In this document: positions 1-64,000 of the stretch, piece after piece | How the letters are laid out: each line of letters begins with the position of its first letter | How positions within the stretch are numbered: the stretch's first letter is position 1 | Source: a virus | Taxonomy: Duplodnaviria; Heunggongvirae; Uroviricota; Caudoviricetes | Direction: 5' to 3' (one strand) | DNA length: 64,000 nucleotides | IMG/VR virus record: IMGVR_UViG_3300045988_158233 | Position numbers and translations under genes: made by a program | Notes under the pieces: generated by a model | The model's input: the letters and a program-made list of their open reading frames with translations, nothing else | Databases searched by the model: none | Told to the model about the DNA's origin: nothing

Positions 1-24
1 GTCAGAGAGCGTCGTCAGCGAGGA

Positions 25-363
25 TTGTGTCACCGTACCTATCTCTTTCTTCTTCATTGGTATGAGCATTTAGTCTGCGACGATACACAAACCATTCCTG
101 GTGCTAAGATCTGGGCAGGGCCTCTCATGCGAACCGGCGATGTGCGTATATACAATGCCAAAACAGAAACGTTCGAGGATGTGTTAGGTGAGTACGGGAT
201 GGGGAAAGAAACCGGATTTTTGCCGTGGAACAGAGGATTGTTGCTTGATGCAGAGTTAAGCTCTTGGCTCCCAAACAAAGTGCAAGTTAACGTTCAGAAA
301 TTTATCGTACTTATCATCTCCCGCAAAACAAGAACTCCAGTAGGTTTATACCTAAAAGATTAA
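25..363 (+). CDS. hypothetical protein (possibly truncated at window edge)
   Basis: 112-aa ORF with no recognisable motif; followed by hairpin plus T-run. Confidence 0.3.
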   Translation: MCHRTYLFLLHWYEHLVCDDTQTIPGAKIWAGPLMRTGDVRIYNAKTETFEDVLGEYGMGKETGFLPWNRGLLLDAELSSWLPNKVQVNVQKFIVLIISRKTRTPVGLYLKD

Positions 364-368
364 AAATC

Positions 369-391
369 AGGCGACTTTGGTCGCCTTTTTG
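369..391 (+). terminator. rho-independent terminator-like hairpin
   Basis: aggcgac-tttg-gtcgcct followed by TTTTT. Confidence 0.5.
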
Positions 392-490
392 TTAACAGCC
401 ATTGATTCTCGCCTAAAAATTCTAAGGCAGCACCTACCATTTAACCTTTACACCACAGCCGTAGGCATTTAGGCTATATCACATATAAGA

Positions 491-503
491 AAACAAGTTG
501 TTT
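491..503. promoter_or_regulatory. AAACAA-N-TTGTTT palindrome (motif A) upstream of parA
   Basis: aaacaagttgttt about 35 bp upstream of parA ATG; same 13-bp palindrome recurs upstream of several other genes. Confidence 0.4.
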
Positions 504-538
504 CAGACGATAATTATATACGCAAAGGGAACTCTCCA

Positions 539-1207
539 ATGACCAAGATCTTTGTGGTTGGCGGCACAAAGGGCGGGCCTGGCAAATCCACCGTTGCCCA
601 GCAAATTGCCGTTTGCCTGAAAGTCAAAAAGAAGAAGAAGGTTTATATCACCGATATAGATATTCAGCGCACGACAACGAGCTGGTGTGAAGACCGTCGA
701 CAGAACGAAGATCTTGAGCTGATTCCTTTTGCATACGTTCAAGATGACATCATTAAGCACCTAAAATCGCTTCAGGGTAGAGCTGAGTATGTAGTGGTAG
801 ATGCTGGTGGCTTTGACTCCGAAATTCAGCGACAAGCGATGCTGATGGCCGACGTTATCATTATCCCGCTGCGTCCTAAGCGTCGTGATTTGAAATCTTT
901 ACGTGACATCGATCCTATTATCGACAATGTTCGCAATGTAAACGACAAAGTGAAAGTCCGCGCGGTCATGAACCAATGCCCGGCTTTGCCATCACAAGTG
1001 TCTCGCATTCTAGCGGCTAAAGAGATTGTCGAGACGTTTGGCATCGAGTCTGCGCCAGTCAATCTATATAACCGCAACGTCTATGATGATGCGGAAGAGT
1101 CTGGTCGTTCTATCTTTGAAATGACCGGTAGCGAGCGCGACAAAAAGGCGGAAGCCGAGTTTGAAGAATTTGTAGATTATCTGTTGAGTCTGGAGGAAGA
1201 AGAATAA
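539..1207 (+). CDS. parA: ParA-family partition ATPase
   Basis: Deviant Walker A GGTKGGPGKST near N-terminus, ~220 aa, followed by overlapping small gene (ATAATG). Confidence 0.8.
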   Translation: MTKIFVVGGTKGGPGKSTVAQQIAVCLKVKKKKKVYITDIDIQRTTTSWCEDRRQNEDLELIPFAYVQDDIIKHLKSLQGRAEYVVVDAGGFDSEIQRQAMLMADVIIIPLRPKRRDLKSLRDIDPIIDNVRNVNDKVKVRAVMNQCPALPSQVSRILAAKEIVETFGIESAPVNLYNRNVYDDAEESGRSIFEMTGSERDKKAEAEFEEFVDYLLSLEEEE

Positions 1208-1566
1208 TGTCCATGAAAATGGGTGACCTAGCAAAGCGCAAAGAGCCTGATGCACCGGCTAAGAACACAACTCCTTTGCGCCAACCAATCAGACCACAGG
1301 GACGCCCGACTCGTGGCAAAGAGAAAATTAAAAGCCGCACGATGTCACTGGAAGACGAATACTTCGAACTGCTGGAGATGATGAAGTTCATCCCTCGCTT
1401 CGAGAAGTTCACCCGTTCTGACGTGATTCGCGCAGCCATTTTCCATCTGGCAGAGAAGTCACCGCAGGAAATCGAGGACATCGTGAAACTTAACGAGGCG
1501 ATCACTGCTGCCGATGTCACGATGCGTACCGATGAAATTAAACGCGAGTTAATGAAGAAAGGTTGA
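1207..1566 (+). CDS. small partition-associated protein (ParG/ParB-like centromere binder), tentative
   Basis: 119 aa, translationally coupled to parA, basic disordered N-terminus then helical C-terminal half; typical position of type Ib partner. Confidence 0.45.
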   Translation: MSMKMGDLAKRKEPDAPAKNTTPLRQPIRPQGRPTRGKEKIKSRTMSLEDEYFELLEMMKFIPRFEKFTRSDVIRAAIFHLAEKSPQEIEDIVKLNEAITAADVTMRTDEIKRELMKKG

Positions 1567-1576
1567 TATAAATCTC

Positions 1577-1608
1577 TAAGGCTGGTCTGCATTGGACAGC
1601 CTTAGAAA
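1577..1608. terminator. hairpin between convergent genes
   Basis: ctaaggctg...cagccttag inverted repeat between + gene ending 1566 and - gene ending 1627. Confidence 0.4.
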
Positions 1609-1626
1609 TATTTCGTTCTATGAAAG

Positions 1627-2700
1627 CTATTCGTAGTTAAGCTCACCGAACAGACTGAACATCAAGTCACCATCCAAAATTTCAAAGGGCAACTCGACAT
1701 ACTCATCCTTATGTCTCGGAATTGCGTTGCCGTCGTTAGGGGCATTCTTGGTATAACCTTTTACATGTTTACCGTTTTCTTTTGTATACGGCAGCACGAC
1801 AATTCGACCGTGATTTTTTGAAATGATAGTTCCTTCTTTCCAGAGCGTATTGCCTCTTGAGGTGGTTTCGCTTTCGCTAGCAACTTTAACACTCCAACCT
1901 ACCTGATTTTTGTCCTCAAACCAGAAAACAAAGTTGCCAACAACCAGTACCTTTTGCCCATTCCTGAGAGCTTCATCCAGCATTCTTTTTACGCTGGCGA
2001 GTTGCAGTAACCGGTTAGCACGCGGCAGAAGCATTGAGCGAATAGTCGCTTTTGTTTTTCCCCAATGTGCAGCGCCTGATAAACCAAAACCTCTGGCTAT
2101 GCGTTCTTGGTAGCAGATCTTCGCTGTCTTAGCTTTGTTGTTATATGAACATTCCCAAGTGTTAGGAGCAACGAGTTGAAGTGAAACTTGGAATTTGGGA
2201 AGAAAAACAAAATGTAAGTAAGGCATCTCGCTTAGCACGTCAAAAAGGGGTTGACGCAAAGTTTCGTAATCTGGGTTAATTATTAACTCATTTAATGTCA
2301 CTCGCGGATCGTTGGCGTGTGCCTTAATTGCTTCGTTGAGCATTATATGCTCTTCATCCATGAGACGTGATTTGGCTTTGAGTGCTTTGTCAACTTTCAA
2401 ACGCAATGACTTCTTTTGAAACATAGATAGAGGAAGTTTTTCAATGTCAAAGCTCACGTTTTTATTCAGCTCTAATGCCGCTTTTCTTGCTTCAGGATAG
2501 TTATCGTAGTCGTCATCAAAAGCGTGGTTTGGCATACCACGATCAACATATCGCCGATACCAAGCAAGGGTTCCATCATTACGGAGTTTCAGACAGAACA
2601 TCGACCATTTATTCCGTTCATATTTAGGCTGAGGCCAAAAAGCCAGTTCGGGAAGGCCATATCCTGGAAGTCTATTCATGCGCATGGTGACAATATCCAC
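1627..2700 (-). CDS. hypothetical protein
   Basis: 357-aa ORF convergent with par genes; no motif recognised. Confidence 0.5.
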   Translation of the reverse strand: MDIVTMRMNRLPGYGLPELAFWPQPKYERNKWSMFCLKLRNDGTLAWYRRYVDRGMPNHAFDDDYDNYPEARKAALELNKNVSFDIEKLPLSMFQKKSLRLKVDKALKAKSRLMDEEHIMLNEAIKAHANDPRVTLNELIINPDYETLRQPLFDVLSEMPYLHFVFLPKFQVSLQLVAPNTWECSYNNKAKTAKICYQERIARGFGLSGAAHWGKTKATIRSMLLPRANRLLQLASVKRMLDEALRNGQKVLVVGNFVFWFEDKNQVGWSVKVASESETTSRGNTLWKEGTIISKNHGRIVVLPYTKENGKHVKGYTKNAPNDGNAIPRHKDEYVELPFEILDGDLMFSLFGELNYE

Positions 2701-2804
2701 GAGGCTAAAACACTGATTCTAACATGATCTCCCTTGATAAATCTGTCAATGACATAGCATCTGGGGTTGGAGTCAAATTATGTTGTTCTTGGTATCCATT
2801 AGGA

Positions 2805-2863
2805 GCCTGTTTCTGTATATAAATAATAAGTAACTTATTAAATATATACGGAAGCAGGTCTTT
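2805..2863 (+). repeat. long AT-rich-loop hairpin, copy 1 of a shared element
   Basis: arms gcctgtttctgtatat / atatacggaagcagg; near-identical arms at 49944..50003; contains TATAAATA. Confidence 0.45.
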
Positions 2864-2965
2864 TAAAAGACACCACCAGACCAACTCCCTTCCGTTTTCA
2901 CTTCCAAAAACTGACACCAGTCGCTATCATCCGCTCATTGTGATAAGTAAGTAACTACCTACCAG

Positions 2966-3715
2966 GTGAGCCACATGAGCCAAATCTTTTTCGATACCAT
3001 CGACAACGACCAGTACGACTTCATGACAGAGTGGAATACCGCTGTTATGGACAAGTGGGTCGCTGAAAACATTGGTTTGTCGCGCTGTAAAGACGAGGCT
3101 GAACTCTTCGAGACGAAGTGGTTTGATTACCGCGACATGCATCCTCTGATGGCCACCTGTCTATTTACGGAGGCATACAAACGTCAGTACTCAAATATCA
3201 TGCTGACGCACGGTCGCGAACACTTTGAAACAGCTCCGTTCACCACCGGGTTAAAACGCCTGCCTTATCAGGAGTTGTCGACTGCCAATAAAACGTCGCT
3301 ATGGAAAGCACGCCAGTTTGCTGACCGCTATTGCTGCTCATACGACTACTTTATCTCCACCGTTCTTTCCGCAGCTGCACGACGACTGTGGGACAAGCTG
3401 CCGCGTCCGCAGCATTTGTGGCAGCCAGAACTGATTGAGATATTTGAAGATAAATTAGCCAGACGCGCAACAACCCGTCTGGATGACTCTCTGGTTAGCT
3501 TTAAGCATATGGGAGACATGCAGTTCAACCCGATTCAGGAAAGCTATTTTGAGTGGATTCTGGAGCGTTTACGCGCCATCCCCCGCAGCAAGCGCATACG
3601 CGCAATTTTCTCCGCTATCTGGCTAATGGAAATCGTTCCAGAGCGCCTTATTTCCGCCCACTTTCCAGAAGAACTGGAAGAAGCACGGCGGTTTATTGAT
3701 CCCCTATCTAATTAA
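2966..3715 (+). CDS. hypothetical protein
   Basis: 249-aa ORF (GTG at 2966 or ATG at 2975). Confidence 0.5.
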   Translation: MSHMSQIFFDTIDNDQYDFMTEWNTAVMDKWVAENIGLSRCKDEAELFETKWFDYRDMHPLMATCLFTEAYKRQYSNIMLTHGREHFETAPFTTGLKRLPYQELSTANKTSLWKARQFADRYCCSYDYFISTVLSAAARRLWDKLPRPQHLWQPELIEIFEDKLARRATTRLDDSLVSFKHMGDMQFNPIQESYFEWILERLRAIPRSKRIRAIFSAIWLMEIVPERLISAHFPEELEEARRFIDPLSN

Positions 3716-3726
3716 CTAATACTAGA

Positions 3727-3739
3727 AAACAATTTGTTT
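3727..3739. promoter_or_regulatory. motif A palindrome AAACAA-T-TTGTTT
   Basis: aaacaatttgttt about 20 bp upstream of helicase ATG, followed by aaaggaaa RBS-like tract. Confidence 0.4.
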
Positions 3740-3758
3740 AAAAAACAAAGGAAAGCAC

Positions 3759-5099
3759 ATGACCGAACTTTGCCATACAGGACGCGGGCTGTCCGAAGAG
3801 TTTGATGAAGATTTCCAGAACAGACTGACGGCATATTTTTGTCGTGATCACGAGTTTCTTACTCGTGCGGGAGATCTGGTTGTGCCTAGCCAATTTGCCA
3901 ATGCGGCCAATGCCATATTGGTTAATATGGTTTCGGGCTATTACCGTATGTACAAGAGCGCGCCCTCTTCATCTGCAATTCTGGATATGCTTAAGCGTGC
4001 GAAACGCGATAAGACTATCCGTGAGGAACTATTCGCCGATGTTGTTGCTGCGTTTAAGCGCATCCTTGCAGAAAAATTGTCCGATACCTCGTACATGGTT
4101 GACCAGGTATCAACCTTCGCAAAAAGCGTAGCGTTTGATGATGCTCTGATTAAGGCTGCTGAACTGAAAGAGAAAGGCGACTTTCAGGGGGCGATGGCAA
4201 TCATGGCCAAGGTTCAGCAGATTGGATCGAACGAAGCGACCGGAATCTATGACTACTACACCTCCGCAAGTGAGCGATTGAAAGCGCGTGAATATGAGGC
4301 TTCAGAGGAGTATGTGCCAAACAGCATTACAACTGGACTCCCTCTGCTCGATAGGTTGTTGTACCAAAAAGGCTGGGCGAAGCGTGAAATGGTGCTCTTC
4401 ATGGGGTTCGCTAAATCCGGTAAATCGACCGCAATGGGTGAGTTTTCCATAAACGCAACGCTTGCTGGCTACAATGTTCTGTATCTCTCGCTGGAGGTTC
4501 ACACCACCATTTTATCCGACCGTTTTGATGCAAGATTGTCGGAGACAGAAATGTCCAAGCTAGTGGAACGGCGCGATGAGGTTCATCGTAAGTTGGCAGA
4601 GTTGGGAGCCACGAAGGGGATTGGTAGTTTGTGGGTGGTTGAGCGTCCGTCAGGAAGTATGTCACCGGCAGATCTGGACCGTATGCTTAACAGCATGAAA
4701 GCCAACGGCATGGTGCCTGACATGGTTGTTGTCGACTACGCAGATTTGATGCGTGCCAGTTATGACCTTCGTGATGATCGCGCCAACATTCGTAGTATCT
4801 ACACCGATTTACGTGCTCTTTATGACAAACATAACGTTGCTGGAATCACGGCATCGCAGACAAACCGTGAAGGTGGCGCGTCAGAAGTTGCCACAATGAT
4901 GCACGCCGCCGACAACATCGAAAAAGTACGTATTGCTGACCTGGTAATAACGATCAACAAAACCGAAGAAGAAGAAGCGAAAGGAGAGGCTCGTCTCTAC
5001 TTTGCTGGTTCACGTAACCAGCAGGGAGGGATCAGCATTCGCGTTAAACAAAACCTCGAACAAATGCGCTTCATTGAGCGAATCTTAGACGTTACCTAA
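3759..5099 (+). CDS. DnaB-family replicative DNA helicase (phage gp41-like)
   Basis: Walker A GFAKSGKST, Walker B VVVDYADL, SQTNREG motif, RecA-like C-terminal domain. Confidence 0.75.
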   Translation: MTELCHTGRGLSEEFDEDFQNRLTAYFCRDHEFLTRAGDLVVPSQFANAANAILVNMVSGYYRMYKSAPSSSAILDMLKRAKRDKTIREELFADVVAAFKRILAEKLSDTSYMVDQVSTFAKSVAFDDALIKAAELKEKGDFQGAMAIMAKVQQIGSNEATGIYDYYTSASERLKAREYEASEEYVPNSITTGLPLLDRLLYQKGWAKREMVLFMGFAKSGKSTAMGEFSINATLAGYNVLYLSLEVHTTILSDRFDARLSETEMSKLVERRDEVHRKLAELGATKGIGSLWVVERPSGSMSPADLDRMLNSMKANGMVPDMVVVDYADLMRASYDLRDDRANIRSIYTDLRALYDKHNVAGITASQTNREGGASEVATMMHAADNIEKVRIADLVITINKTEEEEAKGEARLYFAGSRNQQGGISIRVKQNLEQMRFIERILDVT

Positions 5100-5180
5100 A
5101 AAATAAGCGTGGAGAACACCTCCACGCTTGATTCATTGGTGAAACAACTTTTCTTTTGCCAAACCACAAAAGAAAAACAC

Positions 5181-6362
5181 ATGAGCCTTTATGTTATATC
5201 AACATTTAGGTTGGTCACAATATTGCCTGTTAAAAGTGGAATTATCGTGAGCGAGCTGAAAGAGCTAATTACCGAATTAGATTTTGAACAATGGTTGGAC
5301 ACTGAAGGTATCGTTTATCGACGTGGAGGCGTGAGTGCTCGCGGTCGTGAAGTGAATATCAAGGAGTGTCCGGTATGCGGCAGCTCCAACTGGAAGGTAT
5401 ATTTCAATCTGACCAGTGGCGTCGGCAAATGCTTCGCTGGTGATCATCCCGAAGAGATTCAGTTCAATAAGCTGGTCTTCCTCAAGCACTACAGCGGTAA
5501 ATCACGACGACAGTTCGAGGAATATGTGCAGAACGCTCTTCTTTCCCAGGGGTGGGCACCAAAGAAAGAAGAGATAGTGCTTACAAGCACAGTCGAGTTA
5601 GAGGGACCACTTGCACTCCCTCGTCATTACGAACTTCCTATAGATGGCCGTCTTCCAGACTATCTGGTTGAACGAAACATATCGCCTGAAATGGCAAAGT
5701 ATTTTGACCTACGATACTGCGTCGAAGGCAAGCACGCTTATGTAGATCCGTATACAGATCAGGTAAAAGGACAGATATTCGATATGCGAGTACTGATACC
5801 GGTTTACGATCTGGATGGGGTAATGAAGACATTTCAGGGACGAGACATTACCGGTACAGCAGACCGCCGCTACCTCTTTCCTATGCAGCTTCCAGCTTCA
5901 GGTAAGTTTCTCTACAACGGCCATAATGCAGTTGGCAAACAGACTGTAGTTGTCTGTGAGGGGGCGTTCGATGTTATGGGAGTTAAACGAGCTATTTTTG
6001 ACGAAGAAACATTACGTGATTACGTGGAACCAATAGGAACGTTCGGGATGCATCTATCTGGCAACACCACTCAGGATGCAGAAGATCAGCTGGGCGCGTT
6101 CCTGACGCTCAAGGCGCGTGGATTACGTAATGTGATCATGATGTGGGATAGTGAAAAGCAAGCTATACGCAACACTATGGCCGCAGCCAGGCGACTCACA
6201 AGTATTGGTCTTAATGTCAAAGTTGCGTGTTTGGGCGAGGAAGGACTCGACCCCGGCGATGCGACACCGGGGCAGATTATCAAAGCCTACTATTGCGCAA
6301 AACCTTATTCACGACAGCTTGAACTCTTAAGCAAGGTGAAAGGCATTGCAGCACTAGTTTGA
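5181..6362 (+). CDS. DNA primase (zinc-ribbon plus TOPRIM)
   Basis: CPVCGSS...C..GDH zinc motif, TOPRIM-like VVCEGAFDV and WDSE; start chosen at ATG after gaaaaacac; longer ORF starts 5109. Confidence 0.7.
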   Translation: MSLYVISTFRLVTILPVKSGIIVSELKELITELDFEQWLDTEGIVYRRGGVSARGREVNIKECPVCGSSNWKVYFNLTSGVGKCFAGDHPEEIQFNKLVFLKHYSGKSRRQFEEYVQNALLSQGWAPKKEEIVLTSTVELEGPLALPRHYELPIDGRLPDYLVERNISPEMAKYFDLRYCVEGKHAYVDPYTDQVKGQIFDMRVLIPVYDLDGVMKTFQGRDITGTADRRYLFPMQLPASGKFLYNGHNAVGKQTVVVCEGAFDVMGVKRAIFDEETLRDYVEPIGTFGMHLSGNTTQDAEDQLGAFLTLKARGLRNVIMMWDSEKQAIRNTMAAARRLTSIGLNVKVACLGEEGLDPGDATPGQIIKAYYCAKPYSRQLELLSKVKGIAALV

Positions 6363-7499
6363 ACCAGTATTAGTCACATACACATTGACCGAAAATGATT
6401 TAACTTCTGTATTGAAGTTGTCAGTCATTACCGCGAGGTAGGCATTCTTGGTATCTCTGAATTGCTTCAGGATGATTTGAACGTTATCGGTGCAAACAAA
6501 CGAGGTAGCCAGATTGCCTCCTTTCTCTGAAAAATCCTTCAGGAAGGTGCAGTCAACTTTGCCATCATTAGCGGTGAAGGTAGCATCATCACCCTGCCAG
6601 GTAAATGTAGCGTTAACGCCCTTATCAATGGATTTAGCAATAAGTCGCTGGGTGGCGGATTTTGTTTTGGCTTTGGAAGCCGGCGCTCGATATTTGCCGC
6701 TTTCTTTCAGTTCTGCAATGTAATCGCAGCCTCTTTTTTCTCCTTTATCGCAAGCAGTCTGATAAAGGTCGGCTGCTTTTTTATAGTCCTTTTTTACACC
6801 TTCCCCATTCTCATACATAATGCCAAGATTGGTTATGGCGTCGGCGTTTCCAAGTTCCGCTGCCTTTTTATACCACTTAACTGCTTCTGCATCATTGCGT
6901 TTAACGCCTAACCCATCATCGTATAGTATTCCTAATCCTATCATAGCTTCTGAACTGCCTTGGTCTGCCGCCTTTTTGTAATAAGTAAAAGCCTTTTTAT
7001 AATTCTTTTTAACGCCTTTACCATATTGGTAATACGCCCCAAGAACTGAAGTTGCTTTAACATACCCGGCATCAGAGGCTAGTTTGAAGTATTTAATGGC
7101 GAGTGCATGATCTACTTTACCAAGCATCCCCTTTTGATAAATAGCACCAAGATTGTTGTAGGCTCTACCTTCACGAGCATCCCCCGCAAGTTTGTAGTAC
7201 TCAACAGCTTTATTTAGGTCTTTATCTACACCCTCGCCAAATGTGTACATAACTCCAAGTGCATAATATGCTACTTTATCTCCCTTTTCTGCAGCTAGAT
7301 CAATCCACTTCTTGGCCTCAACTACATCCTTATCAAAACCATTGACACCATCAAAATAATTTGTACCTAACTCACTTTGTGCTGCGGTATCCCCTGCGGT
7401 AGCGGCTTCTATCAGCGTTTGTTTATTGTCTGCGTTAACGAATCCAGAGTTAAAAAGCAAAGTTAATGCCAGCAACGATGAAGATTTTATGTATTTCAT
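6354..7499 (-). CDS. secreted Sel1-repeat (TPR-like) protein
   Basis: N-terminal signal peptide MKYIKSSSLLALTLLFNSGFVNA, then repeated A..YY.LG..Y..G.GV.KD Sel1-type units. Confidence 0.75.
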   Translation of the reverse strand: MKYIKSSSLLALTLLFNSGFVNADNKQTLIEAATAGDTAAQSELGTNYFDGVNGFDKDVVEAKKWIDLAAEKGDKVAYYALGVMYTFGEGVDKDLNKAVEYYKLAGDAREGRAYNNLGAIYQKGMLGKVDHALAIKYFKLASDAGYVKATSVLGAYYQYGKGVKKNYKKAFTYYKKAADQGSSEAMIGLGILYDDGLGVKRNDAEAVKWYKKAAELGNADAITNLGIMYENGEGVKKDYKKAADLYQTACDKGEKRGCDYIAELKESGKYRAPASKAKTKSATQRLIAKSIDKGVNATFTWQGDDATFTANDGKVDCTFLKDFSEKGGNLATSFVCTDNVQIILKQFRDTKNAYLAVMTDNFNTEVKSFSVNVYVTNTGSN

Positions 7500-7732
7500 G
7501 TTTTTTTTTCTGTTGATATAGGATGAACAGTTTAGACGCGGCAAGCGTCAAGTGTGCGAAAAAGGGTACTTAAATTTAGTTAATATGTCAGCTTTGTTGA
7601 TTTAGTTTATGGTCGGTAAAGTTACTGGGAAACTAATAACCATAAGAAATAGTACGCCATTTAATTATTGTGGCACTGCTCGTGTTTTGATTAACTAATA
7701 CCTGCGATAAATATAAATAAAGGGAAGCCAAC

Positions 7733-8146
7733 ATGAGCAAAAATAAGCTGATTTTAACAGGAGCTTTATTGTCTTTGTTTGCTTTAGTGGGGTGTAAGCC
7801 TACAGACGAGAAGGCTATTGCTCTGGGCCAACAAGCAATTGCGGATGATATGAAAGATCCCACGTCGGTGATGTTTAGGAAAGATAAGTTTGTCAGGACT
7901 GATCATGACGATGGGAGTGTGACAGGCTTTGTGTGCGGAGAATTGAACGCCAAAAATGGCTTTGGTGCATACGTGGGCTATCACTCATATGTTGTTGAAC
8001 TCGAAATGAAACCAAAGGGCATGTTTTCGAAAGGGGTGGTATACAAAATCCTATCGAAGTCGTTGGCACCTAATGATCCTCATGACTTACAGCGTTATAA
8101 GCAGGTCTACAGAAAGATGTGCAACAGTGAGGCTGTAGCTCATTAA
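7733..8146 (+). CDS. putative lipoprotein
   Basis: Signal peptide with lipobox LVGC (MSKNKLILTGALLSLFALVGC). Confidence 0.6.
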   Translation: MSKNKLILTGALLSLFALVGCKPTDEKAIALGQQAIADDMKDPTSVMFRKDKFVRTDHDDGSVTGFVCGELNAKNGFGAYVGYHSYVVELEMKPKGMFSKGVVYKILSKSLAPNDPHDLQRYKQVYRKMCNSEAVAH

Positions 8147-8271
8147 TGGTGAATGCCGGGCAGACTATAAGCCCGGCATCTTCGTATAGGGAACTATTGC
8201 GCCTAAAATGATAAGTAGATACATACTTAGTTTTTTGTAAGAATACTTTCATCTGTTAGCTAGGAGTTGGT

Positions 8272-9048
8272 ATGAAAGACGAAATTCAGAAATTGGCCTG
8301 TGACATCATTGATAAAACAGGTTTAGAAATCAGCGAGGGCAGTCGACTAGACATCATTGGAAAGGCCGTCAATACAGCAATGAATCATATCGCTGCTCGT
8401 ATGGACGAGATCCCGCTACCAGGGTTGCCTTATCTGAAAGTTGAGTTACACGTATGGGGCGAACCTTCTTGTGCACGGCGTTCTGCATTAGTTGTTTTTA
8501 TTAGCAAAGAAAACCCGCTCAGTCTTAAAGTGCAGGTTGGAGCATGGCTTGATGGCAGAGTGATCTACACAAATACCGTTTTTTGTCTTTCAAACGACGA
8601 AACTATTGAAGCGGCCATTCAAGAAGCAGTTCTAGCAATGCGCAGCAGCGGTTTGATGAAGAATAACTACGAAGAGTACTTGCGTTCGATAAGTGGTGAA
8701 AAGACATTATCTCTGAAAGCAGATTTCGTTACCCCGAAAAATCTGTTGGAAGTTTTGATTAATAAAGGGGCTAATAGTGCCGTAAATGTAATCAGAGAGA
8801 GTGAATACGCGTCTCTTTGGGATATGTGCAAAAGCCAGTTGGATCTTGTGCATATCGTTGTTGATGCGGGGAAGGCTTGTGATGGCGTAATGGCGGAATT
8901 TGCTGGGAAGATGGTCAGGATTGCTAACGAATTACCGATGATTAAGCAAGAGGCTAAATCATACGCCACCAATCATGTCACAGAGCTTCTTGCCCCTTAT
9001 CGCTTAGAAAGCGATCAGCGCAAGATGATTAGCTGGGGAAGTTGGTAA
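8272..9048 (+). CDS. hypothetical protein
   Basis: 258-aa ORF. Confidence 0.5.
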   Translation: MKDEIQKLACDIIDKTGLEISEGSRLDIIGKAVNTAMNHIAARMDEIPLPGLPYLKVELHVWGEPSCARRSALVVFISKENPLSLKVQVGAWLDGRVIYTNTVFCLSNDETIEAAIQEAVLAMRSSGLMKNNYEEYLRSISGEKTLSLKADFVTPKNLLEVLINKGANSAVNVIRESEYASLWDMCKSQLDLVHIVVDAGKACDGVMAEFAGKMVRIANELPMIKQEAKSYATNHVTELLAPYRLESDQRKMISWGSW

Positions 9049-9115
9049 GCTCTCTGTGTGTCGTTTTTTACGCAAATAATGATAGGTAAGCACAAGATTA
9101 TTTCTGGCGGTAATT

Positions 9116-9586
9116 GTGAAAGCTGATTTGTCAAAAATCCCTTCTATTTCAGGAAATAACGGTTATTCACTTCGTTGTGAGGAAGTAAAGATAAACGGTG
9201 AGTCGGCATATTGCAGCTATTCCGTTTGCCAGCACACCATTCTTGCCTTCAAAGAAAACCGTCTTCCTCGAACTTCTTTCCAGTCGTGCGCAACCGCTAT
9301 TAAAGCAGGCAAATGCAAGGCGTTAAAAATGATGGTTGAAGAGATTCGTAAAGGAGAATCTCTGTATTTCGAAGATATGACCGCACTCATTAAGGAGGTT
9401 GAAGAACGGAATAAACAAGCCAGAACTATAAAACGAAAACGTGACAGTGTAACGATTAGTAGCATGGTTAAGAAGAGCGCCACATCACAAACAGCGATCA
9501 CTGACGTGTATGCGGCGTTGCTTGAAGAAACAACAAAAGAAACACATGAGCAAATCGATCAACATATGGAGGCAAAACAACAATGA
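9116..9586 (+). CDS. hypothetical protein (start uncertain)
   Basis: ORF with GTG start; stop overlaps ligase start. Confidence 0.35.
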   Translation: MKADLSKIPSISGNNGYSLRCEEVKINGESAYCSYSVCQHTILAFKENRLPRTSFQSCATAIKAGKCKALKMMVEEIRKGESLYFEDMTALIKEVEERNKQARTIKRKRDSVTISSMVKKSATSQTAITDVYAALLEETTKETHEQIDQHMEAKQQ

Positions 9587-10905
9587 AAAAGTTGATCGCA
9601 CTTAAGCATAAGCTGGACGAAATGAAAGCTATGGGAACCAATGCAAAAAAAGAGGCATTGGCCAACATGGATGACTTTGAACAAAGCATGGTTTCATTGA
9701 TGCTCAACCCTTTCATCCGTTTTGGGGTAAAGAAATACAAAGTGGCAGAGCCGCTTAGTGAGTCCGTCCCAAGTGACGAAAAAGCCATTGATGTACTGAA
9801 TAAGCTGGCCTCTCGCGAGCTGACGGGGAACGCAGCAATAGCAGCTGTTGAGTCTATCGTGGCGTCAATGTGCGCCGATGGGCAGGACGTGTTCCGTCGT
9901 TTCCTCTTAAAAGACCCGAAAGCAGGTGTTGGGATTAGCCTATGCAACAAGGTTTTTGAAAATCCCATTCCGAAATTCGAGGTGCAGCTGGCGTCACCGT
10001 ATAAAGAAAAAGGCGACAAATACCCCTTCAAGCCAAATCCTAAAGCAAAATGGCCGATGATTGGCAGTCTTAAGCTCGATGGTTTGCGAGTAATTTGCGA
10101 GGTTATTGTTGACGAGGAAGAGGTTAACTTCCTTTCTCGTACTGGTAATCCAATCACGTCTCTCGATCACCTAAAGCCAGCAATGCTCGAATTAGGCAAA
10201 CTTTCAGGCCACAAACACATCTTCTTCGATGGTGAAGGAACAGCCGGTTCATTTAACCAGTCTGTATCTGCATTGCGCAAAAAGAACGTGCAGGCAATTG
10301 GCGCTATTTATCATGTTTTCGACTTCTTCCTACCGGAATGGCGGGCACAGGCTAAATCCAAAGAGTATGCAAAGACAGGTATGAAGCTGAAAGAGCGCCT
10401 GGCTATGCTGGTGGCGTTGTTTAAAAACGATCGCAGTGAAGGCTACGCACAAGACATTCACCTGCATCCGTTCTATATCATCCATAGCCACGAAGATTTC
10501 ATCGAACGCTTCATGAAACGCCTAGACGATAACGAAGAAGGGGAGATGGGCAAAGATCCGAACTCTGTTTACGAGTTTAAACGTACCCGCAGCTGGTGGA
10601 AGTTAAAAGACGAAGATTCAGAAGATGGTGAAATTATCGACTTTGAGCCGGGCGACCCGGACTCTGGTTTTGCCAACACGCTTGGAAAAATTGTTATTCG
10701 CCTTGAAAACGGTGTGATTGTTCGTGCGAGCGGCATTAAGCATAAATATCTGGACGAGATCTGGAACAACAAAGAGAAGTACCGTGGTCGTATTGTCGAG
10801 GTTCATTGTCACGAGAAAACGCCGGATGGCAGCTTACGCCACCCACGACTGAAATGGCCGCGTTGCTTACGCGATACAGAAGATCGAATCGGAGATAAAG
10901 AATGA
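9583..10905 (+). CDS. ATP-dependent DNA ligase
   Basis: Adenylation motif KLDGLR (KxDG), C-terminal ...SLRHPRLKWPR... typical of ATP ligases. Confidence 0.75.
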   Translation: MKKLIALKHKLDEMKAMGTNAKKEALANMDDFEQSMVSLMLNPFIRFGVKKYKVAEPLSESVPSDEKAIDVLNKLASRELTGNAAIAAVESIVASMCADGQDVFRRFLLKDPKAGVGISLCNKVFENPIPKFEVQLASPYKEKGDKYPFKPNPKAKWPMIGSLKLDGLRVICEVIVDEEEVNFLSRTGNPITSLDHLKPAMLELGKLSGHKHIFFDGEGTAGSFNQSVSALRKKNVQAIGAIYHVFDFFLPEWRAQAKSKEYAKTGMKLKERLAMLVALFKNDRSEGYAQDIHLHPFYIIHSHEDFIERFMKRLDDNEEGEMGKDPNSVYEFKRTRSWWKLKDEDSEDGEIIDFEPGDPDSGFANTLGKIVIRLENGVIVRASGIKHKYLDEIWNNKEKYRGRIVEVHCHEKTPDGSLRHPRLKWPRCLRDTEDRIGDKE

Positions 10906-11081
10906 TGCTCGGCTGGATGATTGCATTTTTAGCAGTTGGTTTTTTCATAGGTATTGTGGTGATGTCCAGTTGCATCAATGACTACATTAAAAGCGGTGTT
11001 ATAGAAAGACGCGGTCGTATTTATCGCATTGTAGAAATAACCAACACCCAGAAGGAGATTAAGGATGATCGTATTAAGTAA
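10902..11081 (+). CDS. small membrane protein
   Basis: 59-aa ORF overlapping ligase stop (ATGA); hydrophobic helix WMIAFLAVGFFIGIVVM. Confidence 0.3.
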   Translation: MMLGWMIAFLAVGFFIGIVVMSSCINDYIKSGVIERRGRIYRIVEITNTQKEIKDDRIK

Positions 11082-11280
11082 ACGGGAGAAGGAAACGCTT
11101 CATGAAATCAGTAAGTGGCCGGAGTTCCCTGAGTACTGGAAGCCTAAAACGCGAGCTAAGTTAGAGCGTTTAGGGTTGGTTGCAAACGTTTCTGAAACGT
11201 GGTGTTCGGCCAACTACCAGTTAACTGATAAAGGGAAAGTATTGCTACAGCAATTAGTAGAATCAGGAGTGTTAAAATGA
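11065..11280 (+). CDS. hypothetical small protein
   Basis: 71-aa ORF. Confidence 0.4.
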   Translation: MIVLSKREKETLHEISKWPEFPEYWKPKTRAKLERLGLVANVSETWCSANYQLTDKGKVLLQQLVESGVLK

Positions 11281-11425
11281 TTCCATACATCTCATTAGCT
11301 TTTATGGGTGGCTTCCTTATCGGCTTCGGCATCTGTCGTGATTTAATTAAGCAGGAACTTAAAACCAAAACACTGTGCATCGGAAAGCGTGTGTATCGGG
11401 TAGTTCATGAAACAAAGGTGAAAAA

Positions 11426-11716
11426 ATGAGCAATTTAACTTCTTGGGAATGGTGGTTGGCCACCTATTTCTTAGCGGCCGGAGTCGCATTCGCCTTTTAC
11501 GTAGGTCAGTTAGTCGTAAAACTGTTGCTGATTAAATTTGCTAGTCATAAACGTATCGATGATGGTCTGTGGCGTCTTGGCACCCTGGTGGAAACTCGCT
11601 ACGGGCAACTTAAGGAGAACGAAACCATTACTATCCAGGCGAAACGATTCACTGCCACCATCACAAGAACACCTAGTCGTAGAGTGGCCTTGATCAAAAA
11701 AGTCACAACCGAATAA
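11426..11716 (+). CDS. small membrane protein
   Basis: 96-aa ORF with N-terminal hydrophobic helix. Confidence 0.4.
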   Translation: MSNLTSWEWWLATYFLAAGVAFAFYVGQLVVKLLLIKFASHKRIDDGLWRLGTLVETRYGQLKENETITIQAKRFTATITRTPSRRVALIKKVTTE

Positions 11717-11724
11717 AAACATCA

Positions 11725-11747
11725 CGATAAGTATTTACTTACTTATC
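11725..11747. promoter_or_regulatory. motif B palindrome (GATAAGTA-N6-TACTTATC)
   Basis: cgataagtatttacttacttatc directly after stop of 11426..11716. Confidence 0.4.
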
Positions 11748-11890
11748 TTTTATGTATAAGATGACTTTGTTTTCGTTGAGACGCGACTGTTTGAACTTAA
11801 ATACAAGTGCAAACGAAGAAGTCTATCTGGCAGTAGCCTAATAAGCCAAACACCAGCGAGGTCAGTTTCCAGCCTCGTTACCGAAATGGG

Positions 11891-12228
11891 ACACACTGAG
11901 CGAGTGTGATTGCAGAACGCAGGAGGGAACATTCATGTTCCCTCCGATGAAGTAACAGAATGGGCGGTTGGTATATTTTCAACTCCATATGACTCCCGGA
12001 TTCTTAGCCACTGACCGCCCATCCTGTTACGTCATTTTGTTCAATTATGTCGTTTATACTGGGTTAAAAAGCGGCGACGTAGCCCGGCTGGTATGGTTAG
12101 CCAGCACACAACGTTGAGGCCATTACATTTTTATCAATTCTAAGGTTCTATTCACAGAGATACCGGCGAGCGTTGATATGTAACATGTTGGGCAAACATT
12201 CAATCGGAGTAGTGGCCTCAACGTTGTG
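11891..12228 (+). other. structured non-coding region with three long inverted repeats
   Basis: 10-bp stem hairpin ggagggaaca-ttca-tgttccctcc (11922..11945); 17-bp arms at 11952..11968 / 12014..12030; 16-bp perfect arms at 12106..12122 / 12213..12228. Confidence 0.4.
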
Positions 12229-12491
12229 AAGACAGGATTGTTGTGTAGGTTTAACCACTGTTGCCATTGGTGCCTGTTTTCACAACAAATGATTCCATAC
12301 ATCACATTGTATAAATTACAAAGTAGGTGCTGTCCTCAAAAACATCATCTACTTAAAGATTTTGCCTACTATTGAGCGAAGTCGAAAGCGTCTGGCACTA
12401 ACGAAAAGTGCAAGTAGCGGTGCGTTTCCTGGCAGAAACTAAACCGTCGCGATTGGCACTGTTGAGTAATAAATACTGGCAGTGTCGAATT

Positions 12492-12566
12492 GATGGTGTA
12501 GCTCAGCGGTAGAGCAGTTGGCTGTTAACCAACTGGTCGGTGGTTCGAATCCACCCACCATCGCCA
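12492..12566 (+). tRNA. tRNA-Asn (GTT)
   Basis: Cloverleaf by eye: acceptor GATGGTG/CACCATC, anticodon loop CTGTTAA, T-loop TTCGAAT, 3' GCCA. Confidence 0.85.
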
Positions 12567-12571
12567 ATTTA

Positions 12572-12658
12572 GGAGAGTTAGTCCGTAGAGGTAGCGGGGT
12601 AGACTGTAAATCTACTGTCATTGCGACTCGGGTGGTTCGACTCCATCACTCCCCACCA
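12572..12658 (+). tRNA. tRNA-Tyr (GTA), class II
   Basis: Anticodon stem GTAGA/TCTAC with loop CTGTAAA, long variable arm, T-loop TTCGACT, 3' ACCA; one A-C mismatch in acceptor stem, D-arm imperfect. Confidence 0.65.
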
Positions 12659-12662
12659 AATT

Positions 12663-12738
12663 GCCGGTTTAGCTCAGTTGGTAGAGCGCCTGCCTTGTAA
12701 GCAGGATGTCAGCGGTTCGAGTCCGTTAACCGGCACCA
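12663..12738 (+). tRNA. tRNA-Thr (TGT)
   Basis: Acceptor GCCGGTT/AACCGGC, anticodon stem CCTGC/GCAGG with loop CTTGTAA, T-loop TTCGAGT, 3' ACCA. Confidence 0.85.
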
Positions 12739-12962
12739 ATACAACGATAAGATCATTACGGTTAATCGTCGTTCATGTGCACAATGACTGGTCGAAAGGT
12801 AGTGATCTTACCGTTGTGGTGGATTCGCAGACTGATGCGATAGCTTTCTTGGATGTTAGGGAAATGCGGCCGCAAATCTTCCCTTTCGCGAGCGGTGATC
12901 GTCCGTAGTCCTAATTGGCTGCACCGTATGCCGGAGATTCAGTACCGGCTATCACAACGGCC

Positions 12963-13049
12963 GGAGAGTAGGGAGCATGGTGCTCAAGCGGTCTTGAAAA
13001 CCGTCCCATTGCGCAAGCGATGATGGTTCGATTCCATTACTCTCCGCCA
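12963..13049 (+). tRNA. tRNA-Ser (TGA), class II
   Basis: Acceptor GGAGAGT/ACTCTCC perfect, anticodon loop CTTGAAA, long variable arm, T-loop TTCGATT, 3' GCCA. Confidence 0.75.
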
Positions 13050-13051
13050 GA

Positions 13052-13129
13052 CACAGCGTTGAGCGGTTTGGCCTTTTAATCAACTCGATTAAGACTCCGC
13101 TAACATAAACCAGACCGCTCAACGCTGTG
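13052..13129 (+). repeat. perfect 16-bp inverted repeat immediately after tRNA-Ser
   Basis: cacagcgttgagcggt ... accgctcaacgctgtg separated by 46 nt. Confidence 0.5.
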
Positions 13130-13234
13130 ATAGACAATTACGGCAGACGTTCTTAACCATAGCTTGCTAACATCCTAGCAACACTTTTTTTTCAGCGCAA
13201 AATTCAAAGGGGCTTCGGCCCCTTTTTGGCTGGG

Positions 13235-14455
13235 TTAATTAAAACCGAATGAATTAAGTTCTGCTTTGAATTTATCGACCATTTTTTCAACTTCGTTTAC
13301 AATTGCGTGAATCTCTTCGTCTTTTCTCGGATTAGAATTGAGGTCAAAATATGCCTTATATAAGGCATATTTTGACAAGCTTCCTTCAATATTTTCAGAG
13401 AAAATATTGGTACGACCATCAGTTAATAAGATATCAGCAGATCGGGAATTTAAATTATATTTATAGTAAATCTTTATTAGTCTGCTTATCTCTTTTTCAT
13501 TCTTGATTACCCTCTGTCTTTTACCAGCAATATTAAGACTCCAGCCTACATAACTAGTCAGATCGGAATTAAACTTACACACTTCCGCATCAGCTTTTTC
13601 CATATTTAGATTAATATTATTTCTCATGTGTAGCGGTAATTCGTTGAATTTTTGCTGTAAATGCTGTTTGCAGGGATTGTTGTAAGACCACAGAATTGCG
13701 AACGTAGCTCTTTGCATCCGGGTATTCAGATCGATGTTAAAGTTCTCACGATCACGAATCATTTCATCTACATAAAACTCTACAGCTTTTCGGTATTCTT
13801 TGTTAAAGATCTCGGTAACATACATTTCTAAATAATGGACTTTCGAGATTGCCTCATCAAAAAAAAGCTCACTCTCAAAGAAGTTGTATTTATTTAAGAG
13901 ATTAGAAAGTCTACTTAAGTCATAGGTTTTATTATTTTCAATATTAAGACCAAAAATGGCAATTAACAGACTTACTTTATGATTAATACTGCTACGTAAT
14001 TGAGCTATATAAATTCTCTTTTCATCTTCTGCTGATGACAGTAGATAAAACTCTTTATCTAAATAATTTAAAATTAGAATTATGTGATTTACATATTTAA
14101 TGTAAATAGGTTGTTTTGTTACATAATAATAAATGCTTTTGATGGAATTAATGCTCAATTTCGTATTAAACTCTTTGTCATTCAACAAAGTGTTATTTAC
14201 GTCCTCAAGTAATTTATCATGTTGCTCTAGTAATATTCCGTACCATTCCTTAAAAGAGGCTTTTTTCATTTCAAGAAGTGAATCTGCCGTTAATTGTGTT
14301 GCCTTCATTGCAGCTTTTGCACTATTTCTTGCCTCATAAGCAGCCCAAGCAGTAACAAAAGTAGCAAGTGAACCTATAGCCTCTTTGTATTCTTTAGCCA
14401 CATCCCAAAAAATAATAGTTATTACACACAATATGAGAATTAATATTAAAGGCAT
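13235..14455 (-). CDS. AT-rich membrane-anchored protein of unknown function (candidate accessory/exclusion gene)
   Basis: 406 aa, N-terminal TM helix LILILILCVITIIFW, rich in K/N/I/Y; markedly lower GC than neighbours; opposite strand to flanking genes. Confidence 0.6.
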   Translation of the reverse strand: MPLILILILCVITIIFWDVAKEYKEAIGSLATFVTAWAAYEARNSAKAAMKATQLTADSLLEMKKASFKEWYGILLEQHDKLLEDVNNTLLNDKEFNTKLSINSIKSIYYYVTKQPIYIKYVNHIILILNYLDKEFYLLSSAEDEKRIYIAQLRSSINHKVSLLIAIFGLNIENNKTYDLSRLSNLLNKYNFFESELFFDEAISKVHYLEMYVTEIFNKEYRKAVEFYVDEMIRDRENFNIDLNTRMQRATFAILWSYNNPCKQHLQQKFNELPLHMRNNINLNMEKADAEVCKFNSDLTSYVGWSLNIAGKRQRVIKNEKEISRLIKIYYKYNLNSRSADILLTDGRTNIFSENIEGSLSKYALYKAYFDLNSNPRKDEEIHAIVNEVEKMVDKFKAELNSFGFN

Positions 14456-14590
14456 GTTATCTATATCGTTAGTTAATTTTGAACATAAATGATACTTAGT
14501 CCACCGCTAAATTTCATCAAATTTGATAATTTTCTTGACGATCATGTCTCAAAATTATTTATACTTGGCATATTTGAGATATATAATAAT

Positions 14591-14610
14591 AGGTAATAAC
14601 ACACCTATCA
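14591..14610. promoter_or_regulatory. motif B-like palindrome ATAGGT-N8-ACCTAT
   Basis: ataggtaataacacacctat about 50 bp upstream of glutaredoxin ATG. Confidence 0.3.
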
Positions 14611-14661
14611 CATTTAAGCATCAACAAGATAAATTACGGACCCAGACCAGAAAGGAAACTA

Positions 14662-14910
14662 ATGAGAAATATACTTATCTACGGACGAGATAACTGCTCA
14701 TACTGCAAACGTGCGGTCGAGCTGGCGAAGAAACTAAAGGGACATGGCTACGGTGATTATGAGTACATCGACATCACCACTGCCGGTATCGATAAGGAAA
14801 AACTTAGCGAAATTGTTGGTAAACCGGTAGAGACTATCCCCCAGGTGCTGATCGATGGCCAGCCGATTGGCGGATACACAGAACTGGCTGCATACGTCAG
14901 CACCCTCTGA
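14662..14910 (+). CDS. glutaredoxin (NrdH/NrdC-like redoxin)
   Basis: 82 aa with CSYC active-site motif near N-terminus and thioredoxin-fold length; sits with RNR genes in element. Confidence 0.75.
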   Translation: MRNILIYGRDNCSYCKRAVELAKKLKGHGYGDYEYIDITTAGIDKEKLSEIVGKPVETIPQVLIDGQPIGGYTELAAYVSTL

Positions 14911-14916
14911 TTTTAA

Positions 14917-14938
14917 CGGCTCACAGGAGCCGTTTTTT
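14917..14938 (+). terminator. rho-independent terminator
   Basis: cggctc-acag-gagccg followed by TTTTTT. Confidence 0.6.
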
Positions 14939-15075
14939 ATTCCCACCAAACTCACACCTGTTTCCATTAAAATTCAAAAAACAACGCCTGAATGATTCCA
15001 TACCTACTATGTATGGAATCATTGCTGAAAATGAGTTACTTTTACTCTTGATCCTATAAGAATCTATGCCTAATA

Positions 15076-15095
15076 TACTGTTTACTTATACAGTG
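15076..15095. promoter_or_regulatory. LexA box (SOS operator) upstream of integrase
   Basis: TACTGT-ttacttat-ACAGTG fits CTGT-N8-ACAG consensus; about 27 bp upstream of int start. Confidence 0.6.
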
Positions 15096-15121
15096 CATCG
15101 GCGTAACTCGGTGATTGTCAT

Positions 15122-16225
15122 ATGAAAAATAGCTTTGACAGAGCACGCGCTGCGGAGAACACCTCAAAAGAGGCGATAGAGTATCTCGAAAGAGCATCTC
15201 AAATGCAGGCCGTTATGATCTCCCAGGTCAGCAATGACATGAGATTCTCGGACGCATTCATGTTATTCACTCGCTTATCTCTGCTGATAACCAGACGTCG
15301 GCCAGAGATCGCTGTTCATTGTATTTTGATACATGTTTTGCCGCACATTGCCGATGTAAAAGTAAGTGACATTAATAGGTTCATGGTGAACCAACTGGTC
15401 AACCCACTAATACTGGATGGCAAAATTGTTATGGGCCGCCGCGTTTTCTCTCTGATGAAGCAGTTCCTTAGCTGGTGCGCCTTCCAGGGGATGATAGACG
15501 TGTCACCGTTAAACGATATGTCACTTAACAAAGTTGCCGGTGGCGCAAAGCCCACACCTCGCGAGCGGAAGCTGACCGACGCAGAGGTATGGGTGTTCTG
15601 GAATATATGGGACTACTTCAATGTGTGTGCTGGTACAAAATGGGCGGCCAGGCTGTGTCTTGTATCAGCAAGACGACCTGACGAAGTACTGCGGGCTAAA
15701 AAAAGTGAGTTCAATCTTAAGCGTGGGGTTTGGAATCAAGGCAAGAGGAACAAATCTGCCCGTGAGCATTCTCTGCCTTTAAGCTCATTAATGCGCACTT
15801 GTATTGAAGAGTTGTTCGAATATGGTAAAGACAGCCAGTGGCTCGTGCCTTCGAATAAAAAAATCGGGAAAGACCTTCCTATGTCTAAAGTGGCAATAGC
15901 CCAGGCATTACGTCGTATTCTGGAACGACCAGAACTGATGGAGCTTGAGCCATTTACACCCCGAGATTTGCGCCGTACTGCGCGTAGTTACTTCCCAGCA
16001 TTAGGCATAAGCCAGGAGGTATCACGTAAAATCATGAACCACAGTCTTGAGGGGATAGATCGGGTCTACGACCGGCACGATTATATGGACGAGATGCGAG
16101 ACGCCTTAGAAAGTTTCTCGACGTACATCGCATCAATCGTAGAGCAACCGGATTTAGACGAAATTGACCACAAATTTAAGGGAGATCGTCTATCAACAGA
16201 GCTTATTCGTGTAAATTTTTCATAG
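15122..16225 (+). CDS. tyrosine recombinase / integrase (P4-type)
   Basis: Catalytic-region motifs LVSARRPDEV (R), HSLPL, TPRDLRRTARS, and C-terminal RVYDRHDYMDEMRDAL with tyrosine nucleophile. Confidence 0.75.
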   Translation: MKNSFDRARAAENTSKEAIEYLERASQMQAVMISQVSNDMRFSDAFMLFTRLSLLITRRRPEIAVHCILIHVLPHIADVKVSDINRFMVNQLVNPLILDGKIVMGRRVFSLMKQFLSWCAFQGMIDVSPLNDMSLNKVAGGAKPTPRERKLTDAEVWVFWNIWDYFNVCAGTKWAARLCLVSARRPDEVLRAKKSEFNLKRGVWNQGKRNKSAREHSLPLSSLMRTCIEELFEYGKDSQWLVPSNKKIGKDLPMSKVAIAQALRRILERPELMELEPFTPRDLRRTARSYFPALGISQEVSRKIMNHSLEGIDRVYDRHDYMDEMRDALESFSTYIASIVEQPDLDEIDHKFKGDRLSTELIRVNFS

Positions 16226-16606
16226 AGACTTTATGGCCTCAACAACCTTTTGTGATGCGCCTTTCTCTTTACCGAATCGCTCGTTATATGCAGCAAGAAC
16301 CTGTTTTTCGTCCTCGTTAAGAGGAGCAGTGCCTTCTTTGTATAAAAATGCTGCGAGTTCGGGTTGGCGTTCTTCCAGCACCATCATCATAAGACGACTT
16401 GGCTCAATACCCAGTGCCAGCGCCAGCGGACGAACCTTATCGATAGGCAAAGGAATTTTGCCGCTTTTAATTAAAGAAAGGTTGTTGGCGTTTTTATACC
16501 CAATTGTTTTGGCTATCTGGGCCTGGCTCATAGGTGAGGATTCAATCAACCCTGCGATAAAAGCAGCGTAGCGACTTTCTATAAATTCAATCTTGTTATC
16601 AGACAT
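16220..16606 (-). CDS. XRE-family helix-turn-helix transcriptional regulator
   Basis: HTH segment MSQAQIAKTIGYKNANNLSLIKSGK; 128 aa; 3' end overlaps integrase stop. Confidence 0.65.
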   Translation of the reverse strand: MSDNKIEFIESRYAAFIAGLIESSPMSQAQIAKTIGYKNANNLSLIKSGKIPLPIDKVRPLALALGIEPSRLMMMVLEERQPELAAFLYKEGTAPLNEDEKQVLAAYNERFGKEKGASQKVVEAIKSL

Positions 16607-16637
16607 GGTTACAACCTTTGCGCGTTCAATTCTCTCT

Positions 16638-16651
16638 GGTAAGTGCTTACC
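16638..16651. promoter_or_regulatory. motif B core palindrome GGTAAGTGCTTACC adjacent to regulator gene start
   Basis: Perfect palindrome 30-45 bp upstream of the XRE regulator ATG; same core at 39700..39720. Confidence 0.45.
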
Positions 16652-16857
16652 GATATTACATCAAAGGTTAGGGTTGTAAAGCTATTATCATTTTTTTCGA
16701 TAGGCACTTAAAAGACCGGTTAAAGGCCATTGCACGGAGAAAAATTAGCCCAAAACAGGTAAGAAAATCAACTTGCATATGATATGTATGTATTCAGTAT
16801 TGATACAAATTTTAGTAGTATTCCTTACCATAGTATAAGTTAGAATGGATTGATTGA

Positions 16858-17070
16858 ATGAACACCACTATTTCCAGCCTAATCGCTCTTGAGATCGGAC
16901 ACGTACAGAAATTAGCTGATGAGTGTGTAGCTGACATCCTCACCGATCTACCGAATGAGCAGATTCAGGTTGGTGTGAATGACACAACTGGATTTATATT
17001 CGAACTTAACAACAAACGCTTCACGCTTCTCAATACCGGCTCCGGGTCTTTAGCCGTCAGAATCTGTTAA
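16858..17070 (+). CDS. hypothetical small protein
   Basis: 70-aa ORF. Confidence 0.4.
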   Translation: MNTTISSLIALEIGHVQKLADECVADILTDLPNEQIQVGVNDTTGFIFELNNKRFTLLNTGSGSLAVRIC

Positions 17071-17168
17071 CCCCTCTTCTCCCTGCGCGAATGGCTTAGT
17101 TCCCTGTTCGCGCAGTGCTACATTAAACACACTAGTAAATAATTTGTTTTCATAACAAAGGATTAGCC

Positions 17169-19277
17169 ATGTCTAAAAAACGTTCCATCAAAGAGGTTCA
17201 GGACTTCCGTGACAGTGTAAAACGAGTAGTCGCTCTCCTTTCAGGTAAAAACATCCCTGTTGCAGAACGAGGGGACGACGCTTATGTACGCTATAACGAT
17301 GATGGAGAGCCAATTCTCGTAAACATCCCATCAATCCCGGATAACGCAACACCGGCATTGATGAATGCTGTGCGCGGATTTCTCGATCATGAGGTTGCTC
17401 ACATTTTGTTTACCGATATTCGTGTGTCCAACAAAATGAGAGAAAAAGGACGCGTTCCTTCCTGGTCGCTATGGAATGCCTTAGAAGACGTGTTCATCGA
17501 GCGAAAAATGGGTCAGGTCTTTAACGGAACAAGACGTAATCTGATGGCAACTCAGCGCCTTATAATCGAAAAAGTCTTTAAACCAAAGGCTTCAGAGGCT
17601 ATTGCTTATTGTGGCAAAGATCAGCGCGCGCTTTTTCTAAACTTCTTTCTCTGTCCGGTTGTAAGAGCCTGGGATGGCCAAGCACCGTTCGTAGATTTCA
17701 TGGATGAATATTGGCCTGTCATTGAGAAACCAATTTCATTATTAAAAGAACATGGTATCGATGTGGCCGTGCGTAACATGTCTTGCACCGAGGATTGTGT
17801 AAAGGTGGCTGCGACCATAGCTAAGATCCTCAAAGACACTGAAAGTGAAAGCAAAGGTAAGGAGTCAGCTCCGGGAAAAACTTCCGATCCTTCAGACGCT
17901 GACCAGACGGATGCCTCTGGAGAAAACAATGAAGACAACGAAGATCATGAGACACCCTCAGCGTTAGATAACCACAAATCTATCAAATCAGAATCACAGA
18001 GTAAGCACAAACATGATAATAACGACAGTGATGATTCAGATAATTCTGAATCATCAGAAACAATATTCGATGATACAGAAAATGATAAAGAGGTATCAGA
18101 TTCTGATGCTTCTGATAACGCGGTGTCAGAATCATTTACCGCTGACCACGAAAAAAGAAAAACGACAGAAGACGGCTCTTCAGATATTCCAACTCCGTCA
18201 AAAATGAGTCTGGAAGAGGCTTTAGAGGAGCTGGATAGCATAGAAGATGAAGTCGGAGGCATGACAGAAGATGCTCTATCCGAAACGATTAAAAGCGAGT
18301 TAACAGAAAGCTCGAAAAGCGAATACAGGCCATACAATCGCTCATACGACTTCATCGGCTCGATTGATCAGGCAGAAGCCCATATCAAACGGCTTATTAA
18401 AACATTCTCCGATATTGATTTAGGAGGATATCCAATCAGCCGCTATCGCATCGTTCCTGAAGGCAACCAGCTCTTCGACAAATATATTGAAAAGCATCTT
18501 TCGTCAGGTGTTTCGTCGACGCTGGCAAAAGACCTGGAGCGAGCAATAGCAAGCAGAAACAGAGTTCAGTTTATACCGGGCCAGCGTCGGGGGCGCATTC
18601 ATGGTTCTAGTATCTACAGATTAGCAATGAATGATGATCGCGTGTTTCGTAAAAAAGAAGAATCTAAAGCCGTTAACGCCTGTGTTCAACAAGTGATTGA
18701 TTTATCAGGTTCAATGAGTGGTATAACGATACAATTGGCTCTTGCAAGTGCATATACCATCGCCGATGCCCTTGATCGAATAAATGTTCCCAACATTATC
18801 ACCGGCTTCACTACATTTGGTAGTCATATGGCGGCAGGAGAACTTAAGGCTGTCAAGTATGAGTTCTCTCGCTTTGAATCTTTAATGCTACCTATCATCA
18901 AAAATTGGAATGAAAAGGTAAATTCTCGCGAAGTTCGCTCACGTATGGGGTGCGTAGGCTACACATTCCCACTTCTTAATAACGTGGATGGTGAAAGCAT
19001 AGCCAGCCTTGCATCGTTATTTTCCGGTCGCATGGAGGACAGGAAGATCATGCTTGTTCTGAGTGATGGCGCGCCGTGGGCTGTTGGGAGAGGTTTTGAC
19101 GCTCATTTGCGTTCGGTTGCGAAGCAAATTGAAACGCAGACTGACATTGATTTGATGGCAATTGGCATCATGACTGACGCACCGGAGAGATTTTACTCAA
19201 ATCATGCCCTGGTAACGAGCGTTGATAGTCTTGGTTCATCTGTAGTTACTGAACTATCTCGTATCATTTTAAAGTGA
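17169..19277 (+). CDS. vWA-domain protein with acidic linker (CobT-like)
   Basis: C-terminal von Willebrand A MIDAS motif DLSGSMSG and ...LVLSDGAPW; long D/E/S-rich middle region. Confidence 0.7.
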   Translation: MSKKRSIKEVQDFRDSVKRVVALLSGKNIPVAERGDDAYVRYNDDGEPILVNIPSIPDNATPALMNAVRGFLDHEVAHILFTDIRVSNKMREKGRVPSWSLWNALEDVFIERKMGQVFNGTRRNLMATQRLIIEKVFKPKASEAIAYCGKDQRALFLNFFLCPVVRAWDGQAPFVDFMDEYWPVIEKPISLLKEHGIDVAVRNMSCTEDCVKVAATIAKILKDTESESKGKESAPGKTSDPSDADQTDASGENNEDNEDHETPSALDNHKSIKSESQSKHKHDNNDSDDSDNSESSETIFDDTENDKEVSDSDASDNAVSESFTADHEKRKTTEDGSSDIPTPSKMSLEEALEELDSIEDEVGGMTEDALSETIKSELTESSKSEYRPYNRSYDFIGSIDQAEAHIKRLIKTFSDIDLGGYPISRYRIVPEGNQLFDKYIEKHLSSGVSSTLAKDLERAIASRNRVQFIPGQRRGRIHGSSIYRLAMNDDRVFRKKEESKAVNACVQQVIDLSGSMSGITIQLALASAYTIADALDRINVPNIITGFTTFGSHMAAGELKAVKYEFSRFESLMLPIIKNWNEKVNSREVRSRMGCVGYTFPLLNNVDGESIASLASLFSGRMEDRKIMLVLSDGAPWAVGRGFDAHLRSVAKQIETQTDIDLMAIGIMTDAPERFYSNHALVTSVDSLGSSVVTELSRIILK

Positions 19278-19291
19278 ACAAAACAGCCTTA

Positions 19292-19314
19292 ACGATAAGT
19301 AACCACTTACGATA
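19292..19314. promoter_or_regulatory. motif B-like palindrome
   Basis: cgataagtaaccacttacgatag between CobT-like stop and CobS-like start. Confidence 0.3.
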
Positions 19315-19372
19315 GATAATGATATATTTATATAAGAAGTTGAACGCTCATTAGAAAACAAAGGAAAAACGC

Positions 19373-20608
19373 ATGACTACTACTGCACTGCAAAATGAAA
19401 AAAATCCTTCTGATTACCTTGTTTGCAAGTGGTGCGGAAAATCATTTCACTATTTTAAGTCCCATGTAGCCAATGGTAATTGCGAGGGCATTCCTGAGTC
19501 AGTAAAAGATGCCGATCCTGACACCGTACTGAAAATGTACACAACACAGTTTCCAGATGAGCCAACGCTATCGAAAAAGGCACTTGATGCAATTCAAGCT
19601 AAACGTGCCGAGCAAAAAAGCGAAATGGCCAAATCATCTGGCGTGACCAGTAGCCCAGGCTACACAGGCACAGTTGAGTACAAGACAGATCTGGTCGCAG
19701 CTCACGAACTGCTAAATGTAACGGTGAAAGAACTCGGAACAAAACGTGGGACGCCGCTCATGGTTAGCGTCAACGTCAATACGCCGTTTCCAGAGTTCGT
19801 TCCAGAAGTGAAGAAGGGATACGTATATGGCGACTTCGAACTGATCAAAGACATTTTCATGATGCTTGAACTTGGCATACCTGGCTATTTGTGGGGTCAT
19901 GCAGGAACAGGCAAATCTTCATTGCCTACACAACTATGTGCTTTGCTCAATCGTCCGTTAATCCGTGCCCAACATACAGCATCAATGGAAGAGGCTCATG
20001 TTACGGGACAAATTCTGGCGCGTGATGGCTCTACGTATTTCGAGCCTGGCTTGCTTGCGCTCGCAATGAAGCATGGCTGGGTTTACCTCGCGGATGAATA
20101 CGACTTTGCGTTTCCACAGATTCTTGGCGTGTATCAGCCAGTGCTGGAAGGTGAAGCGTTGGTCATCAAAGAGGCGACTCCAGAATGGCGTCGCATTACT
20201 CCGCATGAACGGTTTGCTTTCATTGGCACTGGCAACACGAACGGATCTGGTGATGAAACCGGCTTGTACCAGGGTACAAACATCCAGAACGCCGCGAACT
20301 TTTCGCGTTTTGGCATCGTTTCGAATGTGAAATACATGAGCAAAGAGGCAGAGATCAACATGTTGATAAATGCCGGTATCGTGGATGAATACGCAGAAAA
20401 GATGGTTAAGTTTGCCGGTATCGTTCGCGATGGATACGAAGAACACCTTATCAGTCAGCCAATTGGCCCTCGTGAACTTTTGTTGTCGGCCAAGATTGGA
20501 ATGATGCGAGGCGACTTTGTGACAGGTATTGAGCGTTCTTTCATTAACAAACTCCCTTCAGCTTCTGCACAAGCGGCTCGTGAAGTTGTTCAAAAAATAT
20601 TTGGTTGA
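19373..20608 (+). CDS. MoxR/CobS-like AAA+ ATPase with N-terminal Cys-rich segment
   Basis: Walker A GHAGTGKSS, Walker B-like VYLADEYD, N-terminal CKWCG...C motif. Confidence 0.7.
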   Translation: MTTTALQNEKNPSDYLVCKWCGKSFHYFKSHVANGNCEGIPESVKDADPDTVLKMYTTQFPDEPTLSKKALDAIQAKRAEQKSEMAKSSGVTSSPGYTGTVEYKTDLVAAHELLNVTVKELGTKRGTPLMVSVNVNTPFPEFVPEVKKGYVYGDFELIKDIFMMLELGIPGYLWGHAGTGKSSLPTQLCALLNRPLIRAQHTASMEEAHVTGQILARDGSTYFEPGLLALAMKHGWVYLADEYDFAFPQILGVYQPVLEGEALVIKEATPEWRRITPHERFAFIGTGNTNGSGDETGLYQGTNIQNAANFSRFGIVSNVKYMSKEAEINMLINAGIVDEYAEKMVKFAGIVRDGYEEHLISQPIGPRELLLSAKIGMMRGDFVTGIERSFINKLPSASAQAAREVVQKIFG

Positions 20609-20814
20609 TCGTGCGTAAAGGATGTTTCGGCTCTCTTATCGCTGCTTCTGAAACTGGTAAGGCTTGTCTGGTGTGTCCAGACAAGCCCGATTGTCACCAA
20701 TCAGCAAAAGAAGTTGCGATTTCGATGCATGGGAAGTTCGTAGGCTTCCCCAATGACAAAATCAAAAAAACCAGAAAGGTAAAAACACATGAAGGCACTG
20801 ATGGTTCGAACTGA
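20605..20814 (+). CDS. small Cys-rich protein (doubtful)
   Basis: 69-aa ORF with C..CxxCPDKPDC; overlaps polymerase start by 26 bp. Confidence 0.25.
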   Translation: MIVRKGCFGSLIAASETGKACLVCPDKPDCHQSAKEVAISMHGKFVGFPNDKIKKTRKVKTHEGTDGSN

Positions 20815-23800
20815 CTTCTCACTTGGGGAGTCGGCTCTAAAAGCAGAAAACGCGGTGAAGATTGCCAGAGAAGCTGGCTACACCGCTGTAATTTCAGCAG
20901 ATAGCATGAATATTGCGAGCGTTATTCCACTACAACGTGCCGCTGGTGACGACATGGCGGTTATTTGTGGTGTGAAACTAAACATTGTTGATGATCCCAC
21001 ATACGAGCACCGGGCTAAACTTGCTAAAGAATCTATGAGATGTATGGAATCATTAGAGCGGGGACGTAACTACTCGTTTACCGCTCTAATTAAAAATGAG
21101 CAAGGATATCGCGACATCTGCGAACTAATGACGGTGGCCAACACACGAGAACAGTTCTACTTTGTACCGCGTCTCTCGCTCGAACAGTTGGTTTCTACAT
21201 ATGCCAAAGGCAACATCATCCTGCTCACTTCCGACATCGGTAGCGTGTTCCAACGCAACGATTTTGCAAAAATCATAAGCTCACTGATTACAGCGGGCGG
21301 GAAAGACAACTTCTATAGCGTGGTTTATCCGCACCCTACCCCATTCTACGACCAGATTAACGTCCGAGCGATGAAAGTAGCCAGCGCACTGAAAATAGAG
21401 CCAGTAGCGTTCTATCCCGCTTATTACGAATCGATCGACGATGCAGACATTAAAGACATTGCGCACATGGTTACGAACAACATAAAAATCGACCAGCCGC
21501 ATCGTCTGCGTATCCCCCACCAGCGAGATAACGCCGTCAATGGTCGCCGCCATCTCCTTGAGGCGCTTAAAGCCTTCTCCGTTCGCATGGATGTGCCGGT
21601 AACAGCTGCAATGGCCTCAACAACGCAGGACTCCATTATCGAAGCCTGTACATGGCGCTGGCATGAATTGCCACCAGCACTGCCCAAGATGGCAGACGAC
21701 GAGCCTGCAACGCTGATGAAACTGGCTGTTGCAGGGCTGCGCAAACGTCTTACCACAAAAGAGTTTGGCTACACACCACCGGCTTCTGAGAACAGGGTTT
21801 ATGTTGAGCGACTTAAGTACGAAATGGACACGCTTACTCGCCTGGGATTTTGTGGTTACTTCCTGATGGTACGCGATCTGATGAATCACAGCCGTGAAAC
21901 TGGCATTCCTGTCGGGCCTGGTCGTGGTTCCTCCGCTGGCTCTTTGGTGGCATGGTGCATAGGCATAACCAACGTCGACCCTATCCGTCACGGTCTTCTG
22001 TTTGAACGTTTCATCAACCCTGAGCGTCTCGACTTGCCAGATGCGGATTTGGACTTCAGCCAGGCACGTCGCCATGAGGTGATCGAGTATCTGAATGAAC
22101 GATACGGCGAAGATTACGTTGCGGGTATTCCGAACTTCACATATCTGGGCGCAGCCTCTGCACTACGTGACACCGCTCGTATTTATGGTGTGGAGTCCGC
22201 AGATATGGCGGTATCAAAAGAACTGAAGAACGTCGAGGATGATAGCCTTCCATTGGAAGAGCTGCGCGAACAACTGGCAAGTCTCGACAAATACGCGACA
22301 AAATATCCTGATGCATTCAATGCAGCCTGCAAGTTACAAAGCCTTATGCGTGGCTTTGGTAGACATGCGGCAGGGATGATCGTAGCAGGTGTTCCTCTGA
22401 CAGAACGTACACCGGTTGAGCGCCGTGGTGACGCGCGTTGTATCGCATTTGACAAGCGTTACTGCGAGGCTATGGGCCTAATTAAGCTGGACGTACTTGG
22501 CCTAGCAACTCTCGATTTGCTTGATAGTGCAAAACGCTACATTAAAGAGAACACAGGTGAAGATATCAATCTTGATGCCATTTCTCTTGAAGATCGCAAG
22601 GTGCTGGATGGTTTTGCTGCTGGGTACACTCAAGGTGTTTTCCAGCTTGAATCAGGCCCAATGCGCAAGCTGCTTAAAGATTTAGGTGGTGGAATTGAGC
22701 CAATGAGCTTTAAAACGGTCGTCGCTACGACTGCGCTCTTCCGGCCGGGGCCAATTCAGTCAGGCATGTTGGATGACTATGTTTCTGTCGCCAAAGGCTT
22801 TATGACGCCGGAATCATTACACCCCGTTCTTGATGAACTTACCGCGGAAACAAATGGCGTGATTCTCTATCAGGAACAGACGATGAACGCGACTCGATTG
22901 CTTGCCGGCTTCACAATGGCTGAAGCTGACGCTGTGCGTTCCGCAATCGGTAAGAAGAACATGGAAAAAATGAAGAGCATGGGCGAGAAGTTCATCGTTC
23001 AGGCTCAAGCTGGCTGGATAGACGTTGAGCTGGAAGATGGCACTACACAGCGCATTCACCGTGCGGAACATTTTAAATGCGAAGACGGAACTCTGAAAAC
23101 TGTCGAAGAGGCACTTGAGCACGGCGCAAAACTACCTATAAACGCAGTACGCGTTACAGCGTCACATCCAGGGCTATCAGAGATGAAAGCGAAGGAGATC
23201 TGGACCGCATTCGAAAAAAATGGTGCCTACCAGTTCAACAAATCACACTCTGTTGCTTACTCCTTGATCAGTTATCAATCTATGTGGTTGAAAACTCATT
23301 ATCCCGCAGAGTTTTTCGCTGCTGCTCTCACTATTCTTGGCGAAGATAAACACCAGGGGCTGGTTAAAGATGCGCTGACCTATGGTATTCGCGTATTGCC
23401 ACCAGACGTTAACGTGTCATCCAACCGAATCGAGATCCGCACGCTTGAAGATGGCAGCCAGGTGCTGTATGCGCCCTTCTCTGCTGTGAAGGGGTGTTCT
23501 GAGAATGGCTGCCAAGCCATCATGAGAGCGCGAGAAAAAGTTGGCGGCAAATTCGAGTCACTGGCGCAATTCGAAGAAGCTGTCGAGAAACGTGCCTGTA
23601 ATAGTCGAGTGCGCGAATCGCTGCAAAAAGTAGGGGCGTTTGCATCCATCGAGCCAGGTAGTCTGCCAGCAACTGATCCAGAGCGCCTACGCGACCAGGC
23701 TGAATTGATGGGAAACCTTGTCATAGACGCAGTTAAAGCCTCACGTCCGTTTGAGATGAACTCCAAACGTTCGGCTGAGATTAACGTGCTCATGACACGG

Positions 23801-24307
23801 ATGGCGGCTGAAATGGGCTTAGGTGATGAACTAATCCGCCCCAGCATTGGTATTAAGCCGAAAATCATGATCATTCTGGACAATGCGAACGGCAATGATG
23901 CTCGAACCGGTTACTTTATGGAGAACGGATACGACGATTTTAAGGCCAAGCTATTGACGGCTGGAGATTTACGCATGGGCGATCTGTATGTCACAGGCGT
24001 TTGCAAAAAGGTGAAAGACAAAGAAAAGGACTACACCAAAGACGAGATCGGCCAGTTCACCGACTTTATGCGTGAAGAGATCAATCTGGTACGTCCGACC
24101 TATGTGCTGACGTGTGGCAGCCGGGCGACGTCGCTCTTCAACAACAAGATCAAACCATCCGACCTGGTTGGACGCAAAGAGTATCTGCCGGAGCTAGATG
24201 TGACTGTTTTCTACGGATTTAACCCGAATATTTTGTACTTTCGCCCAGAGGAAGGCGAAAAGCTGGAAGCAATTCTTGCAGAGGTAGCGGAGACTATTAG
24301 CAAATGA
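20789..24307 (+). CDS. DnaE-family (Pol III alpha-like) DNA polymerase
   Basis: 1172 aa; palm motifs GYFLMVRDL...GIPVGPGRGSSAGSLVAWCIGIT..DP....LLFERFINPER and ..FDK......GLIKLDVLGL..; N-terminal PHP region lacks His residues. Confidence 0.85.
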   Translation: MKALMVRTDFSLGESALKAENAVKIAREAGYTAVISADSMNIASVIPLQRAAGDDMAVICGVKLNIVDDPTYEHRAKLAKESMRCMESLERGRNYSFTALIKNEQGYRDICELMTVANTREQFYFVPRLSLEQLVSTYAKGNIILLTSDIGSVFQRNDFAKIISSLITAGGKDNFYSVVYPHPTPFYDQINVRAMKVASALKIEPVAFYPAYYESIDDADIKDIAHMVTNNIKIDQPHRLRIPHQRDNAVNGRRHLLEALKAFSVRMDVPVTAAMASTTQDSIIEACTWRWHELPPALPKMADDEPATLMKLAVAGLRKRLTTKEFGYTPPASENRVYVERLKYEMDTLTRLGFCGYFLMVRDLMNHSRETGIPVGPGRGSSAGSLVAWCIGITNVDPIRHGLLFERFINPERLDLPDADLDFSQARRHEVIEYLNERYGEDYVAGIPNFTYLGAASALRDTARIYGVESADMAVSKELKNVEDDSLPLEELREQLASLDKYATKYPDAFNAACKLQSLMRGFGRHAAGMIVAGVPLTERTPVERRGDARCIAFDKRYCEAMGLIKLDVLGLATLDLLDSAKRYIKENTGEDINLDAISLEDRKVLDGFAAGYTQGVFQLESGPMRKLLKDLGGGIEPMSFKTVVATTALFRPGPIQSGMLDDYVSVAKGFMTPESLHPVLDELTAETNGVILYQEQTMNATRLLAGFTMAEADAVRSAIGKKNMEKMKSMGEKFIVQAQAGWIDVELEDGTTQRIHRAEHFKCEDGTLKTVEEALEHGAKLPINAVRVTASHPGLSEMKAKEIWTAFEKNGAYQFNKSHSVAYSLISYQSMWLKTHYPAEFFAAALTILGEDKHQGLVKDALTYGIRVLPPDVNVSSNRIEIRTLEDGSQVLYAPFSAVKGCSENGCQAIMRAREKVGGKFESLAQFEEAVEKRACNSRVRESLQKVGAFASIEPGSLPATDPERLRDQAELMGNLVIDAVKASRPFEMNSKRSAEINVLMTRMAAEMGLGDELIRPSIGIKPKIMIILDNANGNDARTGYFMENGYDDFKAKLLTAGDLRMGDLYVTGVCKKVKDKEKDYTKDEIGQFTDFMREEINLVRPTYVLTCGSRATSLFNNKIKPSDLVGRKEYLPELDVTVFYGFNPNILYFRPEEGEKLEAILAEVAETISK

Positions 24308-24455
24308 ACAAAGAGAACACCATGAAGGTGGCCAGAGAGAAAAGAGTTTATGGAAGTAAACAAGATTGGCGATGTAAGACAGTACAGGCTGAAGTGCCAA
24401 ACCAGAGTCTCGCTATCCAACATTCTTGGTAAGAAGGTCGCTTAATATAATAAAC

Positions 24456-24481
24456 AGGCCCGTTATATAACGGGCCTTTTA
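24456..24481. terminator. bidirectional terminator hairpin
   Basis: aggcccg-ttatataa-cgggcct followed by TTTT; between DnaE (+) and convergent minus-strand gene. Confidence 0.6.
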
Positions 24482-24482
24482 G

Positions 24483-25463
24483 TTAACAAATTCTATTATT
24501 AACTAGTATAGTATGGAGTTTATTATTTATAGGGGAATACGGATCGAAATCACTCATCATGACACTATTTGATTCGCACGCCTGTTCAAAGGCATACATA
24601 ATTATAGGCATATAGCGCTCATGACATTTTTTAAGTGATTTAACTTCCTCTGATAGATACTCTAGTCGATTGTTACCTCTAATAGCCAATTCCACCTCAT
24701 CATATGAGTACAACAAATCGTTTAAATCACAGAAAAAATTAAAATTTGGTAGTCCATGTTTTAAATCCCCGTCCACAATTGTTTCTTCAAAGAATTCCCC
24801 TAATGCAGTAATGTTTCTCTCAATACCTTCGCATCGTTCAATGATCTTCAGATCTTCACTAGATAGCCATAATCTAAGCCATTTCTCTCTATCCCTTGGA
24901 GATTTCAGATATTGGTCTTCGTTAAATGTTACTGATGTACTTCCTGAGTTATTGTAATCCGCTGTACTTGATAACGATGCGATGGTTTGTTTGTCTAAAT
25001 GCCGCCAGTAAATATCTGGCTCTTCATGCTTATTATCTTCGTTTAGACAAATTAAAACGATCACTATAGGGAAATCGCATTCCCCCCAATACTTTAAATT
25101 TTTATAGGGGATCTGTACTCCTAGACTACTACTCATTGTGCGTGAGGTGGTTTTTACCTGAACGCCAATAAACATACCGGTAGAAAGTTCATTTTCATAG
25201 ATTTCAACCTGTGCATCCAACCCCATATCAATATCCAGCAGTCGACAAGGCCATTTGAAATAACGGGAAATCCAATAAGCAAATAAGTACTCACCAGCGT
25301 GTCCTTCTGCACTGGTCTTCGGATATGTCATGCCTTCAGTTTTATTTTTTTCTGCTGCTGACCTCGCAGACTTAACTTTTGGGGGTGGGGACAGTTCTTT
25401 AGTCGGCACAGGCTTTTCTGCTTTTGCTTGATTGTTAGCTTTATTCATTGATTTTATTCTCAC
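24483..25463 (-). CDS. AT-rich protein with PD-(D/E)xK-like nuclease-fold motif (DUF4365-like, tentative)
   Basis: 326 aa; motif GHAGEYLFAYW...DIDMGLDAQVEIY......GVQVKTT; low GC; opposite strand to neighbours. Confidence 0.55.
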   Translation of the reverse strand: MRIKSMNKANNQAKAEKPVPTKELSPPPKVKSARSAAEKNKTEGMTYPKTSAEGHAGEYLFAYWISRYFKWPCRLLDIDMGLDAQVEIYENELSTGMFIGVQVKTTSRTMSSSLGVQIPYKNLKYWGECDFPIVIVLICLNEDNKHEEPDIYWRHLDKQTIASLSSTADYNNSGSTSVTFNEDQYLKSPRDREKWLRLWLSSEDLKIIERCEGIERNITALGEFFEETIVDGDLKHGLPNFNFFCDLNDLLYSYDEVELAIRGNNRLEYLSEEVKSLKKCHERYMPIIMYAFEQACESNSVMMSDFDPYSPINNKLHTILVNNRIC

Positions 25464-25591
25464 TTTGTTCTGTTCGCTTTATGCCCTGATTCTGCCCTTT
25501 AGCTCCCATACTGTCTACCGCTAATCATAGCAGTAAAGCTCTTTTTATTTGATATAATCAAATACACAAAATTAAGTTGGAACCTATCAAA

Positions 25592-26023
25592 ATGAGTGCA
25601 GATATCTACGAAAAAATAATGTCCGATCTTGAATTCGACCGCGACAATCTGGAGGAAGTCTGGCGTCAGCAACCGCGCTTGTTGATGGAGTATGGCTCAA
25701 AACTCGCTCATGCAGAAAGAAGTGTCGCAGAGGCAAAACTTAACCTTGAAGCTGTTGAAGCAAAGCTATACGACACAGAGCGTAAGAACTTGAGTATGAA
25801 CGGCATTAAGTTCAACGAGTCTGTACTGGACGCTAAGGTTAAAACAAACCCACAGTATCTATCTAAACGTCAGAAGTTGGATGACGCACGGCACATAGCA
25901 GACATATACAAACATGCTGTCGCCGCCTTTTCGCATCGCCGAGACATGATCGTTCAGGCGTCAAAGATGGCCATCGTTGAATTAGAGCGATTAGGCTCTG
26001 AACGCTTTATTACTCCCCGTTAA
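25592..26023 (+). CDS. hypothetical protein
   Basis: 143 aa from ATG; helical; longer ORF begins at TTG 25577. Confidence 0.45.
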   Translation: MSADIYEKIMSDLEFDRDNLEEVWRQQPRLLMEYGSKLAHAERSVAEAKLNLEAVEAKLYDTERKNLSMNGIKFNESVLDAKVKTNPQYLSKRQKLDDARHIADIYKHAVAAFSHRRDMIVQASKMAIVELERLGSERFITPR

Positions 26024-26028
26024 TTTTT

Positions 26029-26057
26029 GATAGATAATAAGTAAGTACTGATCTATC
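26029..26057. promoter_or_regulatory. motif B-like palindrome
   Basis: gatagat-aataagtaagtactg-atctatc. Confidence 0.35.
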
Positions 26058-26140
26058 ATTTAACAGCTCGAAAGAGCCACGAATGAACGAAAGCCCAACG
26101 CGCATAGCGCCATCGGCCAAATCACAACAAGGAGAAACAC

Positions 26141-27169
26141 ATGTCTAAGACATTACTTGATTTGCTTAACAAAACTCGTGAAGACATTGCCGCCAAACGT
26201 GGTAACAACGTTGATCTGACTCGCTTAAAAGACGGCGTTAACTATATCCGCATCTTCCCGAATAAAGACGACCCAAACGGTAAGTTCTTCCAGACTTTCG
26301 GTATGCACTACGTTAAGTATCAGAACGAGGAAGGTAAAGAAGCAACCAACGCTTATATTTGTGAGCAACATACTCACGGTCGCGCTTGTCAGCTATGCGA
26401 AATGGTGATGGAAGGTCGCGCTCGTCACAAGGGTAACAAAGCAATGGAAGAACGCATCGGTCAAATGCGTGCCACTCCTCGCTACCTGGTCAACGGCATT
26501 CTTTCTGCTCGTGAGGATTTCGCAGATGCTGAGAAATGCCAGTTAATCGAGCTGCCGTCTACTGTATTCGATGATATCTGCAAAGCAATCACCGAAGACA
26601 TCGCTGATGATATCGGCAATCCACTGAGCAAAGAGGAAGGCTACGCATTCCTGATTAAACGTACTGGCTCTGGTCGCGATACCAAATATGACGTCTCGCC
26701 TAAGCGTAAAGTCTACAAAGGCGATATCGAAGATAAATTCTGGAACACCCAGCATGATCTGATCGCATACGCAAATCAGGCTGATGAAACTCGTCTTCTG
26801 TCGACAGTTCGCACTATGGGTCGTCTGATTGGCATCGCTGCACCAACTGCCGCAGCATCTGCACCAGCAATTTCCTCAACCGCGAAAACATCGGCTGCGG
26901 CACTACCTGGATTTGGCTCTGTCACTGGTCATACAGAAGGAGCGACGGCTGTAGCAACCGCGCACACACCGGCTTCTGAACCAACCAGTCTGGTTGATGA
27001 AGAAATCCTCCGTGCCGTTGAAACTGAATTTAAACCAGAGGCAAGTTCCGCTGCCGTTGCCGTATCAGTCAAAGAGTCTGAAGCAGTCGCAGCGACATCT
27101 GTAGCAACCGCATCTGCGACGGAAGATGAAGGTCTGGATGACCTACTGAGAGAGCTGGACTCTCTGTAA
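26141..27169 (+). CDS. single-stranded DNA-binding protein, gp32-like (tentative)
   Basis: Zn-type motif CEQHTHGRACQLC, Ala/Ser/Thr-rich linker and acidic C-terminal tail EDEGLDDLLRELDSL. Confidence 0.5.
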   Translation: MSKTLLDLLNKTREDIAAKRGNNVDLTRLKDGVNYIRIFPNKDDPNGKFFQTFGMHYVKYQNEEGKEATNAYICEQHTHGRACQLCEMVMEGRARHKGNKAMEERIGQMRATPRYLVNGILSAREDFADAEKCQLIELPSTVFDDICKAITEDIADDIGNPLSKEEGYAFLIKRTGSGRDTKYDVSPKRKVYKGDIEDKFWNTQHDLIAYANQADETRLLSTVRTMGRLIGIAAPTAAASAPAISSTAKTSAAALPGFGSVTGHTEGATAVATAHTPASEPTSLVDEEILRAVETEFKPEASSAAVAVSVKESEAVAATSVATASATEDEGLDDLLRELDSL

Positions 27170-27178
27170 TCCCATTAC

Positions 27179-28174
27179 GTGACCAGTAAGGCGTCTACGG
27201 ACGCCTTACTTTTTGGAAGGAATGTACCGGTGAATTATCTCTTCGTAGATGGCAATAGCCTGGGTTATTACCACCAACAATCTGACAAATTGCACAACGG
27301 CGAAATGGAAGTACAGGCTGCTTTCGGCTTTGTTAAGAACGTCCGTCGTTATGCCTCCATCCTCCATGCCCGACCTATGATTCTTTGGGATGGATTTAGT
27401 GACAAGCGTCGCGACTTTTACCCGGACTACAAAGCAAATCGCGACGACGATCCTGATATGAAAAAGATGAAGGAAGGCTTTGCTATCCAGAAGCCATACA
27501 TCCTCAAAATGATGACCGCGCTTGGAGTTACCCAACTCATTGCAAAAGATGCAGAAGCGGATGATCTGGCCGGGCTGCTGGTATCCCGCATGGCACCGCA
27601 GCCAACCGTTGAACACATCTATCTGTTAACAGGCGATAGCGACTGGCTTCAGTTAGTTCGTGAAAACGTAAGCTGGGTAAGCCTGCGTGAAGACGCCAAA
27701 AACAAGCAGGTTAATTTTGAGCAATTTGCGGAGCTGACAGGATTCGCCACGCCTCGCGCATTTTTGGAAGCAAAAGCATTACAAGGCGATAACTCGGACA
27801 ACATTAGCGGTGTTGGTGGCATTGGTGCTGGCGGTGCGAAAGAGCTGCTGCATGAATGGGGAAGTGTCGCAACGATGGTACGCGGCATCAACGACGGCTC
27901 AATCGTGGTTAATAAAGGGCGTCATAAGACCGCCTTCAACAAACTAGCGAAGAATGCCTTCAACGAGAAAACAGGCTGTCGAATGCTCGAAGCGTTCAAG
28001 AGAAACATCACGCTAATGAACCTGATTGAGACGAAGTTTCCGCCTACCGAAATCGAAACAATCAAAGGCAATCGTGACGTGAAAGCATTCGAGCAACTGT
28101 GCTACGAGCTGAATTTCCGTTCGTTCCTTGAAGACCTTGAAGTGTTTGTTCTTCCATTCGAAAGGTATTGCTAA
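27179..28174 (+). CDS. 5'-3' exonuclease / flap endonuclease (T4 RNase H-like)
   Basis: FEN motifs LFVDGNSL, YKANRD, LTGDSD, QGDNSDNISGVGGIG; a hairpin plus T-run overlies 27186..27214 so true start may be GTG 27230. Confidence 0.75.
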   Translation: MTSKASTDALLFGRNVPVNYLFVDGNSLGYYHQQSDKLHNGEMEVQAAFGFVKNVRRYASILHARPMILWDGFSDKRRDFYPDYKANRDDDPDMKKMKEGFAIQKPYILKMMTALGVTQLIAKDAEADDLAGLLVSRMAPQPTVEHIYLLTGDSDWLQLVRENVSWVSLREDAKNKQVNFEQFAELTGFATPRAFLEAKALQGDNSDNISGVGGIGAGGAKELLHEWGSVATMVRGINDGSIVVNKGRHKTAFNKLAKNAFNEKTGCRMLEAFKRNITLMNLIETKFPPTEIETIKGNRDVKAFEQLCYELNFRSFLEDLEVFVLPFERYC

Positions 28175-28440
28175 TGCTTAAATCGATTATCAATGGCGCT
28201 ACAACCACCCCTGCCCAACTGGCAAAAGAGATTGTCTTTTATCACGGTGAGTACGCTGTCATCGCACTGCCGTCAATTCTAGGCGCTGCCGGAATGAAAG
28301 CGACAGATCGCGAGTTTGGATTAGTCAGCGAGCAGGTCGTAAAAATCCTCGCTCGTGTATCCAGACTCCTTAACCACGATGCGATTGTATTCGATGAATC
28401 CGCCGCTTTAAAACGAATCAACGAAACAAAAGGAGCCTGA
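28168..28440 (+). CDS. hypothetical small protein
   Basis: 90-aa ORF between FEN and RecA-like genes. Confidence 0.35.
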   Translation: MLMLKSIINGATTTPAQLAKEIVFYHGEYAVIALPSILGAAGMKATDREFGLVSEQVVKILARVSRLLNHDAIVFDESAALKRINETKGA

Positions 28441-28442
28441 TC

Positions 28443-29516
28443 ATGGCAAAAGGAAAATCCGCACTGGCACTTGCTCTGAAAAAGAAAATCGGTAGCAACG
28501 ACGAAATTCAGAAAGTAACTCATTGGATTGATACAGGCTTTCCACCGTTAAACAAAGCTATTTCTGGTCGTTACGATGGCGGCTTCCCATGTGGTCGTAT
28601 CGTCGAAGTATTCGGTCCTCCAAGTGCAGGGAAAACGTTCCTTGCAACAGCAGCGATGATCTCCGCTCAAAAACAAGATGGTCTGGCGGTATTCCTCGAT
28701 CATGAAAACAGTTTTGACGTTGGCCTGGCTGTAGCCAATGGCCTGAACGCAGATGAGGATGACGGTCAGTGGGTATACAAGCAGCCAGATACCTTCGAAG
28801 ACTCTGTAGAGTTGATCGGCACAATACTTAAATTGGTTCGTGATGAAGAGCTTATCCCCGAATCAGCACCTATCTGTATCGTGGCTGACTCTCTTGCGTC
28901 TATGGTTCCGAACTCCAAAGCTGAGAAGTTCGAAAAGATGGCTGAAGGCACTGCCAAAGACAAAGATCAGCTAAACATGAACGACAATACGGCACTGGCT
29001 CGTGCGACGAGTGCGAACTTCCCTACTCTGGCTTTGTGGGCACGCAAATACAACGCCTGCATCATCTTCTTGAATCAGGTTCGCACAAAAATCGGTGTAA
29101 TGTTTGGCGACCCTACTACGTCGCCAGGTGGAGATTCACCGAAGTTCTACGCTTCTGTACGTATCCGTCTTGGTGCATCGGTGATGAAGGATGGTAAAGA
29201 GAAGATCGGCCAGGACGTAGGCGCAGAATGCATCAAAAACAAAGTTGCACCACCGTATGGCAAATGCACCTGGAAATTCTACTTCGATCCTACTCGTGGC
29301 CTCGACGTTATCGAATCGCTCGTCGAGTACATGCTGGAAGAAGGATACCTGCCAAAGAACGCCAGCGGGCGAGTTGAAATTGGTGACAAGAAATACACCA
29401 AATCGCAGATCGTCGAGATGTATCGGGAGAAGCCACTGGCTGAAATCATTGCGGCTTTGCAGGCAATCGACGACCGAAGAGCAAAAGACAACCCCACCGA
29501 GTCAGTAGAAGAGTAA
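28443..29516 (+). CDS. RecA-family recombinase
   Basis: Walker A GPPSAGKT, Walker B ICIVADSLASM, and conserved FLNQVRTKIGVMFGDPTTSPGG..PKFYASVRIRLG. Confidence 0.8.
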   Translation: MAKGKSALALALKKKIGSNDEIQKVTHWIDTGFPPLNKAISGRYDGGFPCGRIVEVFGPPSAGKTFLATAAMISAQKQDGLAVFLDHENSFDVGLAVANGLNADEDDGQWVYKQPDTFEDSVELIGTILKLVRDEELIPESAPICIVADSLASMVPNSKAEKFEKMAEGTAKDKDQLNMNDNTALARATSANFPTLALWARKYNACIIFLNQVRTKIGVMFGDPTTSPGGDSPKFYASVRIRLGASVMKDGKEKIGQDVGAECIKNKVAPPYGKCTWKFYFDPTRGLDVIESLVEYMLEEGYLPKNASGRVEIGDKKYTKSQIVEMYREKPLAEIIAALQAIDDRRAKDNPTESVEE

Positions 29517-29522
29517 ACACAA

Positions 29523-29550
29523 GGCGTCCACAGGACGCCTTTTTTATCTC
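29523..29550 (+). terminator. rho-independent terminator
   Basis: aggcgtcc-acag-gacgcct followed by TTTTTT. Confidence 0.6.
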
Positions 29551-29557
29551 TTGAAAA

Positions 29558-29576
29558 TATATAAGTACTTACTTAT
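29558..29576. promoter_or_regulatory. motif B-like palindrome
   Basis: atataagtacttacttat. Confidence 0.35.
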
Positions 29577-29608
29577 TATTTTCGCATAACAACCACATAG
29601 GAAAACAC

Positions 29609-29809
29609 ATGATCAAAATCTATCTATTGGCAGTAGCCACAGGCCTTTCAGTGGCTCTCATCTACGGTTTACTGGTTCCGTCGCTGATTTCTACCAAGAG
29701 TGATTTAGCCGTCATGTTTGGAGTTATCGTTGGTTTTGGTGCTCCTGTAATCGGTCTTATTGCTGGTCGTAAGTTTATCAACTCATTAATCAAAGCAAAG
29801 GGGAAATAA
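29609..29809 (+). CDS. small membrane protein
   Basis: 66 aa, two hydrophobic helices. Confidence 0.4.
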   Translation: MIKIYLLAVATGLSVALIYGLLVPSLISTKSDLAVMFGVIVGFGAPVIGLIAGRKFINSLIKAKGK

Positions 29810-29812
29810 GTA

Positions 29813-30643
29813 ATGAAGAAAGGTTTACTTGCAGTTGCTCTGGCGGCTATTTGCACAATGGGTCTTACTGGCTGCGATCGCGTGGAGCCTGGATACGTTG
29901 GCATCAAAGTAAACAAATTAGGTGAAGACAAAGGGATTGGTGAAGTGGTTGGCGTTGGTCGCCAATGGACAGGTCTTAACACCGAACTTTACGTATTCCC
30001 GACCTTCAAACAAATGAAGACCTACGACGAGCCGTTCACATTCCAGATGAGTGACGGTACTGCTATTGGTCACAAAATTGGCGTTGCGTATCTGGTTAAT
30101 CGTGACAAGGTAACGACGGTGTTCCAGACCTATCGCAAAGGCGTAGACGATATCACCGAATCAGATCTGCGTCAGAAAATTGCCGACTCTCTAAACCGTT
30201 TGGCCAGCCGTATGACCACTGACTCATTTATCGACGGTGGTAAGGCACAATTGCTGGACAACGCACTGAAAGATATTCAGAAAGAGATGTCTCCGGTTGG
30301 TATTGAGGTACTGAGCCTGTCATGGGTTGGAAAGCCTGATTACCCAAAAACTGTCATTGAATCTATTAACGCCAAAGTAACGGCTAACCAGCGTACTCTG
30401 CAACGTCAGCAGGAAGTTGAACAACGTAAAGCTGAGGCGAATATGCTACGTGAACAGGCTAATGGTGAAGCTGATGCTATCCGTGCTCGTGCGCAAGCAG
30501 AAGCAGACGCCATTCGTCTGCGCGGTGAAGCTCTGCGTCAAAACCCGAACGTTATGGAACTGGAAGCCATCAATAAATGGAATGGCCAGTTACCGCAGTA
30601 CATGACTCAAGGGGCTAACACTCCTTTCATTACAGTGAAATAA
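29813..30643 (+). CDS. SPFH/band-7 (prohibitin-like) lipoprotein
   Basis: Lipobox LTGC signal; band-7 core followed by Ala/Glu/Arg-rich coiled coil (EADAIRARAQAEADAIRLRGEA). Confidence 0.7.
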   Translation: MKKGLLAVALAAICTMGLTGCDRVEPGYVGIKVNKLGEDKGIGEVVGVGRQWTGLNTELYVFPTFKQMKTYDEPFTFQMSDGTAIGHKIGVAYLVNRDKVTTVFQTYRKGVDDITESDLRQKIADSLNRLASRMTTDSFIDGGKAQLLDNALKDIQKEMSPVGIEVLSLSWVGKPDYPKTVIESINAKVTANQRTLQRQQEVEQRKAEANMLREQANGEADAIRARAQAEADAIRLRGEALRQNPNVMELEAINKWNGQLPQYMTQGANTPFITVK

Positions 30644-30658
30644 CTCCCCTAAAAAGTT

Positions 30659-30686
30659 CAGGCGTCCAGTTGGACGCCTTTTTTAT
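30659..30686 (+). terminator. rho-independent terminator
   Basis: aggcgtcca-gttg-gacgcct followed by TTTTT. Confidence 0.6.
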
Positions 30687-30705
30687 CGCAATTATCTTAT
30701 TAAGA

Positions 30706-30718
30706 AAACAATTTGTTT
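30706..30718. promoter_or_regulatory. motif A palindrome
   Basis: aaacaatttgttt about 17 bp upstream of ATG at 30735. Confidence 0.4.
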
Positions 30719-30734
30719 AAAAGGATAAGAAAAC

Positions 30735-31160
30735 ATGGCAGCTATTAAGAAACTCTACGATGCCGCAAACGTGGCTCTGGATGTTATTGATGATGAAGTA
30801 GCAAAAGGCTTTCCTGAACCTGATTGGGCGCATCAGCTACGAAACGCTATCGCAGAAATGACCCCACCAGATCCAACCCCCGACGAGACAGACTGGCAGC
30901 GATTCATCCGTATGTACGCTCAGGAAATAGGTCCAACGCCAACGGCAGAGCAGGCAATGCTGCTGAAATACTTCAAAGAGGCGGGAGAGGATTTACCAAT
31001 TGATGACTCAGCATATTGGTTCCACTGCGCATGGCGTAAGTATGACGTGATATTCACACAAGGCATGGGAAGCAAAGATATGGTTGTGTGGCATCTACTC
31101 CATATAGACACAGCCGTTGACAGAGTTATTGAACAGTTTTTCCCTAAACAAGAAGATTGA
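30735..31160 (+). CDS. hypothetical protein
   Basis: 141-aa ORF. Confidence 0.45.
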   Translation: MAAIKKLYDAANVALDVIDDEVAKGFPEPDWAHQLRNAIAEMTPPDPTPDETDWQRFIRMYAQEIGPTPTAEQAMLLKYFKEAGEDLPIDDSAYWFHCAWRKYDVIFTQGMGSKDMVVWHLLHIDTAVDRVIEQFFPKQED

Positions 31161-31215
31161 TCGCCTATTCATAACTAACAAAATAAGTAAACACTAACCA
31201 CAAAAGGAAAAACAC

Positions 31216-31491
31216 ATGAGAGTTTTAGTTCGAATCGTTACCAGCACTGTCTATGACGTGTTTCCGCTTTTTATGGTCAAAGCCGATGGCCTTAACGACG
31301 AAGAAACTGACGCGCTGATCCAGCGTATTCTCGTTGAATATACAGGTCATGACGCTGATTCAGTGATGGTTGATGATGATGGTGTTTGTTGGCATAACGG
31401 CAACTGTTGGTACGTAGAAGAGACTCAACAAATCAGTGATGAAGATGCCGCACATCTTGAGCGTATTTTAAGCATCAGCACTTTTGAGTGA
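31216..31491 (+). CDS. hypothetical protein
   Basis: 91-aa ORF. Confidence 0.4.
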   Translation: MRVLVRIVTSTVYDVFPLFMVKADGLNDEETDALIQRILVEYTGHDADSVMVDDDGVCWHNGNCWYVEETQQISDEDAAHLERILSISTFE

Positions 31492-31706
31492 GTTTACAGT
31501 AAAATTTATATAAGTTAGTATCTACCTATCATGAAGATTTTTATTGAATACTTGTTACTCATCGTTTCAATAGCTTTTGCCATCGACTGCATTTTCACCG
31601 GTGTCATTCGTAAAGTCTTTTCCCCGGTGAACGACGTAGTCATAAACGCTTTGGCTATCGTGCTCGTATTTAATTCAGCATTTGATGTAATCAAAGAGGT
31701 GGCAGC

Positions 31707-32042
31707 ATGAAGGCCATCCCATTCGCGCTGTTGTTCCTTTCTTCGATCGTTGTGGCCGACACCACTGTTTATCAGTGTGAAATGTCTGTAGCCGACGTTA
31801 AGAATGGCGCTCTTACCGACGTCATAAAAGCACCATATGGCGCGATGGTCGTAGACAGCGGCGACCAGTTCTATGTTGTGCGAGACGATCGAGTATTGTC
31901 ATCCCCATATCTCACAAACCGTAATGGCAAATTAACCGGCGTCGGAGAAGACCACTTCGTATACAACAAATACAAGGGCTTCTATGGCGTTCACGCTTCT
32001 CAGCAAAGCTACCTTTTCGATGACTGCAAGGAGGTTGGATAA
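31707..32042 (+). CDS. small secreted protein
   Basis: N-terminal signal peptide MKAIPFALLFLSSIVVA. Confidence 0.45.
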   Translation: MKAIPFALLFLSSIVVADTTVYQCEMSVADVKNGALTDVIKAPYGAMVVDSGDQFYVVRDDRVLSSPYLTNRNGKLTGVGEDHFVYNKYKGFYGVHASQQSYLFDDCKEVG

Positions 32043-32254
32043 TGGCATTAACACTGGCAGGTCTGGAAATCGAGAAAACAAGCGGATACTGGCGTGCTAA
32101 GGGTTTCAAGCAGCCTGGCATTCTTGAGCGTCTGGAACGTGAAGATGGGTATATCGTCCACCAGCGGCGTGAATGGCGTATGTACGATCCAGAAACAGGA
32201 AAACTGACTACAAAAGCCGGAACACTTTGGGGTCTGTTGAAGAAAATACACTAA
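32042..32254 (+). CDS. hypothetical small protein
   Basis: 70-aa ORF overlapping previous stop. Confidence 0.35.
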   Translation: MALTLAGLEIEKTSGYWRAKGFKQPGILERLEREDGYIVHQRREWRMYDPETGKLTTKAGTLWGLLKKIH

Positions 32255-32302
32255 ATGCAAACTGACTGCGGCACGTTCCGCAGTCATATTTCATAGTCGT
32301 CA

Positions 32303-32834
32303 CCGCTGACAGCATACACAATCAACTGCCGCTGATAGCATATCGAGAGTCTATCTCACCGCTCACAGCATACTTTACTCGATTTTTTACCGCTGACAGC
32401 ATACTTAAGACATTGCATGAATAATGTGTACCGGTATGGGTATAACCAGAACAAAATTACCGCTGGCAGCATACGAAGGTCTGATATATGCCATTAATTA
32501 CCGCTGATAGCATATCCAAACAAAAATTCCTCAATAAAACACCGCTGACAGCATACGTTCTATCAGGGAGCAGCAGGCAATAAATACCTTTCACTACAAG
32601 TAATCAGCGCAATGGGAATAGAATGTTAGTGAGCGCAAACCTATATGGAATGCACTCTTCGAGGTTAGTAACCACTGGGGAGGTATAAAAGAGCATTGAG
32701 TGGTGATAGATGATTTACCGCTCACAGCATACGTTTATCTCACTATACCGCTGGTAGCATATCTTTAACCGTTCACAGCATACTTTTCAGAAAAATAGCC
32801 GCTGATAGCATACATTTCACCGCTGACAGCATAT
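32303..32834. repeat. iteron array downstream of repA (incA-like copy-control repeats)
   Basis: About 11 copies of CCGCTGACAGCATAC and variants (ccgctgatagcatat, ccgctcacagcatac, ccgctggcagcatac, ccgttcacagcatac) with irregular spacing. Confidence 0.8.
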
Positions 32835-33928
32835 CAAAGCAGTTTGAGACTATTGGAAAGGATCTCAATCATCTTGATATTTTCAGGCGTCAAATTCTGC
32901 GAAAGTTCAGTTATCTTGTTGATAATGTTCTGTTTAGCATCAATTTCCCCGGCTTTCTCATCTGGTTTTTTGGGTTCGATGTCTTCAGGTTTTGGCGGTG
33001 CGACTTTAAGTTTTGGATTGCGGCTGTGAATCTGGATATAGATCGACCGCCCTCGCTTAATCTCGCTGTATTCGAGATAGCCCAAATCTTGGAGAGCTTT
33101 TAAGCCGTTACGTATAGTCTGATTCTGCGAGCTTACATTCCTGCTACTCAAATTGAGTCGCGCACGCAATCGAGCAAGCGATACCGGCGCAGGCTTGGTT
33201 GGAAGACTTTCGATGAAGGTGTACAGAGCCTGTGCTGTTTCTTTGCGTGGTAGCTTATTGATAACCTTTAACTGCAAAAGAACCTTATGGTCAAAGCGAT
33301 ATAGTTCGGCCAGCTTCGGTTCTGCATAGAACACCACCGTATCTTTCTGCTCGTTGTAGTCCACGCTATTGATGAGGTGCACCATCAGAAGCGAGATCTT
33401 GTTAGAGCCGTCGACGTTCTTTTCTTCATACGTTCTCTGGAAAGACAGAGTTGTACGCATGATCTTCAAAAGACTGTTTGTAAGCCGGTCGCGGAGTGTT
33501 TTGCGGATCTGTGACGATGGATAGCCACAAAACTTCGCAAATTTCGTGATGCTTAACTCGACACGACCGTTAGGTTCGCCGTATTCTGCCAGCGAACGCA
33601 CAACGCCCACCCACGTTTTGAAATCATGATCCATGTCGAGACGAGGACCGGTTATCTTGATATCGGAATAGCCTTCAGAACGGGCTACTTCGAGCTGAAC
33701 AAGCTCCTTTGAAGCATCGATCTCATTTGGCTTGTTACGCTTGCTGTATTTTGTCCCCTTGAGCGTGGGCACGAACAATCCCAGCCGCATCAACGCAATT
33801 GGTTGGACTGTATTGTTGCTATTAGGGACAAGTTCCCCTGTGTACAATTCAAGGGAACCTTCTTCAAAGTTGTCGAGATTATCTTCTACTTCTTTGTTAT
33901 TTTTACCTTTTTTATTTTTTGTGGACAT
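32834..33928 (-). CDS. repA: iteron-binding replication initiator (RepA-like)
   Basis: Gene flanked on both sides by the same 15-bp iterons; start chosen at internal ATG (MSTKNKKGK) just downstream of the upstream iterons; basic N-terminus. Confidence 0.65.
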   Translation of the reverse strand: MSTKNKKGKNNKEVEDNLDNFEEGSLELYTGELVPNSNNTVQPIALMRLGLFVPTLKGTKYSKRNKPNEIDASKELVQLEVARSEGYSDIKITGPRLDMDHDFKTWVGVVRSLAEYGEPNGRVELSITKFAKFCGYPSSQIRKTLRDRLTNSLLKIMRTTLSFQRTYEEKNVDGSNKISLLMVHLINSVDYNEQKDTVVFYAEPKLAELYRFDHKVLLQLKVINKLPRKETAQALYTFIESLPTKPAPVSLARLRARLNLSSRNVSSQNQTIRNGLKALQDLGYLEYSEIKRGRSIYIQIHSRNPKLKVAPPKPEDIEPKKPDEKAGEIDAKQNIINKITELSQNLTPENIKMIEILSNSLKLL

Positions 33929-33949
33929 GTGGACACCTTTGTCATTCAA

Positions 33950-34050
33950 CCGCTGACAGCATACTTGATTTGCCGCTGACAGAATACCAAAAACAGTTGG
34001 CAGCATACGGTGAACCGCTGACAGACTATCAATTACCGCTGACAGCATAC
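33950..34050. repeat. iteron array upstream of repA (origin/incC-like)
   Basis: About 5 copies of CCGCTGACAGCATAC-type repeats between 33950 and 34050. Confidence 0.75.
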
Positions 34051-34087
34051 ATGAACATGGCTTCAGACCAGTCGTGGCGCGGCTTAC

Positions 34088-34165
34088 AGCGATCGGGGAT
34101 CTTATTTGATCTATACAAGGATCTATCTATGGATCTCTTTATTGGGATCTATCCTGTGGATATGT
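34088..34165. promoter_or_regulatory. GATC-rich origin segment with DnaA-box-like site
   Basis: Six GATC within 34091..34149 at 7-12 bp spacing, then TGTGGATAT (8/9 match to DnaA box TGTGGATAA). Confidence 0.55.
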
Positions 34166-34249
34166 GAATAATTAAAACAGGCATTTACTACCTTCGGCGC
34201 ACCTGGTGGGTTATCGTTGCCTCGGCTAACAATCACAGAAAAATGACAT

Positions 34250-34894
34250 ATGGATCTAAAACGCACGCGCTGGGTTCGTCGTCTTGAAGACGGCTCCTAC
34301 ACTATCGAATCAAATTCCAACCTGAATAAGCAGAAGTTGCTTTGTGACATCTGCGGTATAGCGGCGAAGTGCCCGATCTACGAAACCAGAATTAAACTTG
34401 ATAAGGCTGGTGTGAATTTTCATTTAAACAGTTGCATCAGGTACGTTCCATTACTCGCATTTCGTAAACCGATCATCGGATTGGATGCTCCCTACTTCAA
34501 CACACTCCGTTCAGGTGTGACGTGGCGAGATCGTTTATCACCAGACAAGCTGATTTGCCTCGTATCCGCAGACACAGGGAAAATCATCCGTTTTGGGAAA
34601 GTAGACAAGGTTTACTCAGGCCCAGTAGACGAAATGTTGCGGAAACACAGCCGGTTTAATCATCTCTGTATGGGTGGTGAGAAAATCGAGAAGGTAGAAG
34701 AAGTGATCCGCAAATCCTACGGACACTTTCTGACCAAAGATAGCCTGCTCACCGCAATCTACATCAGACATGTAAAACGTGAGTTCGACCTCGAATACCA
34801 CAGCGAAGAAGAGCTTAACCTTGTTGACCCACGTCCAAAAGCTGGCGTCATAAGCATAAACGCAGCGCGTAAAAAGCCCACTGACGCGCTGTAA
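34250..34894 (+). CDS. hypothetical protein
   Basis: 214-aa ORF next to origin. Confidence 0.5.
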   Translation: MDLKRTRWVRRLEDGSYTIESNSNLNKQKLLCDICGIAAKCPIYETRIKLDKAGVNFHLNSCIRYVPLLAFRKPIIGLDAPYFNTLRSGVTWRDRLSPDKLICLVSADTGKIIRFGKVDKVYSGPVDEMLRKHSRFNHLCMGGEKIEKVEEVIRKSYGHFLTKDSLLTAIYIRHVKREFDLEYHSEEELNLVDPRPKAGVISINAARKKPTDAL

Positions 34895-35017
34895 CCCTCC
34901 AGATCGTATATTGGCGTAGATAGAATCTACGCCCCCTCAAAATAGCTCTCATAGCGTTCTACAGTGATCCTGTCTTATTTTTAGTCATACAGACAAGCAA
35001 AGTTGCGCCACGATAAA

Positions 35018-35040
35018 TAGGTATATACTTACTTATAAAT
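35018..35040. promoter_or_regulatory. motif B-like palindrome
   Basis: ataggtatatacttacttat. Confidence 0.3.
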
Positions 35041-35148
35041 TTTGTATATTAAGGCGCTCGTTTCATTCCTAACATACCGTTATGCATAGTTGTTTACCTC
35101 CTCATTGCTCTTAGAATTTGTATCAAAATAACCACAAAGGAAAAATAC

Positions 35149-36234
35149 ATGACTTTGCCATACGGCGTCATTTCTGACTGCCACTACCACAAATGGGATG
35201 CGTTCTCCACGACGAACGCTGAGGGGCTTAACTCCAGACTTGAAATACAGTTGGAAGCAACGAAAGAAGCAGCCATCGCCATGAAGAAGGCCGGTTGTAA
35301 GTACATGTTGGTTGCCGGTGATACATTTCACGTCCGAGGAACTGTGTCCCCTTCTGTTTTGCATTACGTAACTGAAACGTACAAGTGGATTATCAACGAG
35401 CTTGATCTGACAGTAGTAATGCTGGCCGGTAATCACGATCTTGAAACCAACGATTCAGTATATAGCGCCAACGCAGCAGCATCGCTGAGTTCTATCGGCG
35501 TGGTAATCGTATGTGGCAAGCGCCCACACTCAATAAAAATTGGTGATGTGACTGTCCACCTGATTAGCTGGCGTAACAATCATGCGGAACTTATCAGCGA
35601 TCTGAAAGCATTACGTAAGAGCGTAGAAGGTGATAATCATGACGTTGTTATCCATACATCCATTAACAAAGCCATTCCAACAATGCCTGACGTCGGTATC
35701 GATGCGCAGGAGTTAAAGGATATCGGCTTTCGTCTCGTGCTTAGTGGGCATTACCACAACCACAAAGAGGTCATTCCTGGAGTTATCAGTGTCGGTGCAC
35801 TGACTCATCAAAATTGGGGAGATGTTGGATCTCTGGCTGGCTACATGATCGTAAACCCGGACGGCAGTTTCAGTCACTACGAAACCAGTGCGCCTAAATT
35901 CATTAACCTGGAAGATGATGTTGCTGATGACCAAATTCGCGGCAACTACGTGCGTTTCCGCGCCGTAATTGAGAACGATGAAGAAGGCATTAAGTACCAG
36001 AACATCCTCAAAACAATGGGTGCAAAAGGTGTCGTGTGCAACTTCATCCGTAAGTCATCAATGATGGAAGGGACAGCCAGCACAACTGAAACCAGCAAAA
36101 TCGATAGCCTAGGAGAGTCGGTATCTGCTTATTGCAAGATTGTCCACGATACTGACGGCGGATTTGATCTGAGCAAATTGGATATTTTGTGTCAGGAAAT
36201 CCTCACCGAAGCGGAGAGTTCGGAGGCTGTGTGA
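35149..36234 (+). CDS. SbcD/Mre11-like nuclease (calcineurin-like phosphoesterase)
   Basis: Phosphoesterase motifs DCHYH, GDTFH, GNHD, SGHYHNH. Confidence 0.75.
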   Translation: MTLPYGVISDCHYHKWDAFSTTNAEGLNSRLEIQLEATKEAAIAMKKAGCKYMLVAGDTFHVRGTVSPSVLHYVTETYKWIINELDLTVVMLAGNHDLETNDSVYSANAAASLSSIGVVIVCGKRPHSIKIGDVTVHLISWRNNHAELISDLKALRKSVEGDNHDVVIHTSINKAIPTMPDVGIDAQELKDIGFRLVLSGHYHNHKEVIPGVISVGALTHQNWGDVGSLAGYMIVNPDGSFSHYETSAPKFINLEDDVADDQIRGNYVRFRAVIENDEEGIKYQNILKTMGAKGVVCNFIRKSSMMEGTASTTETSKIDSLGESVSAYCKIVHDTDGGFDLSKLDILCQEILTEAESSEAV

Positions 36235-36463
36235 AGCAAAGTCGTTATGGGAGCTTTCGAGACTTTGCCATCACGATGAAAAGACTTGAACGAGGCCAGA
36301 CGGTGATGTTTCACAAGCCCTACCCGCCACAAGGAAATCCCGTAGCGTTTTATCTTGGAAGGTTAACAAGAAAAGGCGTATTGAGGCGCAGATCCTTCCC
36401 GGCGCATACGGAGTTCAGATTGAAAGAAGGCCAAAAGCTAACACACGGTATCAGAGGTGTTAT

Positions 36464-38380
36464 ATGAAGTTTTTAAAGCTCCAGGTTGAGAATTTTATGG
36501 CTATCGCCAGCGCGGAGGTCGAGTTAGATCAGCGTGGTTTAGTGCTCATTCAGGGTGTTAATAGTGATGATAGTTCCGCATCAAGTAATGGCTCTGGAAA
36601 GTCAACTCTAATGAATAGCCTGATGTGGTGTCTTTATGGCGAAACAGCTCATGGTGTGAAGGGTGACGATGTGTTGTCTACCGACCATGAAAAGAACTGT
36701 CGTGTTGCAGTAACCATCGAGGATGAAGGCAAGAGATACGCAATCATTCGTCACCGTAAACACAAAGAGTTCAAAAATCGTCTTATCGTTCGTGGTGAAG
36801 ATGGCGATATGACGAAAGGCAAAGATGCGCTGACGCAGGAGTTCGTCGAGCGTCTGATCGGTGCATCTAAAGAGGTTTTCATGGCTTCCATCTATGCGAG
36901 CCAAGAAGCTATGCCAGATTTACCTGGAATGTCCGACAAAAACCTCAAAACCATCGTAGAAGAAGCCGCTGGCGTTGACAGACTGACACGCGCCTACGCT
37001 ATTGCTCGTGAGCGAGCTAATGCAGCTGCCGCACGTATGGATGTGGTTAAAACCAAATTGGAGTCGACAATCTCGACCATTGAGGCAACACAGTCAGAAA
37101 TTGAGTCAGCGAAAGCCTCCTCTGAATCATGGGAGCAAGAGCGTTCTAAACGTTATGACGATGCCCTGGCTGGGCTGGCCAGTGCCGAAGTTGAGTTAAC
37201 GGAAGTTGAACTTGAGATCCGCACTCTTCCCGAACAGATACGTGATACCGAGAAGGCAATCGAAAGTGAGCGCAAAAAGTTAGCCTCAAAAGAAGAACAT
37301 GACGCCAAGTTGCTCAAAGTTCGTGGTGCGATAACTGATATTCGGGCAAGCATCAAAGCTACAGAAAATAGTCAGGCTGATGCAATGAACCGCGCGCGTA
37401 ATTTTAAGACCAAAGCAGAAGAGGTTGGTACTAAAGTGGGATCACCATGCCCTACTTGTGGCAAAGCCTACTGCGAAGAAGATCTATCAACGGTGAAGGA
37501 GAATTTCATTGAACAAGCACGTCAGGAAATTGGTCAGGCGAAGACACTTGCAGAGGCAATGGCTAAACACAAAACGAATCTTGAGAAAGCGTTAAGCATT
37601 GAGTCTGCCCTTGTTAAAACGACACCTGATGTAACGGCTATCATTGCCCGGATTGAAGAGCTTACGAAACAACTCTCATCTTTGCGTCATCGTGAGAAGG
37701 AGGTTGTTGCTATTGAGTCTCTTGTGACTCGTGCTCGTACTGAGGTCGATCGTATATCAAAAGAGATTAATCCGTTTATTGCTCTTATCGCCAGACACGA
37801 AGATAACTTGGTATCCAGTAAGTCTACCTTCAAGTCCTTAAAAGATGAGTTGAAGGCTATTCAGGAACAAACGTTGCTATTGGAAAAAGCTCGTCAGGTC
37901 TACTCTCCTGCCGGGGTGCGTTCTCATATTTTGACGTCTGTTACGCCTTTCCTGAATACACGCACTGCCGAGTATCTCAATACGTTGTCTGACGGGAATA
38001 TTACTGCTGAGTGGTCGACGATGGATGTCACTAAAAAAGGTGAGTATCGCGACAAATTCAACATTAGTGTGCAGAAGAAAGGTTCAAGTAAGTCGTTCCA
38101 GACCCTCTCTGGTGGTGAGAAGCGGAAGGTTCGCATTGCGTGTTCTTTGGCATTGCAGGATCTGGTTAGTAACCGGGCGAGTAAAAACATCGATTTGTTT
38201 ATCGGCGACGAAATTGACGATGCACTCGATACAGCCGGTCTTGAACGCCTCATGGGTATTCTGGAGTCCAAAGCTCGCGAGCGAGGTACTGTGCTGATTA
38301 TCTCCCATAAAGAGATGAAGTCATGGTTCCGGGAAACTATTACGCTGGAAGTTAAAGAGGGGCGCAGCTATGTCGTTTAA
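36464..38380 (+). CDS. SbcC/Rad50-like ATPase
   Basis: Walker A GSGKST, long coiled coil with CPTCGKAYC zinc hook, signature LSGGEKRK and Walker B DLFIGDEID. Confidence 0.8.
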   Translation: MKFLKLQVENFMAIASAEVELDQRGLVLIQGVNSDDSSASSNGSGKSTLMNSLMWCLYGETAHGVKGDDVLSTDHEKNCRVAVTIEDEGKRYAIIRHRKHKEFKNRLIVRGEDGDMTKGKDALTQEFVERLIGASKEVFMASIYASQEAMPDLPGMSDKNLKTIVEEAAGVDRLTRAYAIARERANAAAARMDVVKTKLESTISTIEATQSEIESAKASSESWEQERSKRYDDALAGLASAEVELTEVELEIRTLPEQIRDTEKAIESERKKLASKEEHDAKLLKVRGAITDIRASIKATENSQADAMNRARNFKTKAEEVGTKVGSPCPTCGKAYCEEDLSTVKENFIEQARQEIGQAKTLAEAMAKHKTNLEKALSIESALVKTTPDVTAIIARIEELTKQLSSLRHREKEVVAIESLVTRARTEVDRISKEINPFIALIARHEDNLVSSKSTFKSLKDELKAIQEQTLLLEKARQVYSPAGVRSHILTSVTPFLNTRTAEYLNTLSDGNITAEWSTMDVTKKGEYRDKFNISVQKKGSSKSFQTLSGGEKRKVRIACSLALQDLVSNRASKNIDLFIGDEIDDALDTAGLERLMGILESKARERGTVLIISHKEMKSWFRETITLEVKEGRSYVV

Positions 38381-39113
38381 ATTAAGCCGCTCGCAGTTTT
38401 TGCAGGTATTTGCAGTGATGCAGTCGATAAAACTGATCAATGGGCATACTTCCAATGGTGCGGCTCCACGTATTCTGTGGGGCAGCAACAATATTGACGG
38501 AGTACAATTCGCCGCGTTGCTTGGTCTAATATCCGAGACGCCATTGATGCAAAGTTTGAAATCACTACCACCTGGATGTATTGCGCCGATCCTGATTAAT
38601 CCTTTTGTTGAGGGGGGATATCTTCCCAACGTCGGGCCTGGGTTTATTGCATCCCATGAAACTGAAGATCTTAACATTAATAGCGAAGGGTTCTTTGGGG
38701 GAATGGGTGCGCATCACTGTATGGCTTTCACGAACCTTATTCGACTTGCCAATAAGCGGGTGGATAGTTTGGCATCGCCAGGTGATGCTTTTACTGGTTT
38801 CCTTATCCAAAGGAGGGATAAAAAGTACAGTGCGGACAAACTACAGTTTGTTGGTAAGTATGGAGAAATGGTAGAAATCGAACTTCAGCTCCCTCATGTT
38901 TTAGCAAACGATAGTGCAGACAGTCGGAGGCTGTTGGGCATCATGCGTCATTTCATAGCAAGTGGTGTTAAACATGCCGCAGATAAACGTGTCACGCAGG
39001 AAAATGAGTATTCAGACTTTGCAAACTATCCCCAACCAACGTTGCAAACGGCAATAGTAGCCAATTCGTTGGAGGCGAGATTATTGGAAAACCCTATATG
39101 GGGAACATGGTAA
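38370..39113 (+). CDS. hypothetical protein
   Basis: 247-aa ORF overlapping SbcC stop. Confidence 0.45.
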   Translation: MSFKLSRSQFLQVFAVMQSIKLINGHTSNGAAPRILWGSNNIDGVQFAALLGLISETPLMQSLKSLPPGCIAPILINPFVEGGYLPNVGPGFIASHETEDLNINSEGFFGGMGAHHCMAFTNLIRLANKRVDSLASPGDAFTGFLIQRRDKKYSADKLQFVGKYGEMVEIELQLPHVLANDSADSRRLLGIMRHFIASGVKHAADKRVTQENEYSDFANYPQPTLQTAIVANSLEARLLENPIWGTW

Positions 39114-39122
39114 GGAGACTAT

Positions 39123-39692
39123 ATGAGTAAAAAAATCAGCGTAGTTGGTGTTGATCCCTCAATGAGCAACTTTGGGCTTGCTGTGGGCACTTTAGACCTT
39201 GAGACGGACGAACTTGAGATTCACGGCCTTACTCTTGTTGAGACTAAAGCGGGGAGTAACAAAAAGACCGTTCGTGTGAACAGTGACGATCTGCGCCGAG
39301 CCAGTGAAATATGGCGTGTTGCGAAGCCAATCATTGATAAGGCAAATATGGTTTTTTGTGAGCTACCGGTTGGGAGCCAAAACTCTCGTTCGCAGACGTC
39401 TTACGGTATTTGTATCGGTGTACTTGCGTGTGTGGATAAGCCATTGATCCAGGTTACTCCAAACGAAATCAAGCATTTTGTCGGCAATAAACTTACTACA
39501 TCGAAAGAAGAGATTATCCAGTGGGCTACGAAAAAACACCCTAAAGCACCGTGGCTGCGTCGTAAGCAATCTGGACAGGATGTTCTCGTGAACAAAAACG
39601 AACATTTGGCTGATGCGGTGGCTGCCATCCATACCGGTATGCAAACAGATCAGTTCCGCCAGGTGCGCGATGTTCTTAAGTCTCTCATTTGA
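39123..39692 (+). CDS. RuvC-like Holliday junction resolvase (tentative)
   Basis: N-terminal VVGVDPSMSNFGLAV, CELP and C-terminal EHLADAVAAIH resemble RuvC catalytic motifs. Confidence 0.55.
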   Translation: MSKKISVVGVDPSMSNFGLAVGTLDLETDELEIHGLTLVETKAGSNKKTVRVNSDDLRRASEIWRVAKPIIDKANMVFCELPVGSQNSRSQTSYGICIGVLACVDKPLIQVTPNEIKHFVGNKLTTSKEEIIQWATKKHPKAPWLRRKQSGQDVLVNKNEHLADAVAAIHTGMQTDQFRQVRDVLKSLI

Positions 39693-39699
39693 TTTCATT

Positions 39700-39720
39700 G
39701 ATAGGTAAGTGCTTATCTAT
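39700..39720. promoter_or_regulatory. motif B palindrome upstream of nrdA
   Basis: gataggtaagtgcttatctat about 45 bp upstream of nrdA ATG. Confidence 0.4.
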
Positions 39721-39765
39721 TAACATGAGCCACTATATTTAGTGGCCCTCTTTATTTGGTGATAC

Positions 39766-42125
39766 ATGATAAGCATCGTAAAACGTAACGGCCAAACAGA
39801 GCCGTTATCCGAAGAAAAATACAACCGCGTCGTAATGTATGGCGTAGAAGGCATTCGTGGTGTAAGCGCATCCGCTGTAGCAATGGGAGCTGCGGCCAGC
39901 ATTTTTGATGGGATTACCACCAGCCAGTTGCATGAGGCTTTGGTTAAATCTGCCGCTGATTTGATCTCACCAGAAGCACCAAATTACTCACAGGTGGCTG
40001 CCCGCCTGAACATTTTTAAAATCCGCAAAGATGCCTTCGGTCGTTACGACTATCCGAACTTCTACCAACACATTGTCAAGAACGTTAACAAGGGCGTTTA
40101 TGACAAGGATTTGCTGACACATTATTCGTTTGAAGAGATCGAAGAACTCGGCAATTACATTAAGCCGAAACGTGACGATCTTTTTGGCTATGCAGCTACG
40201 GTGCAGTTGCAAAGCAAATACCTCGTTCAAAACCGTGTTACTGGTGAGATTCATGAGGGGCCGCAACATATCTATATGCTGGTAGGCATGTGTCTGTTCC
40301 AGAATTGGGAAGACGACTGCGCTGGCAAAACACGTATGGAGATGGTCAAAGGTTTCTATGACGTTACAAGTACGTTCAAACTGTCTCTGCCCACACCAAT
40401 CATGGCCGGCGTCCGTACTCCAACCCGTCAGTTCTCCAGTTGTGTGCTGATTGAGTCTGGCGATAGTCTGAAAGGGATTAGTGCAGCTTCAGCCGCAATT
40501 ATCGACTACGTTTCACGTCGTGCTGGAATTGGTATTGGTTTTGGCCGTATCCGTGCGCTGGGCAGCGAGATCCGCAATGGTGAAGCCACCCATACTGGAG
40601 TTATTCCATTCCTGAAGCATTTCCAGACGGCTGTTAAATCTTGTTCGCAAGGTGGTGTTCGTGGTGGCGCAGCAACAGCGTTTTACCCGATCTGGCATCT
40701 TGAAGTTGAAAGTCTGCTGGTGGTGAAAAATAACCGTGGTATTGATGAAAACCGCGTTCGCCATCTTGATTACGGCGTCATGAGTAACCGTCTAATGTAC
40801 CGTCGACTCGTCAGAAGCGAGAACATCACTCTGTTCAGCCCGCATGATGTGCCTGATATGTACGAAGCCTTCTTCACAGACCAGGAGCTGTTTGAAAAGC
40901 TGTACCATAAATACGAAGCCGATGATTCAATTCGCAAGAAGTCAGTACCTGCCATTGAGCTGTTCTCATCTCTGATGCAGGAACGAGCGTCCACGGGCCG
41001 AATTTATATTGCGAACGTCGATCATATTAATGAGCATGGCGCTTTCATTCCTGCTCTTGCACCTGTTCGCCAGTCAAACCTGTGTATGGAGATCACCCTA
41101 CCCACCCGTCCACTGGCATTTACCGACGACCCGAACGGTGAGATCGCGCTATGCACTTTATCCGCTTTTAACCTCGGAGCCATCCGTTCACTGGAGTCTC
41201 TTAAAGAGGTGGCGTTCTATGCCGTTGCTGCACTGGATTCGTTACTGGATTATCAAGACTATCCGATGGAGGCAGGCCGAGTTGCCCGCCACTCAAAGTT
41301 GCTTATCCGATGGAGGCAGCCGAAGTGCCTGCCAAAGCTCGTCGTAGCTTGGGAATTGGTGTAACCAACTTTGCTTATTACCTGGCAAAGAATGGCGTTC
41401 GTTATTCTGATACCGCTGGCAATAAACTGGTGCATGAAACGTTCGAAGCTATCCAGTATTACCTTCTTGATGCCAGCTGCCGACTTGCTGAAGCAAAAGG
41501 TGAGTGTGACTGGTTTGAGCAGACCAAATACGCAATTGGTCAGTTGCCGATCGACCATTACCGTTCTTCATTAGACGAAAGTGGCGAAACCAACTTTGAG
41601 TTAAAGATGCCGTGGGAAGAACTGCGTGAACGTATTGCAAAATACGGCCTTCGCAACTCCACTCTGACGGCACAAATGCCATGCGAGACTTCCAGCCAGA
41701 TCACTAATTCCACCAACGGCATCGAACCGCCTCGTGGCCCGGTGTCAGTGAAATCTTCTAAGGACGGCATCGTCAAGATGGTCGTGCCTGAGTTTGAAAA
41801 ACTGAAGGAACAGTATGAATACCTGTGGGATATGCCGGACAACCGCGGCTATCTGACAAAGGTGGCGATCATCCAGAAGTTCTTTGACCAGGCTATTTCG
41901 GCCAATACCAACTATGACCCTTCTCGCTTTGAAGGCGATAAAGTCCCAATGATGACGCTACTGTCAGATTTGCTTCTCGCCTACAAGATGGGAGTTAAAA
42001 CGCTTTACTACCACAACACCAGAGATGGTGCAGGAAAGCGTGATGACGACGAACCGCAGAATCCACTGGCGCAAGCTGTAGCCGTCGAGCCAGAAGATGA
42101 GTGCGACGGAGCCTGCAAAATCTGA
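39766..42125 (+). pseudogene. nrdA: class Ia ribonucleotide reductase alpha subunit, reading frame interrupted near 41276..41319
   Basis: Two ORFs (39766..41364 and 41310..42125) together align to full-length NrdA; 44-nt segment flanked by 16-bp direct repeats causes the frame change. Confidence 0.8.
41276..41319 (+). repeat. 44-nt insert within nrdA bounded by 16-bp direct repeat
   Basis: tatccgatggaggcag at 41260..41275 and again at 41304..41319; intervening unique 28 nt gccgagttgcccgccactcaaagttgct. Confidence 0.8.
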
Positions 42126-42130
42126 CATAT

Positions 42131-42149
42131 GGTGGGGGATATCCCCACC
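42131..42149 (+). terminator. GC-rich hairpin after nrdA
   Basis: ggtgggggatatccccacc followed by T-rich tract. Confidence 0.5.
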
Positions 42150-42187
42150 TTCTCTTTGATTTGTAAGCCTTGTTTAAACACATAAGA

Positions 42188-42200
42188 TAACAACTTGTTT
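42188..42200. promoter_or_regulatory. motif A palindrome (1 mismatch) upstream of nrdB
   Basis: taacaacttgttt; a second half-site ttgtttaaac at 42170. Confidence 0.35.
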
Positions 42201-42231
42201 AAACGCACCAAAAAAGAAAAAGGAAAAACAC

Positions 42232-43374
42232 ATGTCATATTCAACGTTCCGTTTGGGTGCTAATGATGCAACCAAAGAGCCTATGTTCCTCGGACAATCT
42301 GTCAACGTGGCACGTTACGATCAGCAAAAATACCGTGATTTTGAAAAGTTGATTGAACGTCAATTGTCTTTCTTCTGGCGGCCGGAAGAAGTTGATATTT
42401 CGAGCGATCGTATCGACTTCAACACGAAGCTGCGGGACCACGAACGTCACATTTTTCTGAGCAATCTCCGTTATCAAACGTTACTCGATTCAGTTCAGGG
42501 ACGTAGTCCAAATGCAACGCTGCTGCCGCTTATCTCTATTCCTGAACTGGAAACGTGGGTTGAAACGTGGTCTTTCTCTGAGACTATCCATAGCCGCAGC
42601 TACACCCACATTATTCGTGGCATGGTGGACGATCCGAGCATTGTTTTTGACGGTATTGTTACGGATGAAGAAATCATCAACCGAGCGATCAGTATCTCTG
42701 CTGAATATGACAGGCTTTATGGGATGACCTGCGAGCGCCAGTCGTTAGGTGAGAAGGAGTTTGAACGTCTGTACGTAAATGAATATGGCTGGGAGCCATA
42801 CCCTTTGCACCGTCAGCTTTTCCGCACGTTGGTGTCCATTAATGCGCTTGAGGCGATCCGTTTCTATGTAAGTTTTGCATGTACGTTTGCCTTTGGCGAA
42901 CGGAAGTTGCTTGAGGGTAACACCAAAATTATGCGCTTTATTGCCCGTGATGAAGCTCTGCATTGCGAAGGAACTGAACGCATGATCCGCTTCATGCGTA
43001 CCGGTCGCGAAGGTTTATTGTGGAAAGAGATTGCTGCTGATGAAGAAAACGTCATTTACGACACCATGAAATCAGTCGCCGAACAAGAAATGAACTGGGC
43101 AGACTATCTCTTCAAAGACGGTTCGATGATTGGTTTAAACGCGGATATTCTCAAAACCTATGTAAAATACCGCACCAATCTGGCTATGAATCGTCTTGGC
43201 CTGAAGGCTTTATTTCCAGAGGTTACCACCGATCCGCTGGTCTGGATGAACAAGTGGTTGTTAACCGACACACTGCAAATTGCACCACAAGAGGCAGAGC
43301 AAAGCACATATCTGGTAGGTCAGATCGATTCTACCGTGGATAAGGCTTCTCTAAGCCAGTTTGCTGACCTGTAA
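42232..43374 (+). CDS. nrdB: class Ia ribonucleotide reductase beta subunit
   Basis: 380 aa; diiron/tyrosyl-radical region ...[15 protein letters not shown]... and [11 protein letters not shown]. Confidence 0.85.
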
Positions 43375-43451
43375 ACCGATACAAAGCATTATGTGGCCTG
43401 GCAACGCTGGGCCACAATGGATCACAAGAATTAAGAAGGAACAAAACTAGC

Positions 43452-44321
43452 ATGAACTTTACCAAACTGACTGACCACCTGAAACTTGCCACCGATCGAC
43501 TCATTGGATTTAAGCCAGAACCATATGAGTTGCATGAAGGTCATGGTGTAGCTACTGAAAGTATTTACAAGATGGTCGATCAGTTTCATGAACTCTTCCA
43601 GCATCCGAGACGCGTTATGCCGACACCAGAGCTGCTTCGTCTCCGTGCAAGCCTGATTCATGAAGAAGCTGTAGTGGAAGGTATTCCAGCCGCAATGAAT
43701 GGGGATATTGAGCAACTGCTGGATGCAATGGCCGACTTTTTATACGTTGGTGTTGGTACGATGGTCGCCATCAAAGGTGGTATTTCTACCGGCATGACCT
43801 ATTACACGCAGGAACAGAGCATTGATCGCTTTATGCAGACAATTTTTGTGCCCGGTAACACTGTTTTCGATGATATGGCAATGCCATTTCAGGAAGCTCG
43901 TGAGGCGTCATGTATGCTCGAAGAGCTGGCAGATAAACTTGAGAACAAGACTGTTAAGGATTCTGAGCTGATTCAGGAACTGCGCCGTGTCATGAACAAA
44001 ATCTATGTGGCGTGCATGATGACCTATCGACTGGCTGATTTCCTCGGTATCAATGTAGTCGAGCTGGTTGGCGAAATTCATCGGTCTAACATGACAAAAT
44101 TATGGCCTGCTGATGTCGAGGAACGTCGCCAGGCTGTGGCCAACTGCAAATACGACTCTTCAGACCTGGGATTTCGCCATGCTGATGGTACCGATAAGAT
44201 GATCGGTTTTCGAATTTCCGATGGAAAGATTCTGAAGTCTCCAACCTATAGTGATGTCGATTTATCCTCCTTTGTTGAGCAAGCTAAAGCCTCAGCAATG
44301 TACGGAATGATCAAAAAATAA
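43452..44321 (+). CDS. hypothetical protein (possibly MazG-like NTP pyrophosphohydrolase)
   Basis: Acidic helical motifs HEEAVVEG...GDIEQLLDAMADFLY; location within nucleotide-metabolism cluster. Confidence 0.35.
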   Translation: MNFTKLTDHLKLATDRLIGFKPEPYELHEGHGVATESIYKMVDQFHELFQHPRRVMPTPELLRLRASLIHEEAVVEGIPAAMNGDIEQLLDAMADFLYVGVGTMVAIKGGISTGMTYYTQEQSIDRFMQTIFVPGNTVFDDMAMPFQEAREASCMLEELADKLENKTVKDSELIQELRRVMNKIYVACMMTYRLADFLGINVVELVGEIHRSNMTKLWPADVEERRQAVANCKYDSSDLGFRHADGTDKMIGFRISDGKILKSPTYSDVDLSSFVEQAKASAMYGMIKK

Positions 44322-44464
44322 TTGTAGGTAGTTATCTATCTATGTATATTGTGTTAGCGCGTTAAATTCCTGAAACAACTATTCGTTTTGGTGGCCTATG
44401 GCCACCATTTTTTTATCTATCTGGCCTTGTTCCCTCAATAAATGTAAACTCACGTAATGAATAA

Positions 44465-45595
44465 GTGGTTACTTATCTTTGTGAGGTTTTTGTGTCACTC
44501 CTTTTGAATCGTGAGCATACGAACGGTCAGGTAACAAACGCATCGTATGCAAAAGTTATTGAGACGGTGCTTAAAAGCGGCGTGCAGGCTGATGATCGCA
44601 CAGGCACTGGTACTTTAAGCACCTGCTACGTTCCCTCTTACTACATGCTTACTGGTGGGACTGTGCCGCTTATTTCTGGAAAGGCGGTAAATCTTAAGCC
44701 ACTGCTTGTCGAACTTGAGTGGTATCTGAAAGGCACGGGCAACATCCAATTTCTCAAGGATAACGGCGTTAAGATTTGGGATGCATGGGCCGATGAGAAT
44801 GGCGATTTGGGGCCAGTTTACGGTAAGCAGTGGCGTCGATGGGAAGATACCCGCATCGTGAGCCATAGTGAATATCTGAGCAAGATCGCTACTTTCCGTG
44901 AACGCGGGTACAAAGTCGAGGGATACCTAGGTATCAGTGAAGATCGCGTAGTGCTGTCCCGTGAAATCGATCAGCTACAGCGTATTGTCGATACACTGCG
45001 CACGAACCCTACCGATCGTCGCATCATGCTTAACGCATGGAACGTAGGCGAGCTTGAGGATATGAAACTGCCACCTTGCCACTTTGTCTTCTCTTTGTGG
45101 AGTCGTGAGCTTGATTTTGAAACCCGTTTAACGATGGCAACTGACATTGGTCTTCAACACAGTCGCCTCGGTTACGAGTCTATCTACACCAAGATGCTAT
45201 ACGATCTGGAGATGGACGGCAGTGTTACTGAAGCTGAACTGGATGAACTTGGAATCCCCAAACGCATCCTCAACTCCTGCCTCGTACAGCGTAGCGTAGA
45301 CACTTTTGTTGGTATGCCATTCAATATTGCTGGCTATGGCATTCTCACTCATTTTCTCGCGAAGATTACGGGTCACATGGCCGGTGCATTTGTGCATTTT
45401 GGCTTTGACGTGCATTTGTACAATAACCACATGGAAAGTGTGCGTGAGCTAATGCAACGACAGGCTCCAGAGCATTCAGATCCGGTCGTTATATTCCCTA
45501 ATGAATGGTCTGAGCTGGATGATTTCAAATGGGACGAGATTCTTATTCTTGGCTATGCCCCTCTACCGTGGATCAAGGTTCCAGTGGCGGTGTGA
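44465..45595 (+). CDS. thyA: thymidylate synthase
   Basis: DRTGTGTLS and catalytic LPPCHF motifs; no in-frame ATG, start GTG 44465 or GTG 44492. Confidence 0.8.
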   Translation: MVTYLCEVFVSLLLNREHTNGQVTNASYAKVIETVLKSGVQADDRTGTGTLSTCYVPSYYMLTGGTVPLISGKAVNLKPLLVELEWYLKGTGNIQFLKDNGVKIWDAWADENGDLGPVYGKQWRRWEDTRIVSHSEYLSKIATFRERGYKVEGYLGISEDRVVLSREIDQLQRIVDTLRTNPTDRRIMLNAWNVGELEDMKLPPCHFVFSLWSRELDFETRLTMATDIGLQHSRLGYESIYTKMLYDLEMDGSVTEAELDELGIPKRILNSCLVQRSVDTFVGMPFNIAGYGILTHFLAKITGHMAGAFVHFGFDVHLYNNHMESVRELMQRQAPEHSDPVVIFPNEWSELDDFKWDEILILGYAPLPWIKVPVAV

Positions 45596-45596
45596 T

Positions 45597-46010
45597 ATGG
45601 CAAGAGGTATGTATGTCTTATGCGAAATTGAAGGTGTGCTGGCAAATACCAGCCATCGTAAATCTGTATCTGACTCGGATGCAGGCCAATTCATTGCCGG
45701 TGATGAACTCATTTTCCCCACCAGCCGTATGTTGCGTGGTTTTGCTCGCTCAGGGGCTGAAGTGGTGCTTATCAGTAGCCGCTCTGAAACTCTTGAAGCG
45801 CCCACTAAACGATGGCTGAAAGATTTTGGTGTTGATTACGACTGGCTTCATCTCGTACCGAATAGCACTAGTTATGAGAAGCATATTAAGCGCACATTAG
45901 CGGAGCATAAAGGCGATCTGCTTATCGCTGCGCTGGTGCACGATCCTCGACTCCGTGCCGCTTTAGCTGACTCTCATCATAGACCGGTCATCTATGAGGT
46001 GAGCAAATGA
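45597..46010 (+). CDS. hypothetical protein
   Basis: 138 aa from ATG overlapping thyA stop (TGATATG). Confidence 0.4.
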   Translation: MARGMYVLCEIEGVLANTSHRKSVSDSDAGQFIAGDELIFPTSRMLRGFARSGAEVVLISSRSETLEAPTKRWLKDFGVDYDWLHLVPNSTSYEKHIKRTLAEHKGDLLIAALVHDPRLRAALADSHHRPVIYEVSK

Positions 46011-46483
46011 AGATGATAGCTGCTGTTGGCCGTAACTATGAGATCGGCATAGCGAACGAACTGCCCTGGCGTTGTTCTACCGATCTGAAGCTATTTAAGA
46101 GACTCACCAAAAACGCCACTGTCGTTATGGGGCGTAAAACGATGGAAAGTCTCAAACGCCCTCTTCCAGAGCGTCATAACCTCGTTTTGACGCGCTCTCA
46201 TGGCTTTGTACCAAATGGATTCTACCCTGCTGGTGTGGATGATGTGTTGCGATTACCAGAGCCTGTGTGGGTGATTGGCGGGAAACAAATTTACTCGCTA
46301 TTCATGCCGCATGTTGAAGAGATTTGGCTCTCCCACATCGACGTTGATGTGCCAAACGCCGATGCATTCTTCCCGGCAAGCATGATGCGTAATTTAGGCT
46401 TTGTGCCTGTTGAAACAGCTTATACCCAACGAGCCAGCGAGGAAGAGCCTGGCTTTTCGCAGATCGTATACAGAAGGTCGTAA
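46007..46483 (+). CDS. dihydrofolate reductase
   Basis: MIAAVGRNYEIGIANELPW, VVMGRKTMESL, VIGGKQIY. Confidence 0.8.
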   Translation: MKMIAAVGRNYEIGIANELPWRCSTDLKLFKRLTKNATVVMGRKTMESLKRPLPERHNLVLTRSHGFVPNGFYPAGVDDVLRLPEPVWVIGGKQIYSLFMPHVEEIWLSHIDVDVPNADAFFPASMMRNLGFVPVETAYTQRASEEEPGFSQIVYRRS

Positions 46484-47127
46484 TGGATTACCGGATTGGG
46501 ATCACTGGTGCTCAGGGCAGTGGGAAAACAACCCTGGCTAAATATATCGACAAACATTACGGAATCCCTTACGTGGATGCTGGTGTCGGAAGTTTGATGA
46601 GCCGCCTCGGTGTTCGAGTAGGTGAGTCTATGCCTCTATATGAGCGGCTTCAGATTCAAATGGAAATAGCAAAGCATATAGAGCTACTTACACGTGGTGT
46701 TGAAGGCTTTGTTATCGATCGCACACCTGCTGATGTTATGGCCTACACGTTGGATTTGGTCGGCCATACAAATGAAGATCGGTGTATTGAGTTAGCCCTC
46801 GATATCGAAAAGTTTTGCCACAAAACTGCTATTTCAAACTTTAACGCCATTGCTGGCCTACGCCCGGGGGTCTCTCTCTCAGAGCGAGATTACTTGCGGT
46901 CACAACGAGCATCATTAGACCGTCTGTATGTCGCTCGTATTGATGCGTTGATGTGCGGGGAACTGACAAAAATTCACCTGCATCCGCAAAGGGGAGATCT
47001 GCAAACCTTCGTCGTTTCCAACCGGTATCGCACAGTTGAAGCAAGAGCCAGATCAGTAATGAGAATGCTCGATAACGCGGTAGAAAAGATAGAAAACCGC
47101 TTCTGTGGCCGAGTTACCGTTCATTAG
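46483..47127 (+). CDS. P-loop nucleotide/nucleoside kinase (dNMP-kinase-like)
   Basis: Walker A GITGAQGSGKTT at N-terminus, ~210 aa, in nucleotide-metabolism operon. Confidence 0.5.
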   Translation: MDYRIGITGAQGSGKTTLAKYIDKHYGIPYVDAGVGSLMSRLGVRVGESMPLYERLQIQMEIAKHIELLTRGVEGFVIDRTPADVMAYTLDLVGHTNEDRCIELALDIEKFCHKTAISNFNAIAGLRPGVSLSERDYLRSQRASLDRLYVARIDALMCGELTKIHLHPQRGDLQTFVVSNRYRTVEARARSVMRMLDNAVEKIENRFCGRVTVH

Positions 47128-47188
47128 AAATTGTTCGCCTCTTCGACATTGCGACAATAAAACTCTCAAAATGGGTTAAGGATAAAAA

Positions 47189-47608
47189 ATGTTTAGTGAA
47201 CTGTTGCTTGAAGATGAACTGGATCGGAAAACAACAGAGGCTTTGATTCGTGTAGCGGACGAACATTCCCGGTCGCTTATGAGCGATCGAGAGGCTCGTC
47301 TGGCTATTCGTGCCATATTCGAAACTGTGCAGGGGCTTGTTGGCGCACAAGTAGGTGAAGCCATTAACATCGCCATGTCTCAGTTCAGTGAAGGCAGTAT
47401 AAAGCCTCTGTTTCCTATGCATTTGATGCTGGCTGGTGGCACGGTGCTTTACGTCTCTGTTTGTCTGGATAGCAACCAAATCAACATTCTCAACACGGCG
47501 TCAGGTAAGTGGAAAGATCCGGTTGTCTGTGAAACCAGTGAAGAAACTTTGAAAAAAGCGGCTCAATTTGTACGTAGCGCACTACTTAAGGGCGCTAAGA
47601 AGTTGTAA
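47189..47608 (+). CDS. hypothetical protein
   Basis: 139-aa ORF. Confidence 0.4.
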   Translation: MFSELLLEDELDRKTTEALIRVADEHSRSLMSDREARLAIRAIFETVQGLVGAQVGEAINIAMSQFSEGSIKPLFPMHLMLAGGTVLYVSVCLDSNQINILNTASGKWKDPVVCETSEETLKKAAQFVRSALLKGAKKL

Positions 47609-47617
47609 GGAGTTTTG

Positions 47618-48175
47618 ATGACAACGATTGTTGCAGGCATCGATATCGAGTCTACGGGGCTGGATTTCCTTTCTGGTCATAAAATTATTGAAATCGCAAT
47701 TACCCGCTATGAACTGGAGACACAGAGACATATTGATAGTCTGGAGATGCGTTTTAACCCTCGCAGGAACATAGATCCGAAAGCTCAAGCCGTTCATGGC
47801 ATTTCATTAGAACAGCTGGCAGCTGAACCTTTGTTGTCAAATCATGCCAGCGAAATTGGCGCTTATATGGAGGCATGTAGTGCGTGGGTTGCTCATAACG
47901 GCGAAGCGTTTGATATACCATTTATTAGACACGAGTTTTCAGGGTATGGAGTAAGACTGCCAGACGTTCCCGTTATAGATACTATGTTATCGGGATTGTG
48001 GGCCACAGAAGACGGCAAACGTCCTCGCCTTGAAGAATTGGCCTTCTCTCTTGGCTTTATATACGATCATACCAAAGCACATAGTGCCTTATATGACACA
48101 AACTTAATGATGCAATGCTTCTTTAAGGCACGTAATAAATACGGATTTTTTAAATTACCCTCTGAAATTGTGTAA
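47618..48175 (+). CDS. DnaQ-like 3'-5' exonuclease (DEDDh)
   Basis: Exo motifs GIDIESTG, HNGEAFDIPF, HSALYD; RBS aaggag before ATG 47618. Confidence 0.75.
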   Translation: MTTIVAGIDIESTGLDFLSGHKIIEIAITRYELETQRHIDSLEMRFNPRRNIDPKAQAVHGISLEQLAAEPLLSNHASEIGAYMEACSAWVAHNGEAFDIPFIRHEFSGYGVRLPDVPVIDTMLSGLWATEDGKRPRLEELAFSLGFIYDHTKAHSALYDTNLMMQCFFKARNKYGFFKLPSEIV

Positions 48176-48180
48176 AACAA

Positions 48181-48219
48181 AAGCCTGCTTTAAAGATAGT
48201 TTGAAGCAGGCTTTCTTTT
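48181..48219 (+). terminator. rho-independent terminator
   Basis: aagcctgcttt...aagcaggcttt inverted repeat then T-run. Confidence 0.6.
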
Positions 48220-48335
48220 AAAGAACAGTCGCCTTTCAATCATTTCCTGCCTGTATTTAATACTTTTCCGCCTGATAGGTTTAGTCAAAATGTAGCCATC
48301 GAAACGCAAATGCAACTAAACAGAAGGAGACTTAC

Positions 48336-49145
48336 ATGAGTTCGGTTGAAAATGTAATGACAAATGATGATCTGGATGAGCTGACAGCCATGTTGCAATC
48401 ACTTGATGAACCAGTAAAAAAAGCTGCACAGGTTGAAAATACTGATGATATTGACGATCTGCTTCTCGGCCTCGATGCTGGCGTAGCCATGAGTTCTGAT
48501 GATGTTGCCGAAGAACTGTTCAATGAAGAAAAAGTAGGTGATTTCAGCTCCGCTTTAAATGAGTTGGAATTAGCTCATGAGCCTATAAACGTAATTAACG
48601 CTGAAAGTGTTGAAGCTGCCGTAAACGAGCCAGAACAATTGGGATTTATTGAGGTTGAAGAGTGTGTTGAGGTTAATGAAGAATTAAAAGTTCAACAGTC
48701 AAATGATAGCAATACAAATAAAAAAGCTCGTACTGCAAGAGGTCCTCGTTTTACTTTAAGTGATAAAGATGATTCGTTTTTCAATAAAGCAGGCTTAGAA
48801 AAAGATATTTTCTTAGACGCTTACGATAACGCGCCTGTCAAAGCAAAGGATAAGATATTAAACCTTCTTAATTGGTTTAGCGGAGGTCCAGATATTAGTG
48901 TTTACACGGTAATTTCCATGAGACACCTTCTCACAGAAAAGAAGGCTACAAGTAATAGTATTAAGATTGCTTTAATGAGCAATCCAGAAAAACCGTATCC
49001 GCTTAACACTGCGTCAACTCAGGCTGGGCAAATGATGGCTGTATTTCCAGCTACAGGAATTGCCGTTAGAGACGGTGGAAATCTAACATTGAACGAAGAA
49101 TCACCGATCGTTAAGAAGTTTGTCGCGGAGTACACTATTGGATGA
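48336..49145 (+). CDS. acidic protein of unknown function
   Basis: 269 aa; N-terminal ~120 aa very rich in D/E. Confidence 0.45.
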   Translation: MSSVENVMTNDDLDELTAMLQSLDEPVKKAAQVENTDDIDDLLLGLDAGVAMSSDDVAEELFNEEKVGDFSSALNELELAHEPINVINAESVEAAVNEPEQLGFIEVEECVEVNEELKVQQSNDSNTNKKARTARGPRFTLSDKDDSFFNKAGLEKDIFLDAYDNAPVKAKDKILNLLNWFSGGPDISVYTVISMRHLLTEKKATSNSIKIALMSNPEKPYPLNTASTQAGQMMAVFPATGIAVRDGGNLTLNEESPIVKKFVAEYTIG

Positions 49146-49298
49146 CGTTCCCCTACTGAAAATAAAGCCCATAGAGAGCTTTATAGTGCTGGGTAAGCCA
49201 ATCACATACCCAGCACCACAAAAACGCGCCAGAGAGCTTCTCGTTTGCATTTCTGGCGCGTTTTATTTGATTGCCATACATAAAATCAAATGCAAAAA

Positions 49299-49318
49299 TA
49301 GGTAATCACTTACCTATT
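49299..49318. promoter_or_regulatory. motif B perfect palindrome ATAGGTAA-N4-TTACCTAT
   Basis: ataggtaatcacttacctat, 10-30 bp upstream of methyltransferase ATG. Confidence 0.45.
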
Positions 49319-49922
49319 GAGAAAGAAGATGATTGCAGCCGAAAAAATCAAAAAGCGAAAGCGCGACAACTCTCTTCGTGACCTCTGGAGAACACCTGAC
49401 TGGCTGTTTAATGCCATTCAACGTTATCTGGGAGTGACATTTGATGTTGACGTTGCCTGCAATAAGGACAATGCAAAGCTGCCTATTTTCATAGGCGTTG
49501 AGCGCGATGCTTTGAAATCTGAATGGGGGCAGCCAGGTACAATTGCCTTCCTCAATCCACCCTACTCCAAAATCTCCCCCTGGATTGATGCGGCTATACG
49601 TGAGCAGGCTCGCGGAGTTACAACAGTGATGCTAATTCCTCAATCCCTCGATACAAAGTGGTATGAGCGTGCAACAGAGTGTGCGAATGAGACGATTATT
49701 CTGTCTGGTGGCCGCGTAGCGTTTGTCGAGCCTGACGTCAATCTGGGTCAGGTAGAAGTAAACATCAACCCCGGTGGCAGTATGCTCGTTGTTTTTCGCG
49801 GATTCTGTCAGGACGCTGGGCACTCTATAAGCAAGATCCCTTTGGACGTCATGAAAAGTCTGGGAGGGTATGATCCTGCGAATGTGATCAGGAAAAAAAG
49901 ACCATCAAAGAAGGCTGCTTAG
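49317..49922 (+). CDS. phage-type DNA N6-adenine methyltransferase (Dam-like)
   Basis: FLNPPYS catalytic motif, ~200 aa; probable start ATG 49329. Confidence 0.7.
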   Translation: MRKKMIAAEKIKKRKRDNSLRDLWRTPDWLFNAIQRYLGVTFDVDVACNKDNAKLPIFIGVERDALKSEWGQPGTIAFLNPPYSKISPWIDAAIREQARGVTTVMLIPQSLDTKWYERATECANETIILSGGRVAFVEPDVNLGQVEVNINPGGSMLVVFRGFCQDAGHSISKIPLDVMKSLGGYDPANVIRKKRPSKKAA

Positions 49923-49943
49923 TTTGCTCTGGCGTCTGTAATT

Positions 49944-50003
49944 AGCCTGCTTCTGTATATATAAATAACTACATATTAATTATTAATATACGGAAGCAGG
50001 CTG
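49944..50003 (+). repeat. long AT-rich-loop hairpin, copy 2 of shared element
   Basis: arms agcctgcttctgtatat / atatacggaagcaggct; 3' arm identical to copy at 2843..2858. Confidence 0.45.
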
Positions 50004-50084
50004 TTTTGTATCAGAGACTCCCAGACCTGAACATCACTACAGAATCCACTAGAACCCCTTCCCAGACGCTTTAAAATCGATTTT

Positions 50085-50339
50085 ATGAACCACTTTAAGG
50101 AAACCAACATGTCATACCCGACTAATGTCGTTGCGCTCGTAGAGAGCGATTTTCTGGCCCAGGCTCGTGAAATGATGAAAGATCGTGAGCAGGCCTTCAA
50201 CTTGTACGAATGGGCAATTAAGTGCTTGCATCTTGGCGAGCATCGCGAACTTGTTGAACAGCTTTTAGGTGAGTTGATCAATGAGGTGTTTGCCTTGAAT
50301 GTTCAACTACATGGTAGAGAAAATAATCAATCACAATGA
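50085..50339 (+). CDS. hypothetical small protein
   Basis: ORF; probable start ATG 50109. Confidence 0.35.
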   Translation: MNHFKETNMSYPTNVVALVESDFLAQAREMMKDREQAFNLYEWAIKCLHLGEHRELVEQLLGELINEVFALNVQLHGRENNQSQ

Positions 50340-50860
50340 TAGATAAGTACAAACTATTCATAAAGTGAATTGTAAGTGCTAAGATCTGATAGTTTCCAGT
50401 CGTAGACTGGAGGCTCGATCTGATGGGTGGGGGTAAGCGTCACTGGCGTCAGGTTTAAAAAAGCTCACTACCAGCGTAGAACCGGTGCCGTTTAGGTGTC
50501 GGGGAAGGGGGAACCAAAGTGAGCAGAGACAAGGGTCACTTTATGATTGTCGAGTCTGGGGTGTTTCGAGAGGTTGAATCCAGTACTCCCCTTCATAAAG
50601 TGTGGGAAGATCTCGGTTCTGGGGTGCTGTCATCCATAACTTCCCAAGTCTAAGCTGGCAGTAGACTTAGACCATAGCTTTTCAGGTTATGAAACGACCA
50701 GGTTGGTGAGGAATTTTATACTCACCTCCCTGGGAGAGTATTACCTGAAAAGACAACCTCTCACTTCGTTCGAGGTGAACTTCACTCACTTCGTTCGTTC
50801 AGTTCAGGTTTATAAAAACCTGTTCTGGGAAGTAATTTGTTTATTTTAATAATTATTAAC
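50340..50860 (+). other. structured non-coding region (candidate ncRNA or secondary origin)
   Basis: ~520 bp without ORF of 60 aa or more; several stem-loops, direct repeat cacttcgttcg x2, ends in alternating Pu-Py palindromes cacgcgtgtgcgcacgcg. Confidence 0.3.
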
Positions 50861-50921
50861 ACGCACGCGTGTGCGCACGCGCGAGGAAAAAATCGGCGCG
50901 GCGCTTGATTCAGGAGTTTAT

Positions 50922-51515
50922 ATGACGACGAAGACACCAGCCCGATCGCAAGCAAAAACTCGCAAAAAAGACAAAAACAAAAATTCTCCCCGCACCAATC
51001 CCACAACGCCTGTCGTAGAGTTCAACCCCCAGCTTAAAACCGTGAAAATCTTTAGTGATGGCTCTTGCCTCAAAAATCCGGGTGGCCCGGGCGGTTACGG
51101 TATCGTTCTCCAGTATCGTGGTGAGGAACGCGAGTTCTCAGATGGTTTTCATAGCACCACCAATAACCGCATGGAGATGATGGGGGCACTTATCGGGCTG
51201 GAGCGTTTGAAATATCCATGCAACGTTATTTTGTACTCTGATAGCCAGTATCTGAAAAACGGCATGACACAGTGGATGAAATGGTGGAAACGTAATGGAT
51301 GGATGACTTCTGATAAAAAACCGGTAAAGAATGTTGATCTGTGGAAACGTCTGGATGAGGCCGCAAGTCGACATAATGTTCGCTGGAAGTGGGTTAAAGG
51401 TCACGCCGGGCATCGTGAAAATGAAATATGTGATCGACTCGCGAAGATCGCAGCTTTTTCCGCAGCCGATACGCCTCACAAGAAAGACATTGGTTTTATT
51501 TACAACAAGTGGTAA
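50922..51515 (+). CDS. rnhA: ribonuclease HI
   Basis: [43 protein letters not shown] match RNase HI catalytic motifs; basic N-terminal extension. Confidence 0.8.
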
Positions 51516-51533
51516 GTAAGTGTTTACCTATCA
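51512..51533. promoter_or_regulatory. motif B-like palindrome
   Basis: ggtaagtaagtgtttacctatc overlapping rnhA stop. Confidence 0.35.
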
Positions 51534-51608
51534 TATTAAATCATGTATCTTATCGGCGTCAGGATGACAATGTGTCGGTAAGACACAGTTCCAGGATGGA
51601 ACGAGAAA

Positions 51609-51630
51609 GGCGGCTGGCGATCGCCAGCCG
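51609..51630. other. 22-bp perfect GC-rich palindrome
   Basis: gcggctggcgatcgccagccgc. Confidence 0.5.
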
Positions 51631-51660
51631 CAACTCTTTCTGACACTGGATGGAGTCCAC

Positions 51661-52155
51661 ATGGCACGTCAAACCTATTTCACTTCTGCAACTAAACGTC
51701 CTCGTTCACTACGTCAAATTTTGGCCGAATTATTTAGCGGTCGTGTTCTGTCACGTCTTGATGAACTGGAGACTACCGTTCGGTTGCTGAATGAACGTTT
51801 AGATAAGCAAGCGTCAGTTGTTGCGAACGTGGGGGCGATTGTTACCTCTGGTTCTTCACACCAAGCGAAAAATGCACGGCCTTTAGTGAAGGAGAAAAAC
51901 AACAAGGACAGTTCGAATGGAAAATTTTCAAAGAAAGAGGCTGAAACCAATGGCCTACGTTCTCATTATAGTTTCACTGGCGACGGTAGCCGTTCCAGCC
52001 GGTCAGAGCCTTTTGATGCCGGATTCATCCATCACCACACCTCCGTCGACGACAATTACCACCACTCCAGTAGAGCGTCCTGTCACTCTGGATGGGATGA
52101 CGGTGGATGCGATACCTCAAGTTCATCCAGTTACTCAGGATCATGTTGTGACTAA
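51661..52155 (+). CDS. hypothetical protein with His/Cys-rich C-terminus (frame uncertain)
   Basis: 164-aa ORF; overlaps alternative-frame ORF 51917..52168 that encodes a hydrophobic helix. Confidence 0.3.
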   Translation: MARQTYFTSATKRPRSLRQILAELFSGRVLSRLDELETTVRLLNERLDKQASVVANVGAIVTSGSSHQAKNARPLVKEKNNKDSSNGKFSKKEAETNGLRSHYSFTGDGSRSSRSEPFDAGFIHHHTSVDDNYHHSSRASCHSGWDDGGCDTSSSSSYSGSCCD

Positions 52156-52164
52156 GGTGGTTGT

Positions 52165-52353
52165 ATGAACTGGCTTTCAAATCACTTTGGGAAAATTTGG
52201 CTGGCAATTCTGGCTCTCATGGCCGCCGGTTGGGTATCCAACATTATAAAACTCGTTTGCTCAGGTGATCTCCAGTTTCAGGCTGGCATGACCTTGGCTC
52301 GTGTAGTTGGGATTTTTATTTTTCCAGTCGGTTCGGTACTTGGTTATTTCTGA
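52165..52353 (+). CDS. small membrane protein
   Basis: 62 aa, two hydrophobic helices. Confidence 0.35.
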   Translation: MNWLSNHFGKIWLAILALMAAGWVSNIIKLVCSGDLQFQAGMTLARVVGIFIFPVGSVLGYF

Positions 52354-52409
52354 CGGTTGTTAGTGCATATGCATTGACCGTCTTTGCGTAAGCAATTTAT
52401 GTAACCAGA

Positions 52410-52422
52410 AAACAATTTGTTT
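52410..52422. promoter_or_regulatory. motif A palindrome
   Basis: aaacaatttgttt about 25 bp upstream of ATG 52447. Confidence 0.4.
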
Positions 52423-52446
52423 TGACAAATAGCAAAAGGAAAACAC

Positions 52447-52872
52447 ATGTTAGGTTTCTTCAAAAAGAAAACTCGTAAAGCTGTTATCGAAGTCAAAAAA
52501 ATGGAGAACCGTGATGCGGTTGAAGCCACCGTGTGGGGCGGGTACATGATCTCCTATGCCAACGGTACATGCGATGCAAAAGAAATTTCCATTCTTGAGA
52601 AAACAATTGCAGCTCTGCCTGCATTTTCTCCTTTTGCTGGTGAGATTGCCCAGATGAGCGCCAATATCCGCGCTCAATACGAAGCCTCACCGCGCCGTGC
52701 TAATGCCCAGGCTTTACGTGAGCTGGCGGATGTGGCCGGGACTGATGATGCAGTAGATGTACTGTGTCTGTGCCTTGATATTGCCGACCAGGACGGCATT
52801 GATGAACCAGAAGAGCAGGCGCTGAAAAAGATCGCCCAGGCGCTTCAGTTGTCACTGGATGCTTATCTCTAA
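52447..52872 (+). CDS. TerB-like domain protein (tentative)
   Basis: Two TerB-type acidic motifs: YANGTCDAKEISILEKTI and IADQDGIDEPEEQALKKIAQALQLS. Confidence 0.5.
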   Translation: MLGFFKKKTRKAVIEVKKMENRDAVEATVWGGYMISYANGTCDAKEISILEKTIAALPAFSPFAGEIAQMSANIRAQYEASPRRANAQALRELADVAGTDDAVDVLCLCLDIADQDGIDEPEEQALKKIAQALQLSLDAYL

Positions 52873-53138
52873 TGCTTGAGAGATTCCGGCTTGTGACCGT
52901 CATTGCTCTTCTGGTGATGGCGGTGTTGGTGGATTTTACGGGAAAGATGATGTCTGTCATTTCTGATGGCGTCCTCATTGGTCTGGCGATCTACTTCGCT
53001 TATCCGCTAGTCCGTAAAGCAACGTGTTAATGACAAGGGCCAAATGGCCCTTGTGTTTCGTTGACCGAAATAGAGAGTTTGCACCTTTACGTTTAGCTTG
53101 CTCCCCTTTTATGCCACATCACAATAAAGCCAATAAGA

Positions 53139-53151
53139 AAACAACTTGTTT
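53139..53151. promoter_or_regulatory. motif A palindrome
   Basis: aaacaacttgttt about 19 bp upstream of ATG 53170. Confidence 0.4.
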
Positions 53152-53169
53152 AAGCATTAGGAAAAACAC

Positions 53170-53739
53170 ATGTGCAAGAAATGCAAAGCGATAGCTGATG
53201 AACAAAACGCCTTATTCGAAGAAATGGATGCTAATGAACTGGTCAAAATGTTAGCCATTCTTCGAGGAATAGAAGACGTTTCCATATTTGAGAGAGTGGT
53301 TACAGCACTTAATTTTGAGTCCACCTTTGAAGAGCCAACTCAGGTTGTAGCTTTAGCACATCATTTCGGTGTTCATTATCTTGCTGAAAAAGAGCGCGCT
53401 GATAAGTTGCAGGCGACTTTGGATATGGTGAGCGAGACTCAACGAACTGATGACACTAACAAGAGTGAGGCGATTATTGCCAGCAAAGATCGTGAAATTG
53501 CTGGGCTTAAATCCTCTCTAACGATGTTGATGTCTGCGTTCAATCTTATGTCTTCTCAGGCGGGTTATAAAATGCCATCACTAAACAGCGATGATCCGAT
53601 GGCCGTTCGTCAGCTTTTGGGAGCAATGGCCGACCAACTCGACGACACAAAGAGTCGCCTTGAAGACATGATGCGTGAGTTAAGCCATCGACATAACCTC
53701 GCAACACAACCACACAAAGTCTTTCAAAGCTCTAATTGA
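53170..53739 (+). CDS. hypothetical protein
   Basis: 189-aa ORF, N-terminal CKKC. Confidence 0.45.
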   Translation: MCKKCKAIADEQNALFEEMDANELVKMLAILRGIEDVSIFERVVTALNFESTFEEPTQVVALAHHFGVHYLAEKERADKLQATLDMVSETQRTDDTNKSEAIIASKDREIAGLKSSLTMLMSAFNLMSSQAGYKMPSLNSDDPMAVRQLLGAMADQLDDTKSRLEDMMRELSHRHNLATQPHKVFQSSN

Positions 53740-53793
53740 TCTGATATGGCCGCATGATCGGCCATATTGTGTTGATAAAAACAAGGGTGAAAA

Positions 53794-54075
53794 ATGGCAT
53801 ACGGTACAGGGATTTACAACAATAAAGGAATTAACGTTACTGGCTTCCTTACACCTATTTTTTTTCTTGATCGATTTACGGCGTCATCAGGCTCTAAGAC
53901 GTACTCTAATCCGCCACCGGGTAAATCACTACATGCCGTGTGGTCATTAATGCCTCTTAACAACGACAACTACATCAATTTACCTGTTCCAAATGTTACT
54001 ATTAATGGAAATACGGTTAGTTGGTCAAATTTATATACGGGGCTTGGTTCTTACATATACACATACTGGGGATAA
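53794..54075 (+). CDS. hypothetical protein (low GC)
   Basis: 93 aa, Asn/Thr/Gly/Tyr-rich. Confidence 0.4.
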   Translation: MAYGTGIYNNKGINVTGFLTPIFFLDRFTASSGSKTYSNPPPGKSLHAVWSLMPLNNDNYINLPVPNVTINGNTVSWSNLYTGLGSYIYTYWG

Positions 54076-54077
54076 TT

Positions 54078-54692
54078 ATGTTCGGGATGTCAATTACTCA
54101 ATCAGATGGAAGTTTGTGGATGAGTCCAGAATTTACTCCGCAAAATCTGATTAATAAAGGGACAATGTCTACATCTAAAGGTTCTGTTTTTCAAACATCA
54201 ATCCCATCAAACAAATCATGTTTTTTTTTCATAAAAAGCAGTAATAAGGCGAACATGATGTTTATTCATGAGCATAGTAACGGATACAATGCTCTCAGAT
54301 TGCATCAGGTAAATGGTAGCCCCGGAACAATAACAGTTTATGCTTTTTCTGATATGGTGTTACCACATTCTGGCTATGGCATTGCCATGTATAACAGCGC
54401 AGGCGCAATGGTGTATCACGGTGAGATGATGCCCCTTGATGCGAAACTTATCACTATTTCTGACCCTCAATTTACAATAGATATGGGGTATCCATGTGCG
54501 GTAATGCCTGCTATGGTTGGAGTATATAACTATAGACGAACCGATTACGACAGACCTGTCTATGTAACAATGACAGGTGCAACTGGAAACCAAGTATATA
54601 ACGGTCAATGGTATTCCGGTAATGTCACATGGGATATTAAGAAGATTTATACAAACAAAATTCTGGTGATAAATACCTCCAAGTATGATTAG
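54078..54692 (+). CDS. hypothetical protein (low GC) containing T9 tract
   Basis: 204 aa from ATG 54078; T9 homopolymer at 54221..54229 in coding frame. Confidence 0.45.
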   Translation: MFGMSITQSDGSLWMSPEFTPQNLINKGTMSTSKGSVFQTSIPSNKSCFFFIKSSNKANMMFIHEHSNGYNALRLHQVNGSPGTITVYAFSDMVLPHSGYGIAMYNSAGAMVYHGEMMPLDAKLITISDPQFTIDMGYPCAVMPAMVGVYNYRRTDYDRPVYVTMTGATGNQVYNGQWYSGNVTWDIKKIYTNKILVINTSKYD

Positions 54693-54758
54693 CCAATGCC
54701 TTTATTTGAAGGATTGCCTGTTTATTTCTATTTAGTACCTTTTCATTTTTGAAATAAT

Positions 54759-54793
54759 TGCACCATTAAACAAATCACTTCTTAATGGTGCAA
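54759..54793. promoter_or_regulatory. 12-bp perfect inverted repeat spanning RBS/start region of methyltransferase gene
   Basis: ttgcaccattaa ... ttaatggtgcaa separated by 10 nt, ending 3 bp before ATG 54796. Confidence 0.45.
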
Positions 54794-54795
54794 TT

Positions 54796-56481
54796 ATGAA
54801 TACAGCCCTTTCCATCATCGACGATGCCAACTCAAACACTGCTATCGACTATCGGCAGGAAATGAACGTCATCCACGAAATTGTGGCCGAGTGCGAGAAA
54901 GAGATCGCCTTCATGTATCAGGTTCACGACTTCGTTTATGGCGACGAACGCCACAACATGATTAATCGCCTGCTGAGACTAAACCATCGACCAGATGAAG
55001 ATCGCTCGCGTTTAAATCGAGGTTGGTTGGATAAAGTCGATCTGGAATGGGTGAAACAGAATATTTGGGCCGAGTACTGGAGGAAGGTCACGGACATGAC
55101 TAACGTTTTGCTGATCATGCCAGCTTCCCGTCGAGATGAGTGGCGCGAGCAGTTTATAGAGGGCAAACAGGAAGTCATCAAAACTGACAGAACCGGCTAC
55201 CAGATGAAGGTTAAAGAGTTCGTTGGTGTACCGGAGTTCAAAGCAGAAACGGTCATACCCACGATGCTTAATTTGCTGAATGACAGGCACAAATATCTCT
55301 CTGAGCGCGTGTATGGCTTGTTTAAGGCGCTGAGTCCTGCGCACAAGACAAATAAGACAAACGGTTTCAGCGAGCGTCTGATAATCGCTGACTGCATTTC
55401 TGATTTCTGGCGGGACAGCGTTAGCGTGAACTATCGCAAAGAGGACTACATCGACGATCTGCGTGTCTTGCTTCATTTCTTCGCGCACAAAGAATTTATT
55501 ACCATCAACCGCACTGCTGAGGTGCTATCAGCTGCGTATCGGGCAAACGACTGCCAGACCGGTGACTGGATGAACGTCGATGGAAATCTGATGCGCGTGA
55601 AGATGTTCAAGAACGGCAACGTTCACTTTGAAATACATCCTGACGTGGCCTGGAAGTTGAATGAGGTGCTGGCTTACAGTATGCCTGCTGCAATTCCCGC
55701 GCCATGCCGAACTGCGCCAAAAACACGGGCACCAAAGCAGTTCGGGTTAATCCAGAAGACGATCTCCGTGCCGGTTCGCACTGCGCTTCGTGACGGGCGA
55801 TTTAGCAAAGACAAAGGCGTATGGTACTTCTCTGATTCAGCTCTCCAGAAGTCGCAGGTGGAAGAGCTTGAGCGCACACTGAGCTTCATTGGCGGCGTGC
55901 AGGAGAAAAAGCACTGGCAGTTCCCGTATGAGATCGGCCATACGCTAAATACGATTGTGGCTACCGGTTTAATACCGGATACAAAATCACACCAGTTCTA
56001 CCCTACCCCACGCTTGATTGCTGAGTACGTTGCCAGAGCCACTGAATTGAAGCCTGGTGAGAAGTTGTTGGAGCCTCAAGCCGGACGTGGGGATCTTCTG
56101 GCCTATATTAACGCCGATCTGGAAGATGTTACCTGCATAGAAATCGCACCTCTCTTCGCTGATATCCTGCGTGGAAAAGGGTATACGAACACGATTTGCT
56201 GCGACTTCATAAAGTGGTCTGAGGACAACGCAGGTTATCAGTTCGACAAAATCGTTATGAACCCGCCGTACTCGCTTGGTCGTCATAGAGAGCACACGCT
56301 GGCTGCGCTGGGGCATCTGAAAGTCGGCGGGCGTCTTGTAGCAGTATTGCCGGGCACTGCGCCAATACTGGACTGGATGACGATGGATAATTACGTTTAT
56401 GCCAGAGGGAAGTCGTTTACCAACGAGTTTGAAGACACAGGGATCACAGTCAGCGTATACGTTTTCAAACGCGTTAAATGA
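54796..56481 (+). CDS. DNA methyltransferase with ~380-aa N-terminal domain of unknown function
   Basis: C-terminal SAM motif LLEPQAGRGDL followed by catalytic VMNPPYS (amino-MTase). Confidence 0.65.
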   Translation: MNTALSIIDDANSNTAIDYRQEMNVIHEIVAECEKEIAFMYQVHDFVYGDERHNMINRLLRLNHRPDEDRSRLNRGWLDKVDLEWVKQNIWAEYWRKVTDMTNVLLIMPASRRDEWREQFIEGKQEVIKTDRTGYQMKVKEFVGVPEFKAETVIPTMLNLLNDRHKYLSERVYGLFKALSPAHKTNKTNGFSERLIIADCISDFWRDSVSVNYRKEDYIDDLRVLLHFFAHKEFITINRTAEVLSAAYRANDCQTGDWMNVDGNLMRVKMFKNGNVHFEIHPDVAWKLNEVLAYSMPAAIPAPCRTAPKTRAPKQFGLIQKTISVPVRTALRDGRFSKDKGVWYFSDSALQKSQVEELERTLSFIGGVQEKKHWQFPYEIGHTLNTIVATGLIPDTKSHQFYPTPRLIAEYVARATELKPGEKLLEPQAGRGDLLAYINADLEDVTCIEIAPLFADILRGKGYTNTICCDFIKWSEDNAGYQFDKIVMNPPYSLGRHREHTLAALGHLKVGGRLVAVLPGTAPILDWMTMDNYVYARGKSFTNEFEDTGITVSVYVFKRVK

Positions 56482-56501
56482 TAGGTAAATACTTACTTAA
56501 T
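56480..56501. promoter_or_regulatory. motif B-like palindrome
   Basis: gataggtaaatacttacttaat overlapping MTase stop. Confidence 0.35.
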
Positions 56502-56542
56502 TTGTGTAAGAATGTAATAACTAAACGATAAGAGAAAAACAC

Positions 56543-57247
56543 ATGAACAACCTCCAGTTAGAGCATTTTAACGTCACAGGCCATTCTGATTTTCCTTTCA
56601 AGTTTACATTGAAAGGTTATGCAGAGGATGCGGTAGGCCAGATCATTATTGATAAAGGCATCGTTAAGTTTGAGGGGGATTTTGATGAATCCGCGAAAAC
56701 ATTCATAGACTTCGTTGCCAAACGTTGGAGCGAGCAATGGAAAGACCTGGAAAAGCGCGCTAATGAGTTTGATCGGTTCATGGATGCAATGGATACAGCA
56801 AAAGAGGCTCTTGCTGCCGGGACTCCGTTAGATCTGGAGTCACTTTTCAACGGCGAAGTGGCCTCTGCGATGTTCGCCACCATGTTCGCGGGTGAGTTCG
56901 TCCGCAGCGGTGCCAAAAACTACCTTGAGCTGGATTACAACGTCCCTGCAATTGGCGATTTCGTCGTTACCATCCAACGCAAAGAAGGTAAGACGCCAGG
57001 TGAACGCGTCGCAGAGCTTGAGGCCGTTGTGGATCAGCGTAACGGAGAGTGTGACCGTTTGATCAACGAGCTTCATGCACTTCGGGAAGAAAGAATATGC
57101 GCGGGTAGTAATACACGTAATGCAGCGGATATCTACTTCCAGTTAGTTGAGGAATGCCAGATTCCACCAGGTGGCTCTCTTGTCGATTACGTCAGACATT
57201 TAATGGCGGAAGTTAACTCCAGCCATAAAGATGGTGAGGTGCGCTGA
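56543..57247 (+). CDS. hypothetical protein
   Basis: 234-aa ORF, first of tightly packed operon. Confidence 0.45.
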   Translation: MNNLQLEHFNVTGHSDFPFKFTLKGYAEDAVGQIIIDKGIVKFEGDFDESAKTFIDFVAKRWSEQWKDLEKRANEFDRFMDAMDTAKEALAAGTPLDLESLFNGEVASAMFATMFAGEFVRSGAKNYLELDYNVPAIGDFVVTIQRKEGKTPGERVAELEAVVDQRNGECDRLINELHALREERICAGSNTRNAADIYFQLVEECQIPPGGSLVDYVRHLMAEVNSSHKDGEVR

Positions 57248-57627
57248 TGTTTGGCATTGATGCACAGCGTATAGCCGCTTTTGCAAAAAGTCCTCTTGAT
57301 AATCCCTTGTCTCGTAGTGAGCAAATGGCGCTGGCAAGGCTTTTTCTTCACATTCAAAAACAGGCAGACGTTTTCAATAACATGCCTGATCAACCTATTC
57401 TGGATGGTCACATCCAGATGGTCATTAACAGTCATGAGAAAGGCTGGGCTGCAATCGTCCCCTGCACAATTACATACAAGTTGGCGAAAGAGGTTCAAGA
57501 GTTTCGAAAAGCCAGTGTCGAATCGGAGTCTACCAAAGCCGCAATAAACACTCTTATTCGCATGGGGTTCACATGGACCGGTGGAGCCTACTGGCAAGCA
57601 CCTCAACCCATTTTATCCGGCAATTAG
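57247..57627 (+). CDS. hypothetical protein
   Basis: 126-aa ORF overlapping previous stop. Confidence 0.4.
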   Translation: MFGIDAQRIAAFAKSPLDNPLSRSEQMALARLFLHIQKQADVFNNMPDQPILDGHIQMVINSHEKGWAAIVPCTITYKLAKEVQEFRKASVESESTKAAINTLIRMGFTWTGGAYWQAPQPILSGN

Positions 57628-57765
57628 GCGCTACAAATCCTTCTGCATGAATAAATAAAGGCCATAACTTATGTCCTTAAATAAATTGTTTTCTACCTTT
57701 TCTTATTTGTGAAAATAAACCAGCACTTGGTAGTGCTTATGTAACAGCAAAGAAGAGAAAAACAC

Positions 57766-58221
57766 ATGAGTAACAAAATCGAAAATCCCGTAGTTCTCAT
57801 TCACAAGCGCGAGAACCACGACTCCTATGCGGTGGCGATCACCAATGGGAGTCACGATTTTTACGATGGCCTGCTAATGGCCTCAGTGTCGCCTGATGAG
57901 GCAGACAACTCTTTTGCCGTCTTCGCTATGGTTGGTTACTACATGGCTGCCGAAATTGAGAAGTTGCGGGCGCAGAGAGACGCATTAGCGGCGGAGAATG
58001 CAGCCCTGAAAGAATCTGAGCGAGCATTCGATGCGATGTGTGCCGAGGAACACGGAGATAATTGGGTTAGCGAATTAACGGAGACTCCAGCAACCGATGC
58101 TTTTCTGGCTGAAGTACGTGCGCAGGGCGTGGAGATGTTTGCTGAGTGCGCATACACACTTGAACATCATGATCACGCAGTAGCTTTTGCCGCTGAGCTT
58201 CGTACAGGAGCTAAACAGTGA
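57766..58221 (+). CDS. hypothetical protein
   Basis: 151-aa ORF. Confidence 0.45.
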   Translation: MSNKIENPVVLIHKRENHDSYAVAITNGSHDFYDGLLMASVSPDEADNSFAVFAMVGYYMAAEIEKLRAQRDALAAENAALKESERAFDAMCAEEHGDNWVSELTETPATDAFLAEVRAQGVEMFAECAYTLEHHDHAVAFAAELRTGAKQ

Positions 58222-58784
58222 ATGAGATTTACTACCTGACGTTACGTGAACGTTATTCACCAAAACCAGCGCCTAAATGCTCTGTTTGTGGCGAGGAAAT
58301 GTCAATACAGCGCATATCTGGAGCACATGTTGTTTATGCCTGTTCCGGTGAGGGTGATGACGGATATTTTAAGATAGGGCGTACTTTTGCAGACGAACAT
58401 TATGAAAAATCACGCGTAACAGTAGTTGATGATAGTGATCCCGATGTGATTGCACTGCTGGACGAACTGGATAAAAGACAGCAACACATCCGACGTCTTG
58501 AGCAGGAGAACGTAGAGATGGCCCTAACGCTTGAGAAACTGCGTGTTGAGCTGGAGACCGTTAAACAGCGGGAAAAGGATCTGTTTATGGAAAATGTTCG
58601 ACTTAAGTCAGGTATAGCAGGTCTGATACACCTCGGTATTCGATATGCGGATGTCGAAGTCATGAAAATAGCTGGAGATGCCCAGCTTTCTACTCCCTGT
58701 ACTGACAGCATCATAAACAGTATTGCATCAGGCGTTTTCACCAAAGAGGGTCAGCATGATGAGAACAGTAGAAGTTCGCGCTGA
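58218..58784 (+). CDS. hypothetical protein with zinc-ribbon-like motif and coiled coil
   Basis: CSVCGEE...YACSGEGDDG, heptad-rich middle. Confidence 0.45.
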   Translation: MNEIYYLTLRERYSPKPAPKCSVCGEEMSIQRISGAHVVYACSGEGDDGYFKIGRTFADEHYEKSRVTVVDDSDPDVIALLDELDKRQQHIRRLEQENVEMALTLEKLRVELETVKQREKDLFMENVRLKSGIAGLIHLGIRYADVEVMKIAGDAQLSTPCTDSIINSIASGVFTKEGQHDENSRSSR

Positions 58785-58944
58785 AGATGTAACCCCAGGT
58801 GATGTGGTCATAACATCTAAAGGCAAACGATGTGCGGTTAAATCTTTCTGGATGAACGGTGAAAAAGTGACTCTGTTCGGTACGGATGGTTCCGAAACTG
58901 ATTATGACTACGACGAATTGCTTGTTGTTGAGAGAGCCACCTAA
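58756..58944 (+). CDS. hypothetical small protein
   Basis: 62 aa from ATG 58756. Confidence 0.35.
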   Translation: MMRTVEVRAEDVTPGDVVITSKGKRCAVKSFWMNGEKVTLFGTDGSETDYDYDELLVVERAT

Positions 58945-59480
58945 TGACCACCTTTACCAAAGAACAGTTAATCTCCCATGCACGCGAAAGCGTTAGTTAT
59001 CTGGAAGACTTGAAAGGACGTGTTAGTAAAGAAGGAGCGGACTGCAAAGTTGTTCATGAGATGGTTGAACGAGATCTAAAACTGGCTCGAATTGCACTGA
59101 CCTCACTGGAGGCAGAGCCAGTGGCGTGGCTGGTAACACTCACAAAAAACGATCAGGAATCAGTCTCTATTATTTACCGTGACTGTGCAGAGAAAGATAC
59201 ATGGGTTCGGATACATGAGTCACTCGGTTCTGTCGCACATGTTGCCCCGCTTTACATGGCGCAGCCAGAACCGTCGAAGGAGGAGAAAGGACGTTCAGTC
59301 ATCCAGGGTAAAGCCGATAATTCACCATTGCCGCGCTACCAGGTTATCGAATTAACAATGCTGGTTAAACAATTGGTCAGCCAACTGAAAAAAGCAAAAC
59401 CTGATTGCAAATTACCGGATAGGGCGATGGATTATCTTTTGCGGAACGGACTGCTAAGTGTGGAGGATGCCTTACGATGA
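58944..59480 (+). CDS. hypothetical protein
   Basis: 178-aa ORF overlapping neighbours. Confidence 0.45.
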   Translation: MTTFTKEQLISHARESVSYLEDLKGRVSKEGADCKVVHEMVERDLKLARIALTSLEAEPVAWLVTLTKNDQESVSIIYRDCAEKDTWVRIHESLGSVAHVAPLYMAQPEPSKEEKGRSVIQGKADNSPLPRYQVIELTMLVKQLVSQLKKAKPDCKLPDRAMDYLLRNGLLSVEDALR

Positions 59481-60064
59481 TTGAAATGACAAAAGAAGAA
59501 CTAACACAGGCAACAAAGGATTACGGAAAAAAGCACATCGCACATCGTATGGCGAATGTGTTACTGGCCTTGTCTGAACAAAAGCCATCTGCGTTTGTAA
59601 TGAAAGATGATTTGGCCGATCCGGCAATTGTTTCGACTCCGGCATATTTAGATATTGAGGATGCGGAACAAAAAACGATTGGGGATATTGTCGCGCTTTA
59701 TGCCGATCCCTTTCCTGTCATCGGCGACACTACTGCTCTTGTGGACGATATTTTAAACATTCTCGCGCTTCTTGAGGCTGGCGATTGGTCAGAACATTGC
59801 ACTAAAACGGAGTTAGGCGGTCGGCTTGAAAGAGAGATTACACAACTTATTGGTGATGCCCAAAATGATTTGTCACCTGAGCATCTCCCCTGCGATGTAG
59901 TCCTTGTGCCAGGGATGAGGATACACGAAGGCGTCAGAACGAAAACATTATTAACCGCATTACAGAGAAGAGCCGAACTAAGCTCGCGGATAAAGTTGAT
60001 GCCATCCAAAATATTTGATGTCGTCAAATTTACGCCATCGCAACATACTGAGAGAGATAAATGA
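59477..60064 (+). CDS. hypothetical protein
   Basis: 195-aa ORF. Confidence 0.45.
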   Translation: MIEMTKEELTQATKDYGKKHIAHRMANVLLALSEQKPSAFVMKDDLADPAIVSTPAYLDIEDAEQKTIGDIVALYADPFPVIGDTTALVDDILNILALLEAGDWSEHCTKTELGGRLEREITQLIGDAQNDLSPEHLPCDVVLVPGMRIHEGVRTKTLLTALQRRAELSSRIKLMPSKIFDVVKFTPSQHTERDK

Positions 60065-60693
60065 GCACGGTAGCGAAAGATCTCACAGAAGATATTCTCA
60101 ATGAAATTATTGCTGGTGCAAATACCTCGCTTGAGCAACTTCTTGCGTTAGCACTGAGAGCCGAACGTCGAGACAGAAATCGTTTTTATGAACGATTACC
60201 AGGGAAACGACCAGATAGATCAGATGAAGAAGGTTGCGATATAGACTACATGGAGCCTTCAGAGATTTATCAACTTGGTAAAGATGACGGCTGGAACGCT
60301 TATCACGATGCTGTGATGAAGTTGGATGAAAAAGTTAAACCTCTTTCTCGACCGGTAGATCACGGTTTCCGCGATAACTGCGAATGCTCTAGTTGCCAGA
60401 CCACGGCCCGTATTTGTTCCGAATTGACAGATAAGTCCAGCCTAATCTACGAAGTTAATGTAGGCGGTAATACATGGGTCGAATGCACAAGAGCTGCATA
60501 CGTAAGAGCAAAAGACAAGGGTGAATTAACCAGAGTTGTTGCCCATCACCCAAATAATGAGCTTAAAGATCACCAGATTAGAGAACTGGTGAATGAGTTG
60601 CGGGATATTGCGGTTCAGTACCACGGAACGCAGCAATTGCGGGAGAAAATTGCCAGAGCAGTGAACAACTCAATTAGATCAGAAAGTATGTAG
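60061..60693 (+). CDS. hypothetical protein
   Basis: 210-aa ORF with CECSSC motif. Confidence 0.45.
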   Translation: MSTVAKDLTEDILNEIIAGANTSLEQLLALALRAERRDRNRFYERLPGKRPDRSDEEGCDIDYMEPSEIYQLGKDDGWNAYHDAVMKLDEKVKPLSRPVDHGFRDNCECSSCQTTARICSELTDKSSLIYEVNVGGNTWVECTRAAYVRAKDKGELTRVVAHHPNNELKDHQIRELVNELRDIAVQYHGTQQLREKIARAVNNSIRSESM

Positions 60694-60900
60694 TCAATAC
60701 AATAAAATGGCCCCATTTGGATGGGGCCGGTAACAACTAGCATTATGGGCGCTGGTTGACGTACTCAATGATCGCTTCGATGATTGCGAACATAGGCGGC
60801 ACGATTTTGAAAAGTAAGTTAAGCACTATAGGCCTCACTTAGTTTTATCGCACCTAGCTGCAAATACCTTTGAGCTTGCCTTTGCAGTTGCAATATCTGT

Positions 60901-61093
60901 AGTCGCCAGATACTTACGGCACGATTTCGAGTTAAGGTAAGGTTTTAGAGTCACCAAAAACCTGGACTTAAATCTTCTTTGAGAACAACGATGTTTGGTA
61001 AATGGTCATTATTACCTAGCATGACGGCTCAACGTTTCTTGATGAATCCAGTACATTCGGTTAATCTTAGCTCAGTCGCCAGATACTTATGGC
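60901..61093. repeat. 20-bp direct repeat pair in non-coding region
   Basis: agtcgccagatacttacggc (60901..60920) and agtcgccagatacttatggc (61074..61093), 173 bp apart. Confidence 0.6.
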
Positions 61094-61126
61094 TCAGGAA
61101 CAGAGGCGCAAACTCTGTTTCCTTTT

Positions 61127-61160
61127 AAAAAGCCCAGCCTAGTCAACTGGGCTTTTTTAA
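61127..61160. terminator. bidirectional terminator-like hairpin
   Basis: aaaaagcccag-cctagtcaa-ctgggctttttt. Confidence 0.55.
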
Positions 61161-61453
61161 TGTCCGTTTTTAACCAAATGTACCCACAATACCGCAACAT
61201 CAGTGTCTTGCGAATTAAGATAGGATTTATAGAGACTATGTGCAAGTGCATAACTTTGTGGATAACTCGTAAAGGAAAAAGTGGTTTCCGCGGACATTAG
61301 TTCAGACAAGGAGTCTGGGAAAGTCAATGGGAAGTAAAAATTTGTTAAAAATAACGTTTGTTGGAATTGTATATATTTATGCCTTTCAATAGTTAGCATC
61401 TTATTAACATCTTTTTTAAGAGATAGAGTTCAAAAATATATAGCTTCAACATA

Positions 61454-61473
61454 TACTGTATGCATATACAGCA
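61454..61473. promoter_or_regulatory. LexA box upstream of umuD-prime-like gene
   Basis: tACTGTatgcatatACAGca = CTGT-N8-ACAG; 16 bp upstream of ATG, RBS aagagg between. Confidence 0.6.
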
Positions 61474-61489
61474 TTAAGAGGCGAGTATT

Positions 61490-61879
61490 ATGGGCTTCCC
61501 TTCTCCTGCGGCGGATTATGCTGAGAGCCGTATTTCTCTTGATCAGCAGATAATTAGACATCCTTCAGCGACCTACTTCATGAGGGCGGCTGATAGTCAT
61601 CATCGTGAGGGAATATTGCAGGGTGCATTGCTGGTGGTCGATTCCTCACTGACTCCTGTTGATGGATCTCTTCTTGTATGTGCTCTGGATGGGGAATATC
61701 GCGTAAAAAGATACCGGAAGTATCCACGTCAGCATCTGGAGGATTTAAGAACTGGTAAGAAGGAAGCATTGCCAAAGGATGATGATGGATGCACGGGCAG
61801 CAATGCCGTGTTTGGTGTGATCACTCACATTATCAACGACGCAAGAAGTGGCGAGTTTGATGATTGTCCTGTGATGTAG
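61490..61879 (+). CDS. UmuD-prime-like (HumD-like) S24 peptidase-family protein lacking the N-terminal arm
   Basis: Begins MGFPSPAADY (matches UmuD sequence from the Cys24-Gly25 cleavage site onward), retains DS (Ser nucleophile region) and VKR (Lys) positions. Confidence 0.7.
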   Translation: MGFPSPAADYAESRISLDQQIIRHPSATYFMRAADSHHREGILQGALLVVDSSLTPVDGSLLVCALDGEYRVKRYRKYPRQHLEDLRTGKKEALPKDDDGCTGSNAVFGVITHIINDARSGEFDDCPVM

Positions 61880-61891
61880 GAGAACTGTTTA

Positions 61892-61916
61892 GGTGGTGCA
61901 TTGCACCACCTTTTTA
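61892..61916 (+). terminator. rho-independent terminator
   Basis: ggtggtgca-t-tgcaccacc followed by TTTTT; abuts mrp stop codon. Confidence 0.6.
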
Positions 61917-63017
61917 TCACACTGCGCGGAATGCGATTTCGCCAGGTATTACTTCACCTTGCCAATACATTTGGGCAGCAACGCGATCTGCGAGGTCACG
62001 ATAAATAGCCGTAAATTCGCTATCTGGACGACTAATAACGGTTGGTGTTCCGTTATCCAGATCTTCACGAAGAGAGATATGAAGTGGCATTTGGCCTAAC
62101 AACTGCGTGTTGTATTTCTCGGCCAGTTTCTGTGCGCCACCGGTGCCAAAAATTGGCTCGTGATGACCGCAGTTACTGCAAATATGCACACTCATGTTTT
62201 CGACGATACCTAGTACCGGCACTTCGACTTTTTCGAACATCACAATGCCTTTCTTCGCATCGATCAGCGCGATGTCTTGCGGCGTAGTTACCACAACCGC
62301 ACCAGTTACAGGAATGTTCTGCGCCAGCGTCAATTGAATATCACCAGTGCCCGGCGGCATATCGAGAACGAGATAGTCCAGATCAGGCCACAGTGTTTCC
62401 TGCAACATCTGCATCAGCGCCTTGCTGGCCATCGGTCCACGCCACACCATTGCATTGTCGTCGGTGACCAGATAACCAATAGAGTTGGTTGCCAGGCCAT
62501 GAGACATGATAGGTGCCATGTGAGTACCGTCCGGTGAGGTTGGACGTTGGTTTTCCGCGCCCAGCATGGTTGGAATTGATGGACCATAGATATCGGCATC
62601 CAAAATACCAACTTTCGCACCTTCAGCAGCCAAAGCCAGTGCCAAGTTTACTGCTGTGGACGATTTGCCTACACCGCCCTTGCCTGAGCTTACGGCGATA
62701 ATATTCTTAACACCATTAATGCCTGGTTGGTTTTTGACGCGCTTAAGCGTGGCAATGTTGTACGACAGCTTCCAGTCAATAGCCTTTGCGCCAGTGATAC
62801 GGAGCAGATCACCACTACATTGCTCTTTCAGGTCTTCAAAAGGCTTATTCCACACGAAAGGCATGATTAGTTCGACATGCAGTGTGTCATCCATCAACGC
62901 AACATGGTGTAACGCTTTAAGCGTAGTCAGGTTGTGTTTCAGGGTTGGGTGCTGAAAATTAGCCAGCGTACCGGCTACCATTGCTCTCAGGGCATCCGGC
63001 GATTTGGACTCGCTCAT
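61917..63017 (-). CDS. apbC: iron-sulfur cluster carrier ATPase Mrp/ApbC
   Basis: Full-length match by eye to E. coli Mrp: deviant Walker A SGKGGVGKSST, CSNCGHH motif. Confidence 0.9.
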   Translation of the reverse strand: MSESKSPDALRAMVAGTLANFQHPTLKHNLTTLKALHHVALMDDTLHVELIMPFVWNKPFEDLKEQCSGDLLRITGAKAIDWKLSYNIATLKRVKNQPGINGVKNIIAVSSGKGGVGKSSTAVNLALALAAEGAKVGILDADIYGPSIPTMLGAENQRPTSPDGTHMAPIMSHGLATNSIGYLVTDDNAMVWRGPMASKALMQMLQETLWPDLDYLVLDMPPGTGDIQLTLAQNIPVTGAVVVTTPQDIALIDAKKGIVMFEKVEVPVLGIVENMSVHICSNCGHHEPIFGTGGAQKLAEKYNTQLLGQMPLHISLREDLDNGTPTVISRPDSEFTAIYRDLADRVAAQMYWQGEVIPGEIAFRAV

Positions 63018-63174
63018 CCCGTCTCCTTTATTTTAATTTGCGCAATTGTCGCCTTGTAGTGTACTCCAGCTACGACATTTAATCATTTATGAGAAATGCT
63101 GTTATCACATGGCAGACATAAGGCCATTTTGTTACTATCAAGCCCCTTTTCACTACAAAGAAGTAATGCCTACT

Positions 63175-64000
63175 ATGACCCAAGTCGCGAAGAAAATTCT
63201 GGTGACGTGCGCGCTGCCGTACGCTAACGGCTCAATCCACCTCGGCCATATGCTGGAGCACATCCAGGCTGATGTCTGGGTTCGTTACCAGCGAATGCGC
63301 GGCCACGAGGTTAATTTCATCTGTGCCGACGATGCCCACGGTACGCCGATCATGCTGAAAGCACAGCAGCTTGGTATCACACCGGAGCAGATGATTGGCG
63401 AAATGAGTCAGGAACACCAGACTGATTTCGCAGGCTTTAACATCAGCTATGACAACTATCACTCGACGCACAGCGAAGAGAACCGTCAGTTGTCTGAGCT
63501 TATCTATACTCGCCTGAAAGAGAACGGTTTTATTAAAAACCGCACTATCTCTCAGTTGTACGACCCGGAAAAAGGCATGTTCCTGCCGGATCGTTTTGTA
63601 AAAGGCACCTGCCCGAAATGTAAAGCGCCAGATCAATACGGCGATAACTGTGAAGTCTGCGGCGCAACATATAGCCCGACTGAATTGATCGAGCCGAAAT
63701 CGGTGGTTTCTGGCGCTACCCCGGTAATGCGTGATTCCGAACACTTCTTCTTTGATCTGCCTTCTTTCAGCGAAATGTTGCAGGCATGGACCCGCAGCGG
63801 CGCGTTGCAGGAGCAGGTGGCGAACAAAATGCAGGAATGGTTTGAATCCGGCCTGCAACAGTGGGATATCTCCCGAGATGCGCCTTACTTCGGTTTTGAA
63901 ATTCCGAACGCGCCGGGCAAATATTTCTACGTCTGGCTGGACGCGCCGATTGGCTACATGGGTTCCTTCAAGAATCTGTGCGACAAGCGCGGCGATACCA
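63175..64000 (+). CDS. metG: methionyl-tRNA synthetase (5' part; continues beyond window)
   Basis: N-terminus [35 protein letters not shown] with HLGH motif and zinc knuckle CPKC...CEVCG. Confidence 0.9.

Follow-up and report, generated by a model that had tools for sequence, protein, structure and literature searches.

Dispersed palindromes between the genes of an SSU5-like phage-plasmid: putative operators of a small XRE repressor

The window analysed here, the whole 64,000-nucleotide stretch of DNA, carries a 22-bp palindrome, motif B (GATAGGTAAGTACTTACCTATC), at many places between its genes, which raises the question of what recognizes these copies and to what effect. The window was 97-98% identical to SSU5-like phage-plasmids of E. 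coli such as Cyrano/pLF82, and by sequence is part of such an element. A backbone query matched 823 plasmids in PLSDB; SSU5-like phage-plasmids are frequent in clinical Enterobacteria and Acinetobacter, and some carry resistance genes. The literature that could be searched yielded no account of how they control lysis and lysogeny; nor is a dispersed palindromic regulon of SSU5-like phage-plasmids so far described there, although the kind of system is known. At a probability of about 0.55, we favor the view that motif B serves as operator for a dimeric helix-turn-helix repressor encoded by the element, most likely the 128-aa XRE protein whose gene lies in the window.

Aligning the window to the palindrome and tallying mismatches gave 7, 11, 12 and 21 sites at up to 4, 5, 6 and 7 mismatches, respectively, where first-order Markov shuffles led us to expect 0, 0.01, 0.11 and 1.04; the comparison with shuffled controls proposed in an earlier note on this DNA thus came out clearly above chance at 5 mismatches. 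In total, the window holds ~18 strong or weaker copies (Table 1), a related 110-kb plasmid has ~20 strong ones, and the whole 110-kb phage-plasmid would have about 20-30. In pWP4-S18-ESBL-07_2 (97-98% identical), 19 of the 20 strong sites (PWM score of at least 18, placed by site centre) fell in non-coding DNA, which makes up 13.6% of the sequence, in agreement with the earlier description of the palindromes as lying between genes. These non-coding sites extended into the late region and included one before the holin gene. Sites at 2942, 49297 and 31509 lie 11-15 nt ahead of start codons, and the site at 39700, as well as one after the capsid gene in relatives, lies upstream of hairpins or terminators, placements that weigh against the repressor-operator reading. 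All sites listed in the earlier note were recovered within 0-7 nt of the coordinates it gave, but its list lacked the strong copy at 31509 and weaker copies at 44319, 44456 and 50338. Two copies that it had called weak (8210 and 9085) were indeed weaker, whereas a third, at 2941, had been rated too low, having only 4 mismatches. Its perfect palindrome at 16638 is perfect in the 6-nt arms (GGTAAG/CTTACC) around a 2-nt centre and poor in the outer 4 nt on each side, and the 8-4-8 palindrome that it reported at 49299 is in fact 9-4-9. With a G+C content of 45%, the window is therefore not the AT-rich background that had been supposed. A second dispersed palindrome, motif A (AAACAANTTGTTT), is also present, with one copy before parA, and is a better candidate than motif B for a partition-linked dispersed site.

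Table 1. Motif B copies and associated features, in window coordinates
Feature	Coordinates	Strand	Class	Context
Motif B GATAAGTAAGTAACTACCTACC	2942..2963		strong	4 mismatches; adjoins Shine-Dalgarno and ATG (2975) of next + strand gene; orthologs at SSU5 33599 and Klebsiella 74982
Motif B	8210..8231		weaker	followed by conserved extended -10 (TGTAAGAAT); kept at SSU5 38177 and Kp 79843
Motif B	9081..9102		weaker	7 mismatches; good in left half only
Motif B	11726..11747		strong	promoter-like TTTACT-17-TAAGAT; upstream of tRNA cluster 12492-13049
Motif B	14588..14609		strong	upstream of glutaredoxin gene (14662)
XRE/Cro-C1-type helix-turn-helix protein, 128 aa	16220..16606	-		100% identical to CYRAN_45; candidate repressor
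Motif B GGTAAGTGCTTACC	16634..16655		weaker	perfect core, weak flanks; XRE promoter start point; proposed autoregulatory operator
Predicted XRE promoter, TTTACA-16-TAATAT	16653..16680	-		
Motif B	19293..19314		weaker	between CobT-like and AAA ATPase genes
Motif B	26036..26057		strong	within promoter-like TAGATA-17-TATCAT, before gp32-like SSB gene
Sigma-70 promoter-like TTGAAA-17-TATTAT	29551..29579	+		spacer and -10 formed by palindrome 29556-29577
Motif B	29556..29577		strong	
Motif B	31509..31530		strong	within TTTATA-16-TATCAT; small-ORF ATG directly after
Motif B	35016..35037		strong	before sbcD-like gene; conserved TG-extended -10 after site
Motif B	39700..39721		strong	best of window (3 mismatches); within TTGATA-17-TAACAT; then hairpin 39729-39746 and nrdA
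Motif B	44319..44340		weaker	overlaps stop codon
Motif B	44456..44477		weaker	immediately before thymidylate synthase gene
Motif B	49297..49318		strong	9-4-9 palindrome; adjoins ribosome-binding site of adenine methyltransferase gene
Motif B	50338..50359		weaker	overlaps stop codon
Motif B	51511..51532		strong	with TTTACC-17-TATCTT
Motif B	56480..56501		strong	conserved TGTAAGAAT after site
S24-only gene	61490..61879			separate; LexA box in front

Palindromes placed in this way might work as RNA hairpins, controlling transcript termination, processing, stability or translation between genes. Such a role would suit the many sites found 0-20 nt past stop codons, those that adjoin ribosome-binding sites or start codons, and the few that are perfect enough for folding. 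What is conserved, however, is sequence and not pairing. Identity within sites was 89% in SSU5 and 83% in Klebsiella, compared to 75% and 73% in the 40-nt flanks, so that the look at related elements suggested in the earlier note found the sites better kept than their surroundings. Watson-Crick-compatible mirror pairs numbered 163, not above the 168.6 +/- 4.5 obtained when columns were shuffled, and the Acinetobacter site set behaved in the same way (190 vs 189.2); the compensatory pairing expected of RNA hairpin elements was not seen in this mirror-pair test. G.T and A.C mismatches were equally frequent in mirror pairs (25 each), with A.C mismatches frequent mid-stem, and none of the motif B sites was followed by a T-run. 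As mirror positions did not covary, we infer that motif B is recognized by a symmetric protein as double-stranded DNA; the RNA hairpin, already largely refuted by these patterns, is very improbable.

The sites coincide with promoters in one orientation. Sigma-70 promoter-like matches overlapped motif B on the gene strand at 9 of 22 sites and on the opposite strand at 0 of 22 (random expectation, 0.022 per site), with gene strand against other strand at 8 vs 1 in Klebsiella, 10 vs 3 in SSU5 and 7 vs 4 in pDD520; against the repressor-operator reading, a recognizable promoter was overlapped by only ~40% of motif B sites. Between 25 and 40 kb, no sigma-70 promoter-like match was better than the element at 29551, which was preceded by a strong terminator (29521-29541) and was conserved in SSU5 (55694). 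Several of the palindromes extend over the -10 or the transcription start, and occupation of both spacer and -10 is a geometry that points to a repressor. Alternatively, the palindrome could be an activator box of phage-specific promoters, like the T4 MotA box at -30 or the P1 Lpa repeat, with silence in lysogens resulting from an absent activator. Four sites (8210, 56480, 35016 and 11726) would fit this, having a TG-extended -10 ~6-9 nt downstream, no recognizable -35 and a palindrome centre near -30; the silence of the site genes in lysogens and the retention of sites by SSU5 would fit too. Yet activator-dependent promoters of the MotA or Lpa kind need a fixed distance from box to -10, and here the register varied, with palindrome centres at about -19.5, -30 and -36. 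A protein bound at the near-consensus 29551 promoter would block RNA polymerase, the transcription start of the XRE promoter lies within the site there, and some sites adjoin ribosome-binding sites so closely that no promoter would fit. Moreover, a sigma-like gene was found in the Acinetobacter lineages only, with weak Pfam support. We consider an activator box distinctly unlikely.

The palindrome differs between lineages, with core versions GTAAGT-ACTTAC, GTAAGC-GCTTAC and GTCAGT-ACTGAC. In one A. baumannii lineage, TCAGTCAGTACTGACTGA occurred at 29 sites where 0.3 were expected, and in another, TATTAGTAAGCGCTTACTAATA at 24 sites where 0.5 were expected. That two Acinetobacter lineages have different palindromes argues for a binder encoded by the element. 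A host transcription factor, for which nothing specific speaks beyond the sites being AT-rich palindromes in promoters, is hard to reconcile with two SSU5-like lineages in A. baumannii whose palindromes differ from each other and from the Enterobacterial one. Motif B is also unlike the LexA box, of which the window has one good copy, away from motif B sites. Binding by a host factor is the least probable of the readings considered here.

Among element-encoded proteins, the 128-aa XRE protein is most likely the binder of motif B. It matched PHROG 8 'transcriptional regulator' (E=1.3e-11) and Pfam HTH_19 (E=7.8e-4, under the gathering score), and its AlphaFold2 model (pLDDT 86-89 over residues 11-80) had a five-helix Cro/C1-type helix-turn-helix DNA-binding domain. 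Foldseek aligned the model to C.AhdI, 434 Cro and P22 c2 at 1.5-1.9 A rmsd over ~62 residues, with E-values of only 0.02-0.09. Pfam found no S24 peptidase domain in it, unlike proteins of the LexA-like or lambda CI type. A core palindrome lies directly past the -10 of the XRE promoter, promoter and core being invariant in five lineages (E. coli, pHCM2, pMT1, K. oxytoca and K. pneumoniae), and degenerate sites occur upstream of XRE homologs in both Acinetobacter lineages; this operator-like site at its own promoter suggests autoregulation. In Cyrano lysogens, the expression value of XRE was 96, ~10x background, and genes behind motif B sites were silent or at background. Practically every related resident plasmid, in each host genus, carried XRE, and its hit counts agreed with those obtained with the backbone. 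Its helix-turn-helix region was nearly invariant across the Enterobacterial lineages that share the motif, and the two motif-divergent Acinetobacter lineages were only 30% identical in XRE, compared to 55-75% in backbone proteins. Nevertheless, N41, S44 and K47, residues that look base-contacting, were invariant even in the motif-altered Acinetobacter lineages, and the P0032 lineage, with a differing recognition helix (YKYQNQVSFIKSG), had sites within the normal range of variation, with only 5 sites available. The existence of motif A also means that the pairing of regulator and motif is not unique. The earlier proposal of a master repressor with scattered operators, possibly XRE, fits what was computed for the sites, which are scattered, overlap promoters, are conserved and change with lineage; for XRE as their binder, the core site at its own promoter and expression in lysogens argue in favor, and the retention of sites by SSU5 without the gene argues against.

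The lytic phage SSU5 lacks XRE, the segment with XRE and integrase being absent, and has kept ~22 high-scoring motif B sites. This would be expected after a recent deletion and equally fits a binder or function needed in lytic growth. Another element-encoded protein acting in lytic growth might then be responsible, for example the pair of ParB_N proteins, encoded outside the window in close relatives, as KorB-like regulators or as DNA-organizing or packaging-related clamps and not as a lysogeny repressor. Both proteins are kept in E. coli, SSU5 and Klebsiella as well as in both Acinetobacter lineages; in pWP4, the first ParB gene has a strong site 17 nt ahead of it, with an equivalent in Acinetobacter; and the position of sites relative to genes varies, as it does for the KorB OB sites of IncP plasmids. 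However, in Cyrano lysogens neither gene was expressed above background (5.0 and 9.5; median, 9.8) while the site genes were silent, so these proteins would be unable to maintain the silencing. Pfam found only the ParB N-terminal domain in them, the gene-directed sites in core promoters suit a classical operator, and autoregulation would better account for the conserved site at the XRE start point. We consider another element-encoded binder acting in lytic growth, ParB-type or other, unlikely.

If XRE is the repressor, motif B, being palindromic, implies that it would bind as a dimer. Most strong sites lie within gene-directed sigma-70-type promoter-like sequences, with a weak -35 in the left flank and the palindrome as spacer, its downstream end forming or adjoining the -10, or followed at some sites by a TG-extended -10 instead. 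As the palindrome fills the spacer and reaches the -10, a bound dimer would exclude RNA polymerase, and at sites adjoining ribosome-binding sites it might act as a roadblock. While the element is a plasmid (lysogenic state), genes for replication, recombination, nucleotide metabolism, structure and lysis would thus be silenced by the repressor, each at its own promoter. The repressor would also hold down its own synthesis by way of the weaker operator, reduced to the core, at the XRE promoter's start point. More tentatively, and at somewhat less than even odds, we propose that a single small XRE repressor, through a set of 20-30 co-evolving palindromic operators, silences SSU5-like phage-plasmids in general (among them S. 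Typhi pHCM2, Y. pestis pMT1 and plasmids of Klebsiella and E. coli by the hundreds), that operator versions correspond to immunity groups, and that a plasmid which loses the repressor module becomes a virulent phage. For SSU5, which is used in biocontrol cocktails, lytic behavior would then follow from the absence of the segment with the XRE and integrase genes. Immunity groups of this kind would decide which elements superinfect or coexist. Operator motif, candidate repressor and predicted promoters together make lysis-lysogeny control in these elements directly testable, and motif B offers an easy way to recognize the regulon, and possible immunity groups, from sequence.

Several known systems share features with this arrangement. 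In the KorB/KorA regulon of IncP plasmids, and likewise with the SopB centromere sites of phage-plasmid N15, many plasmid operons are coordinated through a dispersed palindrome, and a palindrome is similarly dispersed across the genome here. In contrast, this element's ParB-like genes stay silent while it is a plasmid, and motif B lies within core promoters and not at variable distances. Lambdoid CI/Cro-type repressors (434, P22 c2 and Salmonella phage repressor 5d4z) match XRE in helix-turn-helix fold, in palindromic operators over -35/-10, in a weaker own-promoter operator that suggests autoregulation and in a repressor gene divergent from lytic genes. They have two or three clustered operator regions, whereas motif B forms ~20-30 dispersed operators conserved over all 22 bp, centre included; XRE lacks an S24 self-cleavage domain, and the divergent 70-aa gene is acidic without a helix-turn-helix signature. 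The P1 C1 regulon is likewise that of a plasmid prophage whose many promoters, spread around a ~100-kb genome, are considered to be under one repressor, through operators that overlap promoters, one of them at the repressor's own gene, and the many dispersed promoter-overlapping sites found here follow that plan. C1 is a 283-aa protein acting on asymmetric 17-bp sites (ATTGCTCTAATAAATTT), whereas motif B is a symmetric 22-bp palindrome of unrelated sequence, and the candidate is a 128-aa Cro/C1-type helix-turn-helix protein and probably no homolog of C1. The late structural region of P1 is controlled via the activator Lpa, whereas motif B sites occur throughout that region here. The likeness to P1 C1 drawn in the earlier note thus extends to the regulatory logic, while protein type and operator symmetry differ.

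Every motif B site proposed in the earlier note was found in the window and aligned to a 22-bp palindrome (GATAGGTAAGTACTTACCTATC) with invariant T3, G6 and T7 and mirror positions, and four further sites had been overlooked (listed in the table). The motif was far more frequent than in a shuffled control, with 11 sites against 0.01 at up to five mismatches and 21 against 1.04 at up to seven. The family extends beyond the window, as the complete related plasmid pWP4-S18-ESBL-07_2 (pWP4) carried 20 sites with a PWM score of at least 18. All but one of these 20 lay in non-coding DNA, which accounts for 13.6% of the plasmid, bearing out the intergenic placement described earlier; late-gene sites followed terminase, capsid and tail genes or preceded the holin gene. 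Conservation in related elements was likewise evident, with orthologous sites in the lytic Salmonella phage SSU5 and the Klebsiella plasmid pJN2-26, where the 22-bp sites were 89% and 83% identical, respectively, and their 40-nt flanks only 75% and 73%. The motif B family is real, and its members are very likely operators that lie within promoters and are bound by a protein.

Closest to the window were the E. coli SSU5-like phage-plasmids pWP4, Cyrano (pLF82) and PhiR41_1 (97-98% identity), followed by SSU5 (~80%) and Klebsiella relatives (~78%). The window encoded parA, genes for replication, recombination and nucleotide metabolism, a gene for plasmid replication and a group of small genes, nearly all on the + strand; its G+C content was 45%, at odds with the AT-rich background assumed earlier. 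An imperfect ~44-bp duplication or insertion broke nrdA, intact in pWP4, into two ORFs, which marks it as a pseudogene unless the assembly is at fault. Host-like apbC (mrp) and metG were present, as also annotated in pWP4 and Cyrano. A cluster of tRNA genes (Asn, Tyr, Thr, Ser), with fewer or different tRNAs there in close relatives, lay ~770 nt downstream of a strong motif B site with its promoter, and no protein gene was annotated in the interval. In a variable segment the window had no counterpart to CYRAN_43, whose gene (184 aa) reads ~720x background in Cyrano lysogens, and carried in its place a 406-aa minus-strand ORF without a Pfam match. Outside the window, one pWP4 gene product was FljA-like (Pfam 'repressor of phase-1 flagellin', E=1.5e-84), and the gene was conserved in Klebsiella relatives as well as in SSU5; FljA represses translation by binding RNA.

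A palindrome might act as an RNA hairpin, in which case changes away from the consensus in one arm should be matched by changes in the other, with G.U pairs tolerated on the sense strand. Neither was seen: complementary mirror pairs numbered 163 in 23 E. coli sites (168.6 +/- 4.5 with columns shuffled) and 190 in 27 Acinetobacter sites (189.2 +/- 2.1), and G.T and A.C mismatches were equally common in the E. coli sites (25 each), and the hairpin reading was rejected on these grounds. The symmetry thus stems from a symmetric protein that recognises double-stranded DNA, and we hold with good confidence that motif B is a double-stranded binding site. Two SSU5-like lineages of A. baumannii carried different palindromes, TCAGTCAGTACTGACTGA (29 sites against 0.3 expected) and TATTAGTAAGCGCTTACTAATA (24 against 0.5), both visibly linked to the Enterobacterial version by a shared GTnAG-N2-CTnAC core. 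Because the two versions occur within one host species, the binder must be encoded by the element, and a host factor was rejected. Motif B was also rejected as a LexA site, the sole good LexA box (TACTGTATGCATATACAGCA) being unrelated to it and lying 17 nt upstream of a gene for a 129-aa S24-peptidase-only protein. This protein, without a helix-turn-helix, is in kind like UmuD or P1 HumD, and its Cyrano ortholog reads 148 in lysogens, ~15x background. A CTGT-N8-ACAG sequence was situated 29 nt upstream of the tyrosine recombinase start codon (15122), though matches to so loose a pattern were about as many as chance would give (2 against 0.94).

Promoter-like sequences on the gene strand overlapped 9 of 22 motif B sites, those on the other strand overlapped none, and chance would give 0.022 per site. 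Overlap was scored by the full -35/-10 sigma-70 rule of the scan tool, which was needed because in E. coli a -10-like hexamer was equally frequent at both ends of the palindrome (13/22 each) and, alone, uninformative on orientation. The same bias was found in relatives (gene strand/other strand: Klebsiella 8/1, SSU5 10/3, the Acinetobacter plasmid pDD520 7/4, the other Acinetobacter lineage 8/5). A TG-extended -10 followed sites 8210, 56480, 35016 and 11726 and was conserved in SSU5 and Klebsiella, and in pDD520 the palindrome often ended downstream in CTATAA-T rather than CTAATA, giving a consensus TATAAT, with the mirror change upstream seen only once. The register between palindrome and promoter varied among sites, the -10 or start point being covered in many cases, which fits a repressor operator and not an activator box; from sequence, motif B probably acts in repression. 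Some sites lack a promoter. The sites at 2942, 49297 and 31509 adjoin a ribosome-binding site or start codon, and hairpins lie downstream of site 39700 and, in relatives, of the site after the capsid gene. Motif B at such positions might serve as a roadblock. Recognition of these promoters by a phage sigma factor was rejected, as a sigma-like gene was found only in the Acinetobacter lineages, between genes for a MoxR-like ATPase and dnaE, with sub-threshold Pfam support for region 2, and no homolog was found in the window, pWP4, SSU5 or Klebsiella.

Coordinates of features in the window and in related elements
Feature	Position	Remarks
Motif B, sites overlooked earlier	31509; 44319, 44456, 50338	First strong, others weaker
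Motif B site with promoter	11726	Strong; upstream of tRNA cluster
TTGAAA-17-TATTAT	29551-29579	Top promoter-like match of 25-40 kb; palindrome forms spacer and -10; recA terminator precedes
TAGATA-17-TATCAT	26031	Promoter-like; encloses motif B site
TTTATA-16-TATCAT	31505	Promoter-like; encloses motif B site
TTGATA-17-TAACAT	39698	Promoter-like; encloses motif B site
Motif A copies	491-503, 3727-3739, 17137-17149, 30706-30718, 42188-42200, 52410-52422, 53139-53151, 57679-57691	
XRE gene	16220-16606 (-)	128 aa
tRNA cluster	12492-13049	
Variable segment	13235-14973	13902-15287 in related element L001
CTGT-N8-ACAG	15078-15093	
nrdA	39766-42125	Duplication/insertion at ~41264-41307
LexA box	61454-61473	
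S24-peptidase-only gene	61490-61879	
apbC (mrp)	61917-63017 (-)	
metG	from ~63175 (+)	
FljA-like gene	5581-6105 in pWP4 (L004)	
Gene annotated sigma-70-family	28810-29475 in pDD520 (L018); 19397-20080 in L011	

The earlier note had raised the possibility that the scattered operators belong to XRE, here assigned as a small Cro/C1-type regulator, and six lines of evidence make this protein the best candidate; we put the full model, with XRE as the putative motif B binder, at a probability of roughly 0.55. The assignment was made mainly because of the site at its own promoter: TTTACA-16-TAATAT and the core palindrome right after the -10 were invariant in E. coli, pHCM2, pMT1, K. oxytoca and K. 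pneumoniae, among which the surrounding DNA has diverged, and both Acinetobacter lineages had degenerate sites upstream of XRE. In lysogens of Cyrano, whose XRE is 100% identical to that of the window, XRE read 96 against a median of 9.8 in RNA-seq, and genes behind motif B sites were at background, as were two ParB-like genes (PMC9928086, S1 Table). Every host genus was represented among the related plasmids with an XRE homolog beside an integrase gene, their numbers agreeing with those of backbone matches (XRE/backbone, for example: Klebsiella 348/339, Escherichia 230/232, Enterobacter 92/92, Yersinia 63/63, Salmonella 49/49); the free lytic phage SSU5 is without the segment that holds both genes. 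Among Enterobacterial lineages sharing the motif, the helix-turn-helix region was near-invariant at 56-66% overall XRE identity, and between the two Acinetobacter lineages with differing motifs XRE was only 30% identical against 55-75% for backbone proteins, a pattern that would be expected of a specificity determinant. In the predicted structure, further helices follow a helix-turn-helix domain of the Cro/C1 type; a PDB sequence search with XRE gave no match. Residue 39 (N, N, R) tracked GTAAG, GTAAG and GTCAG, which is suggestive at best, there being three motif versions and the residue lying within the turn of the helix-turn-helix. A recognition-helix variant in P0032 had only five sites and no clear motif shift, and a scan of IMG/VR gave four helix versions, all in lineages sharing one motif. 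Divergent from XRE is a 70-aa gene with an acidic product that belongs to no family and has only close homologs.

The main alternative is that two ParB_N proteins bind motif B, as they are conserved in every lineage and a strong site lies upstream of their genes, but the silence of these genes in the lysogen argues against a part in maintaining repression. Evidence against XRE comes from SSU5, which lacks the XRE-integrase segment yet retains ~22 high-scoring sites. A recent deletion would explain this retention, but the nearest XRE-carrying plasmids found were just 92-96% identical to SSU5 over this segment, and motif B may function in lytic growth.

A second dispersed palindrome, motif A (AAACAANTTGTTT), occurred eight times in the window with at most one mismatch (0.45 expected), so the element carries two or more regulatory motifs of the dispersed kind. 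Seven copies end 17-36 nt upstream of a start codon (parA, helicase, CobT-like, nrdB, TerB and others) and the eighth is 75 nt from one; five copies were found in the diverged Klebsiella lineage L019. Motif A may be bound by a different regulator, such as the 119-aa partner of ParA, in which case its copies would be analogous to the dispersed N15 centromeres.

We found no description of motif B or its regulon in the searchable literature; the regulon, which belongs to a clinically widespread group of elements, appears undescribed so far, and the kind of system is already known. Ciprofloxacin induction has been reported for Cyrano and, because XRE has no self-cleavage domain, must take another route; the separate S24-only gene has the LexA box in front of it, and an antirepressor-family gene is annotated in SSU5. 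The likeness to the P1 C1 regulon proposed in the earlier note holds in logic, but the symmetric operator and the small XRE-type candidate protein place the motif B system outside that family. In fold and operator geometry, motif B and XRE are like the lambdoid CI/Cro systems, from which they differ in having 20-30 dispersed operators and a candidate regulator without a self-cleavage domain.

Follow-up and report, generated by a model that had tools for sequence, protein, structure and literature searches.

A stretch of 64,000 nucleotides of DNA (hereafter, the window) that belongs to an SSU5/pHCM2-type phage-plasmid of E. coli carries, next to a tRNA cluster, an AT-rich gene for a membrane-anchored protein of 406 amino acids. 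The question raised by this locus is which function the gene has in the element. A preliminary description had regarded the gene as cargo, and had suggested that it might encode an abortive-infection or superinfection-exclusion factor. Our best explanation, to which we assign a probability of roughly 0.6, is that the gene is an accessory cassette of the phage-plasmid and encodes a single-component anti-phage protein of the AbiC/AbiP (putAbiC) type, anchored in the inner membrane.

The coordinates of the locus are collected in Table 1. The minus-strand gene postulated initially is real and not a chance open reading frame (ORF), since homologues form 75 clusters and dN/dS (omega) between genera lies at 0.14-0.22; the clusters come from many genera and keep the full-length ORF intact. 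Its placement between the tRNA cluster and the glutaredoxin and integrase genes was also accurate. Within the interval initially given, 13235-14650, the part beyond the ORF (positions 14456-14650) is the intergenic region upstream. The GC content of the ORF is 0.312 (GC3, 0.287) compared with 0.454 in the window, and no other 1.2-kb stretch with a GC content below 0.36 exists in the whole 64 kb. The bias towards K, N, I and Y previously noticed is likewise present (L 11.3%, I 9.4%, N 9.4%, K 8.9%, E 8.1%, Y 6.2%).

Table 1. Features of the cassette and its surroundings, in positions of the window
Feature	Position	Strand	Description
tRNA-Asn/Tyr/Thr/Ser	12492-13049	plus	neighbour of the cassette
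Bidirectional terminator hairpin	13201..13232	either	GGGGC-loop-GCCCC, T-runs on both strands; sequence and folding
Variable slot 1	13231..14675	n/a	swappable cassette of ~1.45 kb (gene and upstream region); BLAST boundaries
ORF, 406 aa	13235..14455	minus	ATG start; divergent member of the putAbiC (AbiC/AbiP-like) superfamily; single-gene cassette
Fast-evolving C-terminal region, residues 231-406	13238..13765	minus	omega 0.20-0.39
Region equivalent to the Pfam putAbiC (PF16872) core, residues 116-175	13931..14110	minus	hhalign, alignment A2 vs A3
Most conserved segment, residues 41-91	14183..14335	minus	juxtamembrane helix (EARxSAKAAMKAT), then SFKEW..LLEQH motif
Probable TM2, residues 26-42	14330..14380	minus	moderately hydrophobic, highly conserved (alignment A1)
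TM1, N-terminal transmembrane helix, residues 2-17	14405..14452	minus	peak Kyte-Doolittle 19-mer, 2.7
Candidate sigma-70-type promoter	14489..14517 (14517->14489)	minus	-35 ATGAAA, 17 bp, -10 TATCAT; consensus scan
grxA	14662-14910		neighbour of the cassette
Tyrosine integrase	15122-16225		neighbour

The view of the gene as cargo was borne out by the structure of the locus. The gene and its upstream region form a discrete cassette that fills a variable slot (slot 1) extending from the terminator of the tRNA cluster to the start of grxA. The boundaries, set by BLAST against L001, L006 and L007, are sharp: the backbone remains homologous to that of Cyrano and CMS-2020a up to 13227-13230, and the opposite edge lies at 14675. 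Slot 1 is occupied by unrelated genes in CMS-2020a (a 302-aa ORF with an R-x4-H motif) and in CP054387, whereas in Cyrano it contains nothing but backbone genes. No second conserved ORF, including an antitoxin partner, was found within the cassette in the ORF list. The papers searched contained no description of this slot of SSU5-type phage-plasmids. Neighbouring variable slots of relatives were seen to harbor YafO-type toxin modules, a colicin-E1-type immunity gene, a sialate-O-acetylesterase-like gene and a gene for an Ail/Lom outer-membrane protein.

The promoter of its own that had been proposed for the gene may correspond to the candidate site listed in Table 1. Because promoter-like sites in the region occur at chance level (10 found, 8.8 expected), it is conservation among orthologues, and that alone, that argues for this site: both hexamers and the leader are kept in the orthologues of E. 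coli, Salmonella, Klebsiella and Enterobacter, and the sequence farther upstream is unrelated. No obvious Shine-Dalgarno sequence precedes the ORF. Directly 3' of the stop codon lies a stable hairpin, with folding energies of -19.2 kcal/mol on one strand (z -3.9) and -20.4 kcal/mol on the other (z -3.2). It lies in conserved backbone DNA and marks the left boundary of the cassette. A scan of 11500-15500 with Rfam detected tRNAs only.

The protein had been described as possessing one N-terminal transmembrane helix. That helix, TM1, is hydrophobic in 36/36 aligned family members (alignment A1); however, the membrane helices are probably two, not one. The candidate TM2 carries an invariant stripe of small residues (T32, T35, A36, A39 and A42), and its T/A pattern is kept in relatives that are only ~20% identical. 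The loop that precedes it is net negative and the sequence that follows it is net positive. In the window allele this helix is 4 residues shorter than in most other alleles, with a Kyte-Doolittle value of 1.26 compared with 1.48 in the family consensus. Topology is thus uncertain, because the second helix is marginally hydrophobic and shortened, and the confidence of the AF2 model is low at residues 14-39. As a whole, the model (pLDDT 82.9, pTM 0.75) is almost entirely alpha-helical, with a small beta element at residues 306-352. No signal peptide or signature of a periplasmic domain was detected in the protein.

Conservation is unevenly distributed along the protein: column conservation is 0.82-0.85 for residues 21-80 and 0.48-0.55 for residues 236-406. 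The N-terminal 80 residues are almost invariant across the family, and F68, L75, L76, Q78 and H79 persist even among distant relatives. A tentative interpretation is that residues 231-406 constitute a specificity or sensor module.

Direct searches with the 406-aa protein did not reveal a known family. Using hmmscan against Pfam (E<=1), PF16872 was not found and the only match was DUF4381 (E=0.11); precomputed Pfam annotation was likewise blank ('-') for 75/75 close clusters. PADLOC, whose models include AbiC and AbiP, and NCBIfam gave no match, and the single match in PHROGs was phrog_18168, of unknown function. A sequence profile search of the PDB yielded chance hits only, and none of the solved and viral-model structures in PDB and BFVD resembles the AF2 fold.

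Searches with a family profile, as had been recommended in the preliminary description, provided a full-length link to PF16872-positive proteins. Among 1.84 billion (1.84e9) proteins, 87 representatives were retrieved, with E values down to 2e-36. PF16872 (putAbiC) was matched by 52 of 53 distant full-length relatives, which are enterobacterial; the 10 relatives checked individually all scored 31-37 bits, with the curated gathering cut-off at 22 bits. Nine of the distant relatives matched the PADLOC AbiC model and six the AbiP model, and several are named 'putative phage abortive infection protein' by NCBI. Conversely, a profile made of the distant relatives only, without the window protein, scored the latter at 136 bits over its whole length. 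Many distant relatives can be aligned only over the N-terminal ~200-320 positions.

A comparison of the broader alignment (A2) with the lactococcal AbiC family (A3) by hhalign paired residues 116-175 of the window protein with AbiC 190-249 (probability 93.3%, E 2.8e-7, 60 core columns). The narrow family alignment (A1) had no significant match to A3 (probability 0.7%) nor to a single lactococcal AbiC sequence; the link to lactococcal AbiC is therefore transitive and confined to a core of ~60 residues. Hence, the protein is not an AbiC sensu stricto (PADLOC PDLC02343), as it lacks both a match to that HMM and similarity over most of its length. Its relation to PF16872 consists of supported homology to PF16872-positive proteins over the domain region, not of a direct match. 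It does have the traits that delimit the AbiC/P group (PMC13064643): a single gene, one or two N-terminal transmembrane helices and a helical extramembrane domain. The suggested role in abortive infection or exclusion thus gains support from remote homology to putAbiC proteins and, via them, to the AbiC core, and the gene is a divergent and hitherto unannotated relative of lactococcal AbiC/AbiP, most likely anti-phage. We found no publication on this protein family. A paper on 'Abi_C'/SadR (PMC13590631) was set aside as irrelevant; it concerns the HEPN domain of AbiJ, not AbiC/putAbiC.

Comparison with characterized systems delimits this relationship. AbiC, encoded on Lactococcus lactis pTN20 (PF16872; PDLC02343), is also the product of a single AT-rich gene on a mobile element and has two N-terminal transmembrane helices followed by a helical extramembrane body (PMC13064643); at the level of family profiles, a putAbiC core of ~60-80 residues is common to both. 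However, AbiC has ~340 aa instead of 406, everything beyond the core is unalignable, and the window gene comes from a Gram-negative host and resides on a phage-plasmid. AbiP, from L. lactis pIL2614 and grouped with the former as 'AbiC/P', is likewise a membrane-anchored, helical, single-gene system, and lactococcal AbiC itself matches the PADLOC AbiP model. Unlike the window protein, for which two are probable, AbiP has one transmembrane helix, and the window protein does not match the PADLOC AbiP model. The mechanisms of the two lactococcal proteins appear to be different: the AbiC phenotype is a reduction in major capsid protein, while AbiP binds RNA and ssDNA in a sequence-independent manner, requires its transmembrane anchor, causes failure of the early-to-late switch, and is triggered by the phage major tail protein (PMC13064643). 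Membership in the AbiC family is no guarantee of activity, since an AbiC-like lactococcal gene, 38% identical, gave no resistance in a screen (PMC11381338).

Pdp(Sau), encoded by a Staphylococcus aureus prophage, illustrates the benefit of such a gene to a temperate element. It has an N-terminal transmembrane anchor and a predicted AbiP-like fold, affects membrane potential (depolarisation), and acts by abortive infection to shield the lysogen against unrelated lytic phages (PMC10127798). Prophage location and membrane anchoring are shared with the window protein; Pdp(Sau) is, however, shorter (278 aa), has one transmembrane helix, and its relation to the window protein is inferred only via AbiP. 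Closer to the latter are enterobacterial 'putative phage abortive infection proteins' of 420-500 aa, such as WP_104212255 (Pectobacterium) and WP_414160505 (Serratia), which are full-length homologues from phage or island contexts in which the N-terminal helices recur together with the LLEQH motif and the core motifs. They differ in sharing only ~20% identity, in passing the PF16872 threshold that the window clade fails, and in C-terminal regions that are often unalignable. The literature contained no experimentally tested enterobacterial relative that we could find. The slot resembles the defence hotspots of P2 and P4 (PMC9122126, PMC13586616) in having fixed flanks and interchangeable AT-rich cassettes, often on the opposite strand, and differs from them in its location on SSU5-type phage-plasmids. 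Genes of the AbiC type do not figure in the results of a DefenseFinder survey that covered 1,227 contigs of the SSU5 group.

A survey of related elements, also recommended in the preliminary description, detected the gene in ~141/686 SSU5-type plasmids (about 20%). The gene is no isolated recent insertion, because throughout the SSU5 supergroup, with hosts in Escherichia, Salmonella, Klebsiella, Enterobacter and Citrobacter, the same region is occupied by alleles of 33-100% identity. No homologue was found in a phage collection by tblastn: SSU5, Cyrano and CMS-2020a, whose database entries are phage records, lack the gene, and so do Klebsiella SSU5-like phages. Family members are also present in unrelated temperate phages and islands, as lone AT-rich cassettes: on the opposite strand between tail genes V and S of a P2-like prophage, on the opposite strand in a lambdoid prophage, and near an AAA_15/21 ATPase gene in a Pectobacterium chromosomal island. 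More remote relatives, which are putAbiC-positive, occur on a P1-like phage-plasmid, beside ddrB/darA, and in a chromosomal island, next to AbiGi and a caspase-WD40 gene. Mobile defence cargo is marked by an accessory distribution, by residence in variable hotspots or islands, and by protein evolution faster than that of neighbouring genes; all three traits were observed.

The rate of evolution is highest in the C-terminal third. Omega is 0.05-0.17 for residues 1-80 and 0.20-0.39 for residues 231-406; the values for the ligase are 0.02-0.07. Between the two closest alleles omega is ~1. In elements that are ~98% identical, the gene shows 18 nonsynonymous and 5 synonymous codon changes; four flanking genes show 10 and 47, respectively (Fisher p = 5e-7). 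All amino-acid changes between close alleles lie outside residues 13-94. This excess of replacements could reflect relaxed constraint instead of an arms race. Co-divergence with the backbone, as read at first from the ~75% nucleotide identity of orthologues, was not upheld in its strict form because the synonymous sites of the ligase are saturated (dS > 2) and the gene has a dS of ~1. The gap could be caused by AT codon bias or by later exchange between sublineages.

Other explanations of the locus deserve consideration. One that we regard as unlikely is superinfection exclusion, in which incoming phages, possibly SSU5-like relatives, would be stopped at DNA entry or at an early step in the envelope by a protein of the inner membrane, and the infected cell would survive. 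A membrane-anchored protein encoded by a prophage-like element, with a candidate promoter of its own and with family members in moron positions of temperate phages, is compatible with this idea, and exclusion would predict the same accessory, fast-evolving pattern. However, the only homology that could be detected leads to the AbiC/AbiP group, and those of its members that have been studied act once the DNA has entered (PMC13064643), and no similarity to known Sie families is seen in Pfam, PADLOC or PHROGs. Furthermore, the body of ~360 residues, probably cytoplasmic, far exceeds typical injection blockers, which are much smaller. Another kind of lysogenic conversion, involving immunity to a bacteriocin or contact-dependent toxin, envelope stress or fitness in host colonisation, ranks below exclusion in our estimate. 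The colicin-immunity, esterase-like and Ail/Lom genes in neighbouring slots of relatives would fit such a role, and the fold offers no functional clue. Against it stand the homology to putAbiC-domain proteins, the placement of relatives beside AbiGi, AAA_15/21 ATPase genes or the darA/ddrB region, and a charge distribution that, along with the lack of a signal peptide or periplasmic signature, suggests a cytoplasmic body.

Less probable again is a function in the biology of the element itself, such as the timing of lysis, the attachment of replication or partition to the membrane, or the killing of hosts that lose the plasmid. This would suit a membrane protein of a plasmid-prophage encoded near the integrase and the repressor region, and YafO-type modules do exist in the neighbouring slot of relatives. 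The gene is, however, missing from ~80% of SSU5-type plasmids as well as from SSU5, Cyrano and CMS-2020a, unrelated genes substitute for it in the slot, and the cassette has no partner (antitoxin) ORF; the family also occurs in non-phage islands and in P2-like, lambdoid and P1-like elements, with very different life-cycle machineries. Finally, the very low GC content, the lack of an obvious Shine-Dalgarno sequence and the omega of ~1 between the closest alleles might evoke a gene in decay or a silent leftover, which persists only because AT-rich DNA is silenced and does no harm. An ORF that stays intact in clusters of many genera, the low long-term omega, the conservation of the promoter and leader, and the near invariance of the N-terminus make this view very improbable.

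Under the anti-phage explanation that we favor, the gene would have a conserved promoter of its own and be expressed separately from the backbone genes, which run in the opposite direction, and the protein would thus probably be made while the element resides as a plasmid prophage. The N-terminal hairpin, made of TM1 and the second helix rich in small residues, would anchor the protein in the inner membrane, leaving the helical body of ~360 residues in the cytoplasm. Upon infection by an unrelated phage, a phage product would activate the protein, and phage development would be stopped after DNA entry. The conserved membrane-proximal part may act as an effector or oligomerisation module, and the fast-evolving C-terminal third as a recognition module.

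A more speculative proposal, which we consider possible but rather doubtful, is that the post-tRNA slot of SSU5-type phage-plasmids is an undescribed defence hotspot whose commonest occupant is an AbiC/P-like enterobacterial clade with modular sensor-effector architecture. The near-invariant membrane hairpin and juxtamembrane helix might damage the membrane or sequester nucleic acid, and the diversifying C-terminal module might recognise structural proteins of invading phages. Within this proposal, the small-residue stripe of the hairpin is suggestive of oligomerisation. If the proposal is correct, alleles of 33-100% identity at one locus would provide different phage specificities, and other cassettes of the slot, such as the 302-aa ORF of CMS-2020a, would likewise represent new defence genes.

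Conceptually there is nothing new in the finding, as both single-gene Abi proteins encoded by prophages and hotspots for cassettes are firmly established; given that an anti-phage role is most likely, the gene is a good but unsurprising candidate for testing. Its interest lies in the elements that carry it. Phage-plasmids of the SSU5/pHCM2 type occur commonly in clinical E. coli, Shigella, Salmonella Typhi, Klebsiella and Enterobacter; they are often written off as cryptic elements. If our explanation is correct, about one fifth of SSU5-type elements would gain an anti-phage function that is missed by Pfam, PADLOC and NCBIfam models, with a bearing on host range in phage therapy and on the persistence of these elements. 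The poorly understood AbiC/AbiP group would in turn gain a tractable member in E. coli, with a wealth of natural alleles between which domains could readily be swapped to map trigger specificity.

The ORF under study is the sole strongly AT-rich stretch of the 64-kb window: its GC content is 0.312 (GC3, 0.287) compared with 0.454 for the window, and every other 1.2-kb stretch is at 0.36 or above. L, I, N, K, E and Y are abundant in the encoded protein, which starts with a strongly hydrophobic helix (residues 2-17) followed by a second helix of moderate hydrophobicity (approximately residues 26-42). The leader, like the candidate promoter, is conserved among orthologues, whereas the DNA further upstream is unrelated. 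The preliminary description, which proposed a 406-aa minus-strand gene with much lower GC, an N-terminal TM helix and its own promoter region, is thus confirmed in these traits. Coordinates of the gene, its neighbors and its relatives are collected in the table.

Features of the window region and locations of homologues in other elements
Feature	Position	Strand	Remarks
tRNA-Asn, Tyr, Thr, Ser	12492-13049	plus	Upstream of the ORF
ORF under study	13235..14455	minus	ATG start, 406 aa
Hairpin GGGGC/GCCCC	Right after the ORF stop codon		T-runs on both strands; folding -19 and -20 kcal/mol
Candidate promoter	14517->14489		-35/-10 pair [A/C]TGAAA, 17 bp, TATCAT; kept across orthologues
grxA	14662-14910		Downstream of the ORF
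33-bp site	14991-15023		Perfect 13-bp inverted arms AATGATTCCATAC / GTATGGAATCATT, 7-bp asymmetric spacer; ~100 bp upstream of the integrase
Tyrosine integrase	15122-16225		Downstream of the ORF
P0049 (55% identity)	P2-like prophage, flanked by gene V (baseplate) and gene S (tail)	opposite	Close family
P0064 (45%)	Lambdoid prophage, between replication genes and RusA/Q region		Close family
P0045 (58%)	Pectobacterium island, near AAA_15/AAA_21 ATPase		Close family
P0095	P1-like phage-plasmid (L014, SRR27257834), 10001-11317, beside ddrB/darA anti-restriction operon		Distant, putAbiC-positive
P0137	Adjoins AbiGi and a caspase-WD40 gene		Distant, putAbiC-positive

Direct scans said little about the protein: Pfam returned DUF4381 alone (E = 0.11), PADLOC and NCBIfam gave no match, and the PHROGs hit (phrog_18168, 1e-130) is a family of unknown function. 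A large protein search detected 75 homologous clusters, all from Enterobacterales and mostly on 105-115 kb contigs, with no Pfam domain and no name beyond "hypothetical protein". When a profile built from 36 members of this narrow family (alignment A1) was run against 1.84 billion representatives, 87 proteins were retrieved, including full-length relatives of 420-500 aa with E values down to 2e-36. Among 53 distant relatives, 52 match PF16872 (putAbiC), and ten checked singly scored 31-37 bits (cut-off, 22). PADLOC identifies AbiC in nine of the 53 and AbiP in six, and several carry the NCBI label "putative phage abortive infection protein". In the reverse direction, the window protein reaches 136 bits, end to end, against a profile made of the 53 relatives only.

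As an independent reference we used the AbiC homologue of L. lactis plasmid p275A (PADLOC AbiC, 4e-133), the seed of a lactococcal family alignment (A3). Comparison of A1 with A3 was not significant, and an alignment of the window protein with its 53 distant relatives (A2) matched A3 with a probability of 93.3% (E 2.8e-7) over just 60 columns, window residues 116-175 corresponding to AbiC 190-249. An AbiC orthologue is ruled out by these two comparisons. On the strength of the profile links to PF16872-positive relatives and of the 60-column match, the window protein is a member of the putAbiC superfamily, in an enterobacterial clade of its own. The remote homology search proposed in the preliminary description led to no housekeeping or structural family, and the guess of abortive infection made there gains support from this distant homology.

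Structure prediction, also proposed as a check, gave a confident body that is helical nearly throughout. The AF2 model, with A1 as the input alignment, has a pLDDT of 82.9 and a pTM of 0.75; residues 60-406 are mostly above 90, a small beta element lies at residues 306-352, and confidence is low at residues 14-39. The loop that joins the two hydrophobic helices has a net charge of -1/-2 and the segment behind the second one +2, a distribution that suggests an N-in/C-in hairpin with a cytoplasmic body. In the window, AP026520 and the Salmonella P0002 clade, the second helix (14330-14380) is four residues shorter than in most members, leaving a hydrophobic stretch of only ~15 residues.

Between genera, dN/dS is 0.14-0.22 for the gene (0.05-0.17 at residues 1-80, 0.09-0.15 at 81-230 and 0.20-0.39 at 231-406) and 0.02-0.07 for the neighboring ligase. 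Column conservation is 0.82-0.85 at residues 21-80, compared with 0.48-0.55 past residue 236. Over 8 kb the window and AP026520 are ~98% identical; in this comparison the gene shows 18 nonsynonymous and five synonymous codon changes, compared with 10 and 47 in four flanking genes combined (Fisher p = 5e-7), and residues 13-94 contain none of the 18. Such an excess of replacements points to diversifying selection or to a local relaxation of constraint. Judged by these substitution patterns, the gene is real and under selection. Strict co-divergence with the backbone is unsupported: ligase dS between genera is saturated, and that of the gene is ~1.

The window region matches the ~108-kb SSU5/pHCM2-type phage-plasmids. 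It is 95-99% identical to Escherichia phages CMS-2020a and Cyrano, and the ligase links it to Klebsiella relatives and to Salmonella phage SSU5. Of 5,426 complete E. coli genomes, 208 have the backbone flank, plasmid-borne every time; only nine carry the window allele at ≥99.9% identity, on plasmids of 108-116 kb from chicken and pig isolates, and a further eight carry a ~75%-identical allele. A repressor-like gene lies on the same side of the ORF as grxA and the integrase. At the Rfam gathering score three of the four tRNAs were confirmed, the exception being tRNA-Ser(tga), at 12963-13049, which ARAGORN predicts and Rfam does not report. The tRNA number differs among relatives: members of the E. 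coli group have four, Cyrano has three, and elements from Salmonella, Klebsiella and Enterobacter have one or two.

Homology to the Cyrano and CMS-2020a backbone ends at 13227-13230, within the terminator hairpin, and restarts at 14675-14676, 14 nt inside grxA. The intervening ~1.45 kb comprises the gene and its upstream region, and occupies a variable position (slot 1, 13231-14675) between the tRNA-cluster terminator and the grxA start. In CMS-2020a (CP053388), slot 1 harbors an unrelated minus-strand ORF of 302 aa (2329-3237; GC 0.29; K/N/I-rich) without a match in Pfam and PADLOC scans, possibly a second candidate defense gene of no known type. This ORF contains LLRHTIVHNSGRF, an R-x4-H motif recalling HEPN RNases. 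In CP054387 (2643-4556, plus), slot 1 and grxA are replaced together by a 637-aa protein with DUF1737, SASA sialate-O-acetylesterase and DUF6645 domains, which could be a conversion gene, either surface-polysaccharide-modifying or receptor-related. Cyrano has the backbone gp49 gene only. In Salmonella AnCo3, Klebsiella p205880-4 and Enterobacter p4-20710 the same position holds an orthologue with 67-68% aa and 75-76% nt identity, after which come phoH, gp49 and grxA, and alleles of just 33-37% identity still lie between ligase and integrase in SSU5-type contigs. In one of these contigs (L017, SRR24127863), an Ail/Lom-family outer-membrane protein gene (7345-7935), which is more conversion cargo in the same region, directly adjoins the 37% allele.

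Homologues are encoded by 141 PLSDB plasmids (120 of them non-mobilizable), compared with ~686 plasmids that carry an SSU5-type ligase (≥80% identity), and a search of a phage collection yielded no record with the gene. Therefore, the gene is accessory and present in roughly a fifth of the SSU5-type lineage. The cargo status proposed earlier agrees with this distribution and with a discrete cassette whose occupants are exchanged, as the comparison of related elements revealed.

Between grxA and the integrase is a further variable slot (14911-14990). In the window it holds only the grxA terminator (14915-14934); in relatives it is occupied by a YafO toxin (PF13957) together with a 202-aa ORF, by a colicin-E1-type immunity gene or by an ORF of 184 aa (L006 3752-4780; L004 826-2286; L001 4341-4895). 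CMS-2020a backbone homology restarts exactly at the 33-bp site, which is conserved in all relatives examined and whose lox/dif-like architecture suggests that it is the resolution or recombination site of the integrase.

Relatives reside in other elements too. The site of P0049 is the position of P2 orf30. In all five contexts tabulated, gene GC is 0.32-0.36 against surroundings of 0.46-0.55. Because P0095 belongs to a P1-like element, the putAbiC superfamily is carried by two unrelated phage-plasmid groups.

Known proteins of this type appear to act in different ways. AbiC has two TM helices and cuts major capsid protein production, while AbiP has one, binds RNA and ssDNA, requires its anchor and blocks the early-to-late transcription switch, the trigger being a major tail protein of the phage (PMC13064643). 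Infection by Kayvirus is aborted, with depolarization of the membrane, by the AbiP-like protein Pdp(Sau) of an S. aureus prophage (PMC10127798). By analogy, the window protein would be a constitutively expressed, membrane-anchored sensor-effector that may shield the host of the phage-plasmid from other phages. Going by the conservation pattern alone, effector activity or oligomerization would reside in the conserved N-terminal region and recognition in the variable C-terminus. Exclusion by blocking injection is a less likely reading, and so are a role in the phage-plasmid's own cycle and a conversion function of another kind. A silent remnant is likewise less probable than an abortive infection protein, and the long-term dN/dS of the gene speaks against it.

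Among the genes listed by a DefenseFinder survey covering 1,227 SSU5-group contigs, none is of the AbiC type, and the defense-hotspot literature that we searched mentions neither SSU5 nor the AbiC/P-like family of the window gene. Slot 1 of SSU5-type elements behaves like the defense hotspots of P2 and P4. The gene is an unannotated, divergent representative of a known type of single-gene Abi protein; while it will not surprise a specialist, it makes a solid experimental candidate.

Follow-up and report, generated by a model that had tools for sequence, protein, structure and literature searches.

A LexA-boxed tyrosine recombinase gene beside a candidate lox-like site in an SSU5-type phage-plasmid

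The window studied here, by which we mean the whole 64-kb stretch of DNA that was analyzed, belongs to a phage-plasmid of the SSU5/pHCM2/pMT1 type and is about 98% identical to Escherichia phage Cyrano. It contains a gene for a tyrosine recombinase (int) whose promoter carries a LexA box, and directly upstream of this promoter lies a perfect 13-7-13 inverted repeat. We judge it somewhat better than an even bet that these parts form a Cre/lox-like system, controlled by LexA, for multimer resolution or cyclisation on an extrachromosomal phage-plasmid; the role in resolution or cyclisation is one that we infer for the module from its parts.

14991..15023, no strand assigned: candidate recombination core site, composed of AATGATTCCATAC (14991-15003), the spacer CTACTAT (15004-15010), and GTATGGAATCATT (15011-15023)
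15048..15076, + strand: candidate sigma-70 promoter of int, with -35 TTGATC (15048-15053), a 17-nt spacer, and -10 TAATAT (15071-15076)
15076..15095, no strand assigned: LexA (SOS) box TACTGTTTACTTATACAGTG, assigned by match, index, and conservation; its first base is shared with the -10 hexamer
15122..16225, + strand: tyrosine recombinase of 367 aa without an arm-binding domain, assigned by Pfam, catalytic residues, and an AlphaFold2 model
16220..16606, - strand: helix-turn-helix regulator of 128 aa, convergent with int and sharing 6 nt with its 3' end
61454..61473, no strand assigned: second LexA box TACTGTATGCATATACAGCA, 16 nt before a humD-like gene (61490-61879, + strand); an internal positive control

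The original prediction placed a LexA box about 27 bp upstream of a tyrosine recombinase gene, and it was right about both the box and the spacing: the box ends 26 nt before the ATG at 15122. Sixteen of its 20 bases agree with the consensus TACTGTATATATATACAGTA, and the four that differ are all at positions under weak constraint. CTGT-N8-ACAG alone is not a rare pattern, with 2 matches in the 64-kb window versus 0.94 expected, whereas the full 20-mer is rare. On a heterology-type index built on 28 E. coli SOS boxes, whose absolute values are approximate, the int box scores 4.4/5.6, which is in the range of recA, sulA, and uvrB; the sole other site in the window below 11.5 is the box at 61454 (3.6), and the best value in 20 shuffles of the sequence is 7.8. 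The gene behind the second box encodes a HumD equivalog (NCBIfam, 8e-66), and a scan of the whole Cyrano genome returns only two strong boxes, one before int and one before humD.

Conservation of the box is the strongest argument against a chance match. It lies 44-49 nt before the ATG in 79 of 80 IMG/VR relatives, among which its CTGT/ACAG arms are fixed and its spacer takes at least 14 forms, and it is also present in pMT1, in pHCM2, and in plasmids of Klebsiella, Enterobacter, Citrobacter, and Kluyvera. The homologues of int on plain (non-phage) plasmids have no LexA box. Its restriction to phage-plasmids suggests that the SOS link serves the phage life cycle, and not the control of plasmid dimers as such.

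The box spans the predicted start of int transcription. The promoter scores 8/12, which is under the threshold of the promoter scan, and its hexamers were read from the sequence; both are invariant or nearly so across nine lineages, with drifting flanks, and the -35 hexamer includes a Dam GATC. Box, promoter hexamers, and palindromic site exist, and they are under purifying selection. Since the box sits on the promoter of a recombinase, SOS-dependent expression of int is the natural inference, with LexA predicted to bind there. We also considered a leftward promoter under the box, like P2coi in P1, and rejected it: by eye there is only a -10-like TATATT, and no -35. The leftward neighbour gene in Cyrano, CYRAN_43, is constitutive.

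Published RNA-seq of LF82 offers a view of expression in macrophages, growth in which is an SOS-inducing setting for LF82. There, Cyrano int rises about 19-fold (log2 6.1 to 10.3) and humD about 9-fold (log2 9.1 to 12.2), and the replication genes dnaE and helicase stay flat. These data fit SOS-dependent expression of int. Macrophage growth is, however, not a clean SOS experiment, and the boxless Cyrano genes CYRAN_46, hicAB, and CYRAN_60/61 rise as much as int.

The palindrome lies about 100 bp upstream of the int gene. It is found upstream of int in every homologue that we examined, and plasmids of Pantoea, Rahnella, Photorhabdus, and Chimaeribacter carry int and the palindrome but nothing else of the element. 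Two arm positions vary in mirror symmetry, from ATTCCATAC to ACTCCAGAC, and the spacers are specific to lineages (CTACTAT, CTATTAA, TTGTAAG, TTGGTAG, CTATAGA, and others). The window holds no second full site at up to three mismatches per arm, and in 252 E. coli plasmids every replicon has a single copy. Among 5,426 complete E. coli genomes, neither chromosomes nor int-less plasmids have a site; among 185,579 species genomes there are only seven site loci, all of them beside either the region upstream of int or the start of int. In E. coli relatives that are 99.2-99.8% identical over the module, homology to the window stops exactly at the outer edge of the left arm. As RNA the palindrome folds at -16.8 kcal/mol; it is followed by no U-run, was not called as a terminator, and has only tRNAs near it among known RNA families. 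Two inverted 13-bp elements around a 7-bp spacer, next to the gene, have the makeup of a minimal target of the Cre/lox type, and the palindrome is probably the target of the recombinase. A full-text search of the literature found no description of the site sequence, of LexA control of int, or of the function of int. The 33-bp site is apparently undescribed, and the original prediction had missed it along with the phage-plasmid nature of the element.

The int product matches Pfam Phage_integrase PF00589 (2.9e-10), and its match to Phage_int_M PF22022 is below the Pfam cut-off. Across 28 homologues with 43-100% identity, R184/R185, K211, R281-D-L-R284, and Y316 are invariant and H307 is nearly so. 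All 28 have Arg (R281) where the first active-site His would be expected, which is unusual and may still be compatible with activity. The AlphaFold2 model has a pLDDT of 84 and a helical N-terminus; its top PDB matches are the core-binding and catalytic domains of lambda Int (TM 0.6-0.73), and its fold fits lambda Int residues 75-356. The protein thus retains the catalytic residues of a tyrosine recombinase and, as modelled, its fold. The arm-binding domain PF13356 is absent from the recombinase and from the family members listed, and is present in the next relatives, P0114-P0120; a CP4-57-type model is matched only at positions 137-393 of 413. The earlier label 'P4-type' therefore suits the closest outside relatives, but not a family that lacks PF13356. 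Cyrano has no annotated site-specific recombinase other than int.

In the Cre/lox-like reading, the module would consist of a lambda/P4-derived tyrosine recombinase that has lost its arm-binding domain, together with its own 33-bp target, in which 13-bp inverted arms would surround a 7-bp crossover spacer. A target site of its own beside the recombinase gene most likely means that the system keeps plasmid copies apart, rather than inserting the element into a chromosome; Cyrano is a partitioned plasmid (ParA, ParB, RepA) with about 5.5 copies per cell. With one site per replicon, a pair of sites comes together only in multimers, in infecting DNA with terminal redundancy, or in cointegrates between related elements, and the recombinase would turn each of these into monomers or circles, as Cre-loxP does for P1. 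In the lysogen, host LexA bound over the -10 hexamer and the transcription start would hold int expression low. DNA damage would remove LexA and raise the level of recombinase, at the very time when RecA-driven recombination and the start of lytic replication would give rise to multimers. It speaks against this scheme that a resolvase made during lytic growth would oppose the formation of concatemers.

Copies of a single arm, without the rest of the site, occur at three further positions in the window, kilobases away from the site and pointing inward:

11276..11291, + strand: isolated arm copy (AATGATTCCATAC+ATC); an ORF of 50 aa has its start codon here
12288..12303, + strand: isolated arm copy (AATGATTCCATAC+ATC), intergenic, before the tRNA cluster
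21039..21054, - strand: isolated arm copy within dnaE (codons C-M-E-S-L), oriented back toward the site

The copy at 11276 is at the same position in pHCM2 and in a Klebsiella plasmid. The one at 12288 is kept in pHCM2, pTB212, Klebsiella, Buttiauxella, and pKSB1_7G.2, in surroundings that are not conserved; in pKSB1_7G.2 it reads GTGATTCC, matching the site arms of that same plasmid. The copy in dnaE occupies the same codon position in pHCM2 and in the Klebsiella plasmid, with diverged flanks. These conserved distant copies are not explained by a simple lox-like model. An arm-like copy within int itself (15728) is probably a coding coincidence, because its Val codon is variable and the motif tracks the codons for W-N-Q-G.

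By analogy, the locus would work like Cre-lox while lying outside the Cre clade. In P1, as in our element, a palindromic site with 13-bp arms and a short asymmetric spacer lies directly upstream of the recombinase gene, the prophage is extrachromosomal with one site per genome, and a LexA-boxed humD is present. In the P1 record, a LexA site is marked 29 bp away from loxP, on the upstream side of the cre promoters, and the -35 hexamer of P3cre is TTGATC with a Dam site, the same as that of the int promoter. The enzymes, on the other hand, have no detectable sequence similarity (BLASTP E 2.7), and the Foldseek E-value is 0.09 for Cre against 8.5e-7 for lambda Int, with lambda Int, Xer, and Tn1549 Int all placed ahead of Cre by the fold search. 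The loxP spacer is 8 bp rather than 7 bp, and the LexA site of P1 is annotated for the leftward P2coi promoter, whereas here the box is on the promoter that reads into the recombinase.

A target directly upstream of the recombinase gene is also found in ResD-rfsF of F, Rsd-crs of Salmonella virulence plasmids, and TnpI-IRS of Tn4430 and Tn5401, systems whose function is to reduce multimers or cointegrates; none of them is known to be controlled by LexA. Tn4430 and Tn5401 have extra recombinase-binding repeats outside the core site. In the ResD, Rsd, and TnpI systems such repeats are beside the core or within the transposon ends, unlike the isolated arm copies of our element, which are kilobases away with fixed polarity. 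XerCD acting at dif, cer, and psi likewise resolves dimers, again at short sites in which a 6-8-bp spacer separates two binding arms, but uses paired host-encoded recombinases on an asymmetric 11-6-11 site, in contrast to one element-encoded enzyme and a symmetric 13-7-13 site; Xer proteins are also weaker structural matches to our recombinase than lambda Int is. The P4 and CP4-57-type integrases are the nearest outside relatives (26-34% identity) and share a central PF22022 and a catalytic PF00589 domain, but our family has no PF13356 and no chromosomal att site, and is always plasmid-borne.

Guerin et al. in 2009 reportedly described the integron integrase IntI with attI under LexA control. 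As in that system, the LexA box of our element overlaps the promoter of a tyrosine recombinase, the site is upstream, and variable cargo lies beyond. Unlike IntI, the recombinase matches no integron-integrase family in NCBIfam or Pfam; moreover, the cargo segments have no attC-like boundaries or repeated boundary elements, the site is a perfect double-stranded palindrome, and gene and site point the same way instead of diverging from a cassette array. LexA control of IntI with attI is documented by Cambray et al. 2011 (PMC3108266).

The gene for the recombinase belongs to the backbone of a phage-plasmid group that is among the largest. Members of this group include Yersinia pestis pMT1, Salmonella Typhi pHCM2, and the plasmids of ~110 kb that are frequent in Klebsiella and E. 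coli, some of them with resistance genes. The only annotation of the recombinase is 'integrase'. If our reading is true, the group possesses a compact pair of recombinase and 33-bp target, unrelated to Cre and with no description found, which might serve as an orthogonal tool for genome engineering beside Cre/lox, Dre/rox, and Vika/vox. Maintenance of the plasmid state, or cyclisation of the genome, would then be wired directly to the host SOS response, in parallel with the LexA site that P1 has beside loxP. A recombination site inducible by DNA damage would also adjoin the group's main hot spot for cargo, which would bear on how SOS-inducing antibiotics might reshuffle virulence and defence cargo.

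It is important to weigh this reading against others. The original prediction had offered three functions, of which dimer resolution is the one now favored; that int encodes a conventional integrase for chromosomal integration and excision, or marks a nested island, we consider very improbable. The annotation as integrase and the P4-type outside relatives would suit such an enzyme, as would the tRNA genes 2 kb away, whose position had been given correctly, as had the XRE regulator adjoining the recombinase. But the 252 complete E. coli genomes (out of 5,426) that have gene and site always have them on plasmids: none of 255 gene copies and none of 504 site matches are chromosomal, and 934 of 934 PLSDB matches are plasmids. 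The search for tRNA-derived att repeats that had been proposed found that no segment of at least 14 nt from the four tRNA genes recurs in the window, and these tRNAs are the phage's own genes. The lack of an arm-binding domain also counts against a chromosomal integrase, as do the single homologues carried by plasmids of 0.25-0.56 Mb in Chimaeribacter, Rahnella, and Pantoea. The int gene lies, moreover, within the persistent backbone of the SSU5 supergroup (PMC7969092), and membership in the conserved backbone of the whole supergroup speaks against a nested island. Alternatively, the palindrome, which is a candidate recombination site by its sequence, may be a hairpin or an operator. An operator for Int or for another protein, with a recombinase that acts elsewhere or is inactive, would be in keeping with a site 25 bp from the -35 hexamer, and only 45-70 nt from the ATG in plain plasmids, where it could overlap the promoter; with Arg in place of the first catalytic His; and with isolated arm copies at conserved distant positions, which look more like binding sites than crossover sites. 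We nevertheless hold this to be quite unlikely. Arms of 13 bp around a spacer of constant length (7 bp) and lineage-specific sequence are the signature of core sites of tyrosine recombinases, and the invariance of the remaining catalytic residues down to 43% identity argues for retained enzymatic function. Autoregulation and recombination at one site are in any case compatible, and TnpI of Tn4430 and Tn5401 does both at the same site. A further reading, which is compatible with the Cre/lox-like one and which we rate as unlikely while granting it a real chance, holds that the LexA-controlled promoter serves above all to sense SOS for the lysis-lysogeny switch, with recombination secondary: derepressed int transcription would enter the convergent regulator gene and lower its expression by polymerase collision or antisense RNA. 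The regulator has a weak HTH_19 match, belongs to phrog_8 (transcriptional regulator), and shows no peptidase S24 or self-cleavage domain, and yet ciprofloxacin induces Cyrano 39-fold. In every phage-plasmid lineage the regulator and int genes remain paired tail to tail, and their overlap of 6-9 nt leaves no space for a terminator between them. The restriction of LexA boxes to int and humD within the genome, and of the int box to phage-plasmids, also favors the switch, as do the annotation of the P1 LexA site beside lox as controlling the anti-immunity gene coi and the 26-fold rise of CYRAN_46, which is divergent from the regulator, when int rises. On the other side, the regulator is only a candidate lysogeny repressor, and a copy with 49% identity adjoins int on pPAU1, a 29-kb non-phage plasmid. 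Reads over the regulator gene, which may come from either strand, increase rather than fall in macrophages, a terminator-like hairpin at 16446-16462 could end int transcripts 220 nt into the regulator gene, and no Cyrano virions are made in macrophages despite raised int. No operators common to the int promoter and the regulator's own promoter region were found. A + strand ORF at 16233-16571, considered as an SOS-induced antirepressor, was rejected as a shadow ORF antisense to the regulator, because it is broken in relatives.

Directly to the left of the site, the backbone has its variable spot. This interval is empty in the window; in Cyrano it holds a moron that is highly expressed, in plasmids of E. 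coli, Enterobacter, and Kluyvera a common YafO toxin cassette, in Klebsiella colicin immunity, and in Y. pestis pMT1 the caf1 F1-capsule operon. Hence one might propose an SOS-gated platform for cargo exchange, like integron integrase and attI, at which co-resident elements swap their left cargo. The break in homology at the outer edge of the left arm agrees with this proposal, and the order of LexA box on the promoter, site upstream, and cargo beyond is the integron layout (PMC3108266). Ordinary homologous replacement would, however, also produce a break at the edge of a conserved block, and the similarity between Cyrano and the window runs on about 20 nt to the left of the site. On their left side, the variable segments begin within the 3' end of grx, where there is no site or half-site, so the cassettes are not flanked by recombination sites, and cassettes bounded by sites on both sides are ruled out. 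Orphan sites are also lacking in the E. coli genomes, as they are beyond the seven loci in the species genomes, and each of the seven has, on one side, a flank that matches either the region upstream of int or the beginning of int. We therefore regard the exchange platform as distinctly improbable. A cointegrate junction at the site was also sought in a 240-kb plasmid and is not there; that plasmid is a YafO cargo variant. Finally, the several roles might coincide, which strikes us as rather unlikely: host LexA would act on a lox-like module that doubles as a sensor of DNA damage, whose release would yield both more recombinase and antisense transcription into the regulator, with the site as the crossover point for cargo and the arm copies at 11276, 12288, and 21039 as part of the machinery. 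The cargo in question comprises toxin-antitoxin pairs, immunity genes, and the F1 capsule operon of pMT1.

The recombinase gene (int) and its upstream region likely form a LexA-controlled module of recombinase plus site, similar in plan to Cre/lox, judging from sequence comparison. The module is conserved across a medically relevant group of phage-plasmids. A full-text literature search returned neither the site sequence nor any prior description of the site or of LexA control. The features concerned are the following.

14991-15023: candidate recombination site, AATGATTCCATAC-CTACTAT-GTATGGAATCATT, a perfect inverted repeat 25 bp upstream of the -35
15048-15053 and 15071-15076: candidate promoter of int, -35 TTGATC, 17 nt, -10-like TAATAT
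15076-15095: LexA box of int, TACTGTTTACTTATACAGTG
15122-16225 (+): int, a 367-aa tyrosine recombinase (Int)
16220-16606 (-): 128-aa HTH regulator
61454-61473: second LexA box, TACTGTATGCATATACAGCA, 16 nt before a humD-like gene (61490-61879, 129 aa)

Since CTGT-N8-ACAG alone is expected about once per 64 kb by chance, a bare match proves little. We therefore scored sites with a heterology-type index derived from 28 E. coli SOS boxes; its absolute values are approximate. On this approximate scale the int box scores 4.4/5.6, comparable to the boxes of recA, sulA and uvrB. Within the window only one other site falls below 11.5, at 61454 (3.6), and the best index in 20 shuffles was 7.8. The gene that follows 61454 is a HumD equivalog in NCBIfam (8e-66). 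HumD is a UmuD-like (UmuD'-like) protein and a classic SOS gene, which makes its box an internal positive control. In the complete genome of Escherichia phage Cyrano, strong boxes were likewise found only before int and before humD; these two genes are predicted to make up the whole LexA regulon of the element.

The first base of the int box is the last base of TAATAT (15076). The two hexamers are too weak for an automatic promoter scan, yet a nine-lineage alignment shows little or no change in either, against drift in the stretch between them, and the LexA arms are likewise kept. Among 80 IMG/VR contigs that code for a relative at 82-100% protein identity, 79 carry a box 44-49 nt before the ATG, with at least 14 different spacers between fixed CTGT/ACAG arms across the set, and the index is at most 6.2 in 78 of those 79. 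Y. pestis pMT1 and S. Typhi pHCM2 have the box too, as do Enterobacter, Citrobacter and Kluyvera plasmids and two Klebsiella plasmid lineages, one with an Int just 59% identical; in Buttiauxella it is degenerate. For the homologues carried by non-phage plasmids in Chimaeribacter, Rahnella, Photorhabdus and Pantoea, no box was found, and the index there never falls below 13.8. Because the box is specific to phage-plasmid lineages, the LexA link probably serves the phage life cycle. The original prediction of a LexA box before a tyrosine recombinase gene is thus confirmed by sequence match, index and conservation, and SOS control of int stands as likely.

Core sites of tyrosine recombinases, for example loxP, FRT and dif, have fixed symmetric arms around a short, free centre of constant length. 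The repeat at 14991-15023 shares this anatomy, and we regard it as a candidate core site. It lies upstream of int in every homologue compared, including those on 0.55-Mb Pantoea and Rahnella plasmids, where int is the sole gene in common with the element. There are two arm types, ATGATTCCATAC and ATGACTCCAGAC, which differ at two positions, each change being mirrored in the opposite arm; the outermost arm base is variable too, mostly in mirror. The spacer is 7 bp long in all homologues and lineage-specific in sequence: CTACTAT in the E. coli group of the window, TTGTAAG in a second E. coli group, CTATTAA in pHCM2, pMT1 and Enterobacter, TTGGTAG in the Klebsiella group and CTATAGA in pKSB1_7G.2. 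No known RNA family was found at the repeat, and the terminator scan made no call there. About 24 nt to the left (14967-14990) is a weakly conserved CAGA(A)TT... motif, seen in many lineages, Pantoea included; the comparison covered the 24-27 nt adjoining the site on its left in loci L003, L005, L006, L008, L012, L013, L019 and L020. The motif may act as an accessory binding element or belong to a leftward promoter.

Of 5,426 complete E. coli genomes, 252 carry both gene and site, at 255 places that are all plasmid-borne, and 934 PLSDB plasmids carry the gene. The 33-bp site searched alone returned the same 252 genomes, and neither gene nor site has a chromosomal copy among the 5,426. Since the two site matches per plasmid are the two strands of one palindrome, each plasmid has one site; the window, too, holds one full site. 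With one target per replicon, Int can find a pair of sites only where two copies share a molecule or a cell. This layout points to multimer resolution, to cyclisation of terminally redundant infecting DNA, or to recombination between related elements, rather than to integration. Of the roles initially suggested for int, integration/excision is therefore unsupported by the E. coli genomes, and the proposed search for direct repeats of a tRNA 3' end found no repeats of the tRNA genes within the window. A nested island we judge to be wrong, since the gene order here, int included, matches that of the SSU5/pHCM2/pMT1 supergroup of phage-plasmids (helicase, primase, ligase, tRNAs, glutaredoxin, int, HTH regulator, CobT-like, AAA ATPase, dnaE). 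Dimer resolution is the best supported, given one site per plasmid and never a chromosomal one.

The int region is 98% identical to that of Cyrano (pLF82, OV696614) and 74% identical to that of 110-kb Klebsiella 'phages', which are really plasmids. Cyrano replicates as a plasmid at ~5.5 copies per cell and forms siphovirus particles; ciprofloxacin induces it 39-fold (PMC9928086). ParA, ParB and RepA are annotated in it, with Int as its sole annotated site-specific recombinase. Cyrano also encodes a T4-like recombination/replication set (UvsX/RecA-like, UvsY, UvsW, gp32-like SSB, SbcCD, RuvC) and a methionyl-tRNA synthetase. Missing from it are an extra tRNA-Tyr of the window (12572-12658) and a 406-aa ORF between the tRNA cluster and glutaredoxin (13235-14455, -; phrog_18168, no Pfam match).

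Int matches Pfam Phage_integrase (2.9e-10) and belongs to a family confined to Enterobacterales (43-100% identity, ~365-375 aa), whose members have the central and catalytic domains, and none of which has the PF13356 arm-binding domain. PF13356 is present in the next relatives, which are 26-34% identical and 400-460 aa long. Int matches only positions 137-393 of 413 in the CP4-57-type NCBIfam model; together with the missing PF13356, this means that the earlier label 'P4-type' does not hold in the functional sense. Across 28 aligned members R184/R185, K211, R284 and Y316 are invariant and H307 nearly so, and the first His of HxxR is Arg in all 28. The closest structural match of the AlphaFold2 model (pLDDT 84, helical N-terminus) is lambda Int (residues 75-356), followed by Xer proteins and Tn1549 Int, with Cre far behind. 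An arm-less Int fits a simple site without arm sites.

The P1 genome annotation gives, in order, loxP, a LexA binding site 29 bp off (46-65, ACCTGTAAATCCATACAGTT) and the cre promoters, just as a LexA box here lies beside a lox-like site; P1, too, has a LexA-boxed humD. The int -35, which includes the Dam site GATC, is identical to the Dam-regulated -35 hexamer of P1 P3cre (104-109 in the P1 locus), which hints that int expression may be methylation-sensitive. Int and Cre have no sequence similarity, and so two phage-plasmid lineages appear to have reached a similar layout with unrelated enzymes. The layouts differ in one important respect: the annotation of P1 assigns its box to the leftward promoter of the anti-immunity gene coi, whereas the box here is on the promoter into the recombinase gene.

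We prefer a reading in which LexA would keep the recombinase low in the lysogen, and DNA damage would raise it just when multimers arise from RecA-driven recombination and from the start of lytic replication. Expression values come from the S1 table of PMC9928086, a re-analysis of GSE154648, with our own assignment of column labels. On that assignment, log2 values for LB, 6 h medium and 6 h macrophages are 5.6, 6.1 and 10.3 for int (CYRAN_44) and 7.2, 9.1 and 12.2 for humD, with dnaE and the helicase gene unchanged (PMC9928086). According to the authors, macrophages are genotoxic and induce SOS. Several Cyrano genes lacking a LexA box rise as much as int (PMC9928086); the rise of int and humD is consistent with LexA control and no proof of it. 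The toxin-antitoxin genes hicAB and kacAT are among the most macrophage-induced Cyrano transcripts.

In all phage-plasmid lineages the convergent int and regulator genes share 6-9 nt at their 3' ends, no self-cleavage domain was found in the regulator, and besides humD the int promoter is the sole LexA-controlled one predicted in the element. The switch could thus receive its SOS signal from derepressed int transcription, by way of convergent transcription, a reading compatible with the recombinase-dosage one preferred here. However, a 49%-identical regulator adjoins int in the same position on pPAU1, a 29-kb non-phage Photorhabdus plasmid (L011, 4093-4485, -), so the regulator may belong to the recombinase module rather than be the prophage master repressor, and reads over its gene go up, not down, in macrophages (PMC9928086 data). 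Between the regulator gene and a divergent 70-aa ORF (16858-17070), the span 16635-16715 holds a near-palindrome, GGTAAGTGCTTACC (16638-16651), and a related copy (16697-16715), which are candidate operators; nothing resembling them was found at the int promoter.

The interval between glutaredoxin and the site, a hot spot for cargo, varies even among near-identical relatives.

The window, 14911-14990: empty
Cyrano, L001 8214-9092: very highly expressed moron CYRAN_43, ~720-fold above background
pGD31-F25, pEc-JB2-4, Enterobacter, Kluyvera: YafO toxin pair
Klebsiella: colicin immunity and YafO
Y. pestis pMT1: caf1 F1-capsule operon
Further hot-spot intervals: L022 7816-9000; L002 1-2870

Where relatives match the window at 99.2-99.8% identity across the module, the homology begins exactly at 14991. 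Such a break would be the trace expected from a crossover at the site, and equally from the edge of any conserved block. No site was found at the left ends of the variable segments, and an integron-like exchange role is possible but unproven.

Away from the full site are exact copies of a single arm, (A/G)TGATTCCATAC, usually followed by ATC; by chance the window should hold ~0.008 12-mer matches.

11276-11291 (+): arm copy at the start of a 50-aa ORF
12288-12303 (+): arm copy, intergenic, before the tRNAs
21039-21054 (-): arm copy inside dnaE

An arm-like stretch inside int is probably coincidence, as it tracks W-N-Q-G codons. Despite diverged flanks, the copies recur at the same positions in pHCM2 (24212, 23188, 11340) and a Klebsiella plasmid (L106; 15439, 16439, 28015). 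The intergenic copy in pKSB1_7G.2 (30671) is the G variant, as in that plasmid's own site arms. All copies face the full site: those to its left lie on the + strand, those to its right on the - strand.
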